Source of the DNA: Candidatus Dechloromonas phosphorivorans
Lineage (GTDB): Bacteria; Pseudomonadota; Gammaproteobacteria; Burkholderiales; Rhodocyclaceae
Assembly: GCA_016709495.1 (NCBI GenBank)
Contig: JADJMS010000015.1
Span: forward strand, 11,981 to 75,980
Length of the DNA: 64,000 nt
Direction of reading: 5' to 3'
The notes beneath the pieces were generated by a model. The model was not told the DNA's origin, searched no databases, and saw only the letters and a list, made by a program, of their open reading frames with translations. Shown here one piece after another: positions 1-64,000 of this stretch. The translations under genes were made by a program, and so were the position numbers. Numbering within the stretch: the stretch's first letter is position 1; every line of letters starts with the position of its first letter.

Positions 1-470
1 TGGAGCGGATGGCTTCCGAACCGCCGCGCAGGATGGCGGCGTTGCCGGATTTCAGACACAGTGCGGCGGCATCGGCGGTCACATTGGGCCGTGCTTCGTA
101 AATGATGCCGACGACGCCGAGCGGCACGCGCATTTTGCCAACCTGGATGCCGGACGGTTGAAACTTGAATTCGCCCATTTCACCAATCGGATCGGGCAGG
201 GTGGCGACTTGTTCGACGCCTTCGGCCATGCTGTCCACGCCTTTTTCGGAAAGGGTCAAGCGGTCGATCATGGCCGGCTCAAGACCGGCAACGCGGGCGG
301 CGGCCAGATCTTCCTGGTTGGCGCTGACGAGCGCGGCTTTTTCGCGGCGGATGGCGGCGGCAATGGCGAGCAGGGCGGCGTTCTTTTCAGCGGTCGAGGC
401 GGTGGCCAAACGGCGCGAGGCGGCACGCGCCTGACGCCCGACGGTCTGCATGTAGTCTTTGATGTCCATG
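1..470 (-). CDS. proA: Gamma-glutamyl phosphate reductase, N-terminal part (continues beyond the window edge)
   Basis: My own minus-strand translation from the ATG at 470 gives [22 protein letters not shown]...[36 protein letters not shown]. That is the ProA signature. The gene is absent from the ORF track because it is truncated at position 1. Confidence 0.85.
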
Positions 471-581
471 ATTTTCAGTGGCGGGGCAAAAGATCATTAT
501 AGCCAGCTAAATTACTGGGAACTTCCGGAAGCGGGTAAACTCTTATCCGCTACGATAGCAGGGCTTTACATCGGGGACGAA

Positions 582-818
582 ATGGCTGAAAAATTGATAT
601 TGCCGACCGAGATCAAGGTCTGTGCAACATGTAGTTACTGGGATGGCGAGCGCCAGGTTGATGGCGAAATGAAGGTGGTCGTGGTGGCTGATGATTGCTC
701 GGGCGTATGTCTGGTGCAGGAAACGCAAAAGCACGCACTACAGGATGTGCGCAAGGAATGTTCGTGTATTTGGGAAGATCTGGAGCCGGACGAAGCGGCG
801 GAAGAGCCTAAACCCTGA
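582..818 (+). CDS. Small cysteine-rich hypothetical protein (78 aa)
   Basis: Internal ATG of ORF 459..818. Product is MAEKLILPTEIKVCATCSYWDG...CSGVCLV...CSCIWEDLE with 6 Cys. It is divergent from proA and convergent with holA. I recognise no family. Confidence 0.45.
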   Translation: MAEKLILPTEIKVCATCSYWDGERQVDGEMKVVVVADDCSGVCLVQETQKHALQDVRKECSCIWEDLEPDEAAEEPKP

Positions 819-1828
819 TTATTTCCTGGTACACAGGTGCAAACCGAGGCGCAGGAACTCTTCCCAAATGTTTCCACGACCGATGCCCTTTGGCTAGCAG
901 GTCGATTTTTCCCGCATGTTGCAGCGCCGTTTCAAGTGTTACGGTCGACAGCCGTTGCAAGGGCTTTTTTTATCGGCGTTGCGCGTGGCCCCCAAACCTT
1001 GGCATCCTTGAGCAGCGCGTCGATCGGTTTGCCGGCATCCAGGCCATTACGGATCACGGCCAGCGCCCTGATTTCCTCACTCATGGCCCAAAGCACCAAG
1101 GGGGGCGCCTCGCCTTCATGCATCAAACCATTCAGCGTGCGTGACAGGCGTGCCACGTCGCCAGCCAGCAGCGCCTCGCGCAAACCTTCAATGTCATAAC
1201 GCGCAACGTTCAGTACCGCCTCACGAACCTGTGTCGTGCTGAGTTCGCCGGGCGGGTAAAGCAGGCCAAGTTTCTGGATTTCCTGATGCGCGGCGAGCAA
1301 ATTGCCCTCAACGCGTTCAGCAATGAATTTCAGGCTTTCCTGATCGGCGCTTTGTTTCTGGCGGCGCAGGCGACCGGCGATCCAGATCGGTAAATCGGCC
1401 AGCGCCGGCGCCATCAGCTTGATGGCGACGCCGGCATTGACCAGCGCGGTGAACCAGACCGCCTTTTCCTCGCGCCAGTCGAGTTCGGGCAAGGTGATCA
1501 GCAGCAGGTTGTCCATCGACAGGTTCTGGCACCACTGCTGCAATGCGGCGCTGCCTTCCTTGCCCACCTTGCCGGTGGGAACGCGCAAATCGATCATTTT
1601 TTTATCGCCGAATAGCGACATGTTGCCGCCGGCAGCCAGCAATTGGCCCCAGTCGAATTGCGGCAGAACCGTCATCACCTCGCGCTCGCTGTAACCCTGC
1701 TGGCGAGCCTTGACGCGAATTGTGTCGGCAGCTTCGATGACCAGCAGCGGCTCGTCGCCGTAGAGCACGTAGAGCGGGCGCAAGTCACGTTCGAGGTGGG
1801 CGGCGAGTTGTTCGCCCTTGAGCAACAT
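819..1828 (-). CDS. holA: DNA polymerase III delta subunit, with a 1-nt frameshift near the 3' end (~935)
   Basis: ORF 932..1828 (MLLKGEQLAAHLERDLRPLYVLYGDEPLL...) is HolA-like. The C-terminus continues in another frame (ETALQHAGKIDLLAKGIGRGNIWEEFLRLGLHL) to the TAA at 819-821. The start overlaps the lptE stop (TAATG). Confidence 0.85.
937..949 (+). repeat. Over-represented oligomer, GTCGAC variant: TGTTACGGTCGAC
   Basis: Lies at the 3' end of holA. The minus strand encodes AVDRNT. Confidence 0.6.
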
Positions 1829-2364
1829 TACTCGGCTTCTTCGAGGTCGGGATTTTTCGGTTTGATGATGCTCAGGCGGCGCATGATCTGGTTGACCAGA
1901 TCATTGTTCATGTCGCGCCAGAGCAGGCCTTCTTCAAGATCCTTGGCGAGAATGTTTGAGTCATCAAAGCTAATGTCCCGCGACAGGTTGATTTCGTTCG
2001 GCGGCACCAGCACCAGCCCCTTGGCGTTAACCATGCGGAAGGTGTAATTGAGTTGCAAGCGATATTCGCGCACCCGGCCTTGGGCATTAACGCTGAGAAT
2101 GGTCTTCTGGCGGCTATCCGCCAATTGCTGGAAGGTGGCATCGGCCATTTTGGGGTCGTCGACCAGTTCGCTGCTGCCGGCTGCATTGATATAACGTTCG
2201 AGCCAGATACGCACGTCAGCGGTTTCCGGCAGCGCGATATGCATTGTCTTGTAAGGCAGGTTGCCACTTTTCGTTCCGCGCAACTGAAAGCCGCAGCCGG
2301 CCAGGGCTAGCGCAGGAAGAACAGCGAGCAGACGGCGGCGGGAAAGGGGCGCGGTGAGTGGCAT
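1828..2364 (-). CDS. lptE: LPS-assembly lipoprotein LptE (RlpB)
   Basis: Lipobox LALAGCGF, about 178 aa, in the conserved leuS-lptE-holA position. Confidence 0.85.
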   Translation of the reverse strand: MPLTAPLSRRRLLAVLPALALAGCGFQLRGTKSGNLPYKTMHIALPETADVRIWLERYINAAGSSELVDDPKMADATFQQLADSRQKTILSVNAQGRVREYRLQLNYTFRMVNAKGLVLVPPNEINLSRDISFDDSNILAKDLEEGLLWRDMNNDLVNQIMRRLSIIKPKNPDLEEAE

Positions 2365-2372
2365 GCTGAGCC

Positions 2373-4993
<2,621 letters not shown>

Positions 4994-5049
4994 TCAAAAA
5001 TCTTGAAGTAAGCCCGGAATTATACCGGTTGAACCTGTTTGGAGAGGCG

Positions 5050-5925
5050 ATGGGGGCGATGCTAAGAAGTAGCTTGGTGATTTTTGGACTGTTTTCGGCG
5101 TGGACCGCATCTGCCGCACCGAATGCGGTAGTTGATGCATTGCAGGCGCCGGCTTGGCTCGAACGCGGCGAGCGGCGTTTACCGCTGGTGCCCGGAATGG
5201 TGCTCGAAAACCGGGATCGCGTGCTGACCGGTAATGGGGCGCGCGCCATTATTCAACTGGCCGATGGCAGTGCCGTCAAACTTGGCGAAAACGTCAATGT
5301 TGCGGTTAACGCCATGAAACAGGAAAAAAATGGCTCATTTGCCGCCGCGCTCGATGTGGTCAAAGGTGCGTTTCGCCTGACGACCGATATTTTTCGCAAA
5401 TATCAAACCCAGCGTGCGATCAATGTGCGCACCGGTACGGTGACGATTGGTATTCGCGGTACCGATCTTTGGGGTCGTTCTGATCACGAACGTGATTTCG
5501 TCTGCTTGCTGGAAGGCAGGATTGCGGTTAGCCACCCGATGGGCGAGCCGACCGAGTTGAACGAACCTTTGCAGTTTTATGGTGCCAACAAAGGCCAGGC
5601 ACCGGGGCCGGTTGCCTTGGTGGACAAAGAGCAGCTGGCCAAGTGGGCGCTGGAAACCGAATTGCAAAATGGAGCCGGCGTGCAGCAGCAAGGTGGTCGC
5701 TGGGGCTTGCGTTTCGGGCAATACGACAAGGAAGAAACGCTGGCCTTGTACGACAAGCTAAATGCCTCTGGTTACGCAGCCAAGATCAAGCCGCTCCGCG
5801 TGGCGGGCGGCTACTCTTACGAAGTGCGCCTGGGACTACTGGTGACCGAACGCGAGGCGCGTGCGCTAGCCGACAAGTTAACGCGGGACCTGCATGTACC
5901 CGCGCCGAACCTTAGTCGGCTTTAG
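5050..5925 (+). CDS. FecR-domain protein with a C-terminal SPOR (peptidoglycan-binding) domain
   Basis: Internal ATG gives signal peptide MGAMLRSSLVIFGLFSAWTASA. There is a FecR-like core, and the C-terminus WGLRFGQYDKEETLALYDKLNASGYAAKIKPLRVAGGYSYEVRLG is SPOR-like. Confidence 0.6.
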   Translation: MGAMLRSSLVIFGLFSAWTASAAPNAVVDALQAPAWLERGERRLPLVPGMVLENRDRVLTGNGARAIIQLADGSAVKLGENVNVAVNAMKQEKNGSFAAALDVVKGAFRLTTDIFRKYQTQRAINVRTGTVTIGIRGTDLWGRSDHERDFVCLLEGRIAVSHPMGEPTELNEPLQFYGANKGQAPGPVALVDKEQLAKWALETELQNGAGVQQQGGRWGLRFGQYDKEETLALYDKLNASGYAAKIKPLRVAGGYSYEVRLGLLVTEREARALADKLTRDLHVPAPNLSRL

Positions 5926-5935
5926 CGTCGCCCGG

Positions 5936-6277
5936 TCACGCCGCTTTTTTTAGCGGGTTGAGGTTTTCCCAGTTGCTTTGCCAGAGCCGGTAAGTGCTTT
6001 GCGCTGCGATCATCGAGAGCAGCGACATCCGGGTCTGGTGCTGCCACATCCATGACAGGCGAGGTGCTTGCGTCAGGCCGTAGCTGGGTGTGCAACCGAC
6101 TTCTTCTTCGACAATGCTCAAAAAACGTTTAACCGCCAGACCCCAATAGTCGGAGCCTTCAGGTTTGCCGGTGATAAGCTCAGCCTCGGAGGCGGCGCGG
6201 CGCCAGAGTTTTAGGGCCAGTTCATCGCTGATACCGGCTTTCCTGGCGATCCAGGGGAGAATTTTAGGTGCTTGCAT
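5936..6277 (-). CDS. Hypothetical protein (113 aa)
   Basis: Internal ATG at 6277 is preceded by AAGGAG. Product begins MQAPKILPWIARKAGISDELALKLWRRAASEAE... I recognise no family. Confidence 0.5.
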   Translation of the reverse strand: MQAPKILPWIARKAGISDELALKLWRRAASEAELITGKPEGSDYWGLAVKRFLSIVEEEVGCTPSYGLTQAPRLSWMWQHQTRMSLLSMIAAQSTYRLWQSNWENLNPLKKAA

Positions 6278-6345
6278 GCTGTTACTCCTTATTACTCTGT
6301 GGGGGTATCCACTTGCTGTTTTGATTGCCTCTTTGGGCAAAAGTT

Positions 6346-6461
6346 TTGTGCGGTGCACAATTTGTTTTGGGAAGTATACTTCCGGCTCAAACGCTATTGT
6401 GTGAAATATTGTGCAATTGAATTGCTGCGTTGCACAATAACAACAGATTGGTCTGACCAAT
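6346..6461. promoter_or_regulatory. Cluster of four perfect palindromes in the divergent promoter region upstream of uvrD
   Basis: TTGTGC-GGT-GCACAA (6346-6360). GGAAGTATACTTCC (6370-6383). TATTGTGCAA-N13-TTGCACAATA (6407-6439). ATTGGTC-T-GACCAAT (6447-6461). Confidence 0.5.
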
Positions 6462-6516
6462 TTCCGCTTCTGCTATTTTTGGGGCGGTATTTTATATCTT
6501 TAGTCGTATTTTTTGA

Positions 6517-8673
6517 ATGCCTATGACTGATTTGCTTGCCAATTTGAACGCACCACAACTGCAGGCTGTGACCTTGCCGCCGGTCCATGGGCTGATCCTG
6601 GCCGGTGCCGGCAGTGGAAAAACGCGGGTGTTGACGACGCGTATTGCCTGGCTGATGGCGACCGGGCAGGTCGGGCCGCATGGCATTCTGGCCGTGACTT
6701 TCACCAACAAGGCAGCAAAGGAAATGACGGCACGGTTGGCGGCGCTGGTGCCGATCAATACGCGTGGCATGTGGATAGGTACTTTCCACGGCCTATGCAA
6801 CCGCCTGTTGCGCGCGCATTACCGCGAAGCCGGGCTGCCGCAGACTTTTCAGATTCTCGATTCGGCGGACCAGCTGGCTATGGTCAAGCGCCTGCTGAAG
6901 AATCTCAATGTGGATGACGAAAAATACCCACCGCGTGAACTCTGCCACTTCATCAATGCGCACAAGGAACAAGGAGTCCGTGCCGGACAGGCTGAGGCTT
7001 ACGACAATTACACGCAAAAACGCGTCGAGCTGTATGCCGAGTACGAGGCGCAGTGCAATCGTGAAGGGGTGGTCGATTTTGCTGAACTACTCTTGCGCTG
7101 CTACGAATTGCTGCAGCGCAATGAACCGATCCGCAAACATTACCAAGCGCGCTTCCGCTACATTCTGGTTGATGAAGTACAGGATACGAACAAGCTGCAA
7201 TACGCCTGGTTGCAACTGATTGCTGCCGATGGCGCAAAGATTTTCGCGGTGGGCGATGACGATCAGAGTATTTATGCCTTCCGGGGGGCTGAAGTGGGCA
7301 ATATGCGCGATTTTGAGCGAGATTTTGCCGGCCCCAACGTGATCCGTCTGGAGCAGAACTACCGTTCTCAGGGCAATATTCTGGCGGCGGCCAATGCCTT
7401 GATCAAAAATAACCGTTCGCGGCTTGGCAAAAATCTGTGGACCGATGCCGGTGATGGCGAACCGATCCGCGCTTTCGAAGGCTATTCCGATATCGACGAA
7501 GCGCGCTTCATCGTCGAGGAAATCCGCGAACTGGTGCGTGAAGGGGTTTCGCCAACGCAGATTGCGATTCTTTATCGCTCGAATGCCCAGTCGCGCATTC
7601 TGGAACACGAACTGTTCGCCAAGGCAGTGCCCTACAAGGTTTATGGCGGTTTGCGCTTCTTCGAGCGTCAGGAAATCAAGCATGCGCTGGCTTATTTGCG
7701 TCTTTTGGGTAATCCGGACGACGATACCGCTTTCCTGCGCGTGGTGAATTTCCCGACCCGGGGCATTGGTGCGCGCTCGCTGGAAAGCTTGCAGGCGACA
7801 GCACATCAAACAAATTGCAGTCTTTACAACGCCGCCGCTTCATTGAGTGGCAAGGCGGGCGTGACGGTGGGTGGTTTTATCCGCCTGATCGAAACCTTGC
7901 GTCAGGAAACGGCGAATTTGCCCCTGCCGGAAATCGTTGAGCACATTGTCGAAAAATCAGGGCTGGCCCAGCATTACCGGATGGACAAGGACGGCCAGGA
8001 GCGGCTGGAGAATCTTGACGAACTGATCAATGCAGCCGCCAGCTTTGTTGACGATGACGGCGTGGTGATGGGCCATCAGGCCGAAGGCGGCGCGCTGGTT
8101 TCCTTCCTGACCCACGCCTCGCTGGAAGCGGGTGAACATCAGGCCGGCGAGGGGCAGGAAGCGGTGCAATTGATGACGGTCCACTCGGCAAAAGGCCTGG
8201 AATTTGATGTGGTGTTCATCAGTGGTCTCGAGCAGGGGCTTTTCCCACACGAAAACTCGGTGGCGCAAGGCCAGGAGGGGCTGGAGGAGGAGCGTCGGCT
8301 GATGTACGTGGCCGTGACCCGGGCCCGCCAGCGCCTTTATGTCTCCTGCGCGCAAACCCGCATGCTGCATGGCCAGACGCGTTACTGCATGCCGTCGAAT
8401 TTCCTCGACGAAATTCCCGAAAATCTGCTGCTCAAACTGAACAAGAAGTCGGCTCCCGCGCCAACTGCCACCCCTGCGTTTGGTGGCGGCTATTCAGCCG
8501 AGCCGGTGGCTGGCGGTTTGCGCATCGGACAAAGTGTTGAACATGCGAAATTTGGTCTCGGCGTCATCGTATCGACCGAAGGGCGCGGCGCCGATGCGCG
8601 CGTGCAGGTCAATTTCGGTGGCAGCGGCATGAAGTGGCTGGCGCTGGAATACGCCAAGCTGACGCCGGTTTAG
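6517..8673 (+). CDS. uvrD: ATP-dependent DNA helicase II (UvrD)
   Basis: 718 aa with Walker A AGAGSGKT and UvrD/Rep motifs (TFTNKAAKEM, DEVQDT, VGDDDQSIYAFRGA, TVHSAKGLEF). Confidence 0.92.
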   Translation: MPMTDLLANLNAPQLQAVTLPPVHGLILAGAGSGKTRVLTTRIAWLMATGQVGPHGILAVTFTNKAAKEMTARLAALVPINTRGMWIGTFHGLCNRLLRAHYREAGLPQTFQILDSADQLAMVKRLLKNLNVDDEKYPPRELCHFINAHKEQGVRAGQAEAYDNYTQKRVELYAEYEAQCNREGVVDFAELLLRCYELLQRNEPIRKHYQARFRYILVDEVQDTNKLQYAWLQLIAADGAKIFAVGDDDQSIYAFRGAEVGNMRDFERDFAGPNVIRLEQNYRSQGNILAAANALIKNNRSRLGKNLWTDAGDGEPIRAFEGYSDIDEARFIVEEIRELVREGVSPTQIAILYRSNAQSRILEHELFAKAVPYKVYGGLRFFERQEIKHALAYLRLLGNPDDDTAFLRVVNFPTRGIGARSLESLQATAHQTNCSLYNAAASLSGKAGVTVGGFIRLIETLRQETANLPLPEIVEHIVEKSGLAQHYRMDKDGQERLENLDELINAAASFVDDDGVVMGHQAEGGALVSFLTHASLEAGEHQAGEGQEAVQLMTVHSAKGLEFDVVFISGLEQGLFPHENSVAQGQEGLEEERRLMYVAVTRARQRLYVSCAQTRMLHGQTRYCMPSNFLDEIPENLLLKLNKKSAPAPTATPAFGGGYSAEPVAGGLRIGQSVEHAKFGLGVIVSTEGRGADARVQVNFGGSGMKWLALEYAKLTPV

Positions 8674-9946
8674 GCTTTGTTGGCGGCGATTGAGGCTTGC
8701 AGGAAGTAATGCATCGCCTGCTCGCGCAATTTGGCGTTTAGTTCGTTTTCCCCCGCCTGCCCAATACTGGCATGCATAGCGGGGGCGATTTCCAGAAAGC
8801 GGGTGACCAAACGCGGATCAAAGTGAGTGCCGGCATCTTTTTCGATAATGGCTAGCGCTATCTCCAGCGCCATTGGCTCCTTGTAGGGGCGACGAGAAGT
8901 GAGTGCGTCAAAGACATCGACGATGGCGAATATGCGCGCATTGAGCGGTATTTCTTCACCCTTCAGGCCGCGCAGATAGCCTTTTCCGTCGAACTTTTCA
9001 TGATGCCCTTCAATGACTTCGCGGGCGCCCTGTAGCCAGTCCGAGTCGGCAATGATGTCGACACCGAGTGCGACATGGGTGCGCATGATGGTGAATTCAT
9101 CTTCAGTCAGCTTGCCCGGCTTGAGCAAAATATTGTCGGTAATGCCGATCTTGCCGACATCGTGCAGAAAGGCACCGAGAATCAACTGACGCATGGCATT
9201 CGGTGCCAGTCCAGTCGCTTCACCGAGCTTGATGGCATAAAGCGTGACGCGGAAATTGTGGTCGCCGGTATCCGAATCGCGTTTGGCGATGGCCGCACCA
9301 AGAACTGAGGCGATTTCAAGGTTGCCCTTGAGGAGTTCATTCGAGAAGCGAACGACATCGCGGTTAAGGGAAATAATGACCGGATAAAGCAGCAGGCTGG
9401 TGGCAAGGACGGCAATCAGCACCGCAGCCAGCGTGTGCCAGAGTTGCTTGCTGAATTCTTCCATTACGCTACGGTCGACGACGAAAACACCCTCAAAAAA
9501 TCCGGCGTTGCCGCCCAATTTACTGGGCAGCGGTACAAGAACCTGAACCACGGTGTCTTCGCCGATAAAATATCTTTCGTAGTGGTGGAGTTGTCGAGCG
9601 GAAATTGATGCTTGTATTGTTTCAGTTGATTCTCAATATGCTCGTATTTGGGATTGACTGCTTCAACAATGCGGGTTTTTTCGCGATCATAAATTTCAAT
9701 GACCACGAAATTATTGCGGACAAAAGATTCAGCTTGCGCGCTGAGTTTGGCCAACTCTGCCGGGCTACGTTTGCCGGTATCCAGTCCCTCTGGCGCAAAC
9801 TCGGTGGCTTGCGAGGCAGCCAAGGCGACAATAGCATCGTCGATTTTTTCTGCTTCGATGTAATAAGCGACGCTACCGATCAAAAACGACACAATCAGCC
9901 AAGCGGCAACCAGTCGGCGGAGCACGATGCGGTGGATAGAAATCAT
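8670..9946 (-). CDS. Membrane-anchored HD-GYP-type c-di-GMP phosphodiesterase (frameshift ~9590)
   Basis: ORFs 9464..9946 (N-terminal TM plus periplasmic-like region) and 8670..9551 (HDVGKIGI ... HHEKFDGKGYLRGL) join across one frameshift. Its stop overlaps the uvrD stop. Confidence 0.75.
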
Positions 9947-10004
9947 GAGCTAATGATACGCTCAGGGTTTGACGATAAATTACGAAAAACTTAAGGAGAT
10001 AATC

Positions 10005-10979
10005 ATGACCTACGCCATCCGCATCCATCAAACCGGTGGCCCCGAGGTCTTGTCCTGGGAGTCAGTAGATTTGCCTGCACCGGGCGCTGGCGAGGCGACA
10101 GTTCGCCATGCGGCTGTCGGTCTTAACTTTATCGATACTTACCATCGCACCGGCCTTTATCCGTTGCCGATGCCAAGCGGCATTGGCCTTGAAGGGGCTG
10201 GCGTGGTTGAGGCGATTGGCCCCGGCGTGACGGAAGTGCAGGTCGGTGATCGCGTGGCTTATGCTGGTGGCCCGATAGGCGCTTATGCCGAAGCGCGCAA
10301 TATTCCGGCGCATCGCCTGTTGAAATTGCCCGATGCCATTTCTTTCGATACCGCTGCCGCGATGATGTTGCAGGGCTTGACGGCAGCTTATCTGCTGCGC
10401 AAAACCTATCGTGTGCAGCCGGGTGATGCGGTGCTGATTCATGCGGCGGCGGGTGGTGTTGGTTTGATCGCCTGCCAGTGGGCCAAGGCGCTCGGCGCGA
10501 CGGTGATCGGCACGGTCGGTTCAGCGGCCAAGGGTGAACTGGCCAAGGCACACGGTTGTGACCATGTGATCAATTACAGCACTGAAAACTTCGTCTCACG
10601 CGTACGGGAAATTACCGGCGGCGAAGGCGTGCCGGTGGTTTATGACGGGGTTGGCAAAGACACGTTCATGGGCTCGCTGGACAGCTTGCGGCCGCTCGGC
10701 ATGCTGGTCACTTACGGCAACGCTTCAGGCCCGGTGCCGCCGCTTGATTTGTTGCTGCTCTCGCAGAAAGGCTCGCTTTTTGTAACGCGTCCGACCATCG
10801 TGAGTTACACCGCCAAGCGTGCTGATCTTGAGGCGCTGGGAGCTGAGCTATTCGATGTGGTGGCGTCCGGCAAAGTCAAAATTGAGGTGCATCAGCGTTA
10901 TGCGCTGAAGGATGCAGCGCAGGCGCACAGCGATCTGGAGGCACGCAAGACCACCGGCTCAACTATCCTTATTCCATGA
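10005..10979 (+). CDS. NADPH:quinone oxidoreductase (zeta-crystallin/Qor family, MDR superfamily)
   Basis: ATG at 10005 follows AAGGAG. Product is MTYAIRIHQTGGPEVL...AAAGGVGL... and is typical Qor. Confidence 0.85.
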   Translation: MTYAIRIHQTGGPEVLSWESVDLPAPGAGEATVRHAAVGLNFIDTYHRTGLYPLPMPSGIGLEGAGVVEAIGPGVTEVQVGDRVAYAGGPIGAYAEARNIPAHRLLKLPDAISFDTAAAMMLQGLTAAYLLRKTYRVQPGDAVLIHAAAGGVGLIACQWAKALGATVIGTVGSAAKGELAKAHGCDHVINYSTENFVSRVREITGGEGVPVVYDGVGKDTFMGSLDSLRPLGMLVTYGNASGPVPPLDLLLLSQKGSLFVTRPTIVSYTAKRADLEALGAELFDVVASGKVKIEVHQRYALKDAAQAHSDLEARKTTGSTILIP

Positions 10980-12301
10980 TGGCGAAAATCAAGGCGGGAC
11001 TGCTCTCCCTGCGCGATCTGTTTGCAACTGCGTGGTGGATTATTTTGATCGTCGGCATCGGCTTCGTGATCGCATATCAATTTGTCCAGCCGGCGCCCCC
11101 CAAGAAGATCACCATCTCTACCGGTGGTGATTCCGGGGCTTATTATCAGTTTGCCAAGCGTTACGCGACGATTTTGGAGCGCAATGGCGTAACGCTGGAA
11201 GTCAAGACCTCGGCTGGTTCGCTGGAGAATATCGAGCGCTTGAAAAACGGCGAAGCGGATATTGGTTTCGTTCAAGGGGGCGTGATTGAACCAAAAGCGG
11301 ATCAGGATGAGGCGGACGATTTAGGTCTGCTTTCCCTCGGCAGCATGTTTTATGAGCCAGTCTGGGTGTTCTATCGTGGTGACAAAGCGCTGGAGCGTTT
11401 AACCGATTTGCATGGCAAGCGGATTGCCATCGGCCAGGAAGGCTCTGGTGTACGCCAGTTAGCGCAGCAATTACTCAAGGCCAATGAAATTCCTGCTGGT
11501 GAAAACCTGCTCTCGCTCTCTGGTTTGAAAGCGGCAGAGGAGCTCCAGCAGGGGCGAATTGACGCGGCGTTTATCATTTCGGCTGAAAAAGCGCCGGTGA
11601 TTCAGGTCTTGCTGCGCTCGCCGGGGATTAAAGTCATGAGTTTTGCTCAGGCTGGTGCTTACCAGCGGCGTTTTCCTTTCCTGACCAAGCTTACTTTTCC
11701 GCATGGTGTTGCCGATCTGGTCCGTGATTTCCCGCCAGAGGATGTCAAACTGCTGGCGCCAACCGCCAACCTGATCGTCCGTGATGACTTGCATCCGGCC
11801 TTGCAGAGCCTGCTCCTGCAGGCCGCCAGCGAAGTGCATGGGCAATCCGGATTTTTCCAGGATGTCGGTGAGTTTCCTTCCTACAAGGACCGCATGGTGC
11901 CCTTGTCGCCCGAAGCGGGTCGTTATTTCAAATCCGGCGCACCTTTCCTGCAGCGCTATCTGCCGTTCTGGCTGGCGGTGCTGATTGATCGCCTGATTGT
12001 GCTGTTGATCCCCGTCGTTGCCTTGCTGATTCCGCTGCTCAAGGTCGCACCAGCGATTTACAACTGGCGCGTACGCTCCAAGGTGTTTCGCTGTTATGGC
12101 GAGTTGAAATTCCTCGAGGATGATCTCAGTCATCATTTCGACCCGGCCAAGCTGGCCGATTATCGCAACCGGCTCGATACGCTCGAAGAGGAAGCGGTCC
12201 GGCTCAGCGTGCCGCTCGCCTTCACTGATCTGGTTTATACCCTGCGCGAACACGTCAATCTCGTGCGTCGCATTCTTGATAAGAAAGAGTCTCAGGCATG
12301 A
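10976..12301 (+). CDS. TAXI-family TRAP-type solute-binding protein with N- and C-terminal membrane anchors
   Basis: ITISTGGDSGAYYQFAKRYATILERNGVTLEVKTSAGSLENIERLKNGEADIGFVQGG is TAXI/COG2358-like. There are predicted TM stretches at both ends. ATGA overlap with the upstream qor-like gene. Confidence 0.7.
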   Translation: MMAKIKAGLLSLRDLFATAWWIILIVGIGFVIAYQFVQPAPPKKITISTGGDSGAYYQFAKRYATILERNGVTLEVKTSAGSLENIERLKNGEADIGFVQGGVIEPKADQDEADDLGLLSLGSMFYEPVWVFYRGDKALERLTDLHGKRIAIGQEGSGVRQLAQQLLKANEIPAGENLLSLSGLKAAEELQQGRIDAAFIISAEKAPVIQVLLRSPGIKVMSFAQAGAYQRRFPFLTKLTFPHGVADLVRDFPPEDVKLLAPTANLIVRDDLHPALQSLLLQAASEVHGQSGFFQDVGEFPSYKDRMVPLSPEAGRYFKSGAPFLQRYLPFWLAVLIDRLIVLLIPVVALLIPLLKVAPAIYNWRVRSKVFRCYGELKFLEDDLSHHFDPAKLADYRNRLDTLEEEAVRLSVPLAFTDLVYTLREHVNLVRRILDKKESQA

Positions 12302-12930
12302 AAGCCTTTCTCGTCGCCAACCCCAAGGGTGGCTCCGGTAAAAGCACGCTGGCCACCAATCTGGCCGGCTATTTCGCTTCCAAACGCCATGAGGTGATGC
12401 TGGGTGATATTGACCGCCAGCAATCCTCGCGCGAATGGCTGGCGATCCGGCCTTTCGAGTTGCCCAGCATCGATACCTGGGAAGTCGGCGCCGACAGTAT
12501 TTCCCGCCCGCCGAAGGGCGCTACGCATGTTGTGCTCGATACGCCAGCTGGCCTGCACGGCAAAATGCTGGAGCGGGTGCTCAAGTTGTCGACCCGGATG
12601 ATCATTCCGGTACAGCCGTCGATGTTCGACATGCTGGCCACCCGTCACTTTTTGCAAGCCTTGCTGGCAGAGAAGTCAGTGCGCAAAGGCAAAATTGATG
12701 TTGCTGTGATCGGGATGCGAGTCGATGCACGAACCCGCGCTGCCGGCGAACTGGAAAAATTCTTTGCTACTTTCGATCTGCCGGTGCTGACTTATTTGCG
12801 TGATACCCAAGTGTACGTTCAGGCAACGGCCGCCGGGATGACTATTTTTGATCTGCCGCCCTCACGTGCCGAACGTGATCTGGAGCAATGGCGAACGATT
12901 ATTGATTGGGTGGAAGAAGGCGACGAATAA
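12298..12930 (+). CDS. ParA/MinD-like P-loop ATPase (orphan)
   Basis: MKAFLVANPKGGSGKSTLATNLAGYFA carries the deviant Walker A. ATGA overlap with the TAXI gene. Confidence 0.8.
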   Translation: MKAFLVANPKGGSGKSTLATNLAGYFASKRHEVMLGDIDRQQSSREWLAIRPFELPSIDTWEVGADSISRPPKGATHVVLDTPAGLHGKMLERVLKLSTRMIIPVQPSMFDMLATRHFLQALLAEKSVRKGKIDVAVIGMRVDARTRAAGELEKFFATFDLPVLTYLRDTQVYVQATAAGMTIFDLPPSRAERDLEQWRTIIDWVEEGDE

Positions 12931-12933
12931 AGC

Positions 12934-12947
12934 ATTACGGTCAACGC
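12934..12947 (+). repeat. Over-represented oligomer copy: ATTACGGTCAACGC
   Basis: Lies 4 nt after the parA-like stop. The hairpin ATCGGCTAAAAATTTAGCCGAT follows. Confidence 0.8.
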
Positions 12948-12965
12948 GCAAAATCGGCTAAAAAT

Positions 12966-14387
12966 TTAGCCGATAGACCCATCCTGCAGCAAGGCTTCGG
13001 CAGACTGGCTGGTTTTCCACCAATTGATAAATTCCGGCAGGTCGATTGCCTTCGAATAAAAATAGCCTTGCGCGAAGCGGCAGCCGAGCGACGAAATAAT
13101 GCCGAGGATTTCTGCCGTTTCAACGCCCTCAGCAATGACGCTCATTTTGAGTCGGGTCGCCAACTGGATTACCGAGGTAATAATCTCGCGCGCCTTCTCC
13201 GATTCGGCTACCTGACGGACGAACATCTGGTCGATCTTTACCTCCTGTACCGGCAGGCGCTGCAGGTAACTCATGCCTGAATAGCCTGTCCCGAAGTCAT
13301 CGATCGACAGGCGCAAACCGAGTTTGCGCATGCGGTTCAACACATCCATGACTTGCCAGCTTTCCTCAACCATCATGGTTTCGGTAATTTCGAGCAGGAA
13401 CTTTGAGGGGGCAATATCCCAGGTCGCCAACGCCTGCCCAATCATGTCGGGAAGTTCCGTGTCGAGCAGGTCGTTGGCTGACAGATTGATCGAAAGAACA
13501 ATGTCGATGCCTTGCTCGGCTAGTTGCAGCTGAATCTGTGTTGCCTGTTGCAGCAGCCAGCGATTGAAGGTCTGGCGCAAGCCAAGGCGATCAATTGCCT
13601 CAAGAATGATCGGCGGCGAAACCCATTCGCCATTGCTGCGCTGCCAGCGGAGCAGCGCCTCGGCACCGGTGCAACGGCCGGTAGTAATTTCGATTTGAGG
13701 TTGCAAATATAGGGCAAGCTCGCGATTGTTGTGCAGTGCCTGACGCAGGTCATTCTGCAGGCCTTGCTGGTCGTCGCTGTCGACTTCCATCTCCGGTTTA
13801 TAGCTTTGAATATCGGCGTTGCCATGTTCGGCAAACAACCGGGCAATACGTGCTGACTGCACCAGAAACAAGGGGTCGCTGCTGTCATCCGGCCATTGTG
13901 CCGAGCCGATGGCCAGACGCGGCAAATGGCTGAGTCCATCGAATTTTTCAATGCTGGCCAGGCCGTCGCGGAGGCGGATCATCGCCAGCGTGAGCGCCGA
14001 ACTGCTGATCAAATTGGGCAAAATAATCAACCATTCGCGCTGGCTGATCGTGTAGATCCGGTCTTGTGAGCGCAGCAAAGAGCGCATCTTTTGCGAAGCC
14101 TCGATGCGCAGTTTGTGTACCGAGTCCGCCGAGCGACGGAAAAGCTTTGCATCTGGCACTACAGCCAGCGCAATGACACCCAGTATGCGATTGGGCTGAT
14201 TGTCACGCATCAATTGAGTGAGATCAGCCAGTGCACTGGCCATGCGTGGCAAGCCGGTAGTCTGGTCGATACGGTCAGTTTGACGTGTCGATAACTTGGT
14301 GTTTTGTTCAGGCAAGATAAAACTCGGCGGGGTCAATGCCGTAGGCGTTGGTTGGCAAGGCTTGGGTGATGCGGTATTCGCGGCCAT
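12966..14387 (-). CDS. EAL-domain c-di-GMP phosphodiesterase with a degenerate GGDEF-like N-terminal domain
   Basis: GAEALLRW, EITETMMVEE, LSIDDFGTGYSGMSYL and KIDQMFV motifs are present. The true start may be the internal ATG at 14243, because 14308-14387 overlaps the upstream HD-GYP gene. Confidence 0.8.
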   Translation of the reverse strand: MAANTASPKPCQPTPTALTPPSFILPEQNTKLSTRQTDRIDQTTGLPRMASALADLTQLMRDNQPNRILGVIALAVVPDAKLFRRSADSVHKLRIEASQKMRSLLRSQDRIYTISQREWLIILPNLISSSALTLAMIRLRDGLASIEKFDGLSHLPRLAIGSAQWPDDSSDPLFLVQSARIARLFAEHGNADIQSYKPEMEVDSDDQQGLQNDLRQALHNNRELALYLQPQIEITTGRCTGAEALLRWQRSNGEWVSPPIILEAIDRLGLRQTFNRWLLQQATQIQLQLAEQGIDIVLSINLSANDLLDTELPDMIGQALATWDIAPSKFLLEITETMMVEESWQVMDVLNRMRKLGLRLSIDDFGTGYSGMSYLQRLPVQEVKIDQMFVRQVAESEKAREIITSVIQLATRLKMSVIAEGVETAEILGIISSLGCRFAQGYFYSKAIDLPEFINWWKTSQSAEALLQDGSIG

Positions 14388-15627
14388 CAGGCGTTATGGG
14401 ATCCATCATCAGATCAAGCGTAATCGGATAGCACTCAACGCTTTTGTCGTGGGCAAGGACAATCAGCAGGCGGGGTTTGAGTCGGCGAATCTGGTTTTGC
14501 TGAATGACTACGCCAACTTCGCCGGTGTTCAGCTCAACCAGGCTGCCTATCGGGTAAATGCCGATGCATTGAATGAACTGATCGACTACCGAGTCACGGA
14601 ATTTTATGCCGCGCATGCGAATTAACGCTTCCAGCGCTTTCTGCGAAGAAATGGCCGGCCCGTAGGCGCGGTTGCGTGTCATGGCGCAATAGCTGTCAGC
14701 CAGGCCGGCGAGTTCGCCATGAAAGGAGATGCGCTCGCCTTTCAGGCGCCGTGGATAACCGCTGCCATCAACCCGTTCGTGGTGACTGGCAACGATATCC
14801 AGCACATGGGTCGGGAAGCCTTCGCGGCCGAGCAACATCTCAAGCGAACTGGCAACATGCGACTGCACCAGCAGGTATTCTTCCTTGGTCAAGTCGCCGG
14901 GCTTGGAAAGAATTTCGGTCGGGATGTCGATCTTGCCAATATCCATCATCATGCCAGCCAGCCCAAGTTGCTCGATGGTGTTGAGCGGCAAGCCGAGGAA
15001 GCGGGCAAACACCATCAGATGCACTGAAACATCAATTGCATGGTCGTAGGAGTATTGGTCGGCTGAGCGCAGGCGAGCCAGCCAGAGCATGGCGTCGGCG
15101 TTGCGCTCAATGGCCTGGGCCATTTCGGAAACCTGGCTGCCGATCTCCTTGAGTGACACGTTTTGCGACTGACTCAAACCTTCGCGAATGCTTTTTAATG
15201 TCTTTTTGACGTCATCGACGAGCGGCGCGGTAAAAAGCAGCTCGGCTTCCAGCTGACTTTGCTGGTCGGCCGCGTTGAGATCGGGCGAATAACGGTAGCG
15301 TCTGGTGAATGGCTCCCGGCGAAGGTGCCGGCAAATGTCGGCAAAATCATCGGGTCGGGCATCTGTGACCTTGTTGAAGACTGGCAGGCTGCCGGGTGGC
15401 CGGGGAGCATCCTTGCCGTTGTCGCGCGGGGCGTAAGCGTCTCCGAGCGAACGACTACGGTCGACCGTTACTTGCCGGCAATATTGCTGCAGGGTGGCAA
15501 TCTGCGCTTCTGTCTCTATCACCAGTCCCTGCATGATGAATGGTGTCTCGATCCATGGTCGATCAAGGTCGCTGACAAACATTCCGATCTGCAGGTCGAG
15601 AGTTAGAACGTTGATCTTGTGCGACAT
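14308..15627 (-). CDS. HD-GYP domain c-di-GMP phosphodiesterase
   Basis: Has HHERVDGSGYPRRLKG and MMDIGKIDIP, with an N-terminal DUF3391-like region. Confidence 0.8.
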   Translation of the reverse strand: MSHKINVLTLDLQIGMFVSDLDRPWIETPFIMQGLVIETEAQIATLQQYCRQVTVDRSRSLGDAYAPRDNGKDAPRPPGSLPVFNKVTDARPDDFADICRHLRREPFTRRYRYSPDLNAADQQSQLEAELLFTAPLVDDVKKTLKSIREGLSQSQNVSLKEIGSQVSEMAQAIERNADAMLWLARLRSADQYSYDHAIDVSVHLMVFARFLGLPLNTIEQLGLAGMMMDIGKIDIPTEILSKPGDLTKEEYLLVQSHVASSLEMLLGREGFPTHVLDIVASHHERVDGSGYPRRLKGERISFHGELAGLADSYCAMTRNRAYGPAISSQKALEALIRMRGIKFRDSVVDQFIQCIGIYPIGSLVELNTGEVGVVIQQNQIRRLKPRLLIVLAHDKSVECYPITLDLMMDPITPDGREYRITQALPTNAYGIDPAEFYLA

Positions 15628-15722
15628 CCAGTTCGGTCTATTAGCATGGCGAAATGAGGATTTTACTCTCGCAATCGCTGCGCGTATTTGGCATAACGTT
15701 TTTTTACAGTTTGAAAAAGGTC

Positions 15723-16739
15723 TTAATTTCCGCCATCGCCAACCAATGCATAGGGCGCCCAGAAAATCGGATGGGCGTATGAAAAGCGCAATTTCCCCTC
15801 GCCACCATCTTCGCTCATCACTTTCAACATCGACCGGCGTAGCGCTTCGGCGCGAATAATCTGCGGCGCGTTGCCTAGCTCGTTGAAAACGCCAACCACC
15901 AACTTCTGCGCCGAGACGGTTTCAACAGGCCAGTGTGTGACCAGCAGTGAGCGGCTGCCACTGTAGAAGAAACCACGGCCTAGTCCGGAAACAGCCTCGC
16001 CACCACGCCCGTCACCGGCGGCCGTGTTGCAGGCGGAAAGCACAACCCAGTCGGCATCCAGTTTCAGGGTCAGGATGTCATCTAGTGAGAGCAAACCGTG
16101 TTGGCCGCCGCCGGGATTGGCGAGAGCCAATGCGGGTTGATCCATGCCGGGATATTCACCAGAAATCAACCAATGTGTGGCAAAGGCGATGATGCGGCGT
16201 TGTGCTAAATCAGCCTTGAGTACGCTATCCCGACTGGCGTTCTTGCCGAGAAAACGTCGTATTCATTGTTGGCGTTGAGTGTTTTGGCCAAGGCGAGAAT
16301 TTCGCTACGCATGGTCGCCGGGTAGTTGACCCTGCTTGTTTTGCGGGGTAATGCTGATAGCCTTTTTGCAAGCTTCAATTGCGAGGCGTATGTTTCCGCC
16401 GTCGTGTTCGGCGCGGCACATTTCTTTCCAGACGCGTGAAGGATTGCTGCCACCGCCGAGGCTGATTGTCGTGCGAAGCTCCGTGATCCGGGTATTGGCC
16501 AGCCCCAGTTCCTGAGCAGCGCGACCGCGTTACCAGTGGATATTGGCCAATTCAAGATTGCTCGCTCCTTCAGGTAACGGGGCATCCAATATTTTCTGCG
16601 CGGTATCGCGCTTGACTTCGTTGACCGGGTACTTGTCGAGCGCGGCCATGATTTCCTGTACCGAGCGCGAACGCGCCGGCTCGGCCTGTACGACACCAGG
16701 GAGAAGCAGGAGGATCAACAACAGCGAAAACCAGTTCAT
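15723..16739 (-). pseudogene. Degraded CHAT-domain (caspase-like) protein gene: one frame, three in-frame stops, internally truncated
   Basis: A single minus-strand frame runs from signal peptide MNWFSLLLILLLLPGVVQA to the CHAT His/Cys region (IIAFATHWL ... VVLSACNTAAGDG). It is interrupted by TAA (16530-16532), TAG (16305-16307) and TGA (16263-16265). Only ~339 codons remain, whereas the CHAT-domain proteins I recall are several times longer. Confidence 0.6.
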
Positions 16740-16779
16740 TTTTGTTTCCAGCAGTGAAATCGTGCAGATATTTTAAAGC

Positions 16780-16793
16780 GTTACGGTCAACGC
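16780..16793 (+). repeat. Over-represented oligomer copy: GTTACGGTCAACGC
   Basis: Overlaps the stop codon of the LysR gene (minus strand). Confidence 0.8.
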
Positions 16794-17680
16794 CTGAATT
16801 TGCTCGATTTTTTCAATTCGTCGAGAAACCAGGCGAGTGCCTTGCCGACATTGCGGCTGCGCCAGGCGATGTGGGCGGGCATGGGCTGGCCTGGTTCGGC
16901 GAGTTCGCGTTGTATCAGTCGCCCGGCGGCGATTTCCGGGTCGGCCAGCCAGTGTGGCAGGTGGCCGACGCCGAGTCCGGCAACCTGGGCACTGGCCTTG
17001 GCGGCCATGTTGGGTACACGCAAGGTGTCCTGGCCTTCGAGCAGGCCGATGGTGCGGGCGGTGAGTTCCTGCGAGGTGTCGGCAATGACGACGGCGCGAT
17101 GGCGGCGCAATTCGCTGTTGGGGATCGGATCGGCGTAGGCGGCGAGCGGGTGACTGGGTGAAATTGCAAAGATCAGTTGCGAGTGGCCGAGCAGGCGGCT
17201 CATCATGCCGCTGCGTGCCGGCATGTCGCCGGGGGCGCCGATCACCAGATCAGCGCGGCCCGTCGCCAGCGCATCCCAAGTGCCGCCGAGCACTTCGTAA
17301 ATCAGTCGAATCTGCGTGCCGTGGCCAATTTCATAAAAGCGTTCGAGCAGCGGGAAAAGGCGTTCGACCGGAATCACCATGTCGATGGCGATACGTAGTT
17401 CCGCTTCCCAGCCATGGGCGATGCGCTGCACCCTGCGTTCCAGTTCGTCGGCGGCGCGTAGCAGGTGGCGCCCCTCGTCGAGCAGGGTTCGGCCGGCTTC
17501 ATTGAGCGTCGCGCGGCGGCCTTCTCTGATGAAAAACTGAACATCCAGCTCGCACTCCAGTTTGGCTATGGCATGGGACAGCGCCGAAGGCACGCGATGC
17601 AGTGCGCTGGCGGCGGCCGTGAAACTGCCGTGGCGGTCAATGGCGTCGAGAATGTGCAGAAGATCGAGAGAGATTTTCAT
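16787..17680 (-). CDS. LysR-family transcriptional regulator
   Basis: The N-terminal HTH (FTAAASALHRVPSALSHAIAKLE) and the LysR substrate-binding domain are present. Divergent from the pirin gene. Confidence 0.9.
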   Translation of the reverse strand: MKISLDLLHILDAIDRHGSFTAAASALHRVPSALSHAIAKLECELDVQFFIREGRRATLNEAGRTLLDEGRHLLRAADELERRVQRIAHGWEAELRIAIDMVIPVERLFPLLERFYEIGHGTQIRLIYEVLGGTWDALATGRADLVIGAPGDMPARSGMMSRLLGHSQLIFAISPSHPLAAYADPIPNSELRRHRAVVIADTSQELTARTIGLLEGQDTLRVPNMAAKASAQVAGLGVGHLPHWLADPEIAAGRLIQRELAEPGQPMPAHIAWRSRNVGKALAWFLDELKKSSKFRR

Positions 17681-17784
17681 GTGAATTTAATTGAACGATT
17701 TGTCCATAATAATTCGCTGGAATGCATTGAACTGTACGCCTAGTATGGCAACTAAGCTATATCTTTAATTCACAAGGAGTTCCC

Positions 17785-18490
17785 ATGATCACCCTGCGCC
17801 CTTCCGGCGAACGCGGCTATGCCGACCACGGCTGGCTCAAGGCTCGCCACAGTTTTTCGTTTGCCAACTATTACGACCCGGCGGAAATGGGCTGGGGCGC
17901 CTTGCGTGTAATCAACGAAGACCGCGTCGCACCCGGCCAGGGTTTCGGTACGCATGGTCACCGCGACATGGAAATCGTTACTTATATCCTGTCCGGGGCG
18001 CTGGAGCATAAAGACAACCTGGGTAGCGGTGGCATCATCAAGCGTGGCGAAGTGCAGCGCATGAGTGCCGGCAAGGGGGTCATGCACAGCGAGTTCAATC
18101 CGTCGCCGGACGAGGAAACGCATTTGCTGCAAATCTGGATAGCCCCGGCCCGTCCGGGTGGGCCGGCCAGCTACGAGCAGCAGGCGTTGACCGTCGATGC
18201 CATGCGCGGTCACTGGCATCTGGTCGCATCGCCCGATGGCGCGGAGGGCAGCACGACCATCGGTCAGGATGCGCGGATTTTTGCCAGCGTGCTGGGTGCC
18301 GGCGAGGCGATCAGCCATCGCCTGGCAAGTGGGCGGCTGGCATACGTGCAGATGGTGCGCGGTCAACTCACCTGAACGGTAAAAAATGAGCGCCGGTGAC
18401 GGTGCCAAGATTACCGATGAAAGTGATCTTCAATTTCTGGCTGGTGAAGAAGCCGAGTTTTTGCTCTTCGACCTGCCGCCGCAAGTCTGA
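17785..18490 (+). CDS. Pirin-family protein (YhhW-like), with two 1-nt homopolymer deletions near 18372 and 18381-18386
   Basis: [23 protein letters not shown] is the pirin cupin motif. The C-terminus ([34 protein letters not shown]) lies in another frame. Restoring CC to CCC and A6 to A7 rejoins the frames. Confidence 0.85.
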
Positions 18491-18514
18491 TTATTAATTC
18501 AAAGGGAAAACACC

Positions 18515-19069
18515 ATGAGCAAAGTTATCGTTGTTTATCACTCCGGCTACGGCCACACCAAGCGCGTTGCCGAATCAGTCGCCGAAGGCGCTGCAGCCGA
18601 ACTGCTGGCCATCGATGCCGAAGGCAATCTGCCGGACGGCGGCTGGGAAAAACTGGCCGCTGCTGATGCCATCATTTTCGGTACGCCAACCTACATGGGC
18701 GGCGCCAGCTGGCAATTCAAGAAATTTGCCGATGCCTCCTCCAAGCCCTGGTATGGCCGTGCCTGGCAGGACAAGGTGTTCGGCGGTTTCACCAACAGCG
18801 CCAGCCTGAATGGTGACAAGCAAGTGACCTTGATCGGCCTGCAAACCCTGGCCTCGCAGCATGGCGGCATCTGGGTCAGCCTCGGTCTGTTGCCGAGCAA
18901 TAGCAAGGCAGCAGCGCGTACCGACATCAACAATCTCGGCGGTTCGGTCGGCTTGCTGGTCCAGTCGCCATCCGATGCCGGCGTGGATGAAATCCCGCAG
19001 GGCGATCTCGATACCGCCAAGCGCTACGGCCAGCGTGTTGCCGAAGTGGCGGCCAAGCTGCACGGCTAA
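18515..19069 (+). CDS. Flavodoxin-like NAD(P)H:quinone oxidoreductase (WrbA-like)
   Basis: MSKVIVVYHSGYGHTKRVAESV...FGTPTYMGGASWQFKKF is flavodoxin-fold, WrbA type. Confidence 0.75.
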   Translation: MSKVIVVYHSGYGHTKRVAESVAEGAAAELLAIDAEGNLPDGGWEKLAAADAIIFGTPTYMGGASWQFKKFADASSKPWYGRAWQDKVFGGFTNSASLNGDKQVTLIGLQTLASQHGGIWVSLGLLPSNSKAAARTDINNLGGSVGLLVQSPSDAGVDEIPQGDLDTAKRYGQRVAEVAAKLHG

Positions 19070-19116
19070 ACGCCGCGCTGTTATAGTGCGGTCATTCCCC
19101 TCTTCGGAGTGACCGC

Positions 19117-19917
19117 ATGGCCCTCACTACCTCCTTGGCTGACCTTTCGGTTGTCTTGGTCGAACCTTCCAGCATGCAGGCCAATCTGGTCACGCGCATG
19201 TTGCAGCATCAAGGCGTGCGCCAGGTGCATGCGCTGGAAAACGGGCAAGCCGCGCTGGATATGATGAAATCCGGTAGGGATGGTTTGCTGGTGATCAGCA
19301 GTCTTTACCTGCCTGATATGGCCGGCACCGAGCTGGTCGCCGCAATGCGTGCCGATCAGGATCTGGAGGCGGTTCCCTTCATCCTGATTTCCAGCGAAAC
19401 GCGGCCGCAAGTGCTCGACCCGGTGCGTCAGTCCGGAGCCTGCAGCATTGTCACCAAGCCGTTCAACGAACAGCAATTGTCGCGGGCGCTTTACGCGGCT
19501 GCCGATTACCTCAATCCGCCGGAAGATCTCGATGTCGCGGAAATCGAAACCCTGCGCGTTCTGCTCGTCGACGATAGCAAAATGTCCCGCCGCCACCTGC
19601 GCCGCCTGCTCGAAGAGTTGGGCATCGAGCGTATTACCGAGGCTGAGGACGGCAAGCAAGCGGTTGCGTTATTGCAGGGGACGATGGTCGATCTGGTCAT
19701 CACCGATTACAACATGCCGGAAATGGATGGCCGCGAACTGATCGAGTACATCCGTACCCAGAGCTGGCAGGCTGAAGTGCCCATCCTGATGGTGACCAGC
19801 GAACAGAACATGGGGCGTCTGGCTGCGGTTGAGCGGGCCGGCGTTTCGGCGATTTGTGACAAGCCGTTTGAAGCGGGCAGCATTCGCAAGTTGATTAGCG
19901 AATCCCTGACTCGCTAA
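19117..19917 (+). CDS. Tandem receiver-domain response regulator (first REC degenerate, second canonical)
   Basis: REC2 has VLLVDDSKMS...LVITDYNMPEMDG...CDKPF. REC1 has VLVEPSS and LVISSLYLPDMAG, so the acidic pocket and phospho-Asp positions are replaced. There is no output domain. Confidence 0.8.
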   Translation: MALTTSLADLSVVLVEPSSMQANLVTRMLQHQGVRQVHALENGQAALDMMKSGRDGLLVISSLYLPDMAGTELVAAMRADQDLEAVPFILISSETRPQVLDPVRQSGACSIVTKPFNEQQLSRALYAAADYLNPPEDLDVAEIETLRVLLVDDSKMSRRHLRRLLEELGIERITEAEDGKQAVALLQGTMVDLVITDYNMPEMDGRELIEYIRTQSWQAEVPILMVTSEQNMGRLAAVERAGVSAICDKPFEAGSIRKLISESLTR

Positions 19918-19961
19918 ACGATCGTTGGTTTGATCGCTATTAAAAAAACTGTTGTTTTTTT

Positions 19962-19975
19962 GCGTCGACCGTAAG
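19962..19975 (-). repeat. Over-represented oligomer, GTCGAC variant (plus strand reads GCGTCGACCGTAAG)
   Basis: Lies 45 nt downstream of the tandem-REC gene stop. Confidence 0.55.
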
Positions 19976-20112
19976 CGTTTGAACGAAGTCTGATCTGGGT
20001 CAAGTGTTGTTCGAATAAATCTGGAAATCGGCTGGCCGACGTCAATTCCCTGTGGCATAGTGCTTAAAAATGTTGCGACGCAACAATAATTTTATGTTTC
20101 AAGGGGAACGCC

Positions 20113-21438
20113 ATGTTTGATTTCTGGATCCAGTTTGCGCTGGTTTTGACCGCTATTCTGATCGGCATCCGCCGTGGTGGTGTCGCTCTCGGCCTGATTG
20201 GCGGATTGGGTGTTGCGGTACTGACTTTTGGCTTCCGCGTCGCACCATCCGAGCCGCCGATCACGGTGATGCTGATCATCCTCGCCGTCGTTACCGCCTC
20301 GGCCACCCTGCAAGTAGCAGGCGGCCTTGATTTTCTGGTCCAGCAGGCCGAACGCCTGATGCGCAAGCACCCCCAGCAAATTACCATTCTGGCGCCGCTC
20401 TCCACCTTTTTGCTGACAGTCTGCGTCGGTACCGGCCACGCCGTCTATTCGCTGCTGCCGGTGATCGCCGATGTGGCGCTAAAAACCAAAATTCGTCCCG
20501 AACGGCCGATGGCGATTGCCAGCGTAGCGTCGCAAATGGGCATCACCGCCAGCCCGGTGGCTGCCGCCGTGACCACCTTTCTGGCGCTGACCGCAAAAAC
20601 GGGGACGCCGGTCACTCTCGGTCAAATCCTGATGGTCACCCTGCCGGCTGGTTTGATCGGCGTGATTGCTGCTGCCCTGTGGAGCATGAATCGCGGCCTT
20701 GATCTCGACAAAGACCCGGAATTTCTCGAGCGCATGAAAGACCCGGCTTTCCGTGCTTCGGTCGAAATGTCGGTGACGACGCTCGACAAACAGTTGCCGC
20801 GTGCCGCCAAGCTGTCGGTCATCATCTTTTTCTCCGGCATCCTGACCATCGTCGCCCTGGCACTTTTTCCGCAGTTGCTGCCACTGGTCAAGGGCAAGCC
20901 GATGCCGATGACGACGGTGGTGCAGGTGGTTATGCTGGCCTTCGGTGCTTTCATCCTCTTCGCCGCTGACGTCAAGGCAGCCGCCATTGCCAAATCTGAA
21001 GTGTTTACCGCCGGCATGATTGCCGTCGTCTCGATTTTCGGTATTGCCTGGATGAGCGATACCTTCGTCAAGGCCAACGAAACCTTCCTCGTCGATAACA
21101 TCAAATCGATGGTCGAATACGCGCCCTGGACCTTCGCCCTGGCCATGTTCGCCGTCTCCGCCTTCGTCAAGAGTCAGGCGGCAACCTTGACCATCATGCT
21201 GCCCTTCGGCCTCGCCCTTGGTCTCTCGCCGCAGCTATTGCTCGGCCTGATGCCCTCCTGCTACGCCTACTTCTTTTTCGCCTTCTACCCGAGCGATCTG
21301 GCGGCAATCAACATGGACCGCAGCGGCACGACGCGCATCGGCAAATACCTGCTCAACCATAGCTTCATGATTCCGGGCTGGATCGGCGTTATCGTCTCGA
21401 CGATCGTTGCTTATGGCTTGGCGCAGGTGTATTTCTGA
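20113..21438 (+). CDS. Anaerobic C4-dicarboxylate transporter (DcuA/DcuB family)
   Basis: 441-aa polytopic membrane protein. The N-terminus MFDFWIQFALVLTAILIGIRRGGVALGLIGGLG is Dcu-like. Confidence 0.8.
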   Translation: MFDFWIQFALVLTAILIGIRRGGVALGLIGGLGVAVLTFGFRVAPSEPPITVMLIILAVVTASATLQVAGGLDFLVQQAERLMRKHPQQITILAPLSTFLLTVCVGTGHAVYSLLPVIADVALKTKIRPERPMAIASVASQMGITASPVAAAVTTFLALTAKTGTPVTLGQILMVTLPAGLIGVIAAALWSMNRGLDLDKDPEFLERMKDPAFRASVEMSVTTLDKQLPRAAKLSVIIFFSGILTIVALALFPQLLPLVKGKPMPMTTVVQVVMLAFGAFILFAADVKAAAIAKSEVFTAGMIAVVSIFGIAWMSDTFVKANETFLVDNIKSMVEYAPWTFALAMFAVSAFVKSQAATLTIMLPFGLALGLSPQLLLGLMPSCYAYFFFAFYPSDLAAINMDRSGTTRIGKYLLNHSFMIPGWIGVIVSTIVAYGLAQVYF

Positions 21439-21471
21439 AATTAACAATTCGCAATATCCCTGTACCAAATG

Positions 21472-21500
21472 AAAAACCCCCAGACTTTGCTGGGGGTTTT
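21472..21500. terminator. Bidirectional intrinsic terminator between the dcu-like and PEP-CTERM genes
   Basis: AAAAA-CCCCCAG-ACTTTG-CTGGGGG-TTTT: a perfect 7-bp GC-rich stem flanked by an A-run and a T-run. Confidence 0.85.
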
Positions 21501-21521
21501 GACTGGCGGGCGCTGAATAAG

Positions 21522-22449
21522 TTAGGCTGATTTACCTGCCCGGCGGCGGCTAATAAATGCCATTAGTCCAAAACCCAAGCCCAACATGGCTAAACTACCC
21601 GGCTCTGGAACATTCGTGCTTGCATATTTGTAACCGCCAATCGCCAATTCTTCAAATCCTGATTCATTTCCTCTGAGAGACATCTGAATAACAATTTTGT
21701 CAGAATCCAGATAGTTGACATCGTAAAGATTCAAGTCATCAAAGATTGCGTAATAGTCTGGCTTGCCGCTGCCAGTTGTCTTCCAGGAATACGTATTGCC
21801 ACTGTCGGTAGCTGCCGGAATGCTGCATGGGCCGTATGGGGTAGGTGCGGCTGGTCCGATACTCGGTTCGCCGCAGGACAGGACATAGGCGCTCTGGTCA
21901 TAAGCGCCATTGGCGATGGTATCAAGTGCATAGGAAGCCAATGGATTTACGGCATTGCCACGATAAATCGATATTTTCCCCGAAATTTCCAGGTTCGGAC
22001 TCCGCGCATTTTCGTTATGGTCGAAGATGAAGAGAGGCTGATAATTGGTAGCGCCAATTGTCAGCAGTGTCCTCAGAGCCCCAACGGTGCCGGCATTGCC
22101 CGCTCCCCATGTGCCATCGAAATCGCCGGAGTTCAGGGCGTCCATCGGTTTTGCAAACGGGACCGGATTGCTAACCGCATTGCTGGTATATACGATCACG
22201 CCTAGGGTTCCAATGCCAGTGGCGGCAAAAAATTACTTGTGTTGCCCGGTAAATAACCAGCTGTTTGAACTTGGTCCAGCAGGGAGGCAGAAAAAATAGT
22301 GCCTTGATCGTATTGCTGGGAGCTAAGGCCGTCGAATGAGGTTGTTGGTAGCGTTATGGTGGCCAAAGCATGGGCATTGCTGGTAACGCCGATGGCAAGC
22401 AAGGTACCGGTCAGGGTGGTCAGGAATGAGTACCAATTTTGGTTTTCAT
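21522..22449 (-). CDS. PEP-CTERM sorting-domain secreted protein (two homopolymer frameshifts, ~22227-22232 and ~22423)
   Basis: The C-terminus VPEPGSLAMLGLGFGLMAFISRRRAG is a PEP-CTERM anchor. The N-terminal signal MKTKIGTHS(L)TTLTGTLLAIGVTSNAHA rejoins after restoring GG to GGG and A6 to A7. GC content is lower than in the neighbours. Confidence 0.8.
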
Positions 22450-22496
22450 GATGATGCCTCTTTAAATTTAATTCAGGGAGTGATGTGTTTTAAATA

Positions 22497-22512
22497 AGCA
22501 TTATTTGAGCCA
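22497..22512 (-). promoter_or_regulatory. Candidate sigma-54 (-24/-12) promoter for the PEP-CTERM gene
   Basis: The minus strand reads TGGCTCAAATAATGCT. GG and GC sit at the canonical TGGCAC-N5-TTGC spacing, about 48 nt upstream of the ATG at 22449. Confidence 0.5.
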
Positions 22513-22685
22513 CTATAACTTTGTTCATATATTCAATGTCCTGCGAAATCGTGGTGGTTCGTGATCCACTACGGTGTAAAGAAATCCGTCACAATTTCTT
22601 CACGGTTTGGTGTTTTTCTTTATTTTTCTGAACCCCGCACTTGAAATCGCACCGCTTTGGGGTTTTGTCTGCGGAAGAGCTGTCG

Positions 22686-23252
22686 TTAGGCTTGAGTATC
22701 TTTAGCTGTGAGTCTTGCTGAAACAACCCGCTGCATCAGGCCGCGGCTAATAACAAGTACTGCTACCAAGAACAGCAGCGGGTCGAGCAGGGCATCCCAC
22801 AGGTTGGGAAACAGGCCGCTGGCGTAGCCGGCGAGGTCGAGGGCGAGGATGATCAGCCAGGTGTTCTGGCGTCGCCACCAGAGCGCGACGGCAATGGGGA
22901 TCAGGGCAGCAAGCAGCGTCAATGGCTGGTAGCCGAGGGCATAGGGGTCAAATGGACCCCAGCCCAATGCTGTTGGATAAAAAATTAGACCAAACAGGAC
23001 TAAATAAAGTGCGGGGCGCTGGCTGAGTGGTGTCGGTATCTTGTCCGTCAGTTGCAGCAAGGCCAGTTGTAGTAGCGTCAGCGACGGCGTGCCAAAGGTG
23101 CCGTGCATCATTGGCGCAATGCCGGCGACCAGCGCCAGGCCGGTAGCGAGCAGCGCGGCACGGGCGCGTAGTTGGCCGAGGGGCAATAGTGTGACAAGAG
23201 CACCAAAAATCAGGCCGTGGGCGAGTAGACCGTAAGCGGCTTGGACATTCAT
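22686..23252 (-). CDS. Hypothetical polytopic membrane protein (188 aa)
   Basis: Strongly hydrophobic with about 6 predicted TM segments. A 4-nt overlap with the upstream BNR gene indicates operon membership. Confidence 0.6.
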   Translation of the reverse strand: MNVQAAYGLLAHGLIFGALVTLLPLGQLRARAALLATGLALVAGIAPMMHGTFGTPSLTLLQLALLQLTDKIPTPLSQRPALYLVLFGLIFYPTALGWGPFDPYALGYQPLTLLAALIPIAVALWWRRQNTWLIILALDLAGYASGLFPNLWDALLDPLLFLVAVLVISRGLMQRVVSARLTAKDTQA

Positions 23253-24382
23253 GGTTGTGCCTCATCCAGCCAGGCCTCGCTGAAAGCAGCGTGCATGATA
23301 TTTTGCCGGCGCCACGTGTAGGCCAGGTGAATCAGGCCGTCACGGTCAAGCAGCAGGGCCGGGTAGGAGAATTCGGCGCCGCCATCGGGTGCCGTTTCGA
23401 CTGTGCGGCTGGTTTGCCAGGTTTTGCCTTCGTCGGCGGAAATCCAAAGCAACATGGCTTCGCGGCCATTTTGTGGGTTGCCGGCGAGGAGCAGTCGGCC
23501 GCTGCGCAGGCGCAGCAGCGCAACTGATGAATTGGGATTGGGTACGGGCAGTGCGGCGCCGGCTTGCCAGCTCTGCCCGGCATTTTGTGTGCTGGCCAGT
23601 TGAACCTTGCCCGGACCGGGGCCGGCGTCACGCAGCAAGGCGATGGCGCGTTGGCCGTCGAACACGGCAACGGCGGGTTGCAGGGTGCGCACGTCGTGCG
23701 TCATGCGGGTTTTGTCGAGGATTTGCCCGGTCGCTGAAAGGCGCAACCATTCGCCATGCTTGGCGATAAATTCGTGGTAAACCGGCAGGCCCAGCCCGCC
23801 ATCAGCGAGCGGAATGGGCGCGGTGCGCACCAGTGTGCTGATGCTAGCGAAGGGCGAGGTTTGCAGTTTGGTCGGCTTGAACCAGGTAGCGCCGGCATCG
23901 GTGGAAACACTATGGTTGATCGAACTGCCAGCCCAGCCGCCCACGGCAACGCTGACATACCAAAGGTGCAACCAGCTGCCCTCAACGAATAGCACCGGAT
24001 TGCCGACTTTGCGTACATAGGAAAATGTGCCGCCTGCCGTGCTTTCTCGGTTGGCAATGGGTTGCGCCTTGCTCCAGCCATCCTTGTCGCGCAGGCTGAA
24101 CCAGATGGCAACATCATCGGCGCCTTCCTTGCTGCCGGCAAACCAGGCGGCGGCAATACGCCCGTCAGCTAATTGAGCGAGGCTGGCGGCATGGGCCGAC
24201 TCGGCGGCTTTGGGGAGTTGCTCGGCGGTGAACTGGGTAGGTAATTGCGAAATGCTGGGTGACGGTGGTGGCACAAATGCCGGTGGCTGCGGTGAAGGCG
24301 CGCGCCAAAAGGCAGCAAGCAACGCTGCAATAAACAGGATGGCCGAGAGCCAACGCATGGCTTTGGGCGACAGTTGCATCAC
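23249..24382 (-). CDS. BNR/Asp-box repeat protein (sialidase-fold, exo-alpha-sialidase-like) with an N-terminal membrane anchor
   Basis: Asp-box repeats SVSTDAGATW, STQNAGQSW and SADEGKTW. N-terminal TM is WLSAILFIAALLAAFW. 4-nt overlaps on both sides. Confidence 0.7.
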   Translation of the reverse strand: MMQLSPKAMRWLSAILFIAALLAAFWRAPSPQPPAFVPPPSPSISQLPTQFTAEQLPKAAESAHAASLAQLADGRIAAAWFAGSKEGADDVAIWFSLRDKDGWSKAQPIANRESTAGGTFSYVRKVGNPVLFVEGSWLHLWYVSVAVGGWAGSSINHSVSTDAGATWFKPTKLQTSPFASISTLVRTAPIPLADGGLGLPVYHEFIAKHGEWLRLSATGQILDKTRMTHDVRTLQPAVAVFDGQRAIALLRDAGPGPGKVQLASTQNAGQSWQAGAALPVPNPNSSVALLRLRSGRLLLAGNPQNGREAMLLWISADEGKTWQTSRTVETAPDGGAEFSYPALLLDRDGLIHLAYTWRRQNIMHAAFSEAWLDEAQP

Positions 24383-26016
24383 GGCTGACTGACCTCAAAC
24401 CAGAACACGGTGGTCAGCAAGGGGGCCAGCGAGCGGCTGCTCACGGCGCTTTTCCAGTCGTTGCTCGTGGCGCCAACGCGGGCGAAGCGCAAGCCTGAGC
24501 CGTGTGATGCCAGTGTCTGGTAGCTGCCGAGTTGGGTGGCTTGATGATTTGTTACGGTCAACGCGGTTTTGAAGCTGGAAATATCTTTTTCTTCAACAAA
24601 AATCGGGGTTTTGCTGGCTGCCAGTTCGCTCAAGTCAAACTTGTCGAGCTTCCCGTAGTGCCGATGCGCCTGAGCGGTGAGGATGGGAAGCATGGCCGGT
24701 TGCGGGCCATCGAACATGGCGATCGACTGTCTACGACCCAACTCAATGACCGAGGCGGGTACCGCATTGATGCCCAGTGCCGGGAAGACGCCGGCGAGTA
24801 GCGCAATCCAATAAACTGCCGGTGCGGCGAGTGTGTTAGCAAGTGCACGCTCATGCCACCAGGCCCAGCCCAAATAGATGGCCGGCAAAACCAGCCAATA
24901 CCACCCGCCGAGTTGAAACCAAAAAGCGAAGCCAGCCAGCACACCGCCCACCCCCATGGCGAGGAGCATGCCGAGGCGGAAAGGCCAGCGCACTCGCACT
25001 TGCGGCAGGGTCATGGCGAGGAAAATCGATAAGGGAACCAGCGAGCCAATCAGGTAGCGGTCAAAACTTTTAATGAACAAAAACGGCAGGAAGGTCGCAA
25101 GAAACCAGAACAGGGCGAATCGCGTTTCCCATGTTCTGCTGCGCTGCTGCCAGGCGGCAACTGCAAAAACAAAAACCCAGGGCAGTGCCACATTGAGCAG
25201 GCCGAAGAGAATGCCGGGCGAAAGATTGAAGAACTGGCGCGACTCCAGTTCATCGGCCAGGACCAGATTGGTCGCTTCCGGATAAAGCGCCCGCACAACA
25301 AAAAACCAGGGCAGGGCGAGCAGTGCCCAGAGTAGCCCGTGACCAAGCAGCGCTTTCCAATGCCGCCCAAGGTGGGTGCCGCGTAACTGGCCGCTGAATA
25401 GCAGCGCCAGGCAGCCACCGCCGAAAACCAGCGCAACTATCGGCCCTTTGGTCAGAAAACCGGCAACCAGGAGCAAGCTTGTTACGGTCAACTGGAAAAA
25501 ACGTCGATTTTTTAGCCAAACCAGCAATGACCAGAATGCCGCAGTAGATAAAGCAGCCACCGGCATGTCGAGCATGAAACGCCGGCCTTCGGAGGCGATG
25601 CCCAGGCAGCCGAGCAGAATGCAACCGGCGATCAGGCCGGGTTCCGTTTTGCCGGAAATCCGGCGGGCGATACCGGCGGCCGCGATGATCAGCAAGGCTG
25701 CCGCGAGAACGCCGATGATACGGGCGCTGACCAGTGAAATGCCAAAAATTTCGTAACTGCTGCGCCCTACCCAATAGAGCAGCGGCGGTTTGCGGATGCG
25801 CGGCGCGCCGTCGAGGAAGGGAACCAGCCAGTGGTTGCCCTCGATCATTTCCATGGGCGTGCGCAAACCGAGAAAAAATTCATCCTTGCCGGTCAAGCCC
25901 GTCGCTTCCCAAATGCCGGGGATCAAAACGGCAAGGGCCAGCAGAAAGAGCAGCAGGGTTTGGCGGGCGGGGGAAAGGGCGAGCATGGGGCGGGATTTTA
26001 ACCCGCTTAGTCGCAT
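24379..26016 (-). CDS. ArnT/PMT-like glycosyltransferase (GT39/GT83 family, polytopic membrane)
   Basis: 545 aa. GKDEFFLGLRTPMEMIEGNHWLVPFLDGAPRIRKPPLLYWV is the typical ArnT-like N-terminal loop, and there are many TM segments. Confidence 0.75.
   Translation of the reverse strand: MRLSGLKSRPMLALSPARQTLLLFLLALAVLIPGIWEATGLTGKDEFFLGLRTPMEMIEGNHWLVPFLDGAPRIRKPPLLYWVGRSSYEIFGISLVSARIIGVLAAALLIIAAAGIARRISGKTEPGLIAGCILLGCLGIASEGRRFMLDMPVAALSTAAFWSLLVWLKNRRFFQLTVTSLLLVAGFLTKGPIVALVFGGGCLALLFSGQLRGTHLGRHWKALLGHGLLWALLALPWFFVVRALYPEATNLVLADELESRQFFNLSPGILFGLLNVALPWVFVFAVAAWQQRSRTWETRFALFWFLATFLPFLFIKSFDRYLIGSLVPLSIFLAMTLPQVRVRWPFRLGMLLAMGVGGVLAGFAFWFQLGGWYWLVLPAIYLGWAWWHERALANTLAAPAVYWIALLAGVFPALGINAVPASVIELGRRQSIAMFDGPQPAMLPILTAQAHRHYGKLDKFDLSELAASKTPIFVEEKDISSFKTALTVTNHQATQLGSYQTLASHGSGLRFARVGATSNDWKSAVSSRSLAPLLTTVFWFEVSQP
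24550..24564 (+). repeat. Over-represented oligomer copy: TGTTACGGTCAACGC
   Basis: Lies inside the ArnT-like CDS, in frame. The minus strand encodes ALTVTN. Confidence 0.8.
25480..25492 (+). repeat. Over-represented oligomer copy: TGTTACGGTCAAC
   Basis: Lies inside the same ArnT-like CDS, in frame. The minus strand encodes QLTVTS. Confidence 0.8.
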
Positions 26017-26075
26017 ATCTCTTTCGGGGTGGTGCTACGGCGTTAGCCGGATTTCAAGGAAATGTATGAATTGTT

Positions 26076-27044
26076 TCAGAAGCTCATCGCCAATCCGATG
26101 GCAAAACCACGGATATTTTCACCAAAAGCCCAACGCGCCACCAGGCGGGTGCGCGAAACAATGATGTCGTAGGCGCTCGAGTCAAATTCAAGTCCAAGAC
26201 CAAGCGATGTCATGTGGTTGAAGCCGAGCAAACCTTTCTGGTCGCCCAGATAGGTCGTGTGCGCGCCTTCCAGCACATAGCGCAAAGGGCGCTGCATCAA
26301 CGACATGCCGGTTGGCGCGCGGTAGCGGGTATATAGACTGGTTGCTTCGGCCGCTGCGCTTCCCTTGATGCTTTCCGATGTGTTGCCGAAGGTTTGTAGC
26401 TGGATATTGGTATAGCGCCATTCGACATCAACCTCGTATTCCGGGCGCACCAATTCGTAATCGAGCATCAGCGAACCACCCAGTCCGTAGGCATTCATTT
26501 GCCCACCTTTGAGGAAGTCGAGATTGCGGTCGTAACTGATTTCCAGATAGCGCGTGAAAAGATTCAGGTCAGAGGCGACCTGGCCGAGGGCGAAATTGAA
26601 TATCGGGCGAAATTTCAATTCAGGGGTGATAAAGAAATCCCAACCGATGCCGCCGGAAACAGAAAGCGAGTTCCAGCGAAAAGGCACTTTGATTGTGTCC
26701 TGACCGCGCGTGGCAACAAACTCAGGGTCGTAGCGGATGTAAGCGGCTGAACCCTCAAGATAAATCGGGAAATTCTTGCTGACGATATCGCCACCGGCGA
26801 GCTGGGTCATCGCAAGGCTTTTCTTCTCGGAGCCGGCGCTGCTGATCGACAGGAAACTGCTGGTCAGGTCGGGCACAACAGAAAAGGACATCAAGGCCAG
26901 CACATCATCGGCATGCTGTTTGACCCGGTTGCCAGGCAGCGAGTACTGAGCGGCAGCGGGGAGTGCATACAGAATGGCCAGCAGTGCTAGTGCTTGACGT
27001 AGACGTGTTGTGCTGGCGATGGCAGTGGGTGAAGCGAAATTCAT
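26076..27044 (-). CDS. Outer-membrane beta-barrel protein (stand-alone autotransporter-like barrel)
   Basis: Signal peptide ends ...LYALPAAAQ. The sequence shows an alternating beta-strand pattern and a C-terminal ...GLAMSF ending in Phe. Confidence 0.6.
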   Translation of the reverse strand: MNFASPTAIASTTRLRQALALLAILYALPAAAQYSLPGNRVKQHADDVLALMSFSVVPDLTSSFLSISSAGSEKKSLAMTQLAGGDIVSKNFPIYLEGSAAYIRYDPEFVATRGQDTIKVPFRWNSLSVSGGIGWDFFITPELKFRPIFNFALGQVASDLNLFTRYLEISYDRNLDFLKGGQMNAYGLGGSLMLDYELVRPEYEVDVEWRYTNIQLQTFGNTSESIKGSAAAEATSLYTRYRAPTGMSLMQRPLRYVLEGAHTTYLGDQKGLLGFNHMTSLGLGLEFDSSAYDIIVSRTRLVARWAFGENIRGFAIGLAMSF

Positions 27045-27121
27045 GTTTTGAGGCTGGCTGTTGTTTATGTGATTTTACAATTGTCAGCTGGCTGACCTGG
27101 CGAAATACGGTTCCGCTGCCG

Positions 27122-27910
27122 TTAGCAACCCTTGTAGTCGGGCTTGCGTTTCTGCATGAAGGCATCTATGCCTTCGCCGGCATCTTCACTCATCATGTTG
27201 CAGGCCATGACTTCGCTGGCGTAGTCGTAGGCCTCGCTGAGGCCCATTTCCAGCTGTTTGTAGAACATGCCCTTGCCCATGCGCACGGCAATGGCGCTCT
27301 TGGCCAGGATGCTGCCGGCGAGACGTTCAATTTCGGCGTCCAAGGCATCGGCCGGCACGACACGATTGACCAGACCTTTGGCACGGGCTTCCATGGCGTC
27401 GATGAACTCACCGGTGAGCAACATTTCCAGCGCCGTCTTGCGGCCCAGATTGCGGGCGAGGCCGACCGCCGGGGTTGAGCAAAACAGGCCAACATTGATG
27501 CCGGAGACGGCAAATTTGGCCACATCGGCAGCCACCGCCATATCGCACATCGAAACCAGCTGGCAGCCGGCGGCGGTAGCAATGCCATGGACGCGGGCGA
27601 TGACCGGTTGCGGCATTTGCGTGATCGTCAGCATCAGCTCGCCGCATTGCTTGAACAGCGCCTGCATGAATTCCTTGCTGTGGTTGCCGCGCATTTCCTT
27701 GAGGTCGTGGCCGGCACAAAAGGCCTTGCCAGCACCCGCAATGACGACAACACGCACCGCTGTGCTGGCGGCAATCGCATCGAGTTCCGCTTGTATTGCG
27801 CTCAACATGTCTTTTGACAGGGAGTTGAATTGGCCGGGGCGATTCAGGGTCAGGGTGGTCAGGCCATCGGCGCGGTCCGTGCGAATAACGAGGGGTTCTA
27901 CGGTGTTCAT
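27122..27910 (-). CDS. Enoyl-CoA hydratase/isomerase (crotonase) family protein
   Basis: LTLNRPGQFNSL...VVVIAGAGKAFCAGHDLKEM is the crotonase signature. Confidence 0.9.
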   Translation of the reverse strand: MNTVEPLVIRTDRADGLTTLTLNRPGQFNSLSKDMLSAIQAELDAIAASTAVRVVVIAGAGKAFCAGHDLKEMRGNHSKEFMQALFKQCGELMLTITQMPQPVIARVHGIATAAGCQLVSMCDMAVAADVAKFAVSGINVGLFCSTPAVGLARNLGRKTALEMLLTGEFIDAMEARAKGLVNRVVPADALDAEIERLAGSILAKSAIAVRMGKGMFYKQLEMGLSEAYDYASEVMACNMMSEDAGEGIDAFMQKRKPDYKGC

Positions 27911-28009
27911 GGTCTGTCTCCGGATTTGAATTATTCGAATCGGCTAATTTAATCGATGTGGCGCAAAATGCAATCAGAAGCCGGCGGCAGGAACGGTAAA
28001 ATTACGAAC

Positions 28010-31000
28010 ATGAATCCCCCGCGCTACGTCCACCTCCGCCTCCATTCCGAATATTCAGTGACCGACGGCATCGTCCGCATCGGTGATGCCGTCAAACGCG
28101 CCGCTGCCGATGGCATGCCAGCCCTGGCAGTGACTGATCTGTGCAACCTGTTTGGCCTCGTCAAGTTCTACACCGGCGCGCGTGGCAAAGGGGTCAAGCC
28201 GATTGCCGGTGCGGATGTCTGGGTCGCCAACCCGGAAGCGCCCGAAGCCGCTTATCGTTTGCTGCTCCTGGCGCGTAACCGGGTGGGCTACCAGCAATTG
28301 TGCGAGTTGCTGACCAAGGCGTATCTGGCGGAAGGCCGGCGAGACCGCGCCGAAATCCGCCGCGAATGGTTCACCGAACTCGGTTGCGATGGGCTGATTG
28401 CACTCTCCGGGGCGCATTGGGGCGATGTTGGCGATGCCTTGATCAATGGTAATTTTGATCTGGCTGGCGAACGTGCCAAAGCTTGGGAAGCGATTTTCCC
28501 GGGGGCTTTCTATCTCGAAGTCCAGCGTTACGGTCAGCCGCAGCAGGAGGCCATCGTTCAGCAGACGGCTGATCTGGCCGGCGACCTGGGCTTGCCGCTG
28601 GTGGCGACGCATCCGATCCAGTTCATGAATCCCGATGACTTTCAGGCGCACGAAGCGAGGGTCTGTATTGCTGAAGGTTATGTCTTGGGCGACCACCGCC
28701 GGCCGAAGATTTACACCACAGAGCAATACTTCAAAACGCAGGAGGAAATGGCGACGCTGTTTGCTGACCTGCCTGAAGCGCTGGCCAATACGCTGGAGAT
28801 CGCCAAGCGCTGTAATATCGAAATGACTTTGGGCAAGAACTTCTTGCCCAATTTCCCGACGCCGCCGGGTATGACGCTGGATGATTTTCTGGTGGCCGAA
28901 GCCAAGGCCGGTCTTGAGAAACGACTGGTCGAACTTTATCCCGATCCGGAAGAACGTTTGAAACGCCGGCCCGAATACGACGAGCGGATGATTTTCGAGT
29001 GCAACACCATCGTCCAGATGGGTTTCCCCGGCTACTTTTTGATCGTTGCCGACTTCATCAACTGGGCCAAGAACAATGGCGTGCCGGTTGGCCCCGGCCG
29101 GGGTTCCGGCGCCGGCTCGCTGGTCGCCTATAGCCTGCGCATTACCGACCTTGATCCGCTCGCCTATGCCCTGCTGTTCGAACGCTTCCTGAACCCGGAA
29201 CGGGTATCGATGCCCGACTTCGATATCGACTTTTGTCAGGACAACCGCTGGCGCGTTATTGAATACGTGCGTGGTCATTACGGCGCCGATGCCGTGAGCC
29301 AGATCGCCACTTTCGGCACCATGTCGTCGAAAGCGGTCATTCGCGATGTCGGCCGCGTGTTCAGTCTGCCGTATTCGATGTGCGACCGTATTTCCAAGCT
29401 GATTCCCATCGTCCAGAACAAGCCGGTATCGCTGGCTGAGGCGCTGGAGCAGGAGCCGCAGCTTAAGGAAATGATGCAGGGCGACGGGGATGGTGAAACC
29501 GTCCGCGAACTGTTCGATCTGGCCGGTCGACTTGAGGATTTGATCCGAAATGTCGGTATGCATGCTGGCGGCGTGTTGATCGCACCCGGAAAAATCACCG
29601 ATTTCTGCCCGATCTATCAGGCGACTGGCAGCGATGCTTCGCCGGTGTCGCAGTTTGACAAGGATGATGTCGAGAAGGCCGGTCTGGTCAAGTTCGACTT
29701 CCTGGGTTTGCGAAATTTGACCATTATCGAGCTGGCGGTGGAGTACATCCGCCGCATGACCGGCGAAAAACTTGATCTTATGTCGTTCGGCTTCACCGAT
29801 CCCGCTGCCTATCAAATTCTGAAAGATGCCAATACGACGGCGATTTTCCAGGTTGAATCGGAGGGCATGAAGAAGCTGCTCAAGAAGCTGGCGCCTGATC
29901 GTTTCGAAGACATCATCGCTGTACTGGCGCTCTATCGTCCCGGCCCGCTCGGTTCCGGGATGGTGGATGACTTCATCCTGCGCAAAAAAGGGCAGCAGAA
30001 GATCGACTATTTCCACCCCGACCTCACTGCCTGCCTGTCGCCAACCTACGGCGTCATCGTGTACCAGGAACAGGTGATGCAGATCTCGCAGATCATCGGC
30101 GGCTACACCTTGGGTGGTGCCGACATGCTGCGCCGCGCGATGGGCAAAAAGAAGGCTGAGGAAATGGCCGAACACCGGGCGACGATTGCTGCCGGTGCCA
30201 AGCTGAAAGGTTACGACCCGGCGCTCGCCGAGCAGTTGTTCGACCTGATGACCAAGTTTGCAGAGTACGGTTTCAACAAGTCACACACTGCCGCCTACGC
30301 TGTGGTTACTTATCACACTGCCTGGCTCAAGGCACACCACTGCGCGGCCTTCATGGCGGCGACGATGTCCTCCGACATGGACAACACCGACTCGGTGAAG
30401 ATTTTTTACGAAGACACCATCAACAACAAGGTGAAGGTGTTGGGGCCGGATGTGAATGCCTCGAATTACCGTTTTGAACCAGTCGACCGCAGCACGATTC
30501 GCTACGGTCTCGGCGCGGTCAAGGGGACCGGCGAGCAGGCGGTCAATGTCATCCTGAAAACCCGCGAGACGGATGGCCCGTTCAAGGATCTTTTCGATTT
30601 TTGCCAGCGTTGCGACAAGCGCATGGTCAATCGCCGGACGACTGAAGCCTTGATCAAGGCCGGCGCTTTCGACAGTATCGATCCCAACCGCTACAAGTTG
30701 TTGGCTTCGGTCGGTGTGGCGATGGATTTTGCCGAGCAGGCCGAGCGCAATGCCATGCAGACCAGTCTGTTCGACATGGGTGCCTCGGCCGAGGAGCATG
30801 CGCCACAGTACATCGCGGTTAAACCCTGGGATGAAAAAGAGCAGTTGATGCAGGAGAAGGCTGCGCTCGGTTTCTTTTTCTCCGGCCATCCCTACAGCAG
30901 TTTCAAGAAAGAGTTGTCGCGCTTCATTCGGCGGCCGCTAAATCAACTTGCGCCAGCCAAGGAATTAACCATGCTGGCCGGGTTGGTGGTCGGCGTGCGC

Positions 31001-31456
31001 ACGCAGATGACACGCCGTGGCAAGATGCTTTTCGTTCAGCTCGACGATGGTACGGGGATGATCGAGGTAACAGTTTTCAGCGAATTGTTTGAAGCTGAGC
31101 GCGCCAAAATCGTTACCGATGAGGTGCTGATCATCGAAGGCAAGGTTCGTTTCGACGAGTTCTCCGGCAGCAACAGCGTTGTGGCTGAAAAACTGATGAC
31201 CCTCGGCGAAGCGCGCGCCCGTTTTGCCAAACACCTGTTGTTGCGGATGAACGGTACGGCCGATGCGCGCAAGTTGAAATCTCTGCTCATGCCATTTGTG
31301 CCTGGCACCGCTCAGGTACGGCTCCGCTATTGCAATGCCGCCGCCGAGTGTGAGTTGGTGCTGGGTGAAAAGGTGCGCGTGCGGCTTGATGATCTTTTGC
31401 TTGAAGCGTTGACGGATTGGCTGAAGCAGGAAAACGTCGAGATCGTTTACAACTAA
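28010..31456 (+). CDS. dnaE: DNA polymerase III alpha subunit
   Basis: MNPPRYVHLRLHSEYSVTDGIVRI is the PHP domain start. GPGRGSGAGSLVAYSLRITDLDP and PDFDIDF motifs are present, about 1148 aa from the internal ATG. Confidence 0.95.
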   Translation: MNPPRYVHLRLHSEYSVTDGIVRIGDAVKRAAADGMPALAVTDLCNLFGLVKFYTGARGKGVKPIAGADVWVANPEAPEAAYRLLLLARNRVGYQQLCELLTKAYLAEGRRDRAEIRREWFTELGCDGLIALSGAHWGDVGDALINGNFDLAGERAKAWEAIFPGAFYLEVQRYGQPQQEAIVQQTADLAGDLGLPLVATHPIQFMNPDDFQAHEARVCIAEGYVLGDHRRPKIYTTEQYFKTQEEMATLFADLPEALANTLEIAKRCNIEMTLGKNFLPNFPTPPGMTLDDFLVAEAKAGLEKRLVELYPDPEERLKRRPEYDERMIFECNTIVQMGFPGYFLIVADFINWAKNNGVPVGPGRGSGAGSLVAYSLRITDLDPLAYALLFERFLNPERVSMPDFDIDFCQDNRWRVIEYVRGHYGADAVSQIATFGTMSSKAVIRDVGRVFSLPYSMCDRISKLIPIVQNKPVSLAEALEQEPQLKEMMQGDGDGETVRELFDLAGRLEDLIRNVGMHAGGVLIAPGKITDFCPIYQATGSDASPVSQFDKDDVEKAGLVKFDFLGLRNLTIIELAVEYIRRMTGEKLDLMSFGFTDPAAYQILKDANTTAIFQVESEGMKKLLKKLAPDRFEDIIAVLALYRPGPLGSGMVDDFILRKKGQQKIDYFHPDLTACLSPTYGVIVYQEQVMQISQIIGGYTLGGADMLRRAMGKKKAEEMAEHRATIAAGAKLKGYDPALAEQLFDLMTKFAEYGFNKSHTAAYAVVTYHTAWLKAHHCAAFMAATMSSDMDNTDSVKIFYEDTINNKVKVLGPDVNASNYRFEPVDRSTIRYGLGAVKGTGEQAVNVILKTRETDGPFKDLFDFCQRCDKRMVNRRTTEALIKAGAFDSIDPNRYKLLASVGVAMDFAEQAERNAMQTSLFDMGASAEEHAPQYIAVKPWDEKEQLMQEKAALGFFFSGHPYSSFKKELSRFIRRPLNQLAPAKELTMLAGLVVGVRTQMTRRGKMLFVQLDDGTGMIEVTVFSELFEAERAKIVTDEVLIIEGKVRFDEFSGSNSVVAEKLMTLGEARARFAKHLLLRMNGTADARKLKSLLMPFVPGTAQVRLRYCNAAAECELVLGEKVRVRLDDLLLEALTDWLKQENVEIVYN

Positions 31457-31460
31457 TAAT

Positions 31461-31480
31461 TTGGCACCCGAAGGTGCCAA
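31461..31480. terminator. GC-rich hairpin between convergent dnaE and the chemoreceptor gene (non-canonical flanks)
   Basis: TTGGCACC-CGAA-GGTGCCAA. T residues precede and an A-run follows on the plus strand, so it is not a textbook U-tract terminator in either direction. Confidence 0.45.
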
Positions 31481-31498
31481 AAAAATAGCGCAAATACA

Positions 31499-31513
31499 GC
31501 GTTGACCGTAACA
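31499..31513 (-). repeat. Over-represented oligomer copy (plus strand reads GCGTTGACCGTAACA)
   Basis: Lies between convergent dnaE and the chemoreceptor gene. It sits in the loop of ACAGCG...CGCTGT. Confidence 0.8.
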
Positions 31514-31528
31514 GATCAAGCGCTGTAA

Positions 31529-33046
31529 TTAACTGACCATATCCGTCTTGAATCCAATGCGCACCGCACCCCAGTGGCGTCCATTGATGGTGATCGGCAT
31601 GGACAGGTCATTGAGAATTTCGCCAGTGTCGCGGACATAAGTCTGGAAGAGCGAGGATTTCTGATTTTTGGCCAGTTTGATGCCGACCGGGTCGTTGAAG
31701 ATGCGCTTGTGACGACACTTGGCCAGGTCAATCACCGGATCGCCGCTCGGTACGTTGGAAAATACGCCGTTGTGCGCAGGCGCATAACCGTTGGTATCAA
31801 CCGAAAGTGAGTAGGTCAGGCCCGGTACATCACGCAGCAGGTCGTCGTACATGCGGGTTAGTTCAGCATCGCACTGGCCGTCGTAAGCCGTGGTGTAGCG
31901 CTTGGGATTGGAACCGGGAATGTCCTTGTATTGCTGATCGAAAATATTGACGCCGCGATCATTGAGCTTTTGCAACACGGCGACAACCTGGTCGCGGAAT
32001 AGTGTGCACTTGTCGTGCAAGGTGTCAAACATGCTGTTGCCGGTGCGGAAGTCAGCCAGCGTGCATTGCAGGTCTTCCGTGGATTCGCGCAAGGTCTTGG
32101 CTGAATCGAGGCACTGCTTCATGCGTCCGGAAATATCCACCGAGTGGTCGCGTATTTCTTCAACTTCGCCGTGGATGGTTTGATTGCTCTCGCGCAGATT
32201 GCCGATGGCTTCGGAAATCATTGTCAATTGTTCGGTGGTGCGCTTGAAGTCGCCAACCATGGTGCTCAAGTCGGCCGCCGAGGTTTCGACGTAGCCGTTG
32301 GCCCTGGTGACTTCCGCAACAATGGTTTGGGTTTTGGCTGAGGTATCGGCGACCAGATTGATCATCGATTGGGTGTTTTGGCCGATCACCTGCGTGGCTG
32401 TCTTGACCTTTTCGGCCAGTTTGCGCACCTCGTCGGCAACCACTGCAAAACCGCGCCCGGCTTCGCCCGCCCGTGCCGCTTCAATCGCGGCGTTGAGTGC
32501 CAGCAGATTGGTTTGATCGGAAATGTCGTTGATCAGCGAAACGATTTCGTTGATCTTCATCGAACTGGTATGCAGCTCGCCGACTGTCGTCGAGAAGTGC
32601 TCGATGTGCTGGTTGGTCGAGCGCATGGTCGAAGCGACGGTTTCCATCTGTTCCAGCGAACGCTGCGCCAGATTCAGGTTGTTCAGGGTTGATCCCTGAA
32701 TGGCTTCGGAATTGAGGGCAACGGCGCTGACGGCCTGATTAACCCGATTGCTCGATTCAAAGACATCACCGGCTAATGATTCCTGCCGACGTACTGCGTC
32801 ACCAGTCAGTTGCACCAGATGGTTCATGCGGGCGGCATCAGAGGCAATGCTGACGCTGCGCTCGCGGGCGTGCGAGATGAGGCCGCGCACCCGGCTGAAG
32901 AAACGATTGATGTTGCCTGAAACCCTGCCGGCCGCATCGCTGCCTGTGGTGCCTACAGAGTGCGAAAGATCAGCGCTGCCATCGGCAATCGCGGCAATGT
33001 CGCGGTCGATTTTTTCGAGTGCCGCATTGTTTCCAAAAAATCCCAT
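31529..33046 (-). CDS. Soluble methyl-accepting chemotaxis protein with a C-terminal Cache-like sensor domain
   Basis: ATG at 33046 follows AGGAG. The signalling hairpin core is [36 protein letters not shown]. There is no TM segment. The ~170-aa C-terminal domain ends ...[16 protein letters not shown]. Confidence 0.8.
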
Positions 33047-33177
33047 ACAAAGTCTCCTGCCCTTGATTTTTTTCGTTTGCCAGCATGGGGCGGCAAATCT
33101 TCGCAGATCATACGCCGCCCCGTTATTGCTTGTCACTCAAGGATTTAGGGATTTTTCACAAATTTTTACAGGCCAAT

Positions 33178-33200
33178 AAAAAAGCCGCCCGGAGGGGGCC
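33178..33200 (-). terminator. Intrinsic terminator downstream of the peroxiredoxin gene
   Basis: The minus strand reads GGCCCCCTCCGGGCGGC followed by TTTTTT. The stem is an imperfect GC stem. Confidence 0.6.
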
Positions 33201-33220
33201 TTAACTGAAATTCAAAATGA

Positions 33221-33820
33221 TTACAGCTTTTTGGCGTTCTTGGCCAAGTAGGCAGCAACACCTTCGGTAGAAGCGGTCATGCCGGGCTTGCCCTTGCTCC
33301 AGCCAGCCGGGCAGACTTCACCGTGTTCTTCGGTGAACTGCAGTGCATCTACCATGCGCAGCATTTCGTCGATGTTGCGGCCGAGCGGCAGCATATTGAC
33401 GACCTGGTGCATGACGACACCCGTCTTGTCGATCAGGAAAGAACCGCGCAGGGCAACGCCGGCGCCTTCGAGTTCGACATCGTAAGCGCGGCAGATGTCG
33501 TGCTTGATGTCAGCAACCAGCGGGTAGCCAACCTGGCCGATACCGCCGTCCTTGATGGCGGTGTTTTTCCACGCCAGGTGGGTGAACTGGGAGTCGATGG
33601 AGACGCCAATCACTTCAACGCCTCGCTGGGTGAATTCTTCCAGGCGGTGATCGAAAGCGATCAACTCGGACGGGCAGACGAAGGTGAAGTCGAGCGGGTA
33701 GAAGAACAGAACAACCGGCTTGCCCTTGAATTGGGAAAGCTTCAGTTTGTTGATTTCATTGTTGCCATAAACAGCGGTTGCGGTGAAGTCTGGGGCTTGC
33801 TTGCCAACGAGAACGGCCAT
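33221..33820 (-). CDS. 2-Cys peroxiredoxin (AhpC/Prx1 family)
   Basis: FFYPLDFTFVCPSE is the peroxidatic Cys motif, and EVCPAGW carries the resolving Cys. Confidence 0.92.
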   Translation of the reverse strand: MAVLVGKQAPDFTATAVYGNNEINKLKLSQFKGKPVVLFFYPLDFTFVCPSELIAFDHRLEEFTQRGVEVIGVSIDSQFTHLAWKNTAIKDGGIGQVGYPLVADIKHDICRAYDVELEGAGVALRGSFLIDKTGVVMHQVVNMLPLGRNIDEMLRMVDALQFTEEHGEVCPAGWSKGKPGMTASTEGVAAYLAKNAKKL

Positions 33821-33958
33821 AGTGAATTCCTTGTATTGATTTGATCTGGTTTTGGGGGTTCTTGGAATTTAAACAAGAGGCCCGGTGCTGTCAAATTGCG
33901 TATGTCCGGCTTCCCCTGTTGCTGGGGGAAAATACCAAAAAATCAGGCATTTTTTGTG

Positions 33959-33971
33959 GTTGACCGTAACA
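33959..33971 (-). repeat. Over-represented oligomer copy (plus strand reads GTTGACCGTAACA)
   Basis: Intergenic, between the peroxiredoxin and PepSY genes. Confidence 0.8.
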
Positions 33972-34050
33972 GTTTGCGCTTAAGGTAGTGCCCCGAGTTC
34001 TGCGGTCGTGTGATCGGGAGTGGTTCGGCAAAGCATATACGTAAAGATGC

Positions 34051-35298
34051 TCATTCGACTGTACCAAGTGGTCGGGACGAAGCACGAGCGCTGCGTTTTT
34101 TCCACCAGATGTAAATGCCGGTCATGGCGAGCATTACGATCAGCAAGCCAAGCACTGAAACGAAAATTCGATAGGGCAGACCAAATACGTTTGCATCATG
34201 CAAGGCGTTAAGCCACATCGTTACAGTTACGCCGCTATGCTGACCGGTGGGAAGTTGTAGTTGCTTCAATTCGCCGTTGTTGGCGTCGAAGACCAGCCTT
34301 GTTCGCCCGCGCCGATCCTGAATGTCACGACTGCTGCGAACGGTGTAAATGTAGAGATGCCTTGCCCGATCAAGACGCAGGCCGACAGGTTTTTCTATGG
34401 AGAAGCCATGTAATTGGCTTTGTTCCGCCATTAGCCGATCTGCAATTTCGATTGCTTGCGGCCAATCGACTGCCGGATTTTTCAGCCGGGTCTCTTGCTT
34501 GGGCAACTCCCAGTAGGGGGGCGGATAATCGAACACCTGCCGGGTGACAGGTGCATAGACAATATCGTGCAAGTTCATGTAGACGCTGGACCACGCGAAT
34601 ATCAACAAGGCCAGCCAGACCCATAAACCGCCAGCGCGATGCAGATCGAAATTCAATCGGTAAGTAGAGGCTTGCCACTTGACTAGCCAGGCCGGCTTCC
34701 AGCGGCCTAAAAATGAGCGGCGAAGCTGACTGCCTGGAACAGACTTATTGGTTCGAGTGATGGCCGGCAAGGTGAGGTAGAGGCTGACAAAACAGTCGAT
34801 GGTCCAGAGCAGGGCGGCAATCCCCAGTAACCATGCACCCAATTCGCCCAGTGAGAGGTTGTAGTGCAAGCGAAAGATGAAGGGCATGAGATTGTCCATC
34901 CCCGTGGGCAATCCTTCTCCAGTGAGACGACGACCGAGTTCATCTCCGCTAAACGGATCGAGAAACAACTCGCTGAACCCTAACGTGGCTGGGTTGCCTG
35001 CCTCTGCCGAATTGCCGGGTTCGAGGCGAATCATCACAGTCTCTGGCATCCCGATATCGATGAGATTGATGCGAGCCTCTGGTGCCAATCGTTCGGCACG
35101 CTCGATCAGTTTTATTAAACTCAGCGACTGGCCTGCACGTTCAGGTGGAAATAAATGGGGGGTGACTATTCGATTCAATTCCGGCTGGAATGCCAGAAGG
35201 CATCCTGTCAGACCAACAATAATCAGAAATAGTGTGATGGCGAGACCGACATAGCGATGCACCAAGACAAAAGCACGGCGAATATTCGTCGGGTTCAT
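34051..35298 (-). CDS. PepSY-associated TM-helix protein (PiuB-like, siderophore-associated reductase family)
   Basis: MNPTNIRRAFVLVHRYVGLAITLFLIIVGLTG... is the typical PepSY_TM N-terminus. The gene lies downstream of a TonB-dependent receptor. Confidence 0.75.
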   Translation of the reverse strand: MNPTNIRRAFVLVHRYVGLAITLFLIIVGLTGCLLAFQPELNRIVTPHLFPPERAGQSLSLIKLIERAERLAPEARINLIDIGMPETVMIRLEPGNSAEAGNPATLGFSELFLDPFSGDELGRRLTGEGLPTGMDNLMPFIFRLHYNLSLGELGAWLLGIAALLWTIDCFVSLYLTLPAITRTNKSVPGSQLRRSFLGRWKPAWLVKWQASTYRLNFDLHRAGGLWVWLALLIFAWSSVYMNLHDIVYAPVTRQVFDYPPPYWELPKQETRLKNPAVDWPQAIEIADRLMAEQSQLHGFSIEKPVGLRLDRARHLYIYTVRSSRDIQDRRGRTRLVFDANNGELKQLQLPTGQHSGVTVTMWLNALHDANVFGLPYRIFVSVLGLLIVMLAMTGIYIWWKKRSARASSRPLGTVE

Positions 35299-35339
35299 TT
35301 ACAGTCAGCCGGCCTTTTGAGTGTTGAAAACCAAGAAAT

Positions 35340-35379
35340 GCGCACGGAGTTTTGGCAAAATTGCCCTATTTCCGTGCGC
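35340..35379 (-). terminator. Nested stem-loop between the TonB-dependent receptor and PepSY genes
   Basis: GCGCACGGA ... TCCGTGCGC is a perfect 9-bp outer stem. It encloses GGCAA-AA-TTGCC. It may be an attenuator or terminator, and there is no clear U-tract. Confidence 0.45.
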
Positions 35380-35395
35380 CTTGGTCATGGTGAAA

Positions 35396-37534
35396 TTAGA
35401 ATTTCATGCGCAGTGACAACTCATAGGTCCGTGGGTTGGCAATCAGAACCTGGGTGTTGCCGTAGGCTGACTCCGCATAAAGCTCATCAGTGGCATTTCG
35501 CACTCTGAAACCTACGTCCAAAGCTTTGCTGACTTTGTAATCGGCTGACAAATCAAGGGTGGTGTAGGAAGGCAGTTCAAGGGTGTTGGCGTCGTTGATA
35601 TAGGCCTTGTCAACATGTCTCACCCAGCTGCCAAAACTCCAGGCTGCAGTCGGCATGAACTGAACGCCAAGATTGGCCATCCACTGCGGCACCAGACGCG
35701 GTGTATTGCCGCTTAGTGACACAGGCGGGTTGCCGGTTGAGTACTCATCGTAGCGAGCATGAACGTAGGCAATGTTGCCATCGATCTGCCAATGCTGAGT
35801 TGGCCTTAAGCCCAGGCTCAACTCAATACCTTGCGATGATTGCTGACCAACTGGCAAGCGGTTGGTTGGTTTGGCCGGATCAGGAACGAAGACATTTTTC
35901 TTTTCAATGTCATAAATAGCGGCCGTCCACTCGCCCTTGTTGCCCCAGAATCCCTGCTTTACGCCGATTTCAAATTGTTTCGCTGTTGTCAGATCCAATT
36001 GGCTCTGATTGCGATTGAGTACGAACAAGGTTCCACCCGGTTCGACAGCAGTTGCGTAGGATGCATAAAACGTAGTGTTTGGCGTCAGATCGTAAACGGC
36101 GCCGACTCTCCAAGAGTTGAAATTGTGAGTCTTGGACTCTTTCGGTGACCCAGCCTGATCGTGGTAAGTCCAATCAGTCTGGAAGCGATCATGACGCAGT
36201 CCACCGATCAATTTGAATTCCTTGGTTAGCGACAACTGATCCTCGGTGAACAGGGACCATTGATTGATGCTTACTTCGCGTGCCAATGACTTGTTGATGC
36301 GAGTGCCCGTGTTGAAATTAACGCTGGGTGGGTTGTAGGCATCGACAGTTTGCGTTCCCGGGAAGCCGTTACGTTCGCTCTTGAATTCGGTTCGATTGAT
36401 ATCCGCGCCTATCAGGAAACGATTGTCCAGCCCGCCAATTTTTCCTTTGAGCAAGCCTTCCAGCCGGTTACCGATCAACTGGTGATCATGATCAATATCT
36501 CCCCACGAGAAGCGCGTTACCGTGGGCTTAGCGCTCGCGTTGTAGCGGAACTCTGACACATCGCGCCAGTTGCGATAGGAGTCGTAGTAGTACATCTGAT
36601 TGCGCACCTCAAAGTCAGGTGTTGCCTGCCACTCGAGATTGCCGCGCAGCCAGGTGGTGTTCGAGGCATAGATGTTGTCAGTCAGGTTGTTGTAGTTAAT
36701 TCGGCGCAATGAGCGCTCAATCTTGCCGTTGACCAGCGGGGTTCCGTAATAGAAGTCGTTGACGTCATCTCGCATTTTGTCGAGCTCAAGGGTTAGCTTG
36801 AGGGTGTCGCTCAATTTAAAGAGGAGCGATCCGGTAAAGCGGTCCAGAGCGCCGCGTTCACCATCAACATAGCTGCCAAAGCGATTGGTGCTGATGTCTG
36901 CACGATATGCGACTGCATCATCTTTTATTGCCCCACCTTTGCCTACATGGAGGCGGTGCGAGTTGTAACTGGAGTATGCATAATCGATTTCAAAAGGCTG
37001 GGCTGCAAAACTCGGTGCGCGTGATATCAGGTTAACCGTTGCGCCGGTGCCGCCTTCTCCGTTGAGGACGGACGCGGGGCCGCGCAGAACTTCGATCCGG
37101 TCATAGTTGGCGGTATCGAGAATACGGGAAGACATGTTCGACCCACCGGGTACCCGCACGCCGTTATAGAGCCAGGTGACACCGTTTTCAATGAATCCGC
37201 GAGCTGAAAAGCCGACATGGGATGCACCGACTCGTGCGCCGTTAAGGCCGGCAACTTTGCTGACGGCCTCGACCATCGTCCGGTCACCACGCTCTTGCAT
37301 CGTTTCCTGGCTGATGACGTCGATGCTCGCCGGTATTTCCTTGATTGTGGTACCCAAGCGTGACCCCGTGCTTGCCGGAACGTCCAGCGGCATGACACGC
37401 AGGTCTCGCGCACCACTGACATTAACCGTCGAGAGCTCTTTGGTTTCTTCTGCTTGTGCAGACAAGTTACCAAGGCTACCCAATACCCCCAATAGCGCCA
37501 TCGCCACTGGCGATAGTCTGAATTGCTGCTGCAT
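35396..37534 (-). CDS. TonB-dependent siderophore receptor
   Basis: The internal ATG gives MQQQFRLSPVAMALLGVLGSLGNLSAQA. A plug domain (TonB-box region ELSTVNVSG) and a C-terminal ...YELSLRMKF are present. Confidence 0.9.
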   Translation of the reverse strand: MQQQFRLSPVAMALLGVLGSLGNLSAQAEETKELSTVNVSGARDLRVMPLDVPASTGSRLGTTIKEIPASIDVISQETMQERGDRTMVEAVSKVAGLNGARVGASHVGFSARGFIENGVTWLYNGVRVPGGSNMSSRILDTANYDRIEVLRGPASVLNGEGGTGATVNLISRAPSFAAQPFEIDYAYSSYNSHRLHVGKGGAIKDDAVAYRADISTNRFGSYVDGERGALDRFTGSLLFKLSDTLKLTLELDKMRDDVNDFYYGTPLVNGKIERSLRRINYNNLTDNIYASNTTWLRGNLEWQATPDFEVRNQMYYYDSYRNWRDVSEFRYNASAKPTVTRFSWGDIDHDHQLIGNRLEGLLKGKIGGLDNRFLIGADINRTEFKSERNGFPGTQTVDAYNPPSVNFNTGTRINKSLAREVSINQWSLFTEDQLSLTKEFKLIGGLRHDRFQTDWTYHDQAGSPKESKTHNFNSWRVGAVYDLTPNTTFYASYATAVEPGGTLFVLNRNQSQLDLTTAKQFEIGVKQGFWGNKGEWTAAIYDIEKKNVFVPDPAKPTNRLPVGQQSSQGIELSLGLRPTQHWQIDGNIAYVHARYDEYSTGNPPVSLSGNTPRLVPQWMANLGVQFMPTAAWSFGSWVRHVDKAYINDANTLELPSYTTLDLSADYKVSKALDVGFRVRNATDELYAESAYGNTQVLIANPRTYELSLRMKF

Positions 37535-37615
37535 GCAATTTACCCCTTCTCTAGTTATGACCAACAAAATCCCCGAGCAACCACAACGGTGGTGGTAGCT
37601 GAAAAACACCGGCGT

Positions 37616-38026
37616 CTAGCGCGCCGGTTCAGTTAAAAAGGCTATTTTTACGATGCTGGCGCGCTGTGCTGCGGCCATCACATCGGCGACTTTTTCGTAA
37701 ATCACCTTGCGGTCAGCGCGCAGGTGGAGTTCCGGCTGGCGCGGGCTGGCGGCGGCTAAGCGGGTGTCCAGCGCTGTGCGTTCAATGGCTTCGCCATTCC
37801 AGAAAATCTTGCCATCGACATCAATCGCCAGCTGAATGACTTCCGGCTTGTCATCAAGCTTGGTGGCGGTGACTTGCGGCAGATCGATGGGAACGGCCTG
37901 GTGAAAGAGCGGCGCCGTGATGATAAAAATAACCAGCAAGACCAGCATCACGTCGACCAGCGGTGTGGTGTTGATCTCGGCCATCGGCTGGGTCACGCCA
38001 GCTTCGTCAAAGCTTCCGAAAGCCAT
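37616..38026 (-). CDS. exbD: Biopolymer transport protein ExbD
   Basis: 136 aa. INTTPLVDVMLVLLVIFIITAP is the ExbD/TolR signature. Confidence 0.9.
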   Translation of the reverse strand: MAFGSFDEAGVTQPMAEINTTPLVDVMLVLLVIFIITAPLFHQAVPIDLPQVTATKLDDKPEVIQLAIDVDGKIFWNGEAIERTALDTRLAAASPRQPELHLRADRKVIYEKVADVMAAAQRASIVKIAFLTEPAR

Positions 38027-38028
38027 GA

Positions 38029-38763
38029 TCAGGCCTGCCGGCTGCTGCGGGCGGCAGCGATGTCGACCAGATTGACGTTGCCGCCAACGCGCACGCCGGT
38101 CGTCAGGTAGGCATGCAGGTCGTGGGCAAAGCCGTCGAGTTGCACGGCCACCAGACGGTTGGCGCGGGTGAAGGCGTTGTAGGCGAGGACGGCGGGAATG
38201 GCGACGAAAAGGCCGGCGGCAGTCATGATTAGCGCTTCGCCCACCGGGCCGGCGACCTTGTCGAGCACCACCTGGGTGGCACCGGAAAGGCCGACCAGCG
38301 CGTGGTAGATGCCCCAGACCGTGCCGAAGAGGCCGATGAATGGTGCAGTCGACCCGACAGAGGCGAGAAAAGTGAGTCCCTGCTCAATACGCGATTGGGA
38401 ATTGACGATGTGCGAGCGCATTGAGCGGGTGACGAATTCGCTGGCATTGACGCCGGCACCGATGCCGCGTGCGGCGTTCTGCTGATGCGCTTGGGCTGAG
38501 TGGGCGCCGGTCAGGGCGAGGCCGGCGAAAATTCCCGAAGGATCATCGCGGCGTAGCGCTTCGAGTGCTTCGGGCAGCGAATTGGCGCTCCAGAAGCCGT
38601 TCAGCGCCTTTTCCTGCGAACGCGAGGCGCGCCAGGTGGACATCATCTTGCTGAGAATGACTGTCCAGGAACTCAGCGAGAGCAGGGCCAGAATAATGGC
38701 GGTGGTGTGGGTGACCAGGTCGCCCTGATGCCAGAAGTGGGCGAGGCCCATTTGCGATTCCAT
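38029..38763 (-). CDS. exbB: MotA/TolQ/ExbB proton-channel protein ExbB
   Basis: ATG at 38763 follows AAGGGA just after the tonB stop. GSTAPFIGLFGTVWGI is the ExbB signature. Confidence 0.88.
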   Translation of the reverse strand: MESQMGLAHFWHQGDLVTHTTAIILALLSLSSWTVILSKMMSTWRASRSQEKALNGFWSANSLPEALEALRRDDPSGIFAGLALTGAHSAQAHQQNAARGIGAGVNASEFVTRSMRSHIVNSQSRIEQGLTFLASVGSTAPFIGLFGTVWGIYHALVGLSGATQVVLDKVAGPVGEALIMTAAGLFVAIPAVLAYNAFTRANRLVAVQLDGFAHDLHAYLTTGVRVGGNVNLVDIAAARSSRQA

Positions 38764-38776
38764 GTTTTCCCTTTCT

Positions 38777-39502
38777 TTACTCAAGTGCAAAGGTGATCGG
38801 AACGATCACCGAAGAATCAACTGTTTCGTCGCCGCGCTTGGCCGGCACAAAGCGCCAGTGCGTGACGGCATCAATGGCGGCGCTATCAAGGCGGGGGAAG
38901 CCGCTTGATTTGGAGATAGCGACATCCAGTGCATCACCTTTGGCGCTGACCCGGACTTTCAGCAAAACCTTGCCTTCCTCACCCTGGCGCCGTGCCAGAG
39001 GCGGGTAAATTGGCTTCGGGTTGTGCAGGTAATCAGCATCAAAGCGTGCAGCAACCAAAGGTGCTGGCGGCGCTGAGATGGCAGCGACTGGTTGCGGCGG
39101 CGGGGCCGGCGGTTGCGGTGCGACGACAAAACTGCTGGAGGTGTTGGCCGTGCTGTCCACGGCCAAAATGGGTTGCGGCTGAATTTGCGGACGGCGTACC
39201 TGAGGCACAGGTTTGGGGGGCGGCGGCAGCGGTTTCGGCGGCTCGATCTTCTTTTCTTCAGCGAGCGGCAGCAGACGGGCGCTGATGCTGGGCGGTAATT
39301 GAATCAGGTCATTTTTGACCGAGATGTACAACACGGCATAAAGCAGCAGGGCGTGCACCAGAATCGCCAGACCCCAGGTCAGCAGGCGCTCAACTGGTGT
39401 GGGCGCGGGTGTTGCCAGATGAAACGCGGGCAGCTCATCTGGTGCCTGGGTCTCATTGAGAATGGAGAAAGGTGGGGAGGCAGTCAAAACGTAAGAATTC
39501 AC
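38777..39502 (-). CDS. tonB: Energy transducer TonB
   Basis: Pro-rich linker KKIEPPKPLPPPPKPVPQVRRPQIQPQP. C-terminal TonB domain YPPLARRQGEEGKVLLKVRVSAKG. GTG start. Confidence 0.88.
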   Translation of the reverse strand: MNSYVLTASPPFSILNETQAPDELPAFHLATPAPTPVERLLTWGLAILVHALLLYAVLYISVKNDLIQLPPSISARLLPLAEEKKIEPPKPLPPPPKPVPQVRRPQIQPQPILAVDSTANTSSSFVVAPQPPAPPPQPVAAISAPPAPLVAARFDADYLHNPKPIYPPLARRQGEEGKVLLKVRVSAKGDALDVAISKSSGFPRLDSAAIDAVTHWRFVPAKRGDETVDSSVIVPITFALE

Positions 39503-39723
39503 TTATTTTGTGATTTGATTTTTGTCAAAAATTGTTATGAATCATGGGTTTGCGAGGGTTGGATTGTAGCGGCTGAAGAGCGGTTGCCCCTGCGACATGA
39601 TGTCGCACCCGAATCGTTGAAGTTCTTGTCTGCCGTCCCCTCTTGGCGCTATGACGGGCAGCGCTGGCATAATGTCGATATGAAAAAAATCATGGCAGCA
39701 GCCAATGAGCGAGGGGCGGGGAT

Positions 39724-41169
39724 GTGCTGAAGGTACTGGTCTTCATGCCAGTGCTGGGTGCCGGGCTGGTTGCCATTTTGCCTGGCCGTTTTGCCGGCTG
39801 GATGTGGCGCCTGGCCTTTTTCTTTGCACTGGCGGCGCTCGGCTACTCGTTCTGGCTGGCGGCCCATTTCGATCCGCTCGGCCCGGCGATCCAGATGCAC
39901 GAAAGCCGGCCGTGGAATGTGCGTCTCGGCTCGTATTTTGCCTTGGGCATCGACGGTATATCGCTGTCCATGCTGCTATTGACCGCATTGCTGACCATGA
40001 TCGCCGTGCTGATGTCGCGACGCATGGAGGATGGCAAGCGGCTCTATTTCACCCTGATCCTGCTGCTTGAGTCGGCGATGTTCGGGGTGTTCACCGCGCG
40101 CGATTGGTCCTTGTTTTACGTTTTCTGGGAAGCCACCTTGCTTCCGCTGTTCTTTCTCATTGATCGCCTGGGGGGCCTTAACCGGCAACGCGCGGCGCTC
40201 AATTTTTTCCTTTACACGCTGGGCGGCTCGGTTTTCATGCTGGTTGCCCTGCTCTTTCTCTATGACGCAGCACCCGGCCACAGTTTTGCGATGGGCGATA
40301 TGGCGGCGGGTGGGCGCGAACTGCCGTTAAACACCCAGTTGTTGATCTTCGCCGGCTTGTTCCTTGGTTTCGGCGTCAAGATGCCGGTTTTTCCTTTGCA
40401 CGGCTGGCTGCCGCTGGCGCACGTAGAAGCGCCTAGCCCGGTGTCGATTCTGCTTTCTGGCGTGCTGCTCAAAATGGGCGCCTATGGCCTGATTCGCGCT
40501 GCCGAAACACTGCCGGCGGCCTTGCTGGCAGCGCAGGACTGGTTGATGGTGATTGCCATGGTGAGTCTCCTTTACGGCGGCATCCTCGCCTGGCGTCAGC
40601 AGGATCTGAAGGCGATGGTCGCCTACTCGTCAATTTCGCACATGGGCGTCGTCTTGCTGGGCATCGCCACGCTTAACGTGACGGGCATGACCGGTGCTGT
40701 GATGCAAATGGTGGCGCATGGCCTGACGGCGGCAACCTTGTTTTTGATTGTTGGCCTGCTCTACCAGCGTACCCATAGTCGCGATCTGGCCGATTACGGT
40801 TCGCTGCTCGGCCGCGCGCCGCGCTTTGCCTTTTTCATTGCCTTTGGACTGCTTGCCGCCATCGGCTTGCCAGGGAGTGCCGGGTTTATTGCCGAGCTGC
40901 ATGTGCTGGTTGGCGGTTTCGGACGCTGGGGCGGCTGGGTGTTGATCGTTTGCTTGGGCATGCTGATCGGTGCAGCCTACGGCTTACGGGTGATCGGCCG
41001 GCTTTGCGGCAAGGGCGAGGCGATGACCATAAGCGACATGACGCGCACTGAAACGTCGGCGGCAGCGATTCTGGCGCTGGCGATTGTCGTGCTGGGCGTC
41101 TGGCCGGCACCCTTGCTTGATCTGATTGCCGGCAGTGTCGGGCGCATCGCCGGATTGTTCGGAGCCTGA
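39724..41169 (+). CDS. Complex-I antiporter-like subunit (NuoM/ND4-like, PF00361), first gene of the DabA-containing operon
   Basis: FYVFWEATLLPLFFLI and GFGVKMPVFPLHGWLPLAHVEAPSPVS carry the conserved Glu and Lys motifs of NuoM. GTG start after GAGGGG. Confidence 0.85.
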   Translation: MLKVLVFMPVLGAGLVAILPGRFAGWMWRLAFFFALAALGYSFWLAAHFDPLGPAIQMHESRPWNVRLGSYFALGIDGISLSMLLLTALLTMIAVLMSRRMEDGKRLYFTLILLLESAMFGVFTARDWSLFYVFWEATLLPLFFLIDRLGGLNRQRAALNFFLYTLGGSVFMLVALLFLYDAAPGHSFAMGDMAAGGRELPLNTQLLIFAGLFLGFGVKMPVFPLHGWLPLAHVEAPSPVSILLSGVLLKMGAYGLIRAAETLPAALLAAQDWLMVIAMVSLLYGGILAWRQQDLKAMVAYSSISHMGVVLLGIATLNVTGMTGAVMQMVAHGLTAATLFLIVGLLYQRTHSRDLADYGSLLGRAPRFAFFIAFGLLAAIGLPGSAGFIAELHVLVGGFGRWGGWVLIVCLGMLIGAAYGLRVIGRLCGKGEAMTISDMTRTETSAAAILALAIVVLGVWPAPLLDLIAGSVGRIAGLFGA

Positions 41170-41170
41170 G

Positions 41171-44100
41171 ATGGAATCTGCCGACAACGATCTGCCCATA
41201 CGCCAACGCCTGCAACACTGGGTCGAGCACTTGACGCATGTCTTGCCGGCTCAGGCGCCGATCCGCGATTTCGTGCATCACAACACCCTGCATGGCTTTC
41301 AGCACTTGCCTTTCCCGGAAGCGCTGGCGGCGGTTCACCGTCTGACTGGTGCGGCGACTTACTGGCCGGAGGCACGCTTTCAGGCGGCCTATGCGGCGGG
41401 GCGAATTTCGCCGGCGGATTTGCGCGAGGCTTTTGCCGATTCAGCCATTGAAGGGCTTGATGCGCCCGTCCTGCGTGCTTTAACGCGGCGTGATGTACTG
41501 CTCGCCAGTCTGCTGATGCCGACCGCGCAGGGCGAGCGGCGACTGGACTGGAATGAGCGCGAAGGGCTATTGGCTCGCGATAAAATTTTTGGCCGTTGTC
41601 GCGAGTTGACCGCAACAGATGAGGTTCCTGCCGGAATCTGGCAGGAAAGCGCCATGCAGAACTGGATTGCGCTCTGTGCCCGGGTGGGAAATGAATGGAC
41701 GCTGCGCAGCCTGCTCGAACATCTGACTGGCGAGGATGTGCTGGAACGGGTGCGTACTATTTTGCAGCGCCACATGGCAGCGCATCTGGATTTGGGTGTC
41801 GCGGCCTGGCGCAATCCGGCGCAGGCAGAGGGTTTTTTTGCTGCATGGCGAGCCAGTGCCGGTCTCGATGTGGCGTGGGAACTTGATGAGTTGCCCGGCA
41901 TTCATGACGAAATAGCCTATCTGCCGGCTGATCCGGTTGATGTGCTGGTCGATGAGTTGGCGCGGCTGATTCCGGATGAAGATTTGTGGCCGGGATATCT
42001 CGAGCGTCTGGCGCTTGAACTGCCGGGCTGGTCCGGTATGTTCCTTTGGCGCGACCAAAATCCGGCACGCGGCGATGGTACGCCAGTGGATATGCTCGAC
42101 TATCTTGCCGTGCGAGTTCTGCTCGAACGTCTGTTGTGCGAAGACCTGACCCGTCGCCTGACGGGCGCCGCAATGGAGTTCGATGAACTGCGCGGCTATT
42201 TCGCTGCCAATTTGGCCGAATTCCATGTCCGCGATGCCTTGCAGGGCGTGCCGTTGAGCGAAGACCTGCAGCACCGCGCCACCCATTTGCTGGCCTCGGG
42301 TGAGGGTATTCTGGCAGTCGACGACGATTGGCAGTTGCTGGCAGAAGAAATCTGGCAGCAACAGTGCGTGTCCGACTCACGGCAGCGCGCTGTTGCGCTT
42401 TACGAATTGCTGCGCGGCCTGGAATTTACCGCGGGCGATGCCGCCACCTTGACGGCTGAAGATGCGCAAAGCCTGCTGGAAATCGCCGCCAGCCTTGATC
42501 CTCTGGCCCGTGGGCAACTCTGGTTGCAGGCTTACGAACGCCATTATCGCGAAGAATTGTTCAGCGCCCTGACCGCCAATCATGGTCGCCATCCAGCACC
42601 CGGTTCGGTATCGGCGCAGGTCATCATGTGCATGGATGATCGCGAAGAAGGCACCCGTCGCCATCTGGAAGAAATCGCGCCGACGGTTGTCACTTACGGT
42701 GCGGCGGGATTTTTTGGCATCGCGATGTACTGGCAGGGACTGGATGATCCGACGCGAAGCGCGCTCTGTCCGATTGTCGTGCGCCCTGAACACCTCGTGC
42801 GCGAGCAGGCGTGCGATGCCGAGCTCGGCGAACAGCACGCGCAACGTCACGAAAACCGCTTGCTGTGGCGCGAGCGCCTTTATCAGGGAACCCGCAATGG
42901 CGTTCTGGCAGCCCCCGTGCTGACTGCACTGGCCGCACCCACCGCTTTGCTGGCACTGCTCTCCAATACCCTGGCTCCGGCCTGGATAGCAGATGCCGTA
43001 AGGCGTTGGCGAAGTCAGTATGAACGTCCGGTCACCACCCGTTTGCAACTGACCGCCGAAGCCGCTGCCGCCCCAGCCAGCGCCGATATGCCGCGCGATG
43101 GGTTTGACGACAAGGAGCAAGTCGAGCGCGTTGAGAACTTTCTGCGCAGCATTGGTCTGACGCAAAATTTCGCCCCGTTGATTCTCTTCTTTGGCCACGG
43201 CTCAGGCAGTCGCAATAACCCGCATCTCTCAGCCTACGACTGCGGTGCCTGCTCAGGTAAGCACGGCGGGCCGAACGCACGTGTTTTCGCAGCGATGGCC
43301 AATCGCCCGGCAGTGCGGGCCGGTCTGCTGGCGCGCGGGCTGGAAATTCCCAGCGGCGTGCTGGTTCATTGCCGCCGAGCACAATACTGGTGATGACAGC
43401 GTCGAGTGGTGTGACCTCGACGTTGTCCCGCCTGAGGTGGAAACGGCGCTCGATACGCTGGTCGGGCAGCTGGCCGGTGCGTGTCGTGCCGATGCTGCCG
43501 AGCGCTGTCGCCGCCTTGCTTGAGCACCGCCAGGCGCCTTCACCGTGGCAAGGGTTTGAGCACGTTCGTGGACGTGCCAACGACATTTCGCAGGCGCGGC
43601 CAGAACTCGGCCATGCAACCAATGCGGCGGCCTTTGTCGGGCGGCGGGAAATGAGTCGCGGTTTATTTCTTGATCGCCGGGTTTTCCTGATTTCCTACGA
43701 TCCGCTGGCTGATTTGAGCGGACAGATTGTCGAAAGCATACTGCTGGCGGTTGGCCCGGTTGGCGCCGGCATCGCCCTCGAATACTATTTTTCGACGGTC
43801 GATAACGAGCGCTTCGGCTGCGGCTCGAAGATCACCCACAACATCACCGGCCTGTTTGGCGTCATGGAGGGGGCGGATTCCGATCTGCGCACCGGCCTGC
43901 CCTGGCAGATGGTTGAAATTCACGAGCCGATGCGCCTGCTGGTTGTTGTCGAGCAGACACCGGCGGTGCTCACTGAAATCCTCGCGCGCCAGCCGGCTTT
44001 GCAAGAGCTGATCGGTAATGCCTGGATAATTTTGGCGGCAAAAGACCCGTTGACCGCAACAATTCAACAATATTGCCCGCGCCGGGGCTGGTTGCCGTGG

Positions 44101-44199
44101 ACTGGCCGTTCGGTGTTGCCGCAGGTGGCGCGTTCGCGTGACTGGTTTGCCGGCAGCAGTGAGCCACTGGCGCCGGCCATGTTGTTGGGGGCGGCATGA
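41171..44199 (+). CDS. dabA: DUF2309/UPF0753 protein (DabA / YbcC / MpsB family), ~1009 codons, with two frameshifts (~43360 and ~43518)
   Basis: N-terminal APIRDFVHHNTLHGFQHLPFPEA. CMDDRE (Cys487/Asp489). FFGHGSGSRNNPHLSAYDCGACSGKHGGPNARV (His676, Cys691). C-terminal ALEYYFSTVDNERFGCGSKITHNITGLFGVMEGADSDLRTGLPWQ. The three frames join cleanly. Confidence 0.88.
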
Positions 44200-45727
44200 T
44201 GGTAGATATGCTGCGCCATCTTCCCGACTGGGTTTGGCTGGTGCCGGGCTTGCCCCTGCTGGCGCTGAGCATCACCGGCTTGCGGGTACTGCTGGGCCGG
44301 GCGACGGGTGATGCCGCCGAACCGCTGACCGCGCGGCTTGCTTCGCTGGCTGCATTTGGCGGCCTGTTGCTTTTGCTGGCGCTGGATCTGCTGGCCGTGC
44401 TGGACGAAGTGCCTGGGCATCGCGTTGTCGCCTACTGGTTTTCCGGCAGCAATTGGCAGGGCAGTTTTTCCTATTTGATGGATGAGCTCTCGCTCAGTCT
44501 GGCCACCTTGGTCGCCTTGATCGGCTGGCTGGTAATGCGCTTTTCGGCCAATTACCTGCACCGCGAGGCGGGCTTTCATCGCTTCTTCATCATTCTGTCT
44601 TTCTTCCTGGCCGGCATCCAGCTTGTGTTGCTCGCCGGCAATGGTTTGCTCGCCTTCGTTGGTTGGGAAATGTGCGGCATGTCATCCTTCCTGCTCATTG
44701 GCTACGCCTGGCAACGACCGGTGGCAACCGGCAATGCCCTCTTTGCCTTTGTCACCAATCGCGGGGGCGATGCCGGTTTTCTCCTCGCTTTGGGGCTGGC
44801 AGCGAACTGGTTGGGCAGTTTTGATTGGCAGGCGATCAATCAATCAGGCGTGTTGACCCTGGTCAACGCTCGTTTGCTGGTGCTCGGCTTTGTCATTGCC
44901 GCGCTGGCCAAATCGGCGCAACTGCCGTTCACGCCGTGGATCAGTCGCGCGCTGGAGGGGCCAACGCCGTCATCGGCGATTTTTTACGGCGCAGTCATGG
45001 TCCATGCCGGTGTGTATTTATTGCTGCGTCTGTCGCCCTTGCTTGCCCAGGTGCCGGACGTCATGCTGGGTCTGGTGGCGGTTGGCTTGATGACCGCAAT
45101 CTATGCCTGGCTGTGCGGTTTGGTGCAGACCGATGTCAAATCGGCGCTGATTTTCGCCACGGTTTTTCAGGTGTCCTTGATGATCGTTGCCATCGGCCTG
45201 GGCTGGACGACACTGGCTACCGTGCATCTTGGTCTGCATGCCGCCTGGCGGGCCTGGCAGTTTTTGCTGGCGCCCTCCTGGCTGAGCTTGACCCGTGGTC
45301 GTCCGGCTCCGGCGCCAGCCTGGTTGCGCCAACGCCAGTGGCTCTATACCGCCGCGCGCTGCAACGTTTCTGGCTCGACAAGATAGCGGCCGATTTGCTG
45401 GTCAAACCCACCATGTCGTTTGCCCAGGATGCCCGTGGTTTGGAAGAAAACTTTATTGACCGCCTGCTCGGCGATCCCGGACGCGGCAAACCGGTGCATG
45501 TCGAGCGTCCGCTGGTCATGGCGGATGGTCTGCCCGGTCGAGCGCTGGCCAGCGTGTCGGAAATTCTGGAGCGGCTGGAAAATCGTCTGCTGCTGCGCGG
45601 TCGGGGCGGGTCGGCGGAGCAATTATTGCAGCGGTTGGGCAATTACCTGCGGATTGTTGAAAACCTGCTCGAACAGCCGCGCTATTTGATGATGGCGGTG
45701 ATGGCGACTTTTGTGGTGATCCTCTAA
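44196..45727 (+). CDS. dabB: NuoL/NdhF-like antiporter subunit (DabB-like, PF00361), frameshift ~45348
   Basis: FVGWEMCGMSSFLLIGYAW, NRGGDAGFLLALG and AKSAQLPFTPWISRALEGPTPSSA are NuoL motifs. ATGA overlap with dabA. A long amphipathic C-terminal segment precedes a final TM. Confidence 0.85.
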
Positions 45728-47227
45728 TGGGCGGTTTGTCAGAAATTTTCTGGAACGAACAGACGGGTCTGCCGCTGTTGCTGATGCTGCAATTGCTCCC
45801 CTTGCTGGGTGCTTTGCTCGTTCTGGCCCTGGGCGAGCGTTTGAGCGCCGTGCTGGTCGGCAAAGTCTTTGCGCTGGCTGAATTGTTGCTCGGCATCGTC
45901 GCCGTCAGTCGAATCAACCCAACTTTGCCTGCCCTGCAACTGGCCGAACGTTTTGAGCCGTTGGCCTATCATGTTGCGGTCGACGGCCTGAGTATGGTCT
46001 TTTTATTGCTCACCGCCTTGCTCACCTTTTTGATGACCCTGTACGGCATGAGCCGCGGCATGATCTCTCCGGGCCGGCTGTTCGCCGTGCTACTGCTCGC
46101 TGAAGCCGGGCTGGTCGGCATGCTGGTCACAGTCAATGTCGCCTGGTTTGCCGCGTTTTTCGGCGCTCGAATTATGGGCGGTGACTTTTCTGCTTAGGCG
46201 CTGGGCTTCTTCACGCGCCGAAATTCAGGCCTTGGCCCGTTTCGTTCAATATCAGGCTTTCGGCTGGGTGCTCTTTGCCGCTGGCTGCCTGGTGCTGGGC
46301 TGGGGCCATGCCGATGCCACCGGCGGTTTCTGGAGCTTTGATCTCTTTGATCTTGCCGAGCACCTGACCTCTGGCAAATACCAGACGGCAGCTTTCTACC
46401 TTCTGTTCTACGGCCTGGCCGTTCGCACCCCGCTTTTCCCGCTACATGGCTGGTTGCCGAACATGGCGCAACATGGACTGATTGCGGTGGCGCCGGCGCT
46501 GATGGTCGGCGTCAAGGTCGGTATTTACGGCATGCTGCGCTTTGTCCTGCCGCTGACGCCGGATGCCGTTCAATACTGGCAGCCCTACGTCGTCGGCTTC
46601 GCCATGGCCGGCGTTTTCTTCACCGCAGCGCTCGCCTTCCAGCAAACCAACCTGCGCCGTCTGCTCGCTTTTGCCGTGGTCAGCCACACCAGCCTGCTGG
46701 TCATTGGTGTTTTCAGCCTGCACGAATCGGGCATTCAGGGGGCGGTTCTGCTCGCCGCCAACTTCGGACTGGCGGTGACCGGCATGTGGTTCATCGTCGG
46801 TTTCGTCTTCCGCCGCACCGGTACGACAGAGTTGAACGAACTCTCCGGCCTCTTCGAGCGTATCCCTTTTCTCGCCATTGCCTTCCTCAGCTTTGGTCTG
46901 GCCATCGTCGGCATGCCCGGTACGCCGGGTTTCGATGCTGCTCACCTGATTCTCGAAGGCTCTATCGACAGTTTTGGTGCCTTGCCGACGGTTGCGACGG
47001 CGCTCGGTAACGTCGCTGCCGCCGGTTTTCTGCTCTGGGCTTTTCAGCGCGCCTTTCTCAGTCAGGCACGGCAGGGCGGCCATGATGTCGATAAAACGCT
47101 GCCGATGGAATATGTCGTCTGCGGCATTGCCCTGGCCGCCATGCTGGCCATCGGCTTCTTCACCGAGCCCTGGCTCTATCTGACAGAAACGGCCAGTCAG
47201 GCGATGGCGGCGAGGTTTCATCGATGA
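45727..47227 (+). CDS. Divergent NuoM/NuoN-like antiporter subunit (PF00361), frameshift in the T-run 46156-46160
   Basis: Has VDGLSMVFLLLTALL and LAVRTPLFPLHGWLPNMAQHGLIAV, where the Lys position is Arg and AHxEAP is degenerate. TAATG overlap upstream and ATGA overlap downstream. Confidence 0.8.
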
Positions 47228-48679
47228 GCATCCCGCTGCTTACACTGATGATCTTCACGCCGCTGGCCGGCGCAGCACTGCTCTGGTTGATGCCGGTCCG
47301 GCTTTCCCGCTACGTGACTGCTGCGGCCATGCTGCTCACCTTGTCAGCCGCCTCGGCGGTGATCGTAGCTTATGACCCGGCTGGTACGCTTCCAGCTGCT
47401 GGAACGGGTATCGTGGATTGCCAGTCTCAATGTGCAGTATCTTGTTGCGGTCGACGGCCTTTCAGTGCTCTTTTTGCCGGCTACCGCGCTACTTTTTCTC
47501 GGTTCGCTGGTCGCCAGCTGGAACGCTGTCGCCGATGCGCCGCGCTTTCATTACAGCCTGCTCCTCTTGTTCATGACCTGCACGCTGGGGATTTTCTGCG
47601 CCCTCGACAGCATCCTCTTTTTCTTTTTCTGGGAACTGACGCTAATCCCCCTCTACTTCCTGCTTGGGCGCTGGGGTGTAGTCAGCGGTTGTCAGCGCGT
47701 CGCGGCGCGTTACGTCCTGATCATGCTCAGTGCTGGTCTGCCCTTACTGGTTGCTTTCGTGATTCTGGCGGCCAGCCAGCCGGTGCCGACATTCGATGTG
47801 ATTGTCTTGCTCGCAGCGCCTTTGCCGCGCAGTACACAGAGCGCTGTCTTTCTGTTGTGTTTGATCGGTTTTGCCGTCAAAGTGCCGCTGGTGCCCTTGC
47901 ATACTTGGTTGCCGCAGTTTGCGCTGGCAGCGCCAGGCTCGCTGACGGCGCTGTTGGTGGGACTGAAACTGGGCGCCTACGGCCTGATCCGCTTTGCCAT
48001 TCCACTAGCGCCGGATGCAGCGCTTGATCTGCACTGGCTGCTCGCCGGCCTCGGTACGCTGACCCTGATTTACGGTGCCGTCAGCATGCTCGCCCAAAGC
48101 AATCTGCGCGTTGCGCTGGCCTACGCCAGCATCTGCCACGTTGGCCTCGCCGTGCTCGGTCTGGCGGCCTTTACGGCGCAAGCGGTACAGGGCGCGGTAG
48201 CCTTGTTGCTCAGTTTCGCGGTGGCCACCGGTGGCGCTTTGCTGCTGCTCGAATTTCTCCGCCAACGCACTGGGTCGACCGATGTGCACAGTCTTGGTGG
48301 TGCGGCCAAAACCATGCCACTACTGGCCAGCGGCCTGTTCGTCTGTGGCATGGCCGGGGTGGGCATGCCGGGAACCAGCAGTTTCCCCGGCGAGTTCCTG
48401 CTTATTCTGGCCGCCCTGCAAAGCCATACCGGTGCCGGCATGGCTGCCTTGTTCGGCCTTTCCATTGCTGCCGGCGGCTTCCTCTCGCTCTACCGCAAGG
48501 CTTTTTTTGGGCCAGTAGTCCACCGTGAAGTGGCTGATGCCCGCGATCTGCGGCCACGTGAATGGGCGGTGCTGATTATCGTCATTGCGCTGGTCGCCAG
48601 TATTGGTCTCTATCCGATTCCCTGGCTGGAAATCGTTCGTCCCTCCGCCGAAGCCTGGGCCGCCGGGCTGGTGCGCTAA
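47224..48679 (+). CDS. NuoM/NuoN-like antiporter subunit (PF00361), frameshift ~47385
   Basis: Has VDGLSVLFLPATALL, FFFWELTLIPLYFLLGRWG and GFAVKVPLVPLHTWLPQFALAAPGS. Confidence 0.8.
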
Positions 48680-48694
48680 GCTACTCAGGAATTC

Positions 48695-49219
48695 ATGTCG
48701 AAACTATTTGAGCTGCACCGTGCCATTGATGCGCGCGTCGACAACATCCGTGACAATCGTCCCGACTGGCTTTGCGGTAAAGGTTGCGACAATTGTTGCC
48801 GACGACTCGCGGAGGTGCCGCAACTGACGGCAGCGGAATGGGACTTGCTGCGCCGAGGGTTGGGCACTTTGCCCGCCGATCGCCTGCATGAAATCAGTCG
48901 CGACATGGCGGCGCTAAGCAGCCAAAGCGCGCGGCCGCTTGTTTGCCCCCTGCTTGAAGAGTCCTCCGGCGCCTGTCCGGTTTATCTCCAACGGCCCATT
49001 GCCTGCCGTACCTACGGTTTTTACGCCCAGCGCGAGCTGGGGCTTTATTGTCACGAGATCGAAACCCAGGTAAGCAATGGTGTTCTAGCGGATGTTGTCT
49101 GGGGTAATCACGATGCAATCGATCAGCAGCTCAAAGTTCTGGGTGAAAGCAAGCCGCTGACCGAGTGGTTTTTATCCTGGGAACACAACGAACAAATACA
49201 AAAGGCAAAGCAGCAATGA
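48695..49219 (+). CDS. YkgJ-family CxxCxxCC zinc/iron-chelating domain protein
   Basis: Has WLCGKGCDNCCRRL plus the later CPLL...CPVY...CRTYG motifs. Starts 15 nt after the last antiporter-like gene. Confidence 0.7.
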   Translation: MSKLFELHRAIDARVDNIRDNRPDWLCGKGCDNCCRRLAEVPQLTAAEWDLLRRGLGTLPADRLHEISRDMAALSSQSARPLVCPLLEESSGACPVYLQRPIACRTYGFYAQRELGLYCHEIETQVSNGVLADVVWGNHDAIDQQLKVLGESKPLTEWFLSWEHNEQIQKAKQQ

Positions 49220-50238
49220 CATTTACCCGCAAACCCGATGTTTGCCAGACCACTGGTTCAGCCGAGCTGGCGATGCTGGATGTCTATATGCCAATGATGA
49301 AATCGGCAGCAATCATTTCTGCCGGGCAGTTAGGGCTGTTCGAGGCGCTGGCCAACGGGCCGCTGGCACTTAATGCGCTGGCCGAGAAAATTCAGTCCAG
49401 TGCGCAAGGAACCGTTGCACTGGCTGATTTCTTGGTGACGTTGGGCTATCTGGAAAAACAGGGCGAGTCATTCACCAACACACCCAGCACGCAACGCTGG
49501 TTTACCAGTCAGGGTCAGATCGATTACACGCCCGGCCTGCTGTGGACGAAGGAAGCCTGGCCGATGATGGGCGCGCTGGGTGAGGCGGTGCGCAGTGGCA
49601 AGCCGGAGAAAACATTGTGGCAGGCGATGGTCGAGAAACCGCAACTCGGTCATCTGTTCGCTTCGTACATGGCCGCTTTCGCGCAGGATTTAGGCCCAGA
49701 TCTGATCAAGCATGTGCCGGTTGCCCCTGAGCAAACCCGCCTGCTCGATCTCGGCGGCTCGCACGGCCTGCACTCAATTCGGTTCTGCCAGCACTATCCG
49801 CAGCTCAGCGCGCAAATTGTCGATCTGCCCAGCGCTTTGATGCAAACCCCGGCCAGCATTGCCCAGGCGCAATTGTCAGACCGTATCACCTTGAGTCCGG
49901 GCGATTTGCTCGAACATGACTGGGGCCGCGAGCATGATCTGGTCTTCTATCTCTCGGTCGCGCATAACCATACGGCGGCAGACAATCGCCGGGTGATTCA
50001 GCGCATTGCTGAATCACTGAGGCCCGGCGGCTTGCTGGTCATCCATGAATATCTGGCCGAACGACCGCTCAATGCGCTGCAGGCAGCCTTCCGCCTGACT
50101 TTGCTCTTTGAAACAGGGACGCAGACCCATGCGCCGGAAGATTACGCCGAGTGGCTAAGCGCCGCCGGATTTACCTCGATGACGCGCATCGATCTTGATC
50201 CGCTTGAAAAGGGTTCGCTGATCCTGGCGCGGCGCTAG
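49216..50238 (+). CDS. Class I SAM-dependent O-methyltransferase (Methyltransf_2-like)
   Basis: ATGA overlap with the upstream gene. RLLDLGGSHG is the SAM-binding motif I, and there is an N-terminal dimerisation-like domain. Confidence 0.75.
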   Translation: MTFTRKPDVCQTTGSAELAMLDVYMPMMKSAAIISAGQLGLFEALANGPLALNALAEKIQSSAQGTVALADFLVTLGYLEKQGESFTNTPSTQRWFTSQGQIDYTPGLLWTKEAWPMMGALGEAVRSGKPEKTLWQAMVEKPQLGHLFASYMAAFAQDLGPDLIKHVPVAPEQTRLLDLGGSHGLHSIRFCQHYPQLSAQIVDLPSALMQTPASIAQAQLSDRITLSPGDLLEHDWGREHDLVFYLSVAHNHTAADNRRVIQRIAESLRPGGLLVIHEYLAERPLNALQAAFRLTLLFETGTQTHAPEDYAEWLSAAGFTSMTRIDLDPLEKGSLILARR

Positions 50239-50240
50239 TC

Positions 50241-50582
50241 TCACAGTTTCTTGACGAATTCCGACTTCAACTGCATGGCGCCAATGCCGTCAATTTTGCA
50301 GTCGATGTCATGGTCACCGTCGATCAGGCGGATGTTCTTGACCTTGGTGCCAACCTTGACGACGGATGAAGAGCCCTTGATCTTGAGATCCTTGATCACC
50401 GTCACGCTGTCGCCATCCTGCAGCACGTTGCCGTTGGAATCTTTCCAGACGCGCGCTTGTTCGACATTTTCGGCCGCGCCATCCTTGCTCCATTCATGAG
50501 CACATTCCGGGCAAACGTACATATCGCCTTGCTCGTAGGTGTATTCCGATTTGCAGGCCGGGCAGTTGGGTAAAGCACTCAT
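50241..50582 (-). CDS. phnA: PhnA/YjdM zinc-ribbon protein
   Basis: [31 protein letters not shown]...[25 protein letters not shown] is highly characteristic. Confidence 0.92.
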
Positions 50583-50594
50583 GGGGTTTCCTTT

Positions 50595-52286
50595 TTAATA
50601 ATCTTCGTCACTGCCGCCCATCAGGCTCGGCAGCAAAATGTAGGCGCGCTTGAGGGCGCTGGTCAGGTCGACGCAAACGTTGTCGTCGCCCAGGTGATCG
50701 ATGAAGCCGGAGCGATAAAGCAGCGAGCCGGGCTGTGAATTGAGACCACAGACGAGCAGCGTGCAGCCGCGTTTTTGCAATTTGTCACGCAGGCTTTCGA
50801 GGCCTTCAAGGCCGGTTGTGTCGAGTTGAATCAGGCGGGCCATGTCGAGAATGACGACTTCCGGATGGCCGGCGGATGGGTCAAGCAGTTCTTCCAGCTT
50901 GTTCACCGCGCCAAAGAACAGCGAACCGAACAGCTGCCAGGCGGCAACGCGCATTGTCCCGTCCGGGTAGAGAAACTGTGGCTCGTCTGCTTCCTCGGTC
51001 AGCGGCAGGCGCTCGATGCGCGTCAGTTCCGACATGCGATAGATGAAGAACAGGCTGGCCAGCACCATGCCAAGTTCGACGGCGATGGTCAGGTCGAAAA
51101 CCACGGTGACAAAGAAGGTGACGAGCAGAATCACGCGGTAATTGTAGGTGTAGCGGCGCAGCTCCAGAAAATGGTGCCATTCAGCCATGTTGACCGCAAC
51201 AACCATAACGATGGCCGACAAGGTGGCAAGCGGCACATAGGAGGCCAGCGGTGCAGCGATAAGTACAATCCCGAGCAATACCAGCGCGTGGATGATGCCG
51301 GCAATCGGCGTCCGTCCGCCGGTCTTGACGTTGGTCGAGGTGCGGGCAATGGCGCCGGTTGCGGCAAAGCCGCCAAACAGGGGGGCGGCAATATTGGCCA
51401 GGCCTTGGGCGACCAATTCCTGATTGGGGTCGTGGCGGTCGTCGATCTGGCTATCGGCGACGCGCGCCGAGAGCAGTGATTCGATGGCGCCAAGCAAGGC
51501 AATGGTGATGGCTGGCGAGATCAGCTTGCCGAAATCGTGGATCGACAGGCTGGGGAAGCCGATATTGGGCAGCTCCTGCGGGATACCATTGAAGCGGCTA
51601 CCGATGGTTTCGACCGGTAGATTGAACAGAAATGAAACCAGCGTGCCGACAATAAGTACAACTAACGGCCCTGGCGCGCGGCGCATGAAGGCAAAGCGTT
51701 GCGCCAGACGATTGTAGGAGAGCAGGAAAACGAAGCAGACCGAGGCCAGCGCCAGCGTTGGCAGATCAACGGTGTGGGCATTGGCGGCGAGAGTCTTGAT
51801 CCGGCCAAAGAATTCGGCGGGCAGGTTGTCGATTTGCAACCCGAAAAAATCCTTTATCTGGGCGAGAAAAATCACCACGGCAATACCGTTGGTGAAACCG
51901 ATGACGACGGTCACCGGGATGAAGCGGATCAGTTGCCCCATGCGCGCCAGCCCCATCGCCAGCAAAAACACGCCGGCCAGCATGGTGGCGCCCATCAGGT
52001 TGGCAAAGCCGTGAATGGCGACAATGCCGTAAATGATGGGTATGAAGGCGCCGGTTGGGCCGCCGATTTGTACGCGCGACCCGCCAAAAAGAGAGGTAAT
52101 CAGGCCGGCGATGATCGCTGTCCAGATACCGGCAGCCGGCGAGCAACCCGAGGCAATCGCGAAGGCCATGGCCAGGGGCAGGGCGAGAACACCAACCGTT
52201 ATCCCGGAGGCGAGATCCTTGCCGAACTGTGCTTTGTTGTAGGTGGGCAGGCAATCCAGCAGCTTGGGGTGAAAGGCGATTTTCAT
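50595..52286 (-). CDS. SulP-family anion transporter with a C-terminal STAS domain
   Basis: 563 aa. FGKDLASGITVGVLALPLAMAFAIASG is the SulP N-terminal motif. The C-terminus EVVILDMARLIQLDTTGLEGLESLRDKLQKRGCTLLVCGL is STAS. Confidence 0.88.
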   Translation of the reverse strand: MKIAFHPKLLDCLPTYNKAQFGKDLASGITVGVLALPLAMAFAIASGCSPAAGIWTAIIAGLITSLFGGSRVQIGGPTGAFIPIIYGIVAIHGFANLMGATMLAGVFLLAMGLARMGQLIRFIPVTVVIGFTNGIAVVIFLAQIKDFFGLQIDNLPAEFFGRIKTLAANAHTVDLPTLALASVCFVFLLSYNRLAQRFAFMRRAPGPLVVLIVGTLVSFLFNLPVETIGSRFNGIPQELPNIGFPSLSIHDFGKLISPAITIALLGAIESLLSARVADSQIDDRHDPNQELVAQGLANIAAPLFGGFAATGAIARTSTNVKTGGRTPIAGIIHALVLLGIVLIAAPLASYVPLATLSAIVMVVAVNMAEWHHFLELRRYTYNYRVILLVTFFVTVVFDLTIAVELGMVLASLFFIYRMSELTRIERLPLTEEADEPQFLYPDGTMRVAAWQLFGSLFFGAVNKLEELLDPSAGHPEVVILDMARLIQLDTTGLEGLESLRDKLQKRGCTLLVCGLNSQPGSLLYRSGFIDHLGDDNVCVDLTSALKRAYILLPSLMGGSDEDY

Positions 52287-52340
52287 GGCGCTGGCTCGGG
52301 GGCGAAGCGCATCATTATATGAGCGCCTGATTATTCGTCA

Positions 52341-52364
52341 ATGTTAATCATATGTTAATATGAT
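52341..52364. promoter_or_regulatory. Candidate operator: two ATGTTAAT direct repeats 11 bp apart, overlapping a 7-bp inverted repeat
   Basis: ATGTTAAT occurs at 52341-52348 and 52352-52359. ATCATAT(52347-52353)-GTTA-ATATGAT(52358-52364). The site lies between the divergent SulP and RHH genes. Confidence 0.45.
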
Positions 52365-52388
52365 GCAATCTGATTGACTGGAGGCCGC

Positions 52389-52583
52389 ATGGAAAAGCGA
52401 ACCGCCCGCCTGACCTTATTGATAGACCCGCAAAAGAAACAGATTTTCGAAGAAATTTGCAGCGCCCATGACCTGACACCATCGCAGGTGGTGCGTAAAT
52501 TGATCCGTCAATACATCATCGAGAATGCGGGAAATCGTGAACTACCGGACTGGCTGAATCCGGCGAGCAAGGCCGGCGAATAA
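52389..52583 (+). CDS. Small ribbon-helix-helix (CopG-like) DNA-binding protein
   Basis: ATG follows GGAGG. MEKRTARLTLLIDPQKKQIFEEICSAHDLTPSQVVRKLIRQYI fits a beta-strand-helix-helix pattern. Confidence 0.55.
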   Translation: MEKRTARLTLLIDPQKKQIFEEICSAHDLTPSQVVRKLIRQYIIENAGNRELPDWLNPASKAGE

Positions 52584-52585
52584 AC

Positions 52586-52915
52586 TTAGTCGTCCTCAAC
52601 GGACGGTTTCTGGGGCATTTTGTCCGGGTGATTAGCTCTAATGTAGGCTTCGTATTTGGCCTGCATTTGCGGTGACTGCTTGGCAATTTCACGCAGGATA
52701 CGGGCGACGGACCAGATCATGACGGCGGCTCCGCCCAGCGTGCAAGCGACGGCTTCTGCGGTAGAGGTCGGAAAATTGGCCAGAATTGCCCCTTTGCCAG
52801 CAGCAAACCAGCTCGCTCCGATGCCCACGCAGGAAAGGCCAAAAACATCAACCAGGCCGTAAAGGGCGATCCGGCCTGTGAGTTCCGGGCGTGGTGGGCG
52901 ATTCATTGAAATCAT
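52586..52915 (-). CDS. Small hypothetical membrane protein
   Basis: Two to three hydrophobic segments and a charged C-terminus. The start is uncertain. Confidence 0.45.
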   Translation of the reverse strand: MISMNRPPRPELTGRIALYGLVDVFGLSCVGIGASWFAAGKGAILANFPTSTAEAVACTLGGAAVMIWSVARILREIAKQSPQMQAKYEAYIRANHPDKMPQKPSVEDD

Positions 52916-52967
52916 GGTGGGCCGCTATAATCCGCAAAATCTGCATTCTGCCTTAAGAGAGTTCGCT

Positions 52968-54119
52968 ATGCTGCGTTTGTCCGGGTTATCCCTAGTCGCC
53001 GGGTTGCTGTTAGCTGCCGGTATTGCTTATGCCGATGTGAAAATTGGTGTCATTGCTTCGTCGACCGGTCCCACTGCCGCCGTCGGCATTCCGCAGAAAA
53101 ATACCGTGGCGCTGCTGCCGACAGAAATTGGCGGTCAAAAGATTGAATATATCGTGCTCGACGATGCTTCCGATCCGACCAATGCGGTAACCGGCGTCAA
53201 GAAACTGCTCAGCGAACACAAGGTGGATGCCCTGATCGGCCCGACAACAACACCCGCCGCACTGGCCATTCTCGATTTTGTTGCCGAGTCGAAAACCCCA
53301 TTGCTGACGACTGTTGGTTCTTCATCCGTTGTCTTGCCGATGGATGAGAAGAAAAAATGGGTGTTCAAAACGACGCAGAATGACGATCTGATCGCCGAAG
53401 CCGTCCTCGCCCAGATGACGGCGAGCGGCATCAAGACCCTGGGATTCATCGGTTTCAGCGATCCCTATGGTGAAAACTGGTACAAGGTTTTTGGCGGCAT
53501 GGCCGAGAAAGCCGGGATCAAGATTGTCGTTAGCGAGCGTTTCAATCGTACTGACCAATCAGTGACGGGGCAGGTGCTGAAGGTGATCGCCGCCAAACCG
53601 GATGCGGTTTTCATCGCCGCGACTGGCGGGCCGGCGGTATTGCCGCAGGCCGGGTTGCTGGAGAAGGGCTACAAGGGCAAGGTCTATCAGACGCATGGCG
53701 TCGCGACCAACGATTTCATTCGCCTCGGCGGCAAAACGGTTGAGGGCACGCTGATGGCGGGTGGCCCCATGCTGGTCGCCGATGATTTGCCGGCCAGCAA
53801 CCCGATCAAGGCGGTTGCCCTGGGTTATATCAAGGCTTACGAAGGGAAATACGGCGCCGGGACCATGTCCACTTTCGGTGCCAATACCTACGATGCCGGG
53901 CGAGTGTTGCAAAAGACCATTCCCGATGCGCTGAAGAAAGCCAAAGCCGGCACCCCCGAGTTTCGTGTAGCCTTGCGTGACGCGCTGGAAGCAGCGCACG
54001 AAGTCGTCGGTGCGCAGGGTATTTTCAACATGACTGCACAAAACCATAACGGTATGGATCAGCGTTCGCGTCTGATGATGACGGTCAAGAATGGTAAATG
54101 GGTTCCCCTGAAGGATTGA
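52968..54119 (+). CDS. Periplasmic ABC-transporter substrate-binding protein (LivK/branched-chain amino acid family), orphan
   Basis: The internal ATG gives signal peptide MLRLSGLSLVAGLLLAAGIAYA. DVKIGVIASSTGPTAAVGIP is typical of Peripla_BP_6. Confidence 0.8.
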   Translation: MLRLSGLSLVAGLLLAAGIAYADVKIGVIASSTGPTAAVGIPQKNTVALLPTEIGGQKIEYIVLDDASDPTNAVTGVKKLLSEHKVDALIGPTTTPAALAILDFVAESKTPLLTTVGSSSVVLPMDEKKKWVFKTTQNDDLIAEAVLAQMTASGIKTLGFIGFSDPYGENWYKVFGGMAEKAGIKIVVSERFNRTDQSVTGQVLKVIAAKPDAVFIAATGGPAVLPQAGLLEKGYKGKVYQTHGVATNDFIRLGGKTVEGTLMAGGPMLVADDLPASNPIKAVALGYIKAYEGKYGAGTMSTFGANTYDAGRVLQKTIPDALKKAKAGTPEFRVALRDALEAAHEVVGAQGIFNMTAQNHNGMDQRSRLMMTVKNGKWVPLKD

Positions 54120-54121
54120 TC

Positions 54122-54618
54122 ATGCTGCGCCAGATTCTGCTTTGCCTGTTTTTTGTTACCAGCACCGGTTTGCTGGCTGCTGAGGAAGCGCCCCTCGTCG
54201 AGATTTATATGCCTTCACCCTGTCTGGCCTGCATTGACTGGGGTTCCTACCTGACCGACAAGGGTTTCAAGGTGAGTTACAAGGAAACGGCGGACATGGA
54301 TGCGGTCAAACGCCGGCTCAAAGTACCGAAGGATGTCGAGTCGGTCCATACGGCGGTGGTTGGCGGCTATTTTGTCGAAGGGCATGCCTACGCCGAGGAT
54401 ATTCGCGAAGCTGCTGCGTGACAAACCCAAGGCACGGGGAATTGCCGTCGCCGGGTTTGCCGCGTGGCGCGCCGGGGCGCGAACAGTCAAATCCAACCTG
54501 CGAAACAGCCTGCACGACCCTGGATAATACGACAGGCGAGCGCGATATTCGCCGTGAATTATTCAATACCATACTGGTCAAGCCGGATGGCACGACCAGT
54601 ATCTGGGCGCGCCACTGA
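54122..54618 (+). CDS. DUF411 (CopG-like periplasmic metal-binding) protein, full-length copy with two 1-nt insertions (~54405 and ~54452)
   Basis: Signal peptide, then PCLACIDWGSYLTDKGFKV...SVHTAVVGGYFVEGHAYAEDIR. The frame then shifts to KLLRDKPKARGIAV and again to PGLPRGAPGRE...KPDGTTSIWARH. Alignment to the copy at 55850-56229 pinpoints the extra bases. Confidence 0.7.
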
Positions 54619-54775
54619 ACTGGTTCAAAACCCCAGTTCGCCGAACATCACTTTTGCCCAGGCAAGGTCTTCATCCCGCGCCTGGGCATCGTAGCTTTGG
54701 CGTACCGTTTGCTGGATCAAACCATCGCCGCGAAAGCGGAAGCTGCTATTGATCTGCGCCAATTCCTGCGGTTGG
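54236..54775 (+). repeat. Copy A of a ~540-bp diverged direct duplication (DUF411 3' part plus FccB-like 3' end)
   Basis: Collinear by eye with 55850-56390, with roughly 85-90% identity and a few 1-nt indels. Confidence 0.75.
54625..54775 (-). pseudogene. 3'-terminal remnant (about 48 codons) of an FccB-like oxidoreductase paralog
   Basis: The minus strand encodes ...ELAQINSSFRFRGDGLIQQTVRQSYDAQARDEDLAWAKVMFGELGF*. This is collinear with the C-terminus of the intact gene at 56236-57488. There is no upstream coding continuation. Confidence 0.7.
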
Positions 54776-55028
54776 ATGACTGCGATTAGTGACCTGCTTG
54801 ACGGCTTTAATCTAATAACTCTTCTGGATAACGTTTTCAGCTCATGGCTCTCTTTCTGTCTAAGTTTAAGGCTTCGGAGCGTCTAAATGTTCTGGGATGA
54901 TTCAATCGGCAACAACTGTTAACGACGCCATATTCAGAATAAGGACGTATGTCGACTTTCTTTACAGTTCTCGTGACGAAGAAACGCGATGCTGTGCAAC
55001 TTTATGATTAAATTGATAAAAAAACATA

Positions 55029-55044
55029 TGGAATGAGTATTGCT
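55029..55044 (+). promoter_or_regulatory. Candidate sigma-54 (-24/-12) promoter for the second PEP-CTERM gene
   Basis: TGGAATGAGTATTGCT has GG and TTGC at the canonical TGGCAC-N5-TTGC spacing, 45 nt upstream of the ATG at 55089. Confidence 0.55.
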
Positions 55045-55088
55045 TAATTATTTTGCGATTTTGCATTTTTGCCAAAAGGGAAATTCAA

Positions 55089-55685
55089 ATGAAGACATTT
55101 AAGCAAAATATAGCAGTCGCGATGATCTCAACCTTTTTGGCATCTACACCTGCGCTTGCCGCCAACATTGATTTCGAGTCCGTCGCTACTGGAGTTTATT
55201 CAACATTAACCATTGGTGCTGTGACATTTACCTATACTGGTGGTTCAGGAACATTTAACGTCAGTAATGGCACCCCTGGGGCGCCGATCAGTGGAAATAA
55301 TCTAATCAGTTTTTTCCAGAACCCAGGCACAGCACCATTTAATGCAACGATCGCAGGAGGAACCAACAGCTTCTCGATTGGCTGCGGCGACTTTGGTCAG
55401 GATCAAGATCAATGCCATTTGCGAGCCTACGATATCTCTGGAGCGCTTCTGGACTCGGATGACTTTACCAATCCAAGCGGAAATTTTGGTGGAGGCATGA
55501 TGACAGTCTCTAGCGTCTCCTCAATTGCTTACGTTCAGTTTTTTGAAGACGGCCCATTTCCGGGAGCAATCTATTGGGACAATGTCTCTTACCAATTAGC
55601 TAGCAATGTTCCAGAGCCGGCCTCGCTGGCTTTGTTTGGTGTAGCGCTTGTCGGATTGGGTTTTTCTCGGCGCAAACGTTCGTAA
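55089..55685 (+). CDS. PEP-CTERM sorting-domain secreted protein
   Basis: Signal peptide MKTFKQNIAVAMISTFLASTPALA. The C-terminus VPEPASLALFGVALVGLGFSRRKRS is PEP-CTERM. The gene lies in an AT-rich ~1.1-kb insert. Confidence 0.85.
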   Translation: MKTFKQNIAVAMISTFLASTPALAANIDFESVATGVYSTLTIGAVTFTYTGGSGTFNVSNGTPGAPISGNNLISFFQNPGTAPFNATIAGGTNSFSIGCGDFGQDQDQCHLRAYDISGALLDSDDFTNPSGNFGGGMMTVSSVSSIAYVQFFEDGPFPGAIYWDNVSYQLASNVPEPASLALFGVALVGLGFSRRKRS

Positions 55686-55769
55686 GTGTGAACTAGTACT
55701 AGACAAGAATTCTTTGGCATAAGACAGAGCGCAGTTCCATTTAACAAGAGAAGCACGCAATATGGAAAT

Positions 55770-55790
55770 GACGCATCGCATTGATGCGTC
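55770..55790 (+). terminator. Hairpin downstream of the PEP-CTERM gene
   Basis: GACGCATC-GCATT-GATGCGTC is a perfect 8-bp stem. There is no strong U-tract. Confidence 0.35.
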
Positions 55791-55849
55791 ATCCATTCTA
55801 CAATCTGAATTTGATCAGAGCGTGGCCCTACCTCGGAATGGCTTGCGTC

Positions 55850-56229
55850 GACTGGGGTTCTACCTGACGGATAAGGGCTTTAAGGTCAGTTACAAGGAAA
55901 CGACTGATATGGCTGCCATCAAGCGCCGACTCAAGGTGCCGAAAGATGTCGAGTCGGTGCCTCCGGCGGTGGTGGCTGGTTTGTTTGTCGAAGGGCCCGC
56001 CGACGCCGAGGACGTTCGCGCGCTGCTGCGCGATAAACCCACGGCGCGGGGGATTGCTGTGCCGGGTTTGCCGCGTGGTGCGCCAGGGCGCGAGCAGTCT
56101 AATCCAACCTGTGAAACAGCCTGCACGACACTCGACAATACGACAGGTGAGCGCGATATACGCCGTGAATTATTCAATACCATGCTGGTCAAGCCGGATG
56201 GCACGACCAGTATCTGGGCGCGCCACTGA
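55850..56229 (+). pseudogene. 5'-truncated second copy of the DUF411 gene (no signal peptide or N-terminal Cys motif)
   Basis: Homology to copy A begins at ...GFYLTDKGFKVSYKET. It encodes SVPPAVVAGLFVEGPADAEDV, where copy A has SVHTAVVGGYFVEGHAYAEDI. The C-terminal frame is intact to the TGA at 56227-56229. The upstream part of ORF 55762.. has no homology. Confidence 0.6.
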
Positions 56230-56390
56230 ACTGGTTCAAAACCCCAGTTCGTTAAACATGTTGCTTGCCCAGGCAAGGTCCTCATCACGCGCTTGCGCAT
56301 CGTAGGTTTGGCGCACCGTTTGCTGGATCAGCCCATCGCCGCGAAAGCGGAAACTGGTATTGATCCGTGCCAACTCCATCGGTTCTGCGC
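55850..56390 (+). repeat. Copy B of the ~540-bp diverged direct duplication
   Basis: Collinear with 54236-54775. Confidence 0.75.
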
Positions 56391-57488
56391 GACTCAGGAC
56401 ATAGCAGGTGCTCTCGGGTAACTGTTTTTCCGTCGCCAGACCGCTGGCGCGAGCCGCAATCTGACGTGCGGCTATGCGGCCCAGTCGGGCGGCCAGTTGT
56501 CCGGTTTTTGGGTAATGACCGAATAGTTGCGAGACTTTGTCGATGGCATCGCCGACGATATAAACCTGCTCATCGCCAAGAATGTTAAGGTTCACCGGGT
56601 CGACCGCCGCCCAGTTGCTGCCCTGGCCGACCAGAGCATTTTGCCAGAGGATGTCGGCAGCTTGCTGCGGTGGCATGAGGATGGCGTCGGTAAAATCGAC
56701 AGTGTCGAAGTCGGTGACGATCTGCTTCTTGAAGGGATCGACCGATTTGACCTTGGCCTGCGGCATATAGGTGACCTGGTCGCGGTAGCTATCGCGGAAG
56801 ATACGGTCGAAACTCATTACTGCAGGGTTGGGGTCAAGCACAATCAAGCGCCCCTTGATTTGCTTGCTCTTCATCCACCAGGCAATCAGCCCGGCGCGCT
56901 CATAGGGGGCCGGTGGGCAACGGTAAGGCATGGGCGGGATGGTCATTACCAGAGCGCCCCCGCTGAAACGGTGCAGGCGTTCTTTCAGTGCGACGTGCTG
57001 TGTCGCATCACTGAAGGCCGAGGCGTGGTTTTTGCGGCAAAAATCGATACTGTTACGGTCAACGCCAAACCAGGCCGAAAAATCTTCACGAATACCGGCT
57101 GCAATAATCAGCCAGTCATAAGCAAACTCGCCATCGCTGGTCGAAACTGTGTGGCGACTGCGGTCAATCGCACCCACTTCGGCACGGACAAAGCGATAAC
57201 CGGTGCTGCGGGCGGCTGCTTCATAGCTGTGGCGCAATAAGGTAGTGTCCGCCAGACCCACCAGCCAGCGGTTGGAGATCGGGTGTGACCAAAAACTTTC
57301 CTGGCGTTCGATCAGGGTGACTTCCAGTTGTGGCGCGCTGGATCGCAATTCTTTGGCCGCCGCCAAGCCACCCCAGCCGCCACCGATGATCAACACGCGG
57401 CCTGCTGAGGCTTGTACGGCCAGCAAGCGGGGCTGGCTGAGAGACTTGCAAGCCCGATCAGGCCGCCAAGCAGACTTCTTCGTTTCAT
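56236..57488 (-). CDS. FAD-dependent pyridine nucleotide-disulfide oxidoreductase, FccB/SQR-like, with a Tat signal (frameshift ~57450)
   Basis: The ATG at 57488 gives MKRRSLLGGLIGLA, a twin-arginine signal. The frame then shifts to ...QPRLLAVQASAGRVLIIGGGWGGLAAAKEL, a Rossmann GxGxxG motif. Confidence 0.65.
57051..57065 (+). repeat. Over-represented oligomer copy: TGTTACGGTCAACGC
   Basis: Lies inside the FccB-like CDS, in frame. The minus strand encodes GVDRNS. Confidence 0.8.
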
Positions 57489-57728
57489 CGGTATCTGGGT
57501 CTTATATAAGAGTGGAAAAAATGCTTGTCAAGACTTGACTTGTTCACAGAATCTTGAAGTTTCCAAAAATTATTCGCGAATTGCTTGCTGGTGCCTATGC
57601 TTTGAGTCAATAAAGACTTAAATTCAATAAAATCAATAGCTTGAAAAGTTGCTCAAGTTCCGGGCAGCGTAGGGAAAAGCCTTGTGGAACGGTCACTTAA
57701 CATCGTTGCTCCATATTAATTCACAGAC

Positions 57729-57751
57729 TTATCCACAGATTTTGTGGATAG
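57729..57751. promoter_or_regulatory. Inverted pair of DnaA-box-like 9-mers
   Basis: TTATCCACA (57729-57737) is a perfect match to the consensus DnaA box. After GATTT comes TGTGGATAG (57743-57751), the reverse complement with one mismatch. The pair forms a perfect 8-bp inverted repeat, TATCCACA/TGTGGATA. Confidence 0.45.
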
Positions 57752-57835
57752 ATGAAAAACCTTGAAACAGTATGGTTAATTGAAGCGCTAACTTAAAGTG
57801 TTACATGAGCTTCGGCGGCGAAAATGTTGCGCCGC

Positions 57836-57866
57836 AATAAAAATCAGCCTGGCTTGCAGGCTGATT
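57836..57866 (-). terminator. Intrinsic terminator of metG
   Basis: The minus strand reads AATCAGCCTG-CAAGC-CAGGCTGATT followed by TTTTATT, starting 15 nt after the metG stop. Confidence 0.85.
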
Positions 57867-57880
57867 CAATTTACGAAAAT

Positions 57881-59972
57881 TTATTTGACTCGCATTCCCG
57901 GCAGGGCGCCAGAATCCGGCGATAGGAGGAAGATTCCAGGACTTTTGCCTTCTGTATCAGAGGCTGCCAGTACCATGCCTTCCGACATGCCGAATTTCAT
58001 CTTGCGCGGTGCCAGATTGGCGACCATGACGGTCAGGCGACCAATCAGTTGTGCTGGATCGTAAGCTGACTTGATGCCGGCAAAAACATTGCGCGTTTCG
58101 TTGTTGCCCACATCCAGCGTCAGGCGCACCAGCTTGTCGGCGCCTTCAACGTGTTCCGCATTGGCGATGCGGACGATGCGCAGATCAACCTTCATGAAGT
58201 CGTCGATATTGCAGAAAGGCTCCCACGGGCTTTCCGGCTTGATTTCCTTCTGCTGATGCTCGGCATGGCGCTGTGGTGAAATTTGTTCCGGGGTTGGCGC
58301 CAGCGATTCCTTGTTGGCTTCAACCAGCTTTTCGATCAGCTTCGGATCAACGCGCGTCATCAGATGCTCATAGGCGTTGATGCCATGCCCGGCGGCGAGC
58401 AGGTTTTGAGCATCAGTCCAGTTTAGCGGTGCAATATTAAGGAAAGTTTCAACTCGCCCGGCAAGCACCGGCAGGATCGGCTTCAACATGACGGTAAGCA
58501 GGCGGAACAGGTTGAGCGCATTGCTGCAGGCAACGTGCAGCTCGCCTTCCTTGCCTTCCTGCTTGGCCAGCTCCCATGGCTTGACGCTATCAACGTACTG
58601 GTTTGCGGCATCGGTCAGCAACATGATTTCGCGCATGGCCTTGCCGAATTCGCGGGCTTCGTAAAGTTCTGCGATACGACCAGCGGCTTCCTGAATTGCC
58701 TTGATCGCTGGCAAATCCGCGTTAGCCGGGGCTAACTGGCCGTTGAAGCGCTTGGCAACGAAACCCGCCGAGCGGCTGGCGATATTGACGTACTTGCCGA
58801 CCAAATCCGAATTGACACGCGCGGCGAAATCCTCAAGGTTGAGGTCGATGTCTTCCATGGTCGCCGACAGTTTGGCGGCGTAGTAATAACGCAGCCATTC
58901 CGGTTGAGCCCGGTGTCGAGATAAGCTTTCCGCGGTGATGAAGGTGCCGCGCGATTTCGACATCTTGGCACTGTCGACCGTCAGGAATCCGTGTGCAAAG
59001 ATCTTGGTTGGTGTACGGAAACCTGCATGGGCCAGTTCGGCCGGCCAGAAAAGGGCATGGAAGTAAAGAATGTCCTTGCCGATGAAGTGGTAGAGCTCGG
59101 TTTTGGAATCAGGCTTGAAATACTCGTCAAAATCGAGGCCATTCTTGCCGCACAGATTTTTGAAGGAACCCATATAGCCGATCGGCGCGTCGAGCCAGAC
59201 ATAGAAATACTTGCCTGGTGCGTCGGGGATTTCGAAGCCGAAGTAGGGTGCGTCGCGCGAAATATCCCAGTCGGTCAGCTTGTTTTCGCCATCCGCACCC
59301 AGCCATTCCTGCATCTTGTTGGCCGCTTCCGGTTGCAGCACGCCGTTGTCGCGACTGGTGTACTGGCGCAGGAAGGCTTCACAGCGTGGGTCTGAGAGTT
59401 TGAAAAAATAATGTTCGGAGGTTCGCAACTCCGGCTTGGCTCCGGAAATGGCCGAGAACGGCTCAATCAGATCGGTTGGGGCATAGGCTGCGCCACAAAC
59501 TTCACAGTTGTCGCCATATTGTTCTTTGGCATGGCATTTGGGGCATTCACCCTTGATGAAGCGGTCAGGCAGGAAGAGTTGTTTGACCGGGTCGTAATAC
59601 TGCTCGATGGTGCGTGTTTCGATCAGGCCGGCGTCACGCAGGCGGGTGTAGATGGTGTTGGCACATTCGCGATTTTCCGGCGAATGGGTACTGTGGTAAT
59701 TGTCGAAACCAACATGGAAGCCGGCAAAGTCGCGGGTATGTTCGCCATGTACGCGTGCTATCAGTTGTTCCGGTGTAATGCCTTCCTTCTCGGCGCGCAA
59801 CATGATCGGCGTGCCGTGCGTGTCGTCGGCGCAAACATACCAGCACTCGTTACCAGCCATTTTCTGGAAACGCACCCAGATGTCGGTCTGAATGTATTCA
59901 ACCAGATGACCAAAGGTGAATGGCGCCGTTGGCGTAAGGCAGGGCGGAGGTAACGAGGATTTTGCGCGACAT
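57881..59972 (-). CDS. metG: Methionyl-tRNA synthetase (1-nt insertion in the A-run 59912-59914)
   Basis: The N-terminus [20 protein letters not shown](G)[21 protein letters not shown] rejoins ORF 57881..59875. KMSKSRG is present, and the C-terminal tRNA-binding domain ends ...GALPGMRVK. Confidence 0.95.
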
Positions 59973-60177
59973 GAGGGCTGGCAGCTAAAAGATAAAGCCG
60001 GATTTTACCGCGAGGGGCGTCTTTATCGGCTTTTTCTGGGATTTTCAAAGATTGAAGCGGTGTTTGAATGCGTTTTGCTATTGTAAATTATTGTGTTAAC
60101 ACACTATTAAAACCCAAAAGGCGTATTGCAACGATGTCTGGGCAAAGGCAGAATGAAACTCAAATAATGAGGTTGAA

Positions 60178-60859
60178 ATGAAATTTGCAGTTATTGAAGA
60201 CAGCCGTAGCCAAGCCGAAGTATTAAAAGCAATTTTAAAGAGCGACGGACATCAAGTTGCTGTTTTTTCAGATGGCCGTTCCTGTATCGAGGCGTTGAAG
60301 ACACAATCTTTCGACTTCTTTGTCATTGACTGGGTCCTGCCCGATATGGGTGGTGACGAAGTGCTCAAGCAATATTCGCGAAACATTGGGTTGGGATGTC
60401 CCGGTAATTTTCTGTACCCGCACCAGTGAAGAGGATGCCGCTGATATGTTGCGGCTGGGGGCTGACGATTACATGACCAAGCCGATCCGCTACATGGAGT
60501 TTTTGGGACGCATTCAGGGTGGGCTACGCCGTCGCCAAGGCAGTAGCCCAGCGCCGGCGCGGTATGGTGCGATGGGAATTGATACAGGAGGCCGGCGAAT
60601 TCGAATGGCGGGCAATGGAAGTCGACCTGACACAGCGTGAGTTTGATCTGGCAGTGGTTTTCCTCAAAACATTGGTCGTTTTGCCGCGCGAAGAATTGAT
60701 GCTCAGAATCTGGGCCCGTGACACCGAGGTTGATACACGAACTGTTGATACTCACGCCAGTCGTTTGCGCAAAAGCTGGGGCTGACCGGTGAAAGCGGTA
60801 TGGTGCTGACCTCGGTTTATGGCCAGGGTTATCGTCTGGATCCGGTTTCGCAGGGCTGA
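60178..60859 (+). pseudogene. OmpR-family response regulator interrupted by three frameshifts (~60375, ~60525, ~60780)
   Basis: REC is MKFAVIEDSRSQAEVL...FFVIDWVLPDMGGDEVLKQ / IRETLGWDVPVIFCTRTSEEDAADMLRLGADDYMTKP. The winged helix is EVDLTQREFDLAVVFL...VDTHASRLRK / LGLTGESGMVLTSVYGQGYRL. Confidence 0.7.
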
Positions 60860-60936
60860 TCCGTAAACACGGTTTCAGGTATACTGGACAAAATCACTCG
60901 GGTATTCCCGCCTGTCCATCCTAAACCGGAGTTTTC

Positions 60937-62028
60937 ATGAGTCTTACAGAACAGCAGATCAAGACCGCCCTGGCTGTTGCGGTCGACCCCAATACTGGCA
61001 AGGATTTTGTTGCTGGCAAGGCGGTTAAGAACATCAAGATCGATGGCGCGGATGTCGCTTTCGACATTGAGCTAGGTTATCCGGCCAAAACCCAGATTGA
61101 CGCCATCCGCAAACAGGTAATTGCTGCCGTACGAAGCATTCCCGGTATTGGCAATGTCTCGGCCAATGTGCATAGCAAAATTGTTGCCCATTCCGTGCAG
61201 ATGGGTGTCAAGCTGATGTCCGGTGTAAAAAATATCATTGCGGTTGCCTCCGGCAAGGGCGGTGTCGGCAAGAGTACGACGGCGGTCAATCTAGCTTTGG
61301 CGCTGGCGCAGGAAGGTGCTCGCGTTGGCATTCTTGATGCCGATATTTATGGCCCGTCACAGCCGCAAATGCTTGGGCTGGCAGGTCAGCAGCCGGAATC
61401 CAAGGATGGCAGCAGCATGGAGCCGCTAGAGGCCTATGGCCTGCAGGCGATGTCGATAGGCTTTATGGTCGATGTCGAAACGCCGATGGTCTGGCGCGGC
61501 CCGATGGTGGCGCAGGCGCTCGATCAGATGCTCGCCCAGACCAACTGGCGCGATATCGATTATCTGATCGTCGACATGCCGCCGGGCACTGGTGACATCC
61601 AGCTTTCTCTGGCCCAGAAAGTCCCGGTGACCGGCGCGATCATCGTCACCACGCCGCAGGATATTGCCCTGATTGATGCGCGCAAGGGATTGAAAATGTT
61701 CGAAAAAGTGAATATTCCAATTCTTGGTATCGTGGAGAATATGAGCATTCATATTTGTTCGAAATGCGGCCACGAAGAGCATATTTTTGGCACCGGTGGC
61801 GGCGCGCAGATGTGCAAGGATTACGACGTCGAATTCCTCGGCAGCCTGCCGCTGGAAATGGCGATTCGTGAGATGGCCGATGGTGGCAAACCAACCGTGG
61901 TTGGCGCACCGGATTCGCGTACTGCAGAGATTTACCGTGGCATCGCGCGCCGCGTGGCGATCAAGGTGGCTGAGAAGGCCAAGGACATGACCTCCAAGTT
62001 CCCGAACATCGTCGTGCAAAACACTTGA
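60937..62028 (+). CDS. apbC: Iron-sulfur cluster carrier ATPase ApbC/Mrp
   Basis: Has an N-terminal DUF59-like domain, VASGKGGVGKSTTAVNLALALA, and CSKCGHEEHIFG (CxxC). Confidence 0.92.
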   Translation: MSLTEQQIKTALAVAVDPNTGKDFVAGKAVKNIKIDGADVAFDIELGYPAKTQIDAIRKQVIAAVRSIPGIGNVSANVHSKIVAHSVQMGVKLMSGVKNIIAVASGKGGVGKSTTAVNLALALAQEGARVGILDADIYGPSQPQMLGLAGQQPESKDGSSMEPLEAYGLQAMSIGFMVDVETPMVWRGPMVAQALDQMLAQTNWRDIDYLIVDMPPGTGDIQLSLAQKVPVTGAIIVTTPQDIALIDARKGLKMFEKVNIPILGIVENMSIHICSKCGHEEHIFGTGGGAQMCKDYDVEFLGSLPLEMAIREMADGGKPTVVGAPDSRTAEIYRGIARRVAIKVAEKAKDMTSKFPNIVVQNT

Positions 62029-62048
62029 AATTTCGTCAAATCCCTAGG

Positions 62049-62080
62049 CAAAGGCGGGTAAAATCCCGCCTTTGTTTTTT
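62049..62080 (+). terminator. Intrinsic terminator of apbC
   Basis: CAAAGGCGGG-TAAAAT-CCCGCCTTTG followed by TTTTTT. Confidence 0.9.
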
Positions 62081-62099
62081 GTAGCGCGGACGAGAGAAA

Positions 62100-62666
62100 A
62101 TGGCCATCAAATCAGACAAATGGATACGCCGCATGGCGGCAGAGCACGGCATGATCGAGCCGTTTTCGCCGGAACTGGTGCGCGAGCAGAATGGCGAGAA
62201 AATCGTTTCCTACGGCACCTCCAGCTACGGCTACGATATTCGTTGCGCCCGCGAATTCAAGGTGTTTACCAACATCAACTCAACGGTGGTTGATCCCAAG
62301 AACTTCGATCCGAAGTCTTTTGTCGAAATCGAATCCGATGTCTGCATCATTCCGCCGAACTCCTTTGCGCTGGCGCGGACGATGGAATATTTCCGCATCC
62401 CGCGCTCTGTGCTGACCGTTTGCCTCGGCAAGAGCACCTATGCCCGCTGCGGCATCATTGTGAACGTGACGCCTTTCGAGCCGGAGTGGGAAGGTTATGT
62501 GACGCTGGAATTCTCCAATACGACTCCTCTGCCAGCCAAGATTTACGCAGGAGAGGGGTGTGCACAGGTCCTTTTCTTCGAGTCCGACGAGGTTTGCGAA
62601 ACCTCTTACAAGGACCGTGGCGGCAAATATCAAGGGCAGGTCGGCGTGACGTTGCCCAAAATCTGA
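62100..62666 (+). CDS. dcd: dCTP deaminase
   Basis: [22 protein letters not shown]...[34 protein letters not shown] is highly characteristic. Confidence 0.95.
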
Positions 62667-62701
62667 CATCGCCGCTCTGTAACAACAACGTCTTATTCTG
62701 T

Positions 62702-62730
62702 GACCCGCTGCGGCGGGTCGCCGCTTTTCA
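62702..62730 (+). terminator. Probable terminator of dcd
   Basis: GACCCGC-TGCG-GCGGGTC followed by GCCGCTTTTC. Confidence 0.6.
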
Positions 62731-62740
62731 AGGATACAAA

Positions 62741-64000
62741 ATGCGCTTCCATTTTCCGGTCATCATCATCGATGAAGATTTTCGTTCGGAGAATACCTCC
62801 GGCCTCGGCATTCGGGCGCTTGCAGATGCCATCGAAAAGGAAGGTCTGGAAGTGCTCGGTGTCACCAGTTATGGCGACCTGACCTCGTTTGCCCAGCAGC
62901 AGTCGCGTGCTAGTGCTTTCATCCTGTCGATCGATGACGAAGAATTGGCCTTGGAGCCGGAAGAAACGTTGGCTGAGTTGCGCGCCTTTGTCAGCGAAAT
63001 CCGCAATCGTAATACTGAAATTCCGATCTTCCTGCACGGCGAAACGCGTACTTCACGCCATATTCCAAACGATGTATTGCGTGAGTTGCACGGCTTTATC
63101 CACATGTTCGAGGATACGCCGGAGTTCATCGCCCGCAACGTCAAGCGCGAAGCCAAGGCCTATCTTGCCTCGCTGCCGCCGCCCTTCTTCCGCGCGCTGG
63201 TGCATTACGCTGCCGACGGTTCATATTCCTGGCACTGTCCCGGCCATTCGGGCGGCGTTGCCTTCCTGAAGTCACCGGTCGGTCAGATGTTCCACCAGTT
63301 TTTTGGCGAGAACATGCTGCGTGCCGACGTCTGCAATGCCGTTGAAGAACTTGGACAACTACTCGATCACACCGGCCCGGTTGCCGCTCCGAGCGCAATG
63401 CGGCACGCATCTTCAACTCGGATCACCTGTACTTTGTAACCAACGGTACCTCAACGTCGAACAAGATCGTCTGGCACTCAACGGTTGCACCGGGCGATAT
63501 TGTGGTTGTCGACCGCAACTGTCACAAATCGATTTTGCACGCGATCATGATGACAGGGGCAATCCCGATTTTTCTGATGCCGACACGCAATAATTTCGGC
63601 ATCATTGGGCCGATCCCGAAGAGCGAATTCGCCTGGGAAAGTATCCAGAAGAAGATTGCCGCCAACCCGTTTATCACAGACAAAACAGCCAAACCACGTG
63701 TGCTGACCATCACGCAATCAACCTACGATGGCATCCTCTACAACGTTGAGGACATCAAGGAGGAGCTGGATGGCAAGATCGACACCCTGCATTTCGACGA
63801 AGCCTGGTTGCCGCACGCCGCATTCCACGATTTCTACGGTGATTACCATGCCATTGGTGCCGATCGTCCGCGCTGCAAGGAGTCGATGATTTTTGCAACG
63901 CAATCAACGCACAAGTTGCTGGCCGGTTTAAGTCAGGCCTCGCAAATTCTGGTCCAGGATGCCGAGAATCAAAAACTCGACCGCGACATCTTCAACGAAG
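62741..64000 (+). CDS. Orn/Lys/Arg decarboxylase (PLP-dependent, large biodegradative type), 5' part; frameshift ~63387; continues past the window
   Basis: The N-terminal wing domain is MRFHFPVIIIDEDFRSENTSGLG.... The major domain is HCPGHSGGVAF...HTGPVAA / SERNAARIFNSDHLYFVTNGTSTSNK...STHKLLAGLSQAS, where the Lys of STHK binds PLP. Confidence 0.88.

Follow-up and report, generated by a model that had tools for sequence, protein, structure and literature searches.

A 64,000-nucleotide stretch of a Candidatus Dechloromonas phosphorivorans contig (hereafter the window) contains the word TTACGGTCAAC in seven exact copies, five on the + strand (12935, 16781, 24552, 25482, 57053) and two on the - strand (31501, 33959), which raises the question of what the repeated word is and what maintains it. 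The first-pass annotation, which had suggested a word resembling a DNA uptake sequence, counted eight exact copies while listing seven positions, several of them shifted by 1-2 nt. Its GTCGAC variants are present, at 939 (+) and 19964 (-), the conserved TG upstream and GC downstream of the core were borne out, and the LTVT and VDRN reading frames given for coding copies are correct. Two TTGCGGTCAAC variants, at 41605 (-) and 44049 (-), and degenerate cores at ~5100, ~5300 and 9469 are additional to its list.

The repetition is far above what oligonucleotide composition predicts, a comparison that the annotation had named as decisive. With up to one mismatch to TTACGGTCAAC, the window contained 14 sites compared with 0.55 ± 0.67 expected from 100 dinucleotide-preserving shuffles, where the largest count in any shuffle was 3; Markov models of order 1-5 predicted 0.01-0.08 exact copies. 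The word also ranked top among repeated 11- and 12-mers, both in the window and in the related lineage L114. Based on ~11-15 copies in 64 kb and a further copy every 6-9 kb across 615 kb of metagenome contigs, the density is about one copy per 4-9 kb (110-250 per Mb), genome-wide counts being an extrapolation from the 64 kb plus fragments.

The repeated word is real, and it is the core of a motif of ~35 bp in an Azonexus/Dechloromonas lineage, TG-TTRCGGTCRAC-GSC-n-AAAAW-nn-GS-nn-AWTTTT; this composite element, instead of the 13-15-mer initially proposed, is the functional unit. In a profile of 49 instances, T(-1) and G(0) were followed by TTRCGGTCRAC, by G-S-C and then by AT, GC and AT segments (AT 67-88 % at +16..+20, GC 82-92 % at +23/24, AT 78-98 % at +27..+32), with no conservation found outside -4..+33. 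Both AT tracts lie 3' of the core with their centres ~11.5 nt apart, about one helical turn. The first-pass list of copies did not include these two tracts. An identical profile was obtained from 85 independent non-seed copies in the 615 kb of metagenome contigs. To score the flanks (maximum 16), we took values of 13 or more as tract-bearing, for which the background probability is 0.008; AT tracts accompanied 13 of the 16 window matches to TTRCGGTCRAC versus 0.13 expected. The 15-mer had 104 chance matches without tracts in unrelated genomes (mean flank score 9.1) and nine matches, all with tracts, in Rhodocyclaceae-type MAGs (mean 13.9). Core and flanks occur together only in the Azonexus/Dechloromonas clade.

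The consensus is strong, with 58 perfect versus 28 one-mismatch cores among flank-validated copies, and 22 of these 28 deviate at positions 1-2 only. C at position 1 was the most frequent variant among metagenomic copies, and about half of the full set of copies had A at position 3. The 11 core members in the window, followed by the degenerate and ambiguous matches, are:

937..970, + strand: core TTACGGTCGAC, flank score 12, segment 2 weak and segment 3 a T7 run; overlaps the final codons (VDRN) of holA (932-1828, - strand)
12933..12966, + strand: core TTACGGTCAAC, the best flanks in the window (score 16/16); within 35 nt of spacer that separates a convergent ParA-like gene (12298-12930) from an EAL gene (12966-14387)
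16779..16812, + strand: core TTACGGTCAAC, score 14; across the stop codon of a LysR-type regulator gene (16787-17680, - strand)
19943..19976, - strand: core TTACGGTCGAC, then A7...T7, flank score 14; intergenic, 25 nt beyond a response-regulator gene (19117-19917)
24550..24583, + strand: in the PMT_2 glycosyltransferase CDS (24379-26016, - strand), sense A-L-T-V-T
25480..25513, + strand: second copy in this PMT_2 CDS
31480..31513, - strand: in the spacer separating dnaE (27956-31456) from a convergent MCP gene (31529-33136)
33938..33971, - strand: between the 3' end of a PepSY_TM gene (34051) and the start of ahpC (33820)
41584..41617, - strand: G variant TTGCGGTCAAC in dabA, sense L-T-A-T
44028..44061, - strand: G variant TTGCGGTCAAC, second copy in dabA, in its 3' portion
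57051..57084, + strand: in a flavocytochrome-c sulfide dehydrogenase-like CDS (56236-57426, - strand), sense V-D-R-N, flank score 13
5298..5331, + strand: probable degenerate copy TTGCGGTTAAC, one core mismatch, good AT tracts, flank score 15
9467..9500, + strand: probable degenerate or variant copy CTACGGTCGAC, flank score 14
5079..5112, - strand: possible decayed copy ATGCGGTCCAC, two core mismatches, flank score 13
45972..46005, + strand: ambiguous match TTGCGGTCGAC on the sense strand of an antiporter subunit gene (V-A-V-D-G), left out of the member count
47443-47476 and 60975-61008: further ambiguous matches of the same status
51189 (VAVN) and 63508 (VAVD): ambiguous sense-strand matches with weaker flanks

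Five of the 11 members lie at least partly outside CDSs, which make up all but 9 % of the window (binomial p ~0.002, calculated by hand). Gene 3' ends and convergent spacers contain an excess of copies, and about half of all copies are inside genes. The copies had been described as enriched near terminators; they do lie near gene 3' ends, but none falls inside the intrinsic terminators predicted for positions 1-20000. In the 12933..12966 copy the AT tracts are within a 10-bp hairpin (ATCGGCTAAA/TTTAGCCGAT). No hairpin is shared among the copies, which fold inconsistently, mostly with z-scores near 0, and an Rfam search of the window gave no match; together with the terminator result, this led us to reject a structured RNA or intrinsic terminator. 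Among 210 copies there was no real inverted pair, and one pair was found in L125.

The coding copies made it possible to see how the element originates. The PMT_2 and dabA copies could be aligned codon for codon, without gaps, to motif-less orthologues, and the amino-acid changes in both genes make the core as well as the AT tracts. At 24550..24583, LNNA in motif-less PMT_2 orthologues is replaced by LTVT without a gap, and at 25480..25513 KNRRFFQLTVT stands where these orthologues have ERRRTGWLTLA, again with no indel. The 41584..41617 copy was derived from an earlier TTGACCGC (LTA) through changes that include PV to KI, and the 44028..44061 copy differs from the Quatrionicoccus dabA by VV to II, C to K and GAL to ATI, likewise with no indel. 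Coding copies originated in situ through point substitutions, some of them amino-acid changing, and not by mobile insertion. The same orthologue-alignment test was applied to the origin of the USS by Redfield et al. (PMC1626085).

Paralogy had been named from the outset as a possible source of the repetition, and with chance and codon usage it has one foothold in the data: sense TTGCGGTCGAC at 45974, 47445, 60977 and 63508 encodes a conserved V-A-V-D. The ambiguous VAVD-type matches are mostly protein conservation, because motif-less orthologues have the same peptide. This argument covers the ambiguous copies only; the 11 core members are in unrelated genes and spacers, occur at more than 100 times the Markov expectation and carry AT tracts of a non-coding type, so that for the main set this explanation is contradicted and its probability is close to nil. 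Spread by copying and insertion of a small mobile repeat (MITE, REP/REPIN or similar) would fit a short, often intergenic sequence with many copies and a strong consensus. It is contradicted by the gap-free coding copies, and the element has no terminal inverted repeats, target duplications or palindrome, no conservation beyond its own borders, no common fold, and just two matches in 2.9 million viral contigs; we consider a mobile origin highly improbable. The word is also asymmetric and over-represented, as are KOPS and Chi, the polar chromosome-architecture signals read by FtsK or RecBCD. These are words of 8 nt with a strong leading-strand skew, whereas our element is about four times longer and its orientation does not follow GC skew: the window copies, on one replichore with uniformly positive skew, are 6 + and 5 -, and 49 % of 119 metagenomic copies are on the G-rich strand (p = 0.85). 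Strand polarity, which according to the first-pass annotation would have pointed to such a signal, is therefore absent; the orientation data contradict this reading and make it very unlikely.

We compared the window with related genomes, of which ~23 kb per lineage were sampled. Element carriers are Azonexus/Dechloromonas lineages of ~56-61 % GC, and no intact copy was found in the five sampled relatives of 62-66 % GC. The variants follow lineage. The TGTT-R-CGGTC-R-AC type occurs in the window, L114, L115, STC_64 and others, L125 has C(C/T)RCGGTCAAC-CSG-A6, and a reduced type, CGGTCRAC with an AT tract at +27..+30, is found in L120 and L123 (Quatrionicoccus, A. hydrophilus). In L114, L115 and L125 an element occupies the corresponding position of the dnaE/MCP spacer site (31480..31513), and L124 contains only a decayed copy, at this orthologous site. 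At the ahpC-side site (33938..33971) the element is kept in L114 and L115-117 and absent from L118, L120 and L124. No element was found in the ~23 kb each of L118, L119, L121 and L122 (D. denitrificans, IMCC34842, D. agitata and a D. aromatica-like genome).

The closest known counterpart of this element is the uptake signal sequence (USS) of the Pasteurellaceae, in which a core is followed on its 3' side by two AT-rich segments whose spacing is roughly helical, and which is strong in consensus, unbiased in orientation and found preferentially in non-coding DNA (PMC1626085). Both are composites of ~30-35 bp with a strong asymmetric core and two weaker 3' AT segments running from A's to T's, both combine a non-coding excess with many coding copies in either orientation, and both originate by point mutation, have more perfect than mismatched copies and form subclade-specific variants. 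The likeness extends in part to the core. The two published extended USS types, AAAGTGCGGTCAATTTT and AACAAGCGGTCAAATTT, have the string GCGGTCAA in common (PMC12616744). These 8 bases are identical to positions 3-10 of the TGTTGCGGTCAAC variant, and the G variant TTGCGGTCAAC contains the string shared by eHin-USS and eApl-USS. The statement that the word matches neither the USS nor the Neisseriaceae DUS is incorrect, because the element shares GCGGTCAA with the extended USS.

The correspondence is incomplete. The element is hosted by a betaproteobacterium of the Rhodocyclaceae, and its 5' part is TGTT, unlike the AAGT or ACAA (consensus ANNN) of the USS, for which the Hin type AAGTGCGGT, the Apl type ACAAGCGGT and the global consensus ANNNGCGGT have been given. 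The commonest variant in the window has ACGG where the inner core of the USS has GCGG (A at position 3 in 9 of the 11 members); across all copies A and G are about equally frequent at position 3, so that GCGG is not strictly kept in the element. A GC-rich spacer (C-GSC-n) shifts both AT tracts ~6 nt further 3'. Inverted pairs forming terminators, common for USS and DUS, are rare here. Classical USS and DUS genomes have ~1 copy per kb, and the USS-receptor study used 300 per Mb as a working cut-off for species thought to be specifically active (PMC1626085, PMC12616744). The element reaches ~0.1-0.25 per kb. The likeness to an uptake sequence noted at first pass has accordingly gained a composite USS layout and a shared GCGGTCAA, and has lost the association with terminators, at a density 4-9 times below that of the classical genomes.

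A Neisseriaceae-type signal is a different matter. The DUS (GCCGTCTGAA and its dialects, with the minor pilin ComP as receptor) resembles the element in being over-represented in both orientations in betaproteobacterial hosts, in being tolerated in CDSs in particular frames and in its lineage-specific dialects. It is an uninterrupted 10-13-nt motif that has no flanking segments (PMC1626085), often in inverted pairs at terminators, and has no sequence similarity to our element, its inner core being CTG. The different core and the two flanking AT segments rule out a DUS of this type.

We therefore favor, as probable though with guarded confidence, the reading that the word is the core of a candidate DNA uptake signal of the Pasteurellaceae USS type in an Azonexus/Dechloromonas (Rhodocyclaceae) lineage. 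In its favor, the clade encodes type IV pilin genes; those seen in its contigs were limited to one PF00114 pilin (L233) and an orphan prepilin that is widespread (L168). The sequence analysis shows the structure, abundance, origin and distribution of the copies, whereas uptake, competence and receptor are inferred. The asymmetric core R-CGGTC-R-AC in double-stranded DNA would be bound by a DNA receptor on the cell surface, for which a type IV minor pilin resembling ComP or ComN/PpdA is the most plausible candidate, and the two 3' AT tracts, about one helical turn apart, would ease bending or kinking for passage through the outer membrane. Motif-bearing fragments would be preferentially taken up and recombined, and point mutations that create or improve a motif would therefore be over-transmitted (molecular drive). 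Copies would build up where they are tolerated, in gene-end spacers and permissive coding parts and in both orientations, and each lineage would drift to its own variant, or dialect.

The same anatomy could be read from inside the cell, as an array of binding sites for an abundant protein (nucleoid-associated, gyrase-type or another chromosome-organising factor), which would recognise the asymmetric core and exploit the phased A/T tracts as a bend; selection on chromosome structure or on the insulation of gene ends, and not uptake, would then keep the copies. Bent DNA to which such proteins bind typically has phased A-tracts, 100-250 copies per Mb is typical of nucleoid-protein sites, and some of our sites are at orthologous positions across lineages. 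The enrichment at gene 3' ends and convergent spacers recalls the REP/BIME and RIP repeats of E. coli and other enterobacteria, short repeats that cluster where transcription units end (3') and that in some cases pair a specific core with a protein-induced bend. REPs, however, are imperfect palindromes that form hairpins and are extragenic only, whereas the element is non-palindromic, has no shared hairpin and lies in frame in genes. Nor does the core fit the IHF consensus, WATCAANNNNTTR, in either orientation when compared by eye. Sites of this kind are normally relaxed, and here perfect cores greatly outnumber one-mismatch ones, an argument made in PMC1626085. About half of the copies are in genes, where they were made at an amino-acid cost, and the 8-nt identity and USS-like layout would be left unexplained; on balance we judge an intracellular binding site rather unlikely. 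A by-product of some other biased process (mismatch repair, gene conversion, a modification or defence site) with no role in uptake or binding is a further alternative, since point-mutation origin and lineage variants need merely a biased process and not necessarily uptake. To our knowledge, no bias in repair or conversion yields a composite motif 35 bp long that includes two spaced AT tracts. Genomes usually avoid sites of the restriction type rather than accumulate them, and the USS likeness would be a coincidence, with a rough post-hoc chance of ~0.005 for the shared 8-mer. We consider such a by-product improbable.

If the uptake reading is correct, the element may point to a third group of bacteria able to recognise their own DNA, outside the two known families. 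Uptake signals would then be no peculiarity of two families of animal-associated bacteria, the third lineage being free-living and abundant in wastewater treatment. Frequent recombination within the lineage would be implied in bacteria important for phosphorus removal, and a practical route to their genetic tractability would follow. In the literature searched, we found no report of natural competence in the Rhodocyclaceae/Dechloromonas/Azonexus group and none linking uptake sequences to Rhodocyclaceae, Dechloromonas or Azonexus; the core word itself appeared in the literature only as a chance primer sequence.

The USS layout and inner string of the element raise the question of convergence versus a shared or transferred receptor. 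We tentatively suggest, as a possibility that we hold to be doubtful, that a genuine uptake signal is read here by a minor pilin homologous to the Pasteurellaceae ComN/PpdA candidate, in which case USS-type recognition would extend beyond the Pasteurellaceae to environmental and wastewater Rhodocyclaceae by ancient inheritance or horizontal transfer of the receptor. Variants of the element could be used to test the ComN/PpdA hypothesis on a receptor question that has been open since the 1970s; if the homology is true, the TGTT, CC/CT and reduced variants would allow the USS receptor to be identified by co-evolution in an independent set of data.

The repeated word is real. Its exact form, TTACGGTCAAC, tops the repeat counts among 11- and 12-mers of the window, with seven copies against the 0.01-0.08 expected under analytic Markov models of order 1-5. 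With up to one mismatch allowed, 14 sites were found, compared to 0.55 ± 0.67 (maximum 3) in 100 dinucleotide-preserving shuffles. The over-representation claimed in the first-pass annotation was thus borne out and its positions were correct to within 1-2 nt, although its count of eight exact copies has to be lowered to seven:

12935, plus strand, exact copy
16781, plus strand, exact copy
24552, plus strand, exact copy
25482, plus strand, exact copy
57053, plus strand, exact copy
31501, minus strand, exact copy
33959, minus strand, exact copy

Mismatches among the similar sites concentrate at two purine positions, which gives the core TT-R-CGGTC-R-AC. The consensus is unusually strong: flank-validated copies comprised 58 perfect versus 28 one-mismatch instances, and since 22 of these 28 vary at positions 1-2 alone, the constrained core is R-CGGTC-R-AC.

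The core belongs to a composite of about 35 bp. Alignment of 49 instances, all non-identical and drawn from both the window and related contigs, shows a T at -1 and a G at 0 before the 11-nt core, followed by G-S-C at +12 to +14, an A-rich first tract at +16 to +20 (67-88% AT), G/C at +23/24 (82-92% GC) and a second tract, AWTTTT, at +27 to +32 (78-98% AT). The centres of the two tracts are spaced ~11.5 nt apart, and the alignment showed no conservation before -4 or after +33. When the flanking positions were scored with the core left out (maximum 16), 13 of the 16 window core matches reached at least 13 versus 0.13 expected, the background probability of such a score being 0.008.

Two independent controls, a species-wide scan and a metagenome set, agree with a core-plus-tract element. 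The 15-mer TGTTACGGTCAACGC, scanned against 185,579 species with one genome each, matched at least 113 stretches. The matches listed were mostly single and by chance, yet pointed to Rhodocyclaceae MAGs: among them, the 104 from unrelated organisms scored 9.1 on average (SD 2.0) and were missing the AT tracts, which were present in the nine from Rhodocyclaceae-type MAGs, five supplied by MAG STC_64 (mean score 13.9). The metagenome set, 615 kb of non-redundant contigs each recruited via one seed copy, held 85 perfect cores beyond the seeds; the whole profile recurred there, with 91-99% AT at +27 to +30. The AT tracts of the 12935 copy lie inside a perfect 10-bp hairpin, ATCGGCTAAA-AA-TTTAGCCGAT (window 12946-12966), with convergent genes on either side; no such hairpin was present at the other window copies.

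Eleven window copies are firm members. Five are wholly or partly non-coding in a window that is 91% coding by ORF map (hand-computed binomial p ~0.002), a sixth overlaps the final codons of holA, and all six have a stop codon within 80 nt. The others are intragenic and in frame, encoding LTVT or VDRN, as the first-pass annotation had it, and also LTAT. With the degenerate copies that have good flanks (5100, 5300 and 9469), the window total comes to ~14, or one per 4-5 kb, and the metagenome set holds one additional copy per 6-9 kb; these densities rest on the 64-kb window plus fragments. All six coding copies of the window are antisense. We treated this bias as a small-sample effect, the sense:antisense ratio in the larger metagenome set being 56:53 with a gene-strand classifier of just 73% accuracy.

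Several readings could be discarded. The 11 firm members sit in unrelated genes and spacers, which excludes the paralogy raised as a possible explanation by the first-pass annotation. Two copies in PMT_2 glycosyltransferase and two in dabA align gaplessly, codon for codon, with the motif-less orthologues of relatives, which excludes mobile insertion. Substitutions built these copies, core and AT tracts alike, several changes being non-synonymous (ERRRTGW-LTLA to KNRRFFQ-LTVT, LNNA to LTVT, VV to II, C to K); in dabA, substitutions lengthened an already-present TTGACCGC. A polar chromosome signal was rejected as well: the copies lie six on the plus and five on the minus strand despite a positive GC skew over the entire window, and on metagenome contigs 4 kb or longer the G-rich strand carries 49% of 119 copies (p = 0.85), so that the strand polarity which would have pointed to an architecture-imparting sequence was not seen. 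Chance, mobile repeats and signals of the KOPS/Chi type are contradicted by the data.

An RNA or terminator was rejected because Rfam and tRNA scans of the whole window gave no match, the 11 copies folded on both strands had no common fold, and the 28 terminator-like sites in window 1-20000 were not in excess (25.6 expected) and overlapped none of the copies; the proposed enrichment near terminators was not reproduced in that interval. A phage-borne element was likewise rejected, the flank-specific pattern occurring in 2 of 2.9 million viral contigs versus at least 120 metagenome stretches. In a comparison by eye, the IHF, FNR/CRP, parS and DnaA-box consensuses gave no convincing fit. Sense-strand matches to TTGCGGTCGAC (45974, 47445, 60977, 63508) and TTGCGGTCAAC (51189) encode V-A-V-D/N, which is kept in motif-less orthologues, and were therefore treated as coding coincidences.

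The window fits a chromosome of Rhodocyclaceae by its gene content (holA-lptE-leuS, uvrD, dnaE, ahpC, dabAB, a sulfide dehydrogenase-like gene and metG). Its DnaE shares 98-99% identity with the DnaE of Azonexus sp. MAGs and 86-90% with that of isolates of Dechloromonas, Azonexus and Quatrionicoccus; exact-protein look-ups of AhpC and P0024 gave no match. Relatives were sampled over ~23 kb each around dnaE.

Table. The element at the dnaE loci of relatives (source; DnaE identity to the window; GC content; finding)
L114, Azonexus MAG; 98%; 56%; 2.5-3 copies per 10 kb, part at orthologous sites
L115-117, JGI metagenomes; 91%; 57%; copies as in L114
L125, GCA_964583695; 90%; 61%; five copies of the variant C(C/T)RCGGTCAAC-CSG-AAAAAA...TTTT
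L120, Quatrionicoccus australiensis, and L123, Azonexus hydrophilus; 89%; 64%; CGGTCRAC at 21 and 17 sites versus ~7-8 expected
L124, Azonexus MAG; 90%; 64%; a decayed copy in the dnaE-MCP spacer as sole find
L118, Azonexus IMCC34842, L119, D. denitrificans, L121, D. agitata, and L122, D. aromatica-like; 86-89%; 62-66%; none

The form of the element differs between lineages. The site 3' of dnaE reads TTGCGGTCGAC in the JGI metagenomes versus TTACGGTCAAC in the window, and the TGTT type was found in at least four further species-level MAGs (STC_64, flintriver bin.14, Azonexus MAG.149 and a Dechloromonas MAG). Two copies of the L125 variant are inverted and have their A6/T6 tracts in common (CCACGGTCAACccgAAAAAAcgccaTTTTTTccgGTTGACCGCAG, L125 8710-8754); this sole inverted pair seen resembles the inverted DUS and USS pairs of Neisseria and Haemophilus. 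In the high-GC relatives k-mer counts gave no evident over-represented word, and only the targeted profile detected the reduced signal of the two cultured species, where CGGTCRAC is 2-3-fold over-represented across the 23-kb loci and +27 to +30, the position of segment 3 of the window element, is 68-87% AT versus 36% in the background. This may be a reduced variant of the element. The decayed copy of L124 (TGCTACGGTCAGGccgAAAAAgtggccAAAAT, L124 13472-13563) is orthologous to window 31480-31513 and no other copy was found in the sampled L124 locus, which suggests that the signal was lost in this lineage. In Quatrionicoccus the dnaE-MCP spacer (L120 13451-13527) has, where the element would be, a short GGATCGAGGATC-type tandem repeat.

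The anatomy of the element is close to that of the Pasteurellaceae uptake signal sequence (USS), which has a 9-bp core and two AT-rich segments 3' of it, the first beginning with A's and ending in T's, the second, centred 12 nt further, mostly T's, with spacings of about one helical turn (Redfield et al., PMC1626085). USS copies number ~1 per kb, are unbiased in orientation, favour non-coding DNA with many intragenic copies, are far more often perfect than mismatched, originate through mutation, not through copying, and come in subclade-specific types (PMC1626085). Each of these features was tested and found in the element, except the density, which is 4-9 times lower. Moreover, GCGGTCAA, common to the extended Hin (AAAGTGCGGTCAATTTT) and Apl (AACAAGCGGTCAAATTT) types of USS (Helsem et al., PMC12616744), equals positions 3-10 of the TGTTGCGGTCAAC variant of the element, with the AT tracts on the same side of the core; by a rough, post-hoc estimate, two such motifs would have an 8-mer in common with a chance of ~0.005. 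The element differs from the USS in its host family, in its 5' TGTT instead of AAGT or ACAA, in having A as frequently as G at position 3, in a GC-rich spacer that shifts both AT tracts ~6 nt outward, and in the near absence of inverted pairs. The Neisseria DNA uptake sequence (DUS) is continuous, has no flanking segments and is unrelated in sequence. The uptake-sequence-like reading of the first-pass annotation was thus strengthened and sharpened: from its sequence, the element is a candidate USS-type composite uptake signal in Rhodocyclaceae, with a putative role in uptake.

In such a system, a receptor at the cell surface, probably a minor pilin of type IV, would bind the asymmetric core, and the phased AT tracts would ease bending or kinking of the DNA as it crosses the outer membrane. 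Homologous recombination after such biased uptake would then fix motif-creating mutations wherever these are tolerated. This would explain why the copies arose in place, why the coding ones cost amino acids, why the consensus is strong and polarity absent, and also the gene-end excess, the decayed copies and the variants specific to lineages. The main alternative is that the copies form an array of sites for a DNA-bending protein abundant inside the cell, which we consider unlikely. Both the phasing of the A-tracts and the positions at gene ends agree with it, but it is at odds with so strong a consensus, with intragenic copies gained at the expense of the encoded protein, and with the USS identity. 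A mutational or conversion bias of unspecified kind ranks after it and seems more improbable still. Clade contigs encode type IV pilin genes. One receptor candidate, the 213-217-aa product of an orphan gene of prepilin type that lies between genes for a histidine-kinase-like protein and a Na+/H+ exchanger (clade contig L168 5211-5864, also L177), was dropped because the family occurs widely in Rhodocyclaceae and Propionivibrio and is thus not clade-specific.

Apparent frameshifts in several window genes indicate that the assembly may hold indel errors; these could make A/T runs longer or shorter but would leave the cores unaffected. leuS, dabA and two antiporter subunits are each divided into two ORFs in different frames (window 2373-4837, 41126-44199 and 44196-47227), dabA being one 1012-aa ORF in relatives, and the pirin (window 17785-18375) is ~40 aa shorter than theirs; these look like assembly indel errors or recent pseudogenes. 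A probable gene fragment, the 148-aa ORF at window 15723-16169, matches just the C-terminal portion of a CHAT domain; the CHAT protein of D. agitata (L121) has 1804 aa. The PMT_2/BNR_2/unknown-gene cluster by dnaE (window 22686-27044) corresponds to GmrSD and HEPN defence genes in L115-117 (7213-8951) and is, judging from this comparison, a small variable island. AT skew falls to -0.34 at window 44001-48000, a region filled by plus-strand Proton_antipo_M membrane-protein genes, whose T-rich codons are probably the cause.

Follow-up and report, generated by a model that had tools for sequence, protein, structure and literature searches.

A conserved five-gene operon in Candidatus Dechloromonas phosphorivorans encodes a larger, uncharacterised variant of the DAB vectorial carbonic anhydrase

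Within the window, the 64,000-nucleotide stretch of Candidatus Dechloromonas phosphorivorans DNA analysed here, Pfam searches and the ORF map placed five tightly coupled genes on the forward strand at 39724-48679. Their order is NuoM-type (g1), DabA, NuoL-type (g3), NuoM-type (g4) and NuoM-type (g5). TonB/ExbB/ExbD genes form the upstream flank, and the downstream flank holds the last four genes listed below, all assigned by Pfam.

39503..39723, + strand: presumed operon promoter region, the 221 bp between the divergent tonB and g1 (ORF map, sequence)
39724..41169, + strand: g1, NuoM-type antiporter-like subunit (PF00361, E 1e-69), 481 aa, intact, GTG start
41171..44199, + strand: dabA, long-form DabA (PF10070/DUF2309), 1008 aa after repair, two ORF fragments in the window
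44196..45727, + strand: g3, NuoL-like subunit of the DabB lineage (PF00662 and PF00361), 509 aa after repair
45727..47227, + strand: g4, divergent NuoM-type subunit (PF00361), 499 aa after repair
47224..48679, + strand: g5, NuoM-type subunit (PF00361), 485 aa after repair
48695-49219, + strand: CxxCxxCC-domain gene, starting 15 nt past g5
49216-50238, + strand: O-methyltransferase gene
50241-50582, - strand: YjdM, convergent with the operon
50595-52286, - strand: SulP/STAS anion transporter, convergent with the operon

An earlier note on this DNA had described five co-oriented, translationally coupled genes, and on reading the sequence all four junctions matched exactly: TGA-G-ATG at 41167/41171 (g1/dabA), ATGA at 44196 (dabA/g3), TAATG at 45725-45729 (g3/g4) and ATGA at 47224 (g4/g5). 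The Pfam search of the window likewise recovered the four PF00361 genes that the note had placed around one PF10070 gene. Pfam found no NuoA/H/J/K or MrpB/C/E/F/G genes at the locus or in its flanks, and the description of the system as neither Nuo nor Mrp holds. A consensus sigma-70 scan and an Rfam search of the 221-bp tonB-g1 intergenic region each returned no match. Of the five genes, g1 alone is an intact ORF in the window, the other four being frameshifted; the same operon is intact on a contig that is 92.7 % identical (L001), where the proteins are 481, 1008, 509, 499 and 485 aa long.

DabA matched PF10070 with E-values of 2e-145 and 2e-73 on its two window fragments. Judged by its residues, it keeps a complete zinc site of the beta-carbonic-anhydrase type (C487, D489, H676 and C691, invariant in 73 sequences) together with a predicted membrane-inserting hairpin, a hydrophobic segment at ~577-618. 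The sequence match to DabA2 (PDB 9rd0_A) had an E-value of 2e-68, with the ligand motifs aligned. A carbonic-anhydrase fold is supported by the predicted AF2 structure (pLDDT 81.9), for which the top Foldseek match was CsoSCA.

The g3 protein lacks TM12-15: its TM1-11 are followed by ~130 non-membrane or amphipathic residues and, at the C-terminus, by a short hydrophobic helix that is conserved. NuoL models and PDB chains matched it at residues 9-368 only, and Foldseek aligned ~350 residues of its AF2 model with NuoL at an RMSD of ~2 A. In the neighbour-joining (NJ) tree g3 was the sister of a DAB2-type DabB. Orthologs retain E158/D192/K239/H344/H348, while Y264 and R352 replace NuoL H254 and K342; Y254/R342 are common to g3 and a DAB2-type DabB. 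These sequence features put g3 on the DabB branch of the NuoL-like proteins, with the Glu of TM5, the Lys of TM7 and the His of TM11 retained. The loss of TM12-15 suggests that g3 depends on neighbouring subunits. Its C-terminal helices have low model confidence (pLDDT 45-60) and could, instead of forming a lateral clamp, be cytosolic helices that bind DabA.

The remaining three subunits are of the NuoM type. The note's assignment of a NuoM-like first and a NuoL-like third subunit was upheld, but its label 'M/N' for g4 and g5 was not: by TIGR01972 (NDH_I_M; cut-off 263.8 bits) g4 scored 278 bits and g5 388 bits, and g1, g4 and g5 are all nearer E. coli NuoM than NuoN. The L001 ortholog of g1 scored 464 bits in the same model, and the top PDB matches of g1 were NuoM/ND4/NdhD (E 3e-82). 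The charged residues of g1 are canonical, E136/K219/K250/E391 corresponding to E. coli NuoM E144/K234/K265/E407, and invariant in 72 orthologs. Those of g5 are also canonical (E138/K220/K249/E391) and invariant in 53 orthologs. Among 54 orthologs of g4, the canonical TM5 Glu is replaced by Ala with E/Q two residues on, the TM7 Lys by R233 and the TM12 Glu by Ala/Val; the TM8 Lys is retained as K263, and D403, H406 and E410 are invariant. The alignment describes a g4 charge network that is remodelled yet invariant.

GTDB species genomes gave at least 594 DabA-relative matches, of which the best 80 loci were examined. In fifty species-level genomes the contig extended far enough around a long-form DabA (40-88 % identity) for gene order to be tested, and g1-DabA-g3-g4-g5 was kept in 48 of these. 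Two related loci departed from the pattern, with an orphan DabA (L047) and an interrupted operon (L059); these, like the four window genes that are not intact as sequenced, count against a five-subunit assembly. Stop-to-stop spacing was uniform across loci and left no space for small Nuo/Mrp genes, and NuoA/H/J/K, Q-module and MrpB/C/E/F/G genes were absent from all 80 best loci. Recurrence of this order in 48 of the 50 related genomes that could be tested puts the arrangement far outside what chance would produce. Each of the four PF00361 orthogroups was monophyletic, with congruent internal topologies (NJ tree). Conserved linkage of DabA with several PF00361 genes, on which the note had staked its reading, was therefore found with all four, and a single module is favoured by this linkage together with the separate orthogroup and congruent tree of each paralog. 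As read from gene order and sequence, such conservation is evidence of functional linkage, not proof of physical assembly.

The best 80 loci span Rhodocyclales, Nitrosomonadales, Methylococcales, Thiotrichales, Chromatiales and Magnetococcales, with the order conserved in the three proteobacterial classes sampled. Hosts include many sulfur-, ammonia-, nitrite- and methane-oxidisers as well as phosphate-accumulating bacteria, and most other hosts in the survey are chemolithoautotrophs or methanotrophs. Dechloromonas denitrificans carries an intact orthologous operon. Synteny with this species shows the host of the window to be a betaproteobacterium of the Rhodocyclales, in agreement with the betaproteobacterial half of the 'apparently heterotrophic betaproteobacterial' context suggested in the note; 64 kb is insufficient for the heterotrophic half. 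The commonest conserved neighbour was SulP, present within 10 kb in 27-29 of the best 80 loci and often directly upstream of the module on the same strand. In the window its best NCBIfam matches were DauA (472 bits) and BicA (279 bits), both under cut-off. Carbonic-anhydrase-like genes were frequent neighbours too: in 6 loci the gene directly following g5 encodes a CsoSCA-like CxDxR...HxxC protein, and 4 loci have a gamma-carbonic-anhydrase-like protein near the module.

Among the closest characterised systems is DAB2 (DabAB; Halothiobacillus neapolitanus Hneap_0211/0212, also Tcr_0853/0854 and Staphylococcus MpsAB). It has in common with the locus a PF10070 DabA with a Cys-Asp-His-Cys zinc site and membrane-inserting hairpin; in both, the PF00361 partner is NuoL-like and carries the glutamate of TM5, the lysine of TM7 and the histidine of TM11. 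As a complex, DAB2 forms a 1:1 heterodimer encoded in the order B-A, whereas the locus has the order M-A-B-M-M and adds three NuoM-type subunits. The DAB2 DabB has 15 TM helices, of which g3 is without TM12-15. At ~1008 aa as against ~830 aa, the locus DabA is the longer one; it carries an additional helical insert (~364-445), and its tail at the C-terminus is conserved.

The note's premise that DAB pumps are two-component does not hold for all of them, since DAB1 (DabABC; H. neapolitanus Hneap_0907-0909, Thermocrinis albus cryo-EM structure) includes a half-size NuoM-like DabC (bioRxiv 10.64898/2026.05.01.722082). DabC sits beside DabB where NuoM sits beside NuoL; this position and the DAB mechanism follow bioRxiv 10.64898/2026.05.01.722082 and PMC13144422. 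DAB1 shares with the locus a long DabA (1046 aa in H. neapolitanus DabA1), its gene upstream of the NuoL-like subunit, and membrane subunit(s) beyond DabA and the NuoL-like protein. DabC, however, is only half as large as NuoM, has no Pfam family and is hydrophobic at the NuoM proton-pathway positions; the extras of the locus are three full-length PF00361 proteins, two with canonical charged residues and one with a remodelled invariant set.

Our search of the DAB literature found only two- and three-subunit forms described, in keeping with the note's term 'undescribed variant', but the arrangement had been remarked on in 2017. Klimchuk et al. 2017 (COGNAT, PMC5700660) reported a YbcC/DUF2309 (COG3002) 'clade C' neighbourhood with additional NuoM and SulP genes and speculated that more membrane subunits translocate more ions. 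This is the same arrangement at low resolution, with ybcC upstream of a nuoL homologue, NuoM (COG1008) and SulP (COG0659). The account is a passing remark in a software paper that predates the known carbonic-anhydrase function; it gives no subunit count, order, residue analysis, taxonomic survey or DAB link, and its energetic direction is opposite to the present reading.

A conceptual parallel is offered by cyanobacterial NDH-1MS (NdhF3/NdhD3/CupA/CupS) and NDH-1MS' (NdhF4/NdhD4/CupB), in which antiporter-like subunits form a chain and, at its end, a NuoL-type and NuoM-type membrane pair bears a zinc-dependent subunit that hydrates CO2. NDH-1MS is redox-driven via a full NDH-1 core, whereas the locus has no Ndh/Nuo core genes; CupA is unrelated to DabA, and g3 scored 130 bits in the NdhF3 model (cut-off 589). 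With the NuoL-M-N arm of complex I and with Mrp the locus shares the PF00361 fold, probably the side-by-side packing of several antiporter-like subunits and possibly an L-type subunit with an amphipathic clamp at its C-terminus. It differs from them in having no NuoN-type subunit, NuoA/H/J/K, MrpB/C/E/F/G or redox module, in an L-type subunit that ends after TM11, and in extra subunits that are all M-type. The TM12 missing from g3 is half of the normal proton path, which also counts against a five-subunit pump.

The operon is a real, widespread and uncharacterised variant of the DAB vectorial carbonic anhydrase, larger than the two- or three-protein CO2 pump. We consider it fairly probable that the locus encodes a five-subunit, energy-coupled enzyme of this family that traps CO2 as HCO3-. 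We infer from the sequences that all five proteins would assemble into a single membrane complex, a 'mini membrane arm' that is redox-free, and that it would work as follows. DabA would dock on g3, and g4 and g5 (and g1) would pack laterally, as NuoM does against NuoL, with the C-terminal part of g3, its amphipathic helices and the hydrophobic helix at the very end, helping to clamp them. Protons flowing inward through more than one of the antiporter-like modules would drive a conformational cycle gating the buried carbonic-anhydrase site. More than one H+ would then be spent on each CO2, and the pump would be stronger, have a higher affinity or work at low proton-motive force. Why extra modules should be needed is not obvious, since one H+ per CO2 already allows ~1000-fold accumulation. 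A free-standing L-M-M chain energising a vectorial carbonic anhydrase is a plausible mechanism, and the neighbouring SulP and carbonic-anhydrase-like genes would place it in inorganic-carbon acquisition.

An unlikely alternative, though the most probable of the rivals, is that two machines are encoded: DabA and g3 as a self-sufficient DAB pump, and the three NuoM-type proteins as a separate co-regulated cation/proton transporter, for example exporting extra cytoplasmic H+ or exchanging Na+. Characterised DABs function as AB or ABC complexes, g1 lies upstream of dabA and away from g4/g5, and in the DAB1 model each cycle loads the cytoplasm with protons that need handling. However, we know of no free-standing transporter made of NuoM-type subunits only, and Mrp requires MrpA and five small subunits that are absent here. 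The truncation of g3 and the congruent co-evolution of four orthogroups, unseparated in 48/50 loci, also speak for the single five-subunit complex.

It is rather improbable that the system takes up no CO2 and acts as an ion-gradient generator, with the interconversion of CO2 and HCO3- coupled to the export of ions or to pH homeostasis, or that it uses Na+ instead of H+. The COGNAT proposal was of this kind, an exergonic reaction driving ion export with more subunits moving more ions, and SulP, a common neighbour, is a potential HCO3- importer. Yet CO2 hydration/dehydration is near equilibrium and cannot power several ion translocations, the characterised homologues DAB1, DAB2 and MpsAB consume proton-motive force to accumulate inorganic carbon, and at the active site every residue is the same as in characterised DabA.

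The frameshifts raise the further alternative, which we regard as very improbable, that six indels have inactivated the operon in this genome and that it is a cluster of decaying pseudogenes. Compared with L001, uncompensated indels were located in dabA (+1 at ~43352 and +1 at ~43510-43535), g3 (+2 at 45356/45359), g4 (+1 at 46158) and g5 (-2 at 47389). All six uncompensated within-gene indels of the 16.6-kb alignment sit in the operon, the only other one (52367) being apparently intergenic, and one dabA repair still has a TGA codon. Against decay, that codon vanishes if the position of the second indel is shifted upstream by a few bases, and frameshifts also occur elsewhere in the window, in the essential LeuRS (at least 2) and MetRS (1) genes and in a DUF411 gene. 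Window-versus-L001 dN/dS was 0.026-0.094 across all five operon genes, as low as in flanking genes. Given these other frameshifts and low dN/dS, the operon indels are most likely assembly errors, and on that reading of the sequence the operon is probably functional in the organism.

An origin of the extra PF00361 genes in respiratory complex I or Mrp, by chance beside a DabAB pair, is effectively refuted: the proteins exceed the generic NuoM subfamily cut-off and public annotations label them NADH dehydrogenase or Mnh subunits, but they all score far under the cut-offs of equivalog-level NuoM and NuoL models, the genes overlap, and the gene content and order of the surveyed loci are those given above.

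The CxxCxxCC and O-methyltransferase genes lie outside the conserved module. The pair is absent from the Dechloromonas locus L004 and other loci and occurs only in the closest relatives (L001-L003 and L005); in this lineage both genes may be co-transcribed with g5.

Five genes lie on the forward strand of the window between positions 39724 and 48679.

Genes of the operon, with window positions, strand and Pfam families
39724-41169, forward, g1: PF00361; 481 aa, an intact ORF in the ORF listing
41171-44199, forward, dabA: PF10070
44196-45727, forward, g3: PF00662 and PF00361
45727-47227, forward, g4: PF00361
47224-48679, forward, g5: PF00361

Read from the sequence, the successive junctions are TGA-G-ATG, ATGA, TAATG and ATGA; the order of the five same-strand genes and all of their coupled junctions match the description in the earlier note exactly. 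Upstream and divergent are tonB-exbB-exbD and a TonB-dependent receptor gene. A CxxCxxCC-domain gene begins 15 nt past g5 and is followed by an O-methyltransferase gene, downstream of which yjdM and a SulP/STAS transporter gene are convergent to the operon. ORF and Pfam analysis found no NuoA/H/J/K and no small Mrp genes at the operon or in the window flanks. Scans for promoters and terminators at the operon gave no signal exceeding shuffled controls, and Rfam and tRNA scans were empty.

In the window, g1 alone of the five operon genes has an unbroken ORF. In L001, a metagenomic contig 92.7 % identical across 16.6 kb, the genes are intact at 481, 1008, 509, 499 and 485 aa, and in the first alignment with this contig six of six uncompensated within-gene indels fell inside the operon.

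Uncompensated indels in the operon relative to L001, and broken genes elsewhere in the window
dabA: about 43352 and about 43510-43535
g3: 45356/45359
g4: 46158
g5: 47389
About 4380-4935, reverse, leuS (LeuRS): at least two frameshifts near the N-terminus, near 4520-4900
About 59780-60250, reverse, metG (MetRS): one frameshift near 59900
About 54098-54800, forward, DUF411 gene: broken by an indel near 54400

Decay specific to the operon, with its genes read as pseudogenes, was dropped given the frameshifted LeuRS, MetRS and DUF411 genes and the very low dN/dS between window and L001 (0.03-0.09 for all five operon genes, with flanking genes in the same range). The operon indels are best explained as assembly or sequencing errors, because dN/dS is low, leuS, metG and the DUF411 gene are also broken, and the ORFs of the window are otherwise arranged normally. 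Scattered indel errors are evident across the window sequence, so that any ORF-based reading of it needs frame repair; frame-repaired window proteins were used as input for the protein analyses.

The DabA fragment matched at least 120 database clusters of DabA of about 1008 aa at 59-94 % identity, mostly from Dechloromonas, Azonexus and other Rhodocyclales. Dechloromonas denitrificans (CP075186) has the identical five-gene set and order, and its DabA is 63 % identical. A DabA alignment was scanned against one genome per GTDB species, which gave at least 594 confirmed relatives, and the best 80 of these (40-88 % DabA identity) were analysed as loci by calling ORFs and comparing them with the five reference proteins. 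These best 80 include Rhodocyclales (Azonexus, Dechloromonas, Accumulibacter), Thiobacillus, Sulfurimicrobium, Nitrotoga, Nitrosomonas, Methylococcales, Thiothrix, Thiolinea, Thiodiazotropha, Sedimenticolaceae, Chromatiaceae and Magnetococcales. In the related loci the best match of every paralog was its positional counterpart, and the order g1-DabA-g3-g4-g5 was found in 48 of the 50 loci whose contigs extend far enough both ways, the exceptions being one Thiothrix locus and one fragmented locus. Stop-to-stop distances were uniform (g3 about 1.52-1.58 kb, g4 1.49-1.60 kb, g5 1.45-1.65 kb) and therefore leave no space for further small subunits. Each of the four PF00361 orthogroups was monophyletic in a neighbour-joining tree, and their internal topologies were similar, indicating that the PF00361 genes were inherited as a block. 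The possibility raised in the earlier note, that the extra PF00361 genes are strays of a Nuo or Mrp system, is ruled out by the order kept in those 48 loci and by the monophyletic orthogroups.

Several loci departed from this pattern or carried additional genes. In a Thiothrix MAG (L030, about 8457-23141), a tandem DabA-g3 duplication gives the order g1-DabA-g3-DabA-g3-g4-g5, and the second DabA is just 39 % identical to the query. Two further cases lie outside the 50: an orphan long-form DabA (L047:4132-7185) without a PF00361 neighbour, surrounded by DNA ligase, cyclophilin, CheW-like/response-regulator and GGDEF genes, and a locus (L059:1232-14567) in which about 7 kb with two AAA-ATPase genes splits DabA from a g3-like gene. 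Proteobacterial-type g1, DabA and g3 occur on a contig labelled as a Candidatus Bathyarchaeota MAG (L053), and proteobacterial-type DabA and g3 under a Bacteroidota MAG label (P0033/P0229); such archaeal- and Bacteroidota-labelled copies most likely reflect binning contamination, not lateral transfer. In Methylomicrobium lacus (L046, CP169217), a divergent, canonical DAB2-type pair at 3265-7784 on the reverse strand adjoins the five-gene operon at 8475-17975. By called ORF boundaries, the pair consists of an 871-aa DabA and a 676-aa DabB-like ORF with TM helices after TM11. With both forms side by side, this genome offers a natural comparison pair.

The DabA of the window matches PF10070 (Pfam E 2e-145) and aligns to DabA2 of H. 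neapolitanus (PDB 9rd0_A, E 2e-68), the motifs of the zinc ligands falling into register. C487, D489, R491, H676 and C691 are invariant among 73 sequences, so the subunit has the beta-carbonic-anhydrase-type zinc ligands Cys, Asp, His and Cys (C487/D489/H676/C691) of a DAB protein. Its AF2 model has a pLDDT of 81.9, and in Foldseek CsoSCA was the sole significant fold match in a PDB copy without 9rd0 and without DAB1. CsoSCA is the closest structural homologue of DabA according to the DAB1 paper (bioRxiv 10.64898/2026.05.01.722082), and a pair of beta-CA-like domains is described in the DAB2 structure paper; the fold match of the model fits this published work. Residues 577-601 are the only strongly hydrophobic DabA stretch in the matching region, and AF2 places helices at 580-601 and 603-618. 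In the model, this hydrophobic hairpin (about 577-618) corresponds to the membrane finger or elbow of DAB proteins, and would insert beside g3. An additional insert of helical structure at about 364-445 sets the long form apart from DAB2-type DabA, and its C-terminal tail is conserved.

g3 is the adjacent NuoL-like PF00361 partner expected of a DAB system. It matches NuoL/ND5/NdhF models and PDB chains over residues about 9-368 only, clusters with the DAB2-type DabB of Methylomicrobium, and has a Y254/R342 signature in common with it. Its proton-pathway residues are conserved (E. coli numbering: E144, D178, K229 and H338 in 62 of 62 orthologs, H334 in 57 of 62). TM1-11 are confident in the AF2 model, of which about 350 residues superpose on NuoL at about 2 A (Foldseek). 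After TM11 there follow about 130 mostly non-hydrophobic residues with conserved non-membrane and amphipathic helices, and a short conserved hydrophobic helix, PRYLMMAVMATFVVIL, at the C-terminus. After TM11, the DAB2-type DabB of Methylomicrobium continues for 248 residues, which include several TM helices, versus about 131 in g3. Whereas DabB has about 15 TM helices, the membrane domain of g3 stops at TM11, which makes g3 a DabB that lost TM12-15.

The other three PF00361 proteins pass the NDH_I_M subfamily cut-off of 263.8 bits (g1 464, g4 278, g5 388) and fail all NCBIfam equivalog models with scores far under the cut-offs. Each of them resembles E. coli NuoM more than it does NuoN, NuoL or the other two, mutual identity being about 30 %, and the best PDB matches of g1 are NuoM/ND4/NdhD. 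Because the subfamily cut-off is passed and NuoM is nearest, the three can be classed as ancient NuoM-type paralogs. The label NuoM/N-like, given to g4 and g5 at first reading, was not borne out, since the identity comparison makes all three NuoM-type and none NuoN-type. E144/K234/K265/E407 (E. coli numbering) are kept in 72 of 72 g1 and 53 of 53 g5 orthologs. In g4 the canonical TM5 Glu is replaced by Ala, with Glu or Gln two residues on in 52 of 54 sequences, the TM12 Glu by Ala or Val, and the TM7 Lys by Arg; R233, K263, D403, H406 and E410 are invariant. The charge network of g4 is remodelled under strong constraint, not decayed. A first residue count had led to g4 being considered a dead DabC-like structural subunit, which the five invariant residues rule out.

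DabA and the DabB-lineage g3 place the locus in the DAB family, but its composition is neither AB nor ABC, as it has five conserved genes, four of them PF00361. It differs from complex I in that NuoA/H/J/K and any Q- or N-module are absent from the window flanks and all 80 loci, and no NuoL, NuoM or NuoN equivalog is matched, only the broad NDH_I_M model being passed (by g1, g4 and g5). Mrp (CPA3) models score 80-160 bits versus cut-offs of 540-1100, MrpB/C/E/F/G are absent, and no small ORF lies in the operon or next to it. The NDH-1MS model TIGR01960 (ndhF3_CO2) reaches 130 bits, its cut-off being 589, and the soluble subunit is DabA, not CupA. The locus is neither Nuo, Mrp nor NDH-1MS; the first two had been set aside in the earlier note, and the equivalog and Mrp scores under cut-off, with accessory subunits absent from the 80 loci, confirm this.

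The locus agrees with COGNAT clade C, a neighbourhood of YbcC operons with extra NuoM and SulP genes (Klimchuk et al. 2017, PMC5700660): a nuoL homologue has ybcC upstream of it, NuoM (COG1008) and SulP (COG0659) are nearby, and the arrangement g1(M)-DabA-g3(L)-g4(M)-g5(M) plus SulP holds in related loci too. Klimchuk et al. suggested that more subunits would move more ions; their note predates the known carbonic-anhydrase function and carries no further analysis (PMC5700660). The Desmarais et al. preprint and the DAB1 and DAB2 structure papers contain two- and three-subunit forms only. Searches on DUF2309/DabA together with Dechloromonas, Accumulibacter or NuoM returned no five-gene description except COGNAT, and the literature found has no link of DabA to these taxa or to NuoM-type partners (subscription-only papers could differ on both points). 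The operon had been presented as an undescribed variant; its neighbourhood was already noted in 2017, and the five-gene form is otherwise absent from the DAB literature found. Overall, the initial interpretation was largely right about the architecture and imprecise in some details. The feature is real and strongly conserved, and is an uncharacterised DAB-family form.

The commonest neighbour is a SulP-family transporter gene, present at 27-29 of the 80 loci, often directly upstream and on the same strand. Both the DauA and BicA models score under cut-off on SulP. A protein of roughly 355 aa with a CxDxR...HxxC pattern is encoded directly after g5 in six loci, co-oriented or convergent.

Neighbouring genes in the window and in related loci
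Window 50595-52286, reverse: SulP/STAS transporter, 1.9 kb downstream of the operon
L043:5129-7252, L055:6235-8424, L077:11030-12616: SulP copies
L077:9866-10933, L081:17960-19039, L083:17969-19048, forward: roughly 355-aa protein, directly after g5
L073:18126-19190, L051:14945-15997, L035:18433-19539, convergent: roughly 355-aa protein
L043:324-884, L045:1652-2269, L025:155-715, L020:5423-6025: 186-aa hexapeptide-repeat protein

The roughly 355-aa protein has the motifs CMDGR and, in four of the six copies, HRGC, a beta-carbonic-anhydrase-like pattern; its match to the CsoSCA catalytic domain is sub-threshold (19.6 bits, cut-off 21.5). From these motifs it may be an unrecognised carbonic-anhydrase family tied to the module. 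Genes for histidine kinases and sigma-54 response regulators are further recurrent neighbours of the operon. These neighbour associations point to inorganic-carbon metabolism.

In some SulP copies (about 705-730 aa) the middle of the protein contains an insert of about 100 aa that is charged and may be a coiled coil. At four loci, with hosts of Thiobacillus, Sulfurimicrobium or Tepidiphilus type, the genes upstream of SulP and the operon include one for a 186-aa hexapeptide-repeat (left-handed beta-helix) protein, judged gamma-carbonic-anhydrase-like.

In the DAB1 and DAB2 structures, DabA sits on DabB, the DabA elbow displaces TM12-15, and the passage of protons via DabB controls how the buried zinc site is reached; in DAB1, DabC takes the place of NuoM beside NuoL (bioRxiv 10.64898/2026.05.01.722082). 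In this locus g3 is without TM12-15, and the NuoM-type subunits are full-length. By analogy, the most economical model would be a single complex of all five proteins; its main rival has the M-type proteins as a separate, co-regulated ion transporter. In a single complex, g4 and g5 (and g1) would lie laterally against g3, like NuoM on NuoL, and the amphipathic helices of g3, with its terminal anchor, might clamp them, a role offered as a hypothesis because the monomer model of the g3 C-terminus is of low confidence. Proton influx via two or three modules, not one, would power the carbonic-anhydrase gating cycle. The extra proton modules would raise the H+/CO2 ratio, which could be of use for uptake at high affinity, for steeper HCO3- gradients or for working at low proton-motive force. 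We tentatively propose, at somewhat less than even confidence, one redox-independent mini membrane arm in which the DabB is truncated, g4 is a remodelled NuoM-type connector and g1 and g5 are canonical NuoM-type proton modules; two or three proton units would be linked in series with a single buried carbonic-anhydrase site, as a multi-proton CO2 pump exceeding DabAB in driving force or affinity.

Recent cryo-EM structures of DAB1 and DAB2 provide a mechanistic model, and DAB pumps are candidates for engineering CO2 uptake; this structural work takes in two- and three-subunit forms only. The number of species with the five-subunit form is at least in the dozens and may reach several hundred. 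Its hosts include environmentally and industrially important organisms of phosphate removal (Accumulibacter, Dechloromonas) and nitrification (Nitrosomonas, Nitrotoga), as well as sulfur oxidisers (Thiobacillus, Thiothrix, Thiodiazotropha), methane-oxidising Methylococcales and Magnetococcales. If the five proteins form one complex, the H+/CO2 stoichiometry assumed for inorganic-carbon uptake in these hosts would change. There would also be a small, redox-free model for the long-standing complex I question of how neighbouring antiporter-like subunits are coupled, and the mini membrane arm, if it exists, would be the simplest natural system for such long-range coupling without an electron-transfer module. 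In public annotation these membrane genes bear the names of NADH dehydrogenase or Mnh subunits, which misleads metabolic reconstructions.

Two further regions of the window were distinctive. Between a response-regulator gene and g1, positions 34051-39502 on the reverse strand encode a PepSY_TM protein, a TonB-dependent receptor and ExbD/ExbB/TonB. Dechloromonas denitrificans has an AhpC gene at the equivalent position and a similar flanking gene order otherwise, and the PepSY_TM-to-TonB block is a lineage-specific insertion or replacement. Positions 54001-56000 have a G+C content of 0.496 versus 0.55-0.62 elsewhere, with a 631-bp stretch without any ORF of at least 90 aa and a PEP-CTERM protein gene at 55053-55685; this region may be the edge of an acquired segment.
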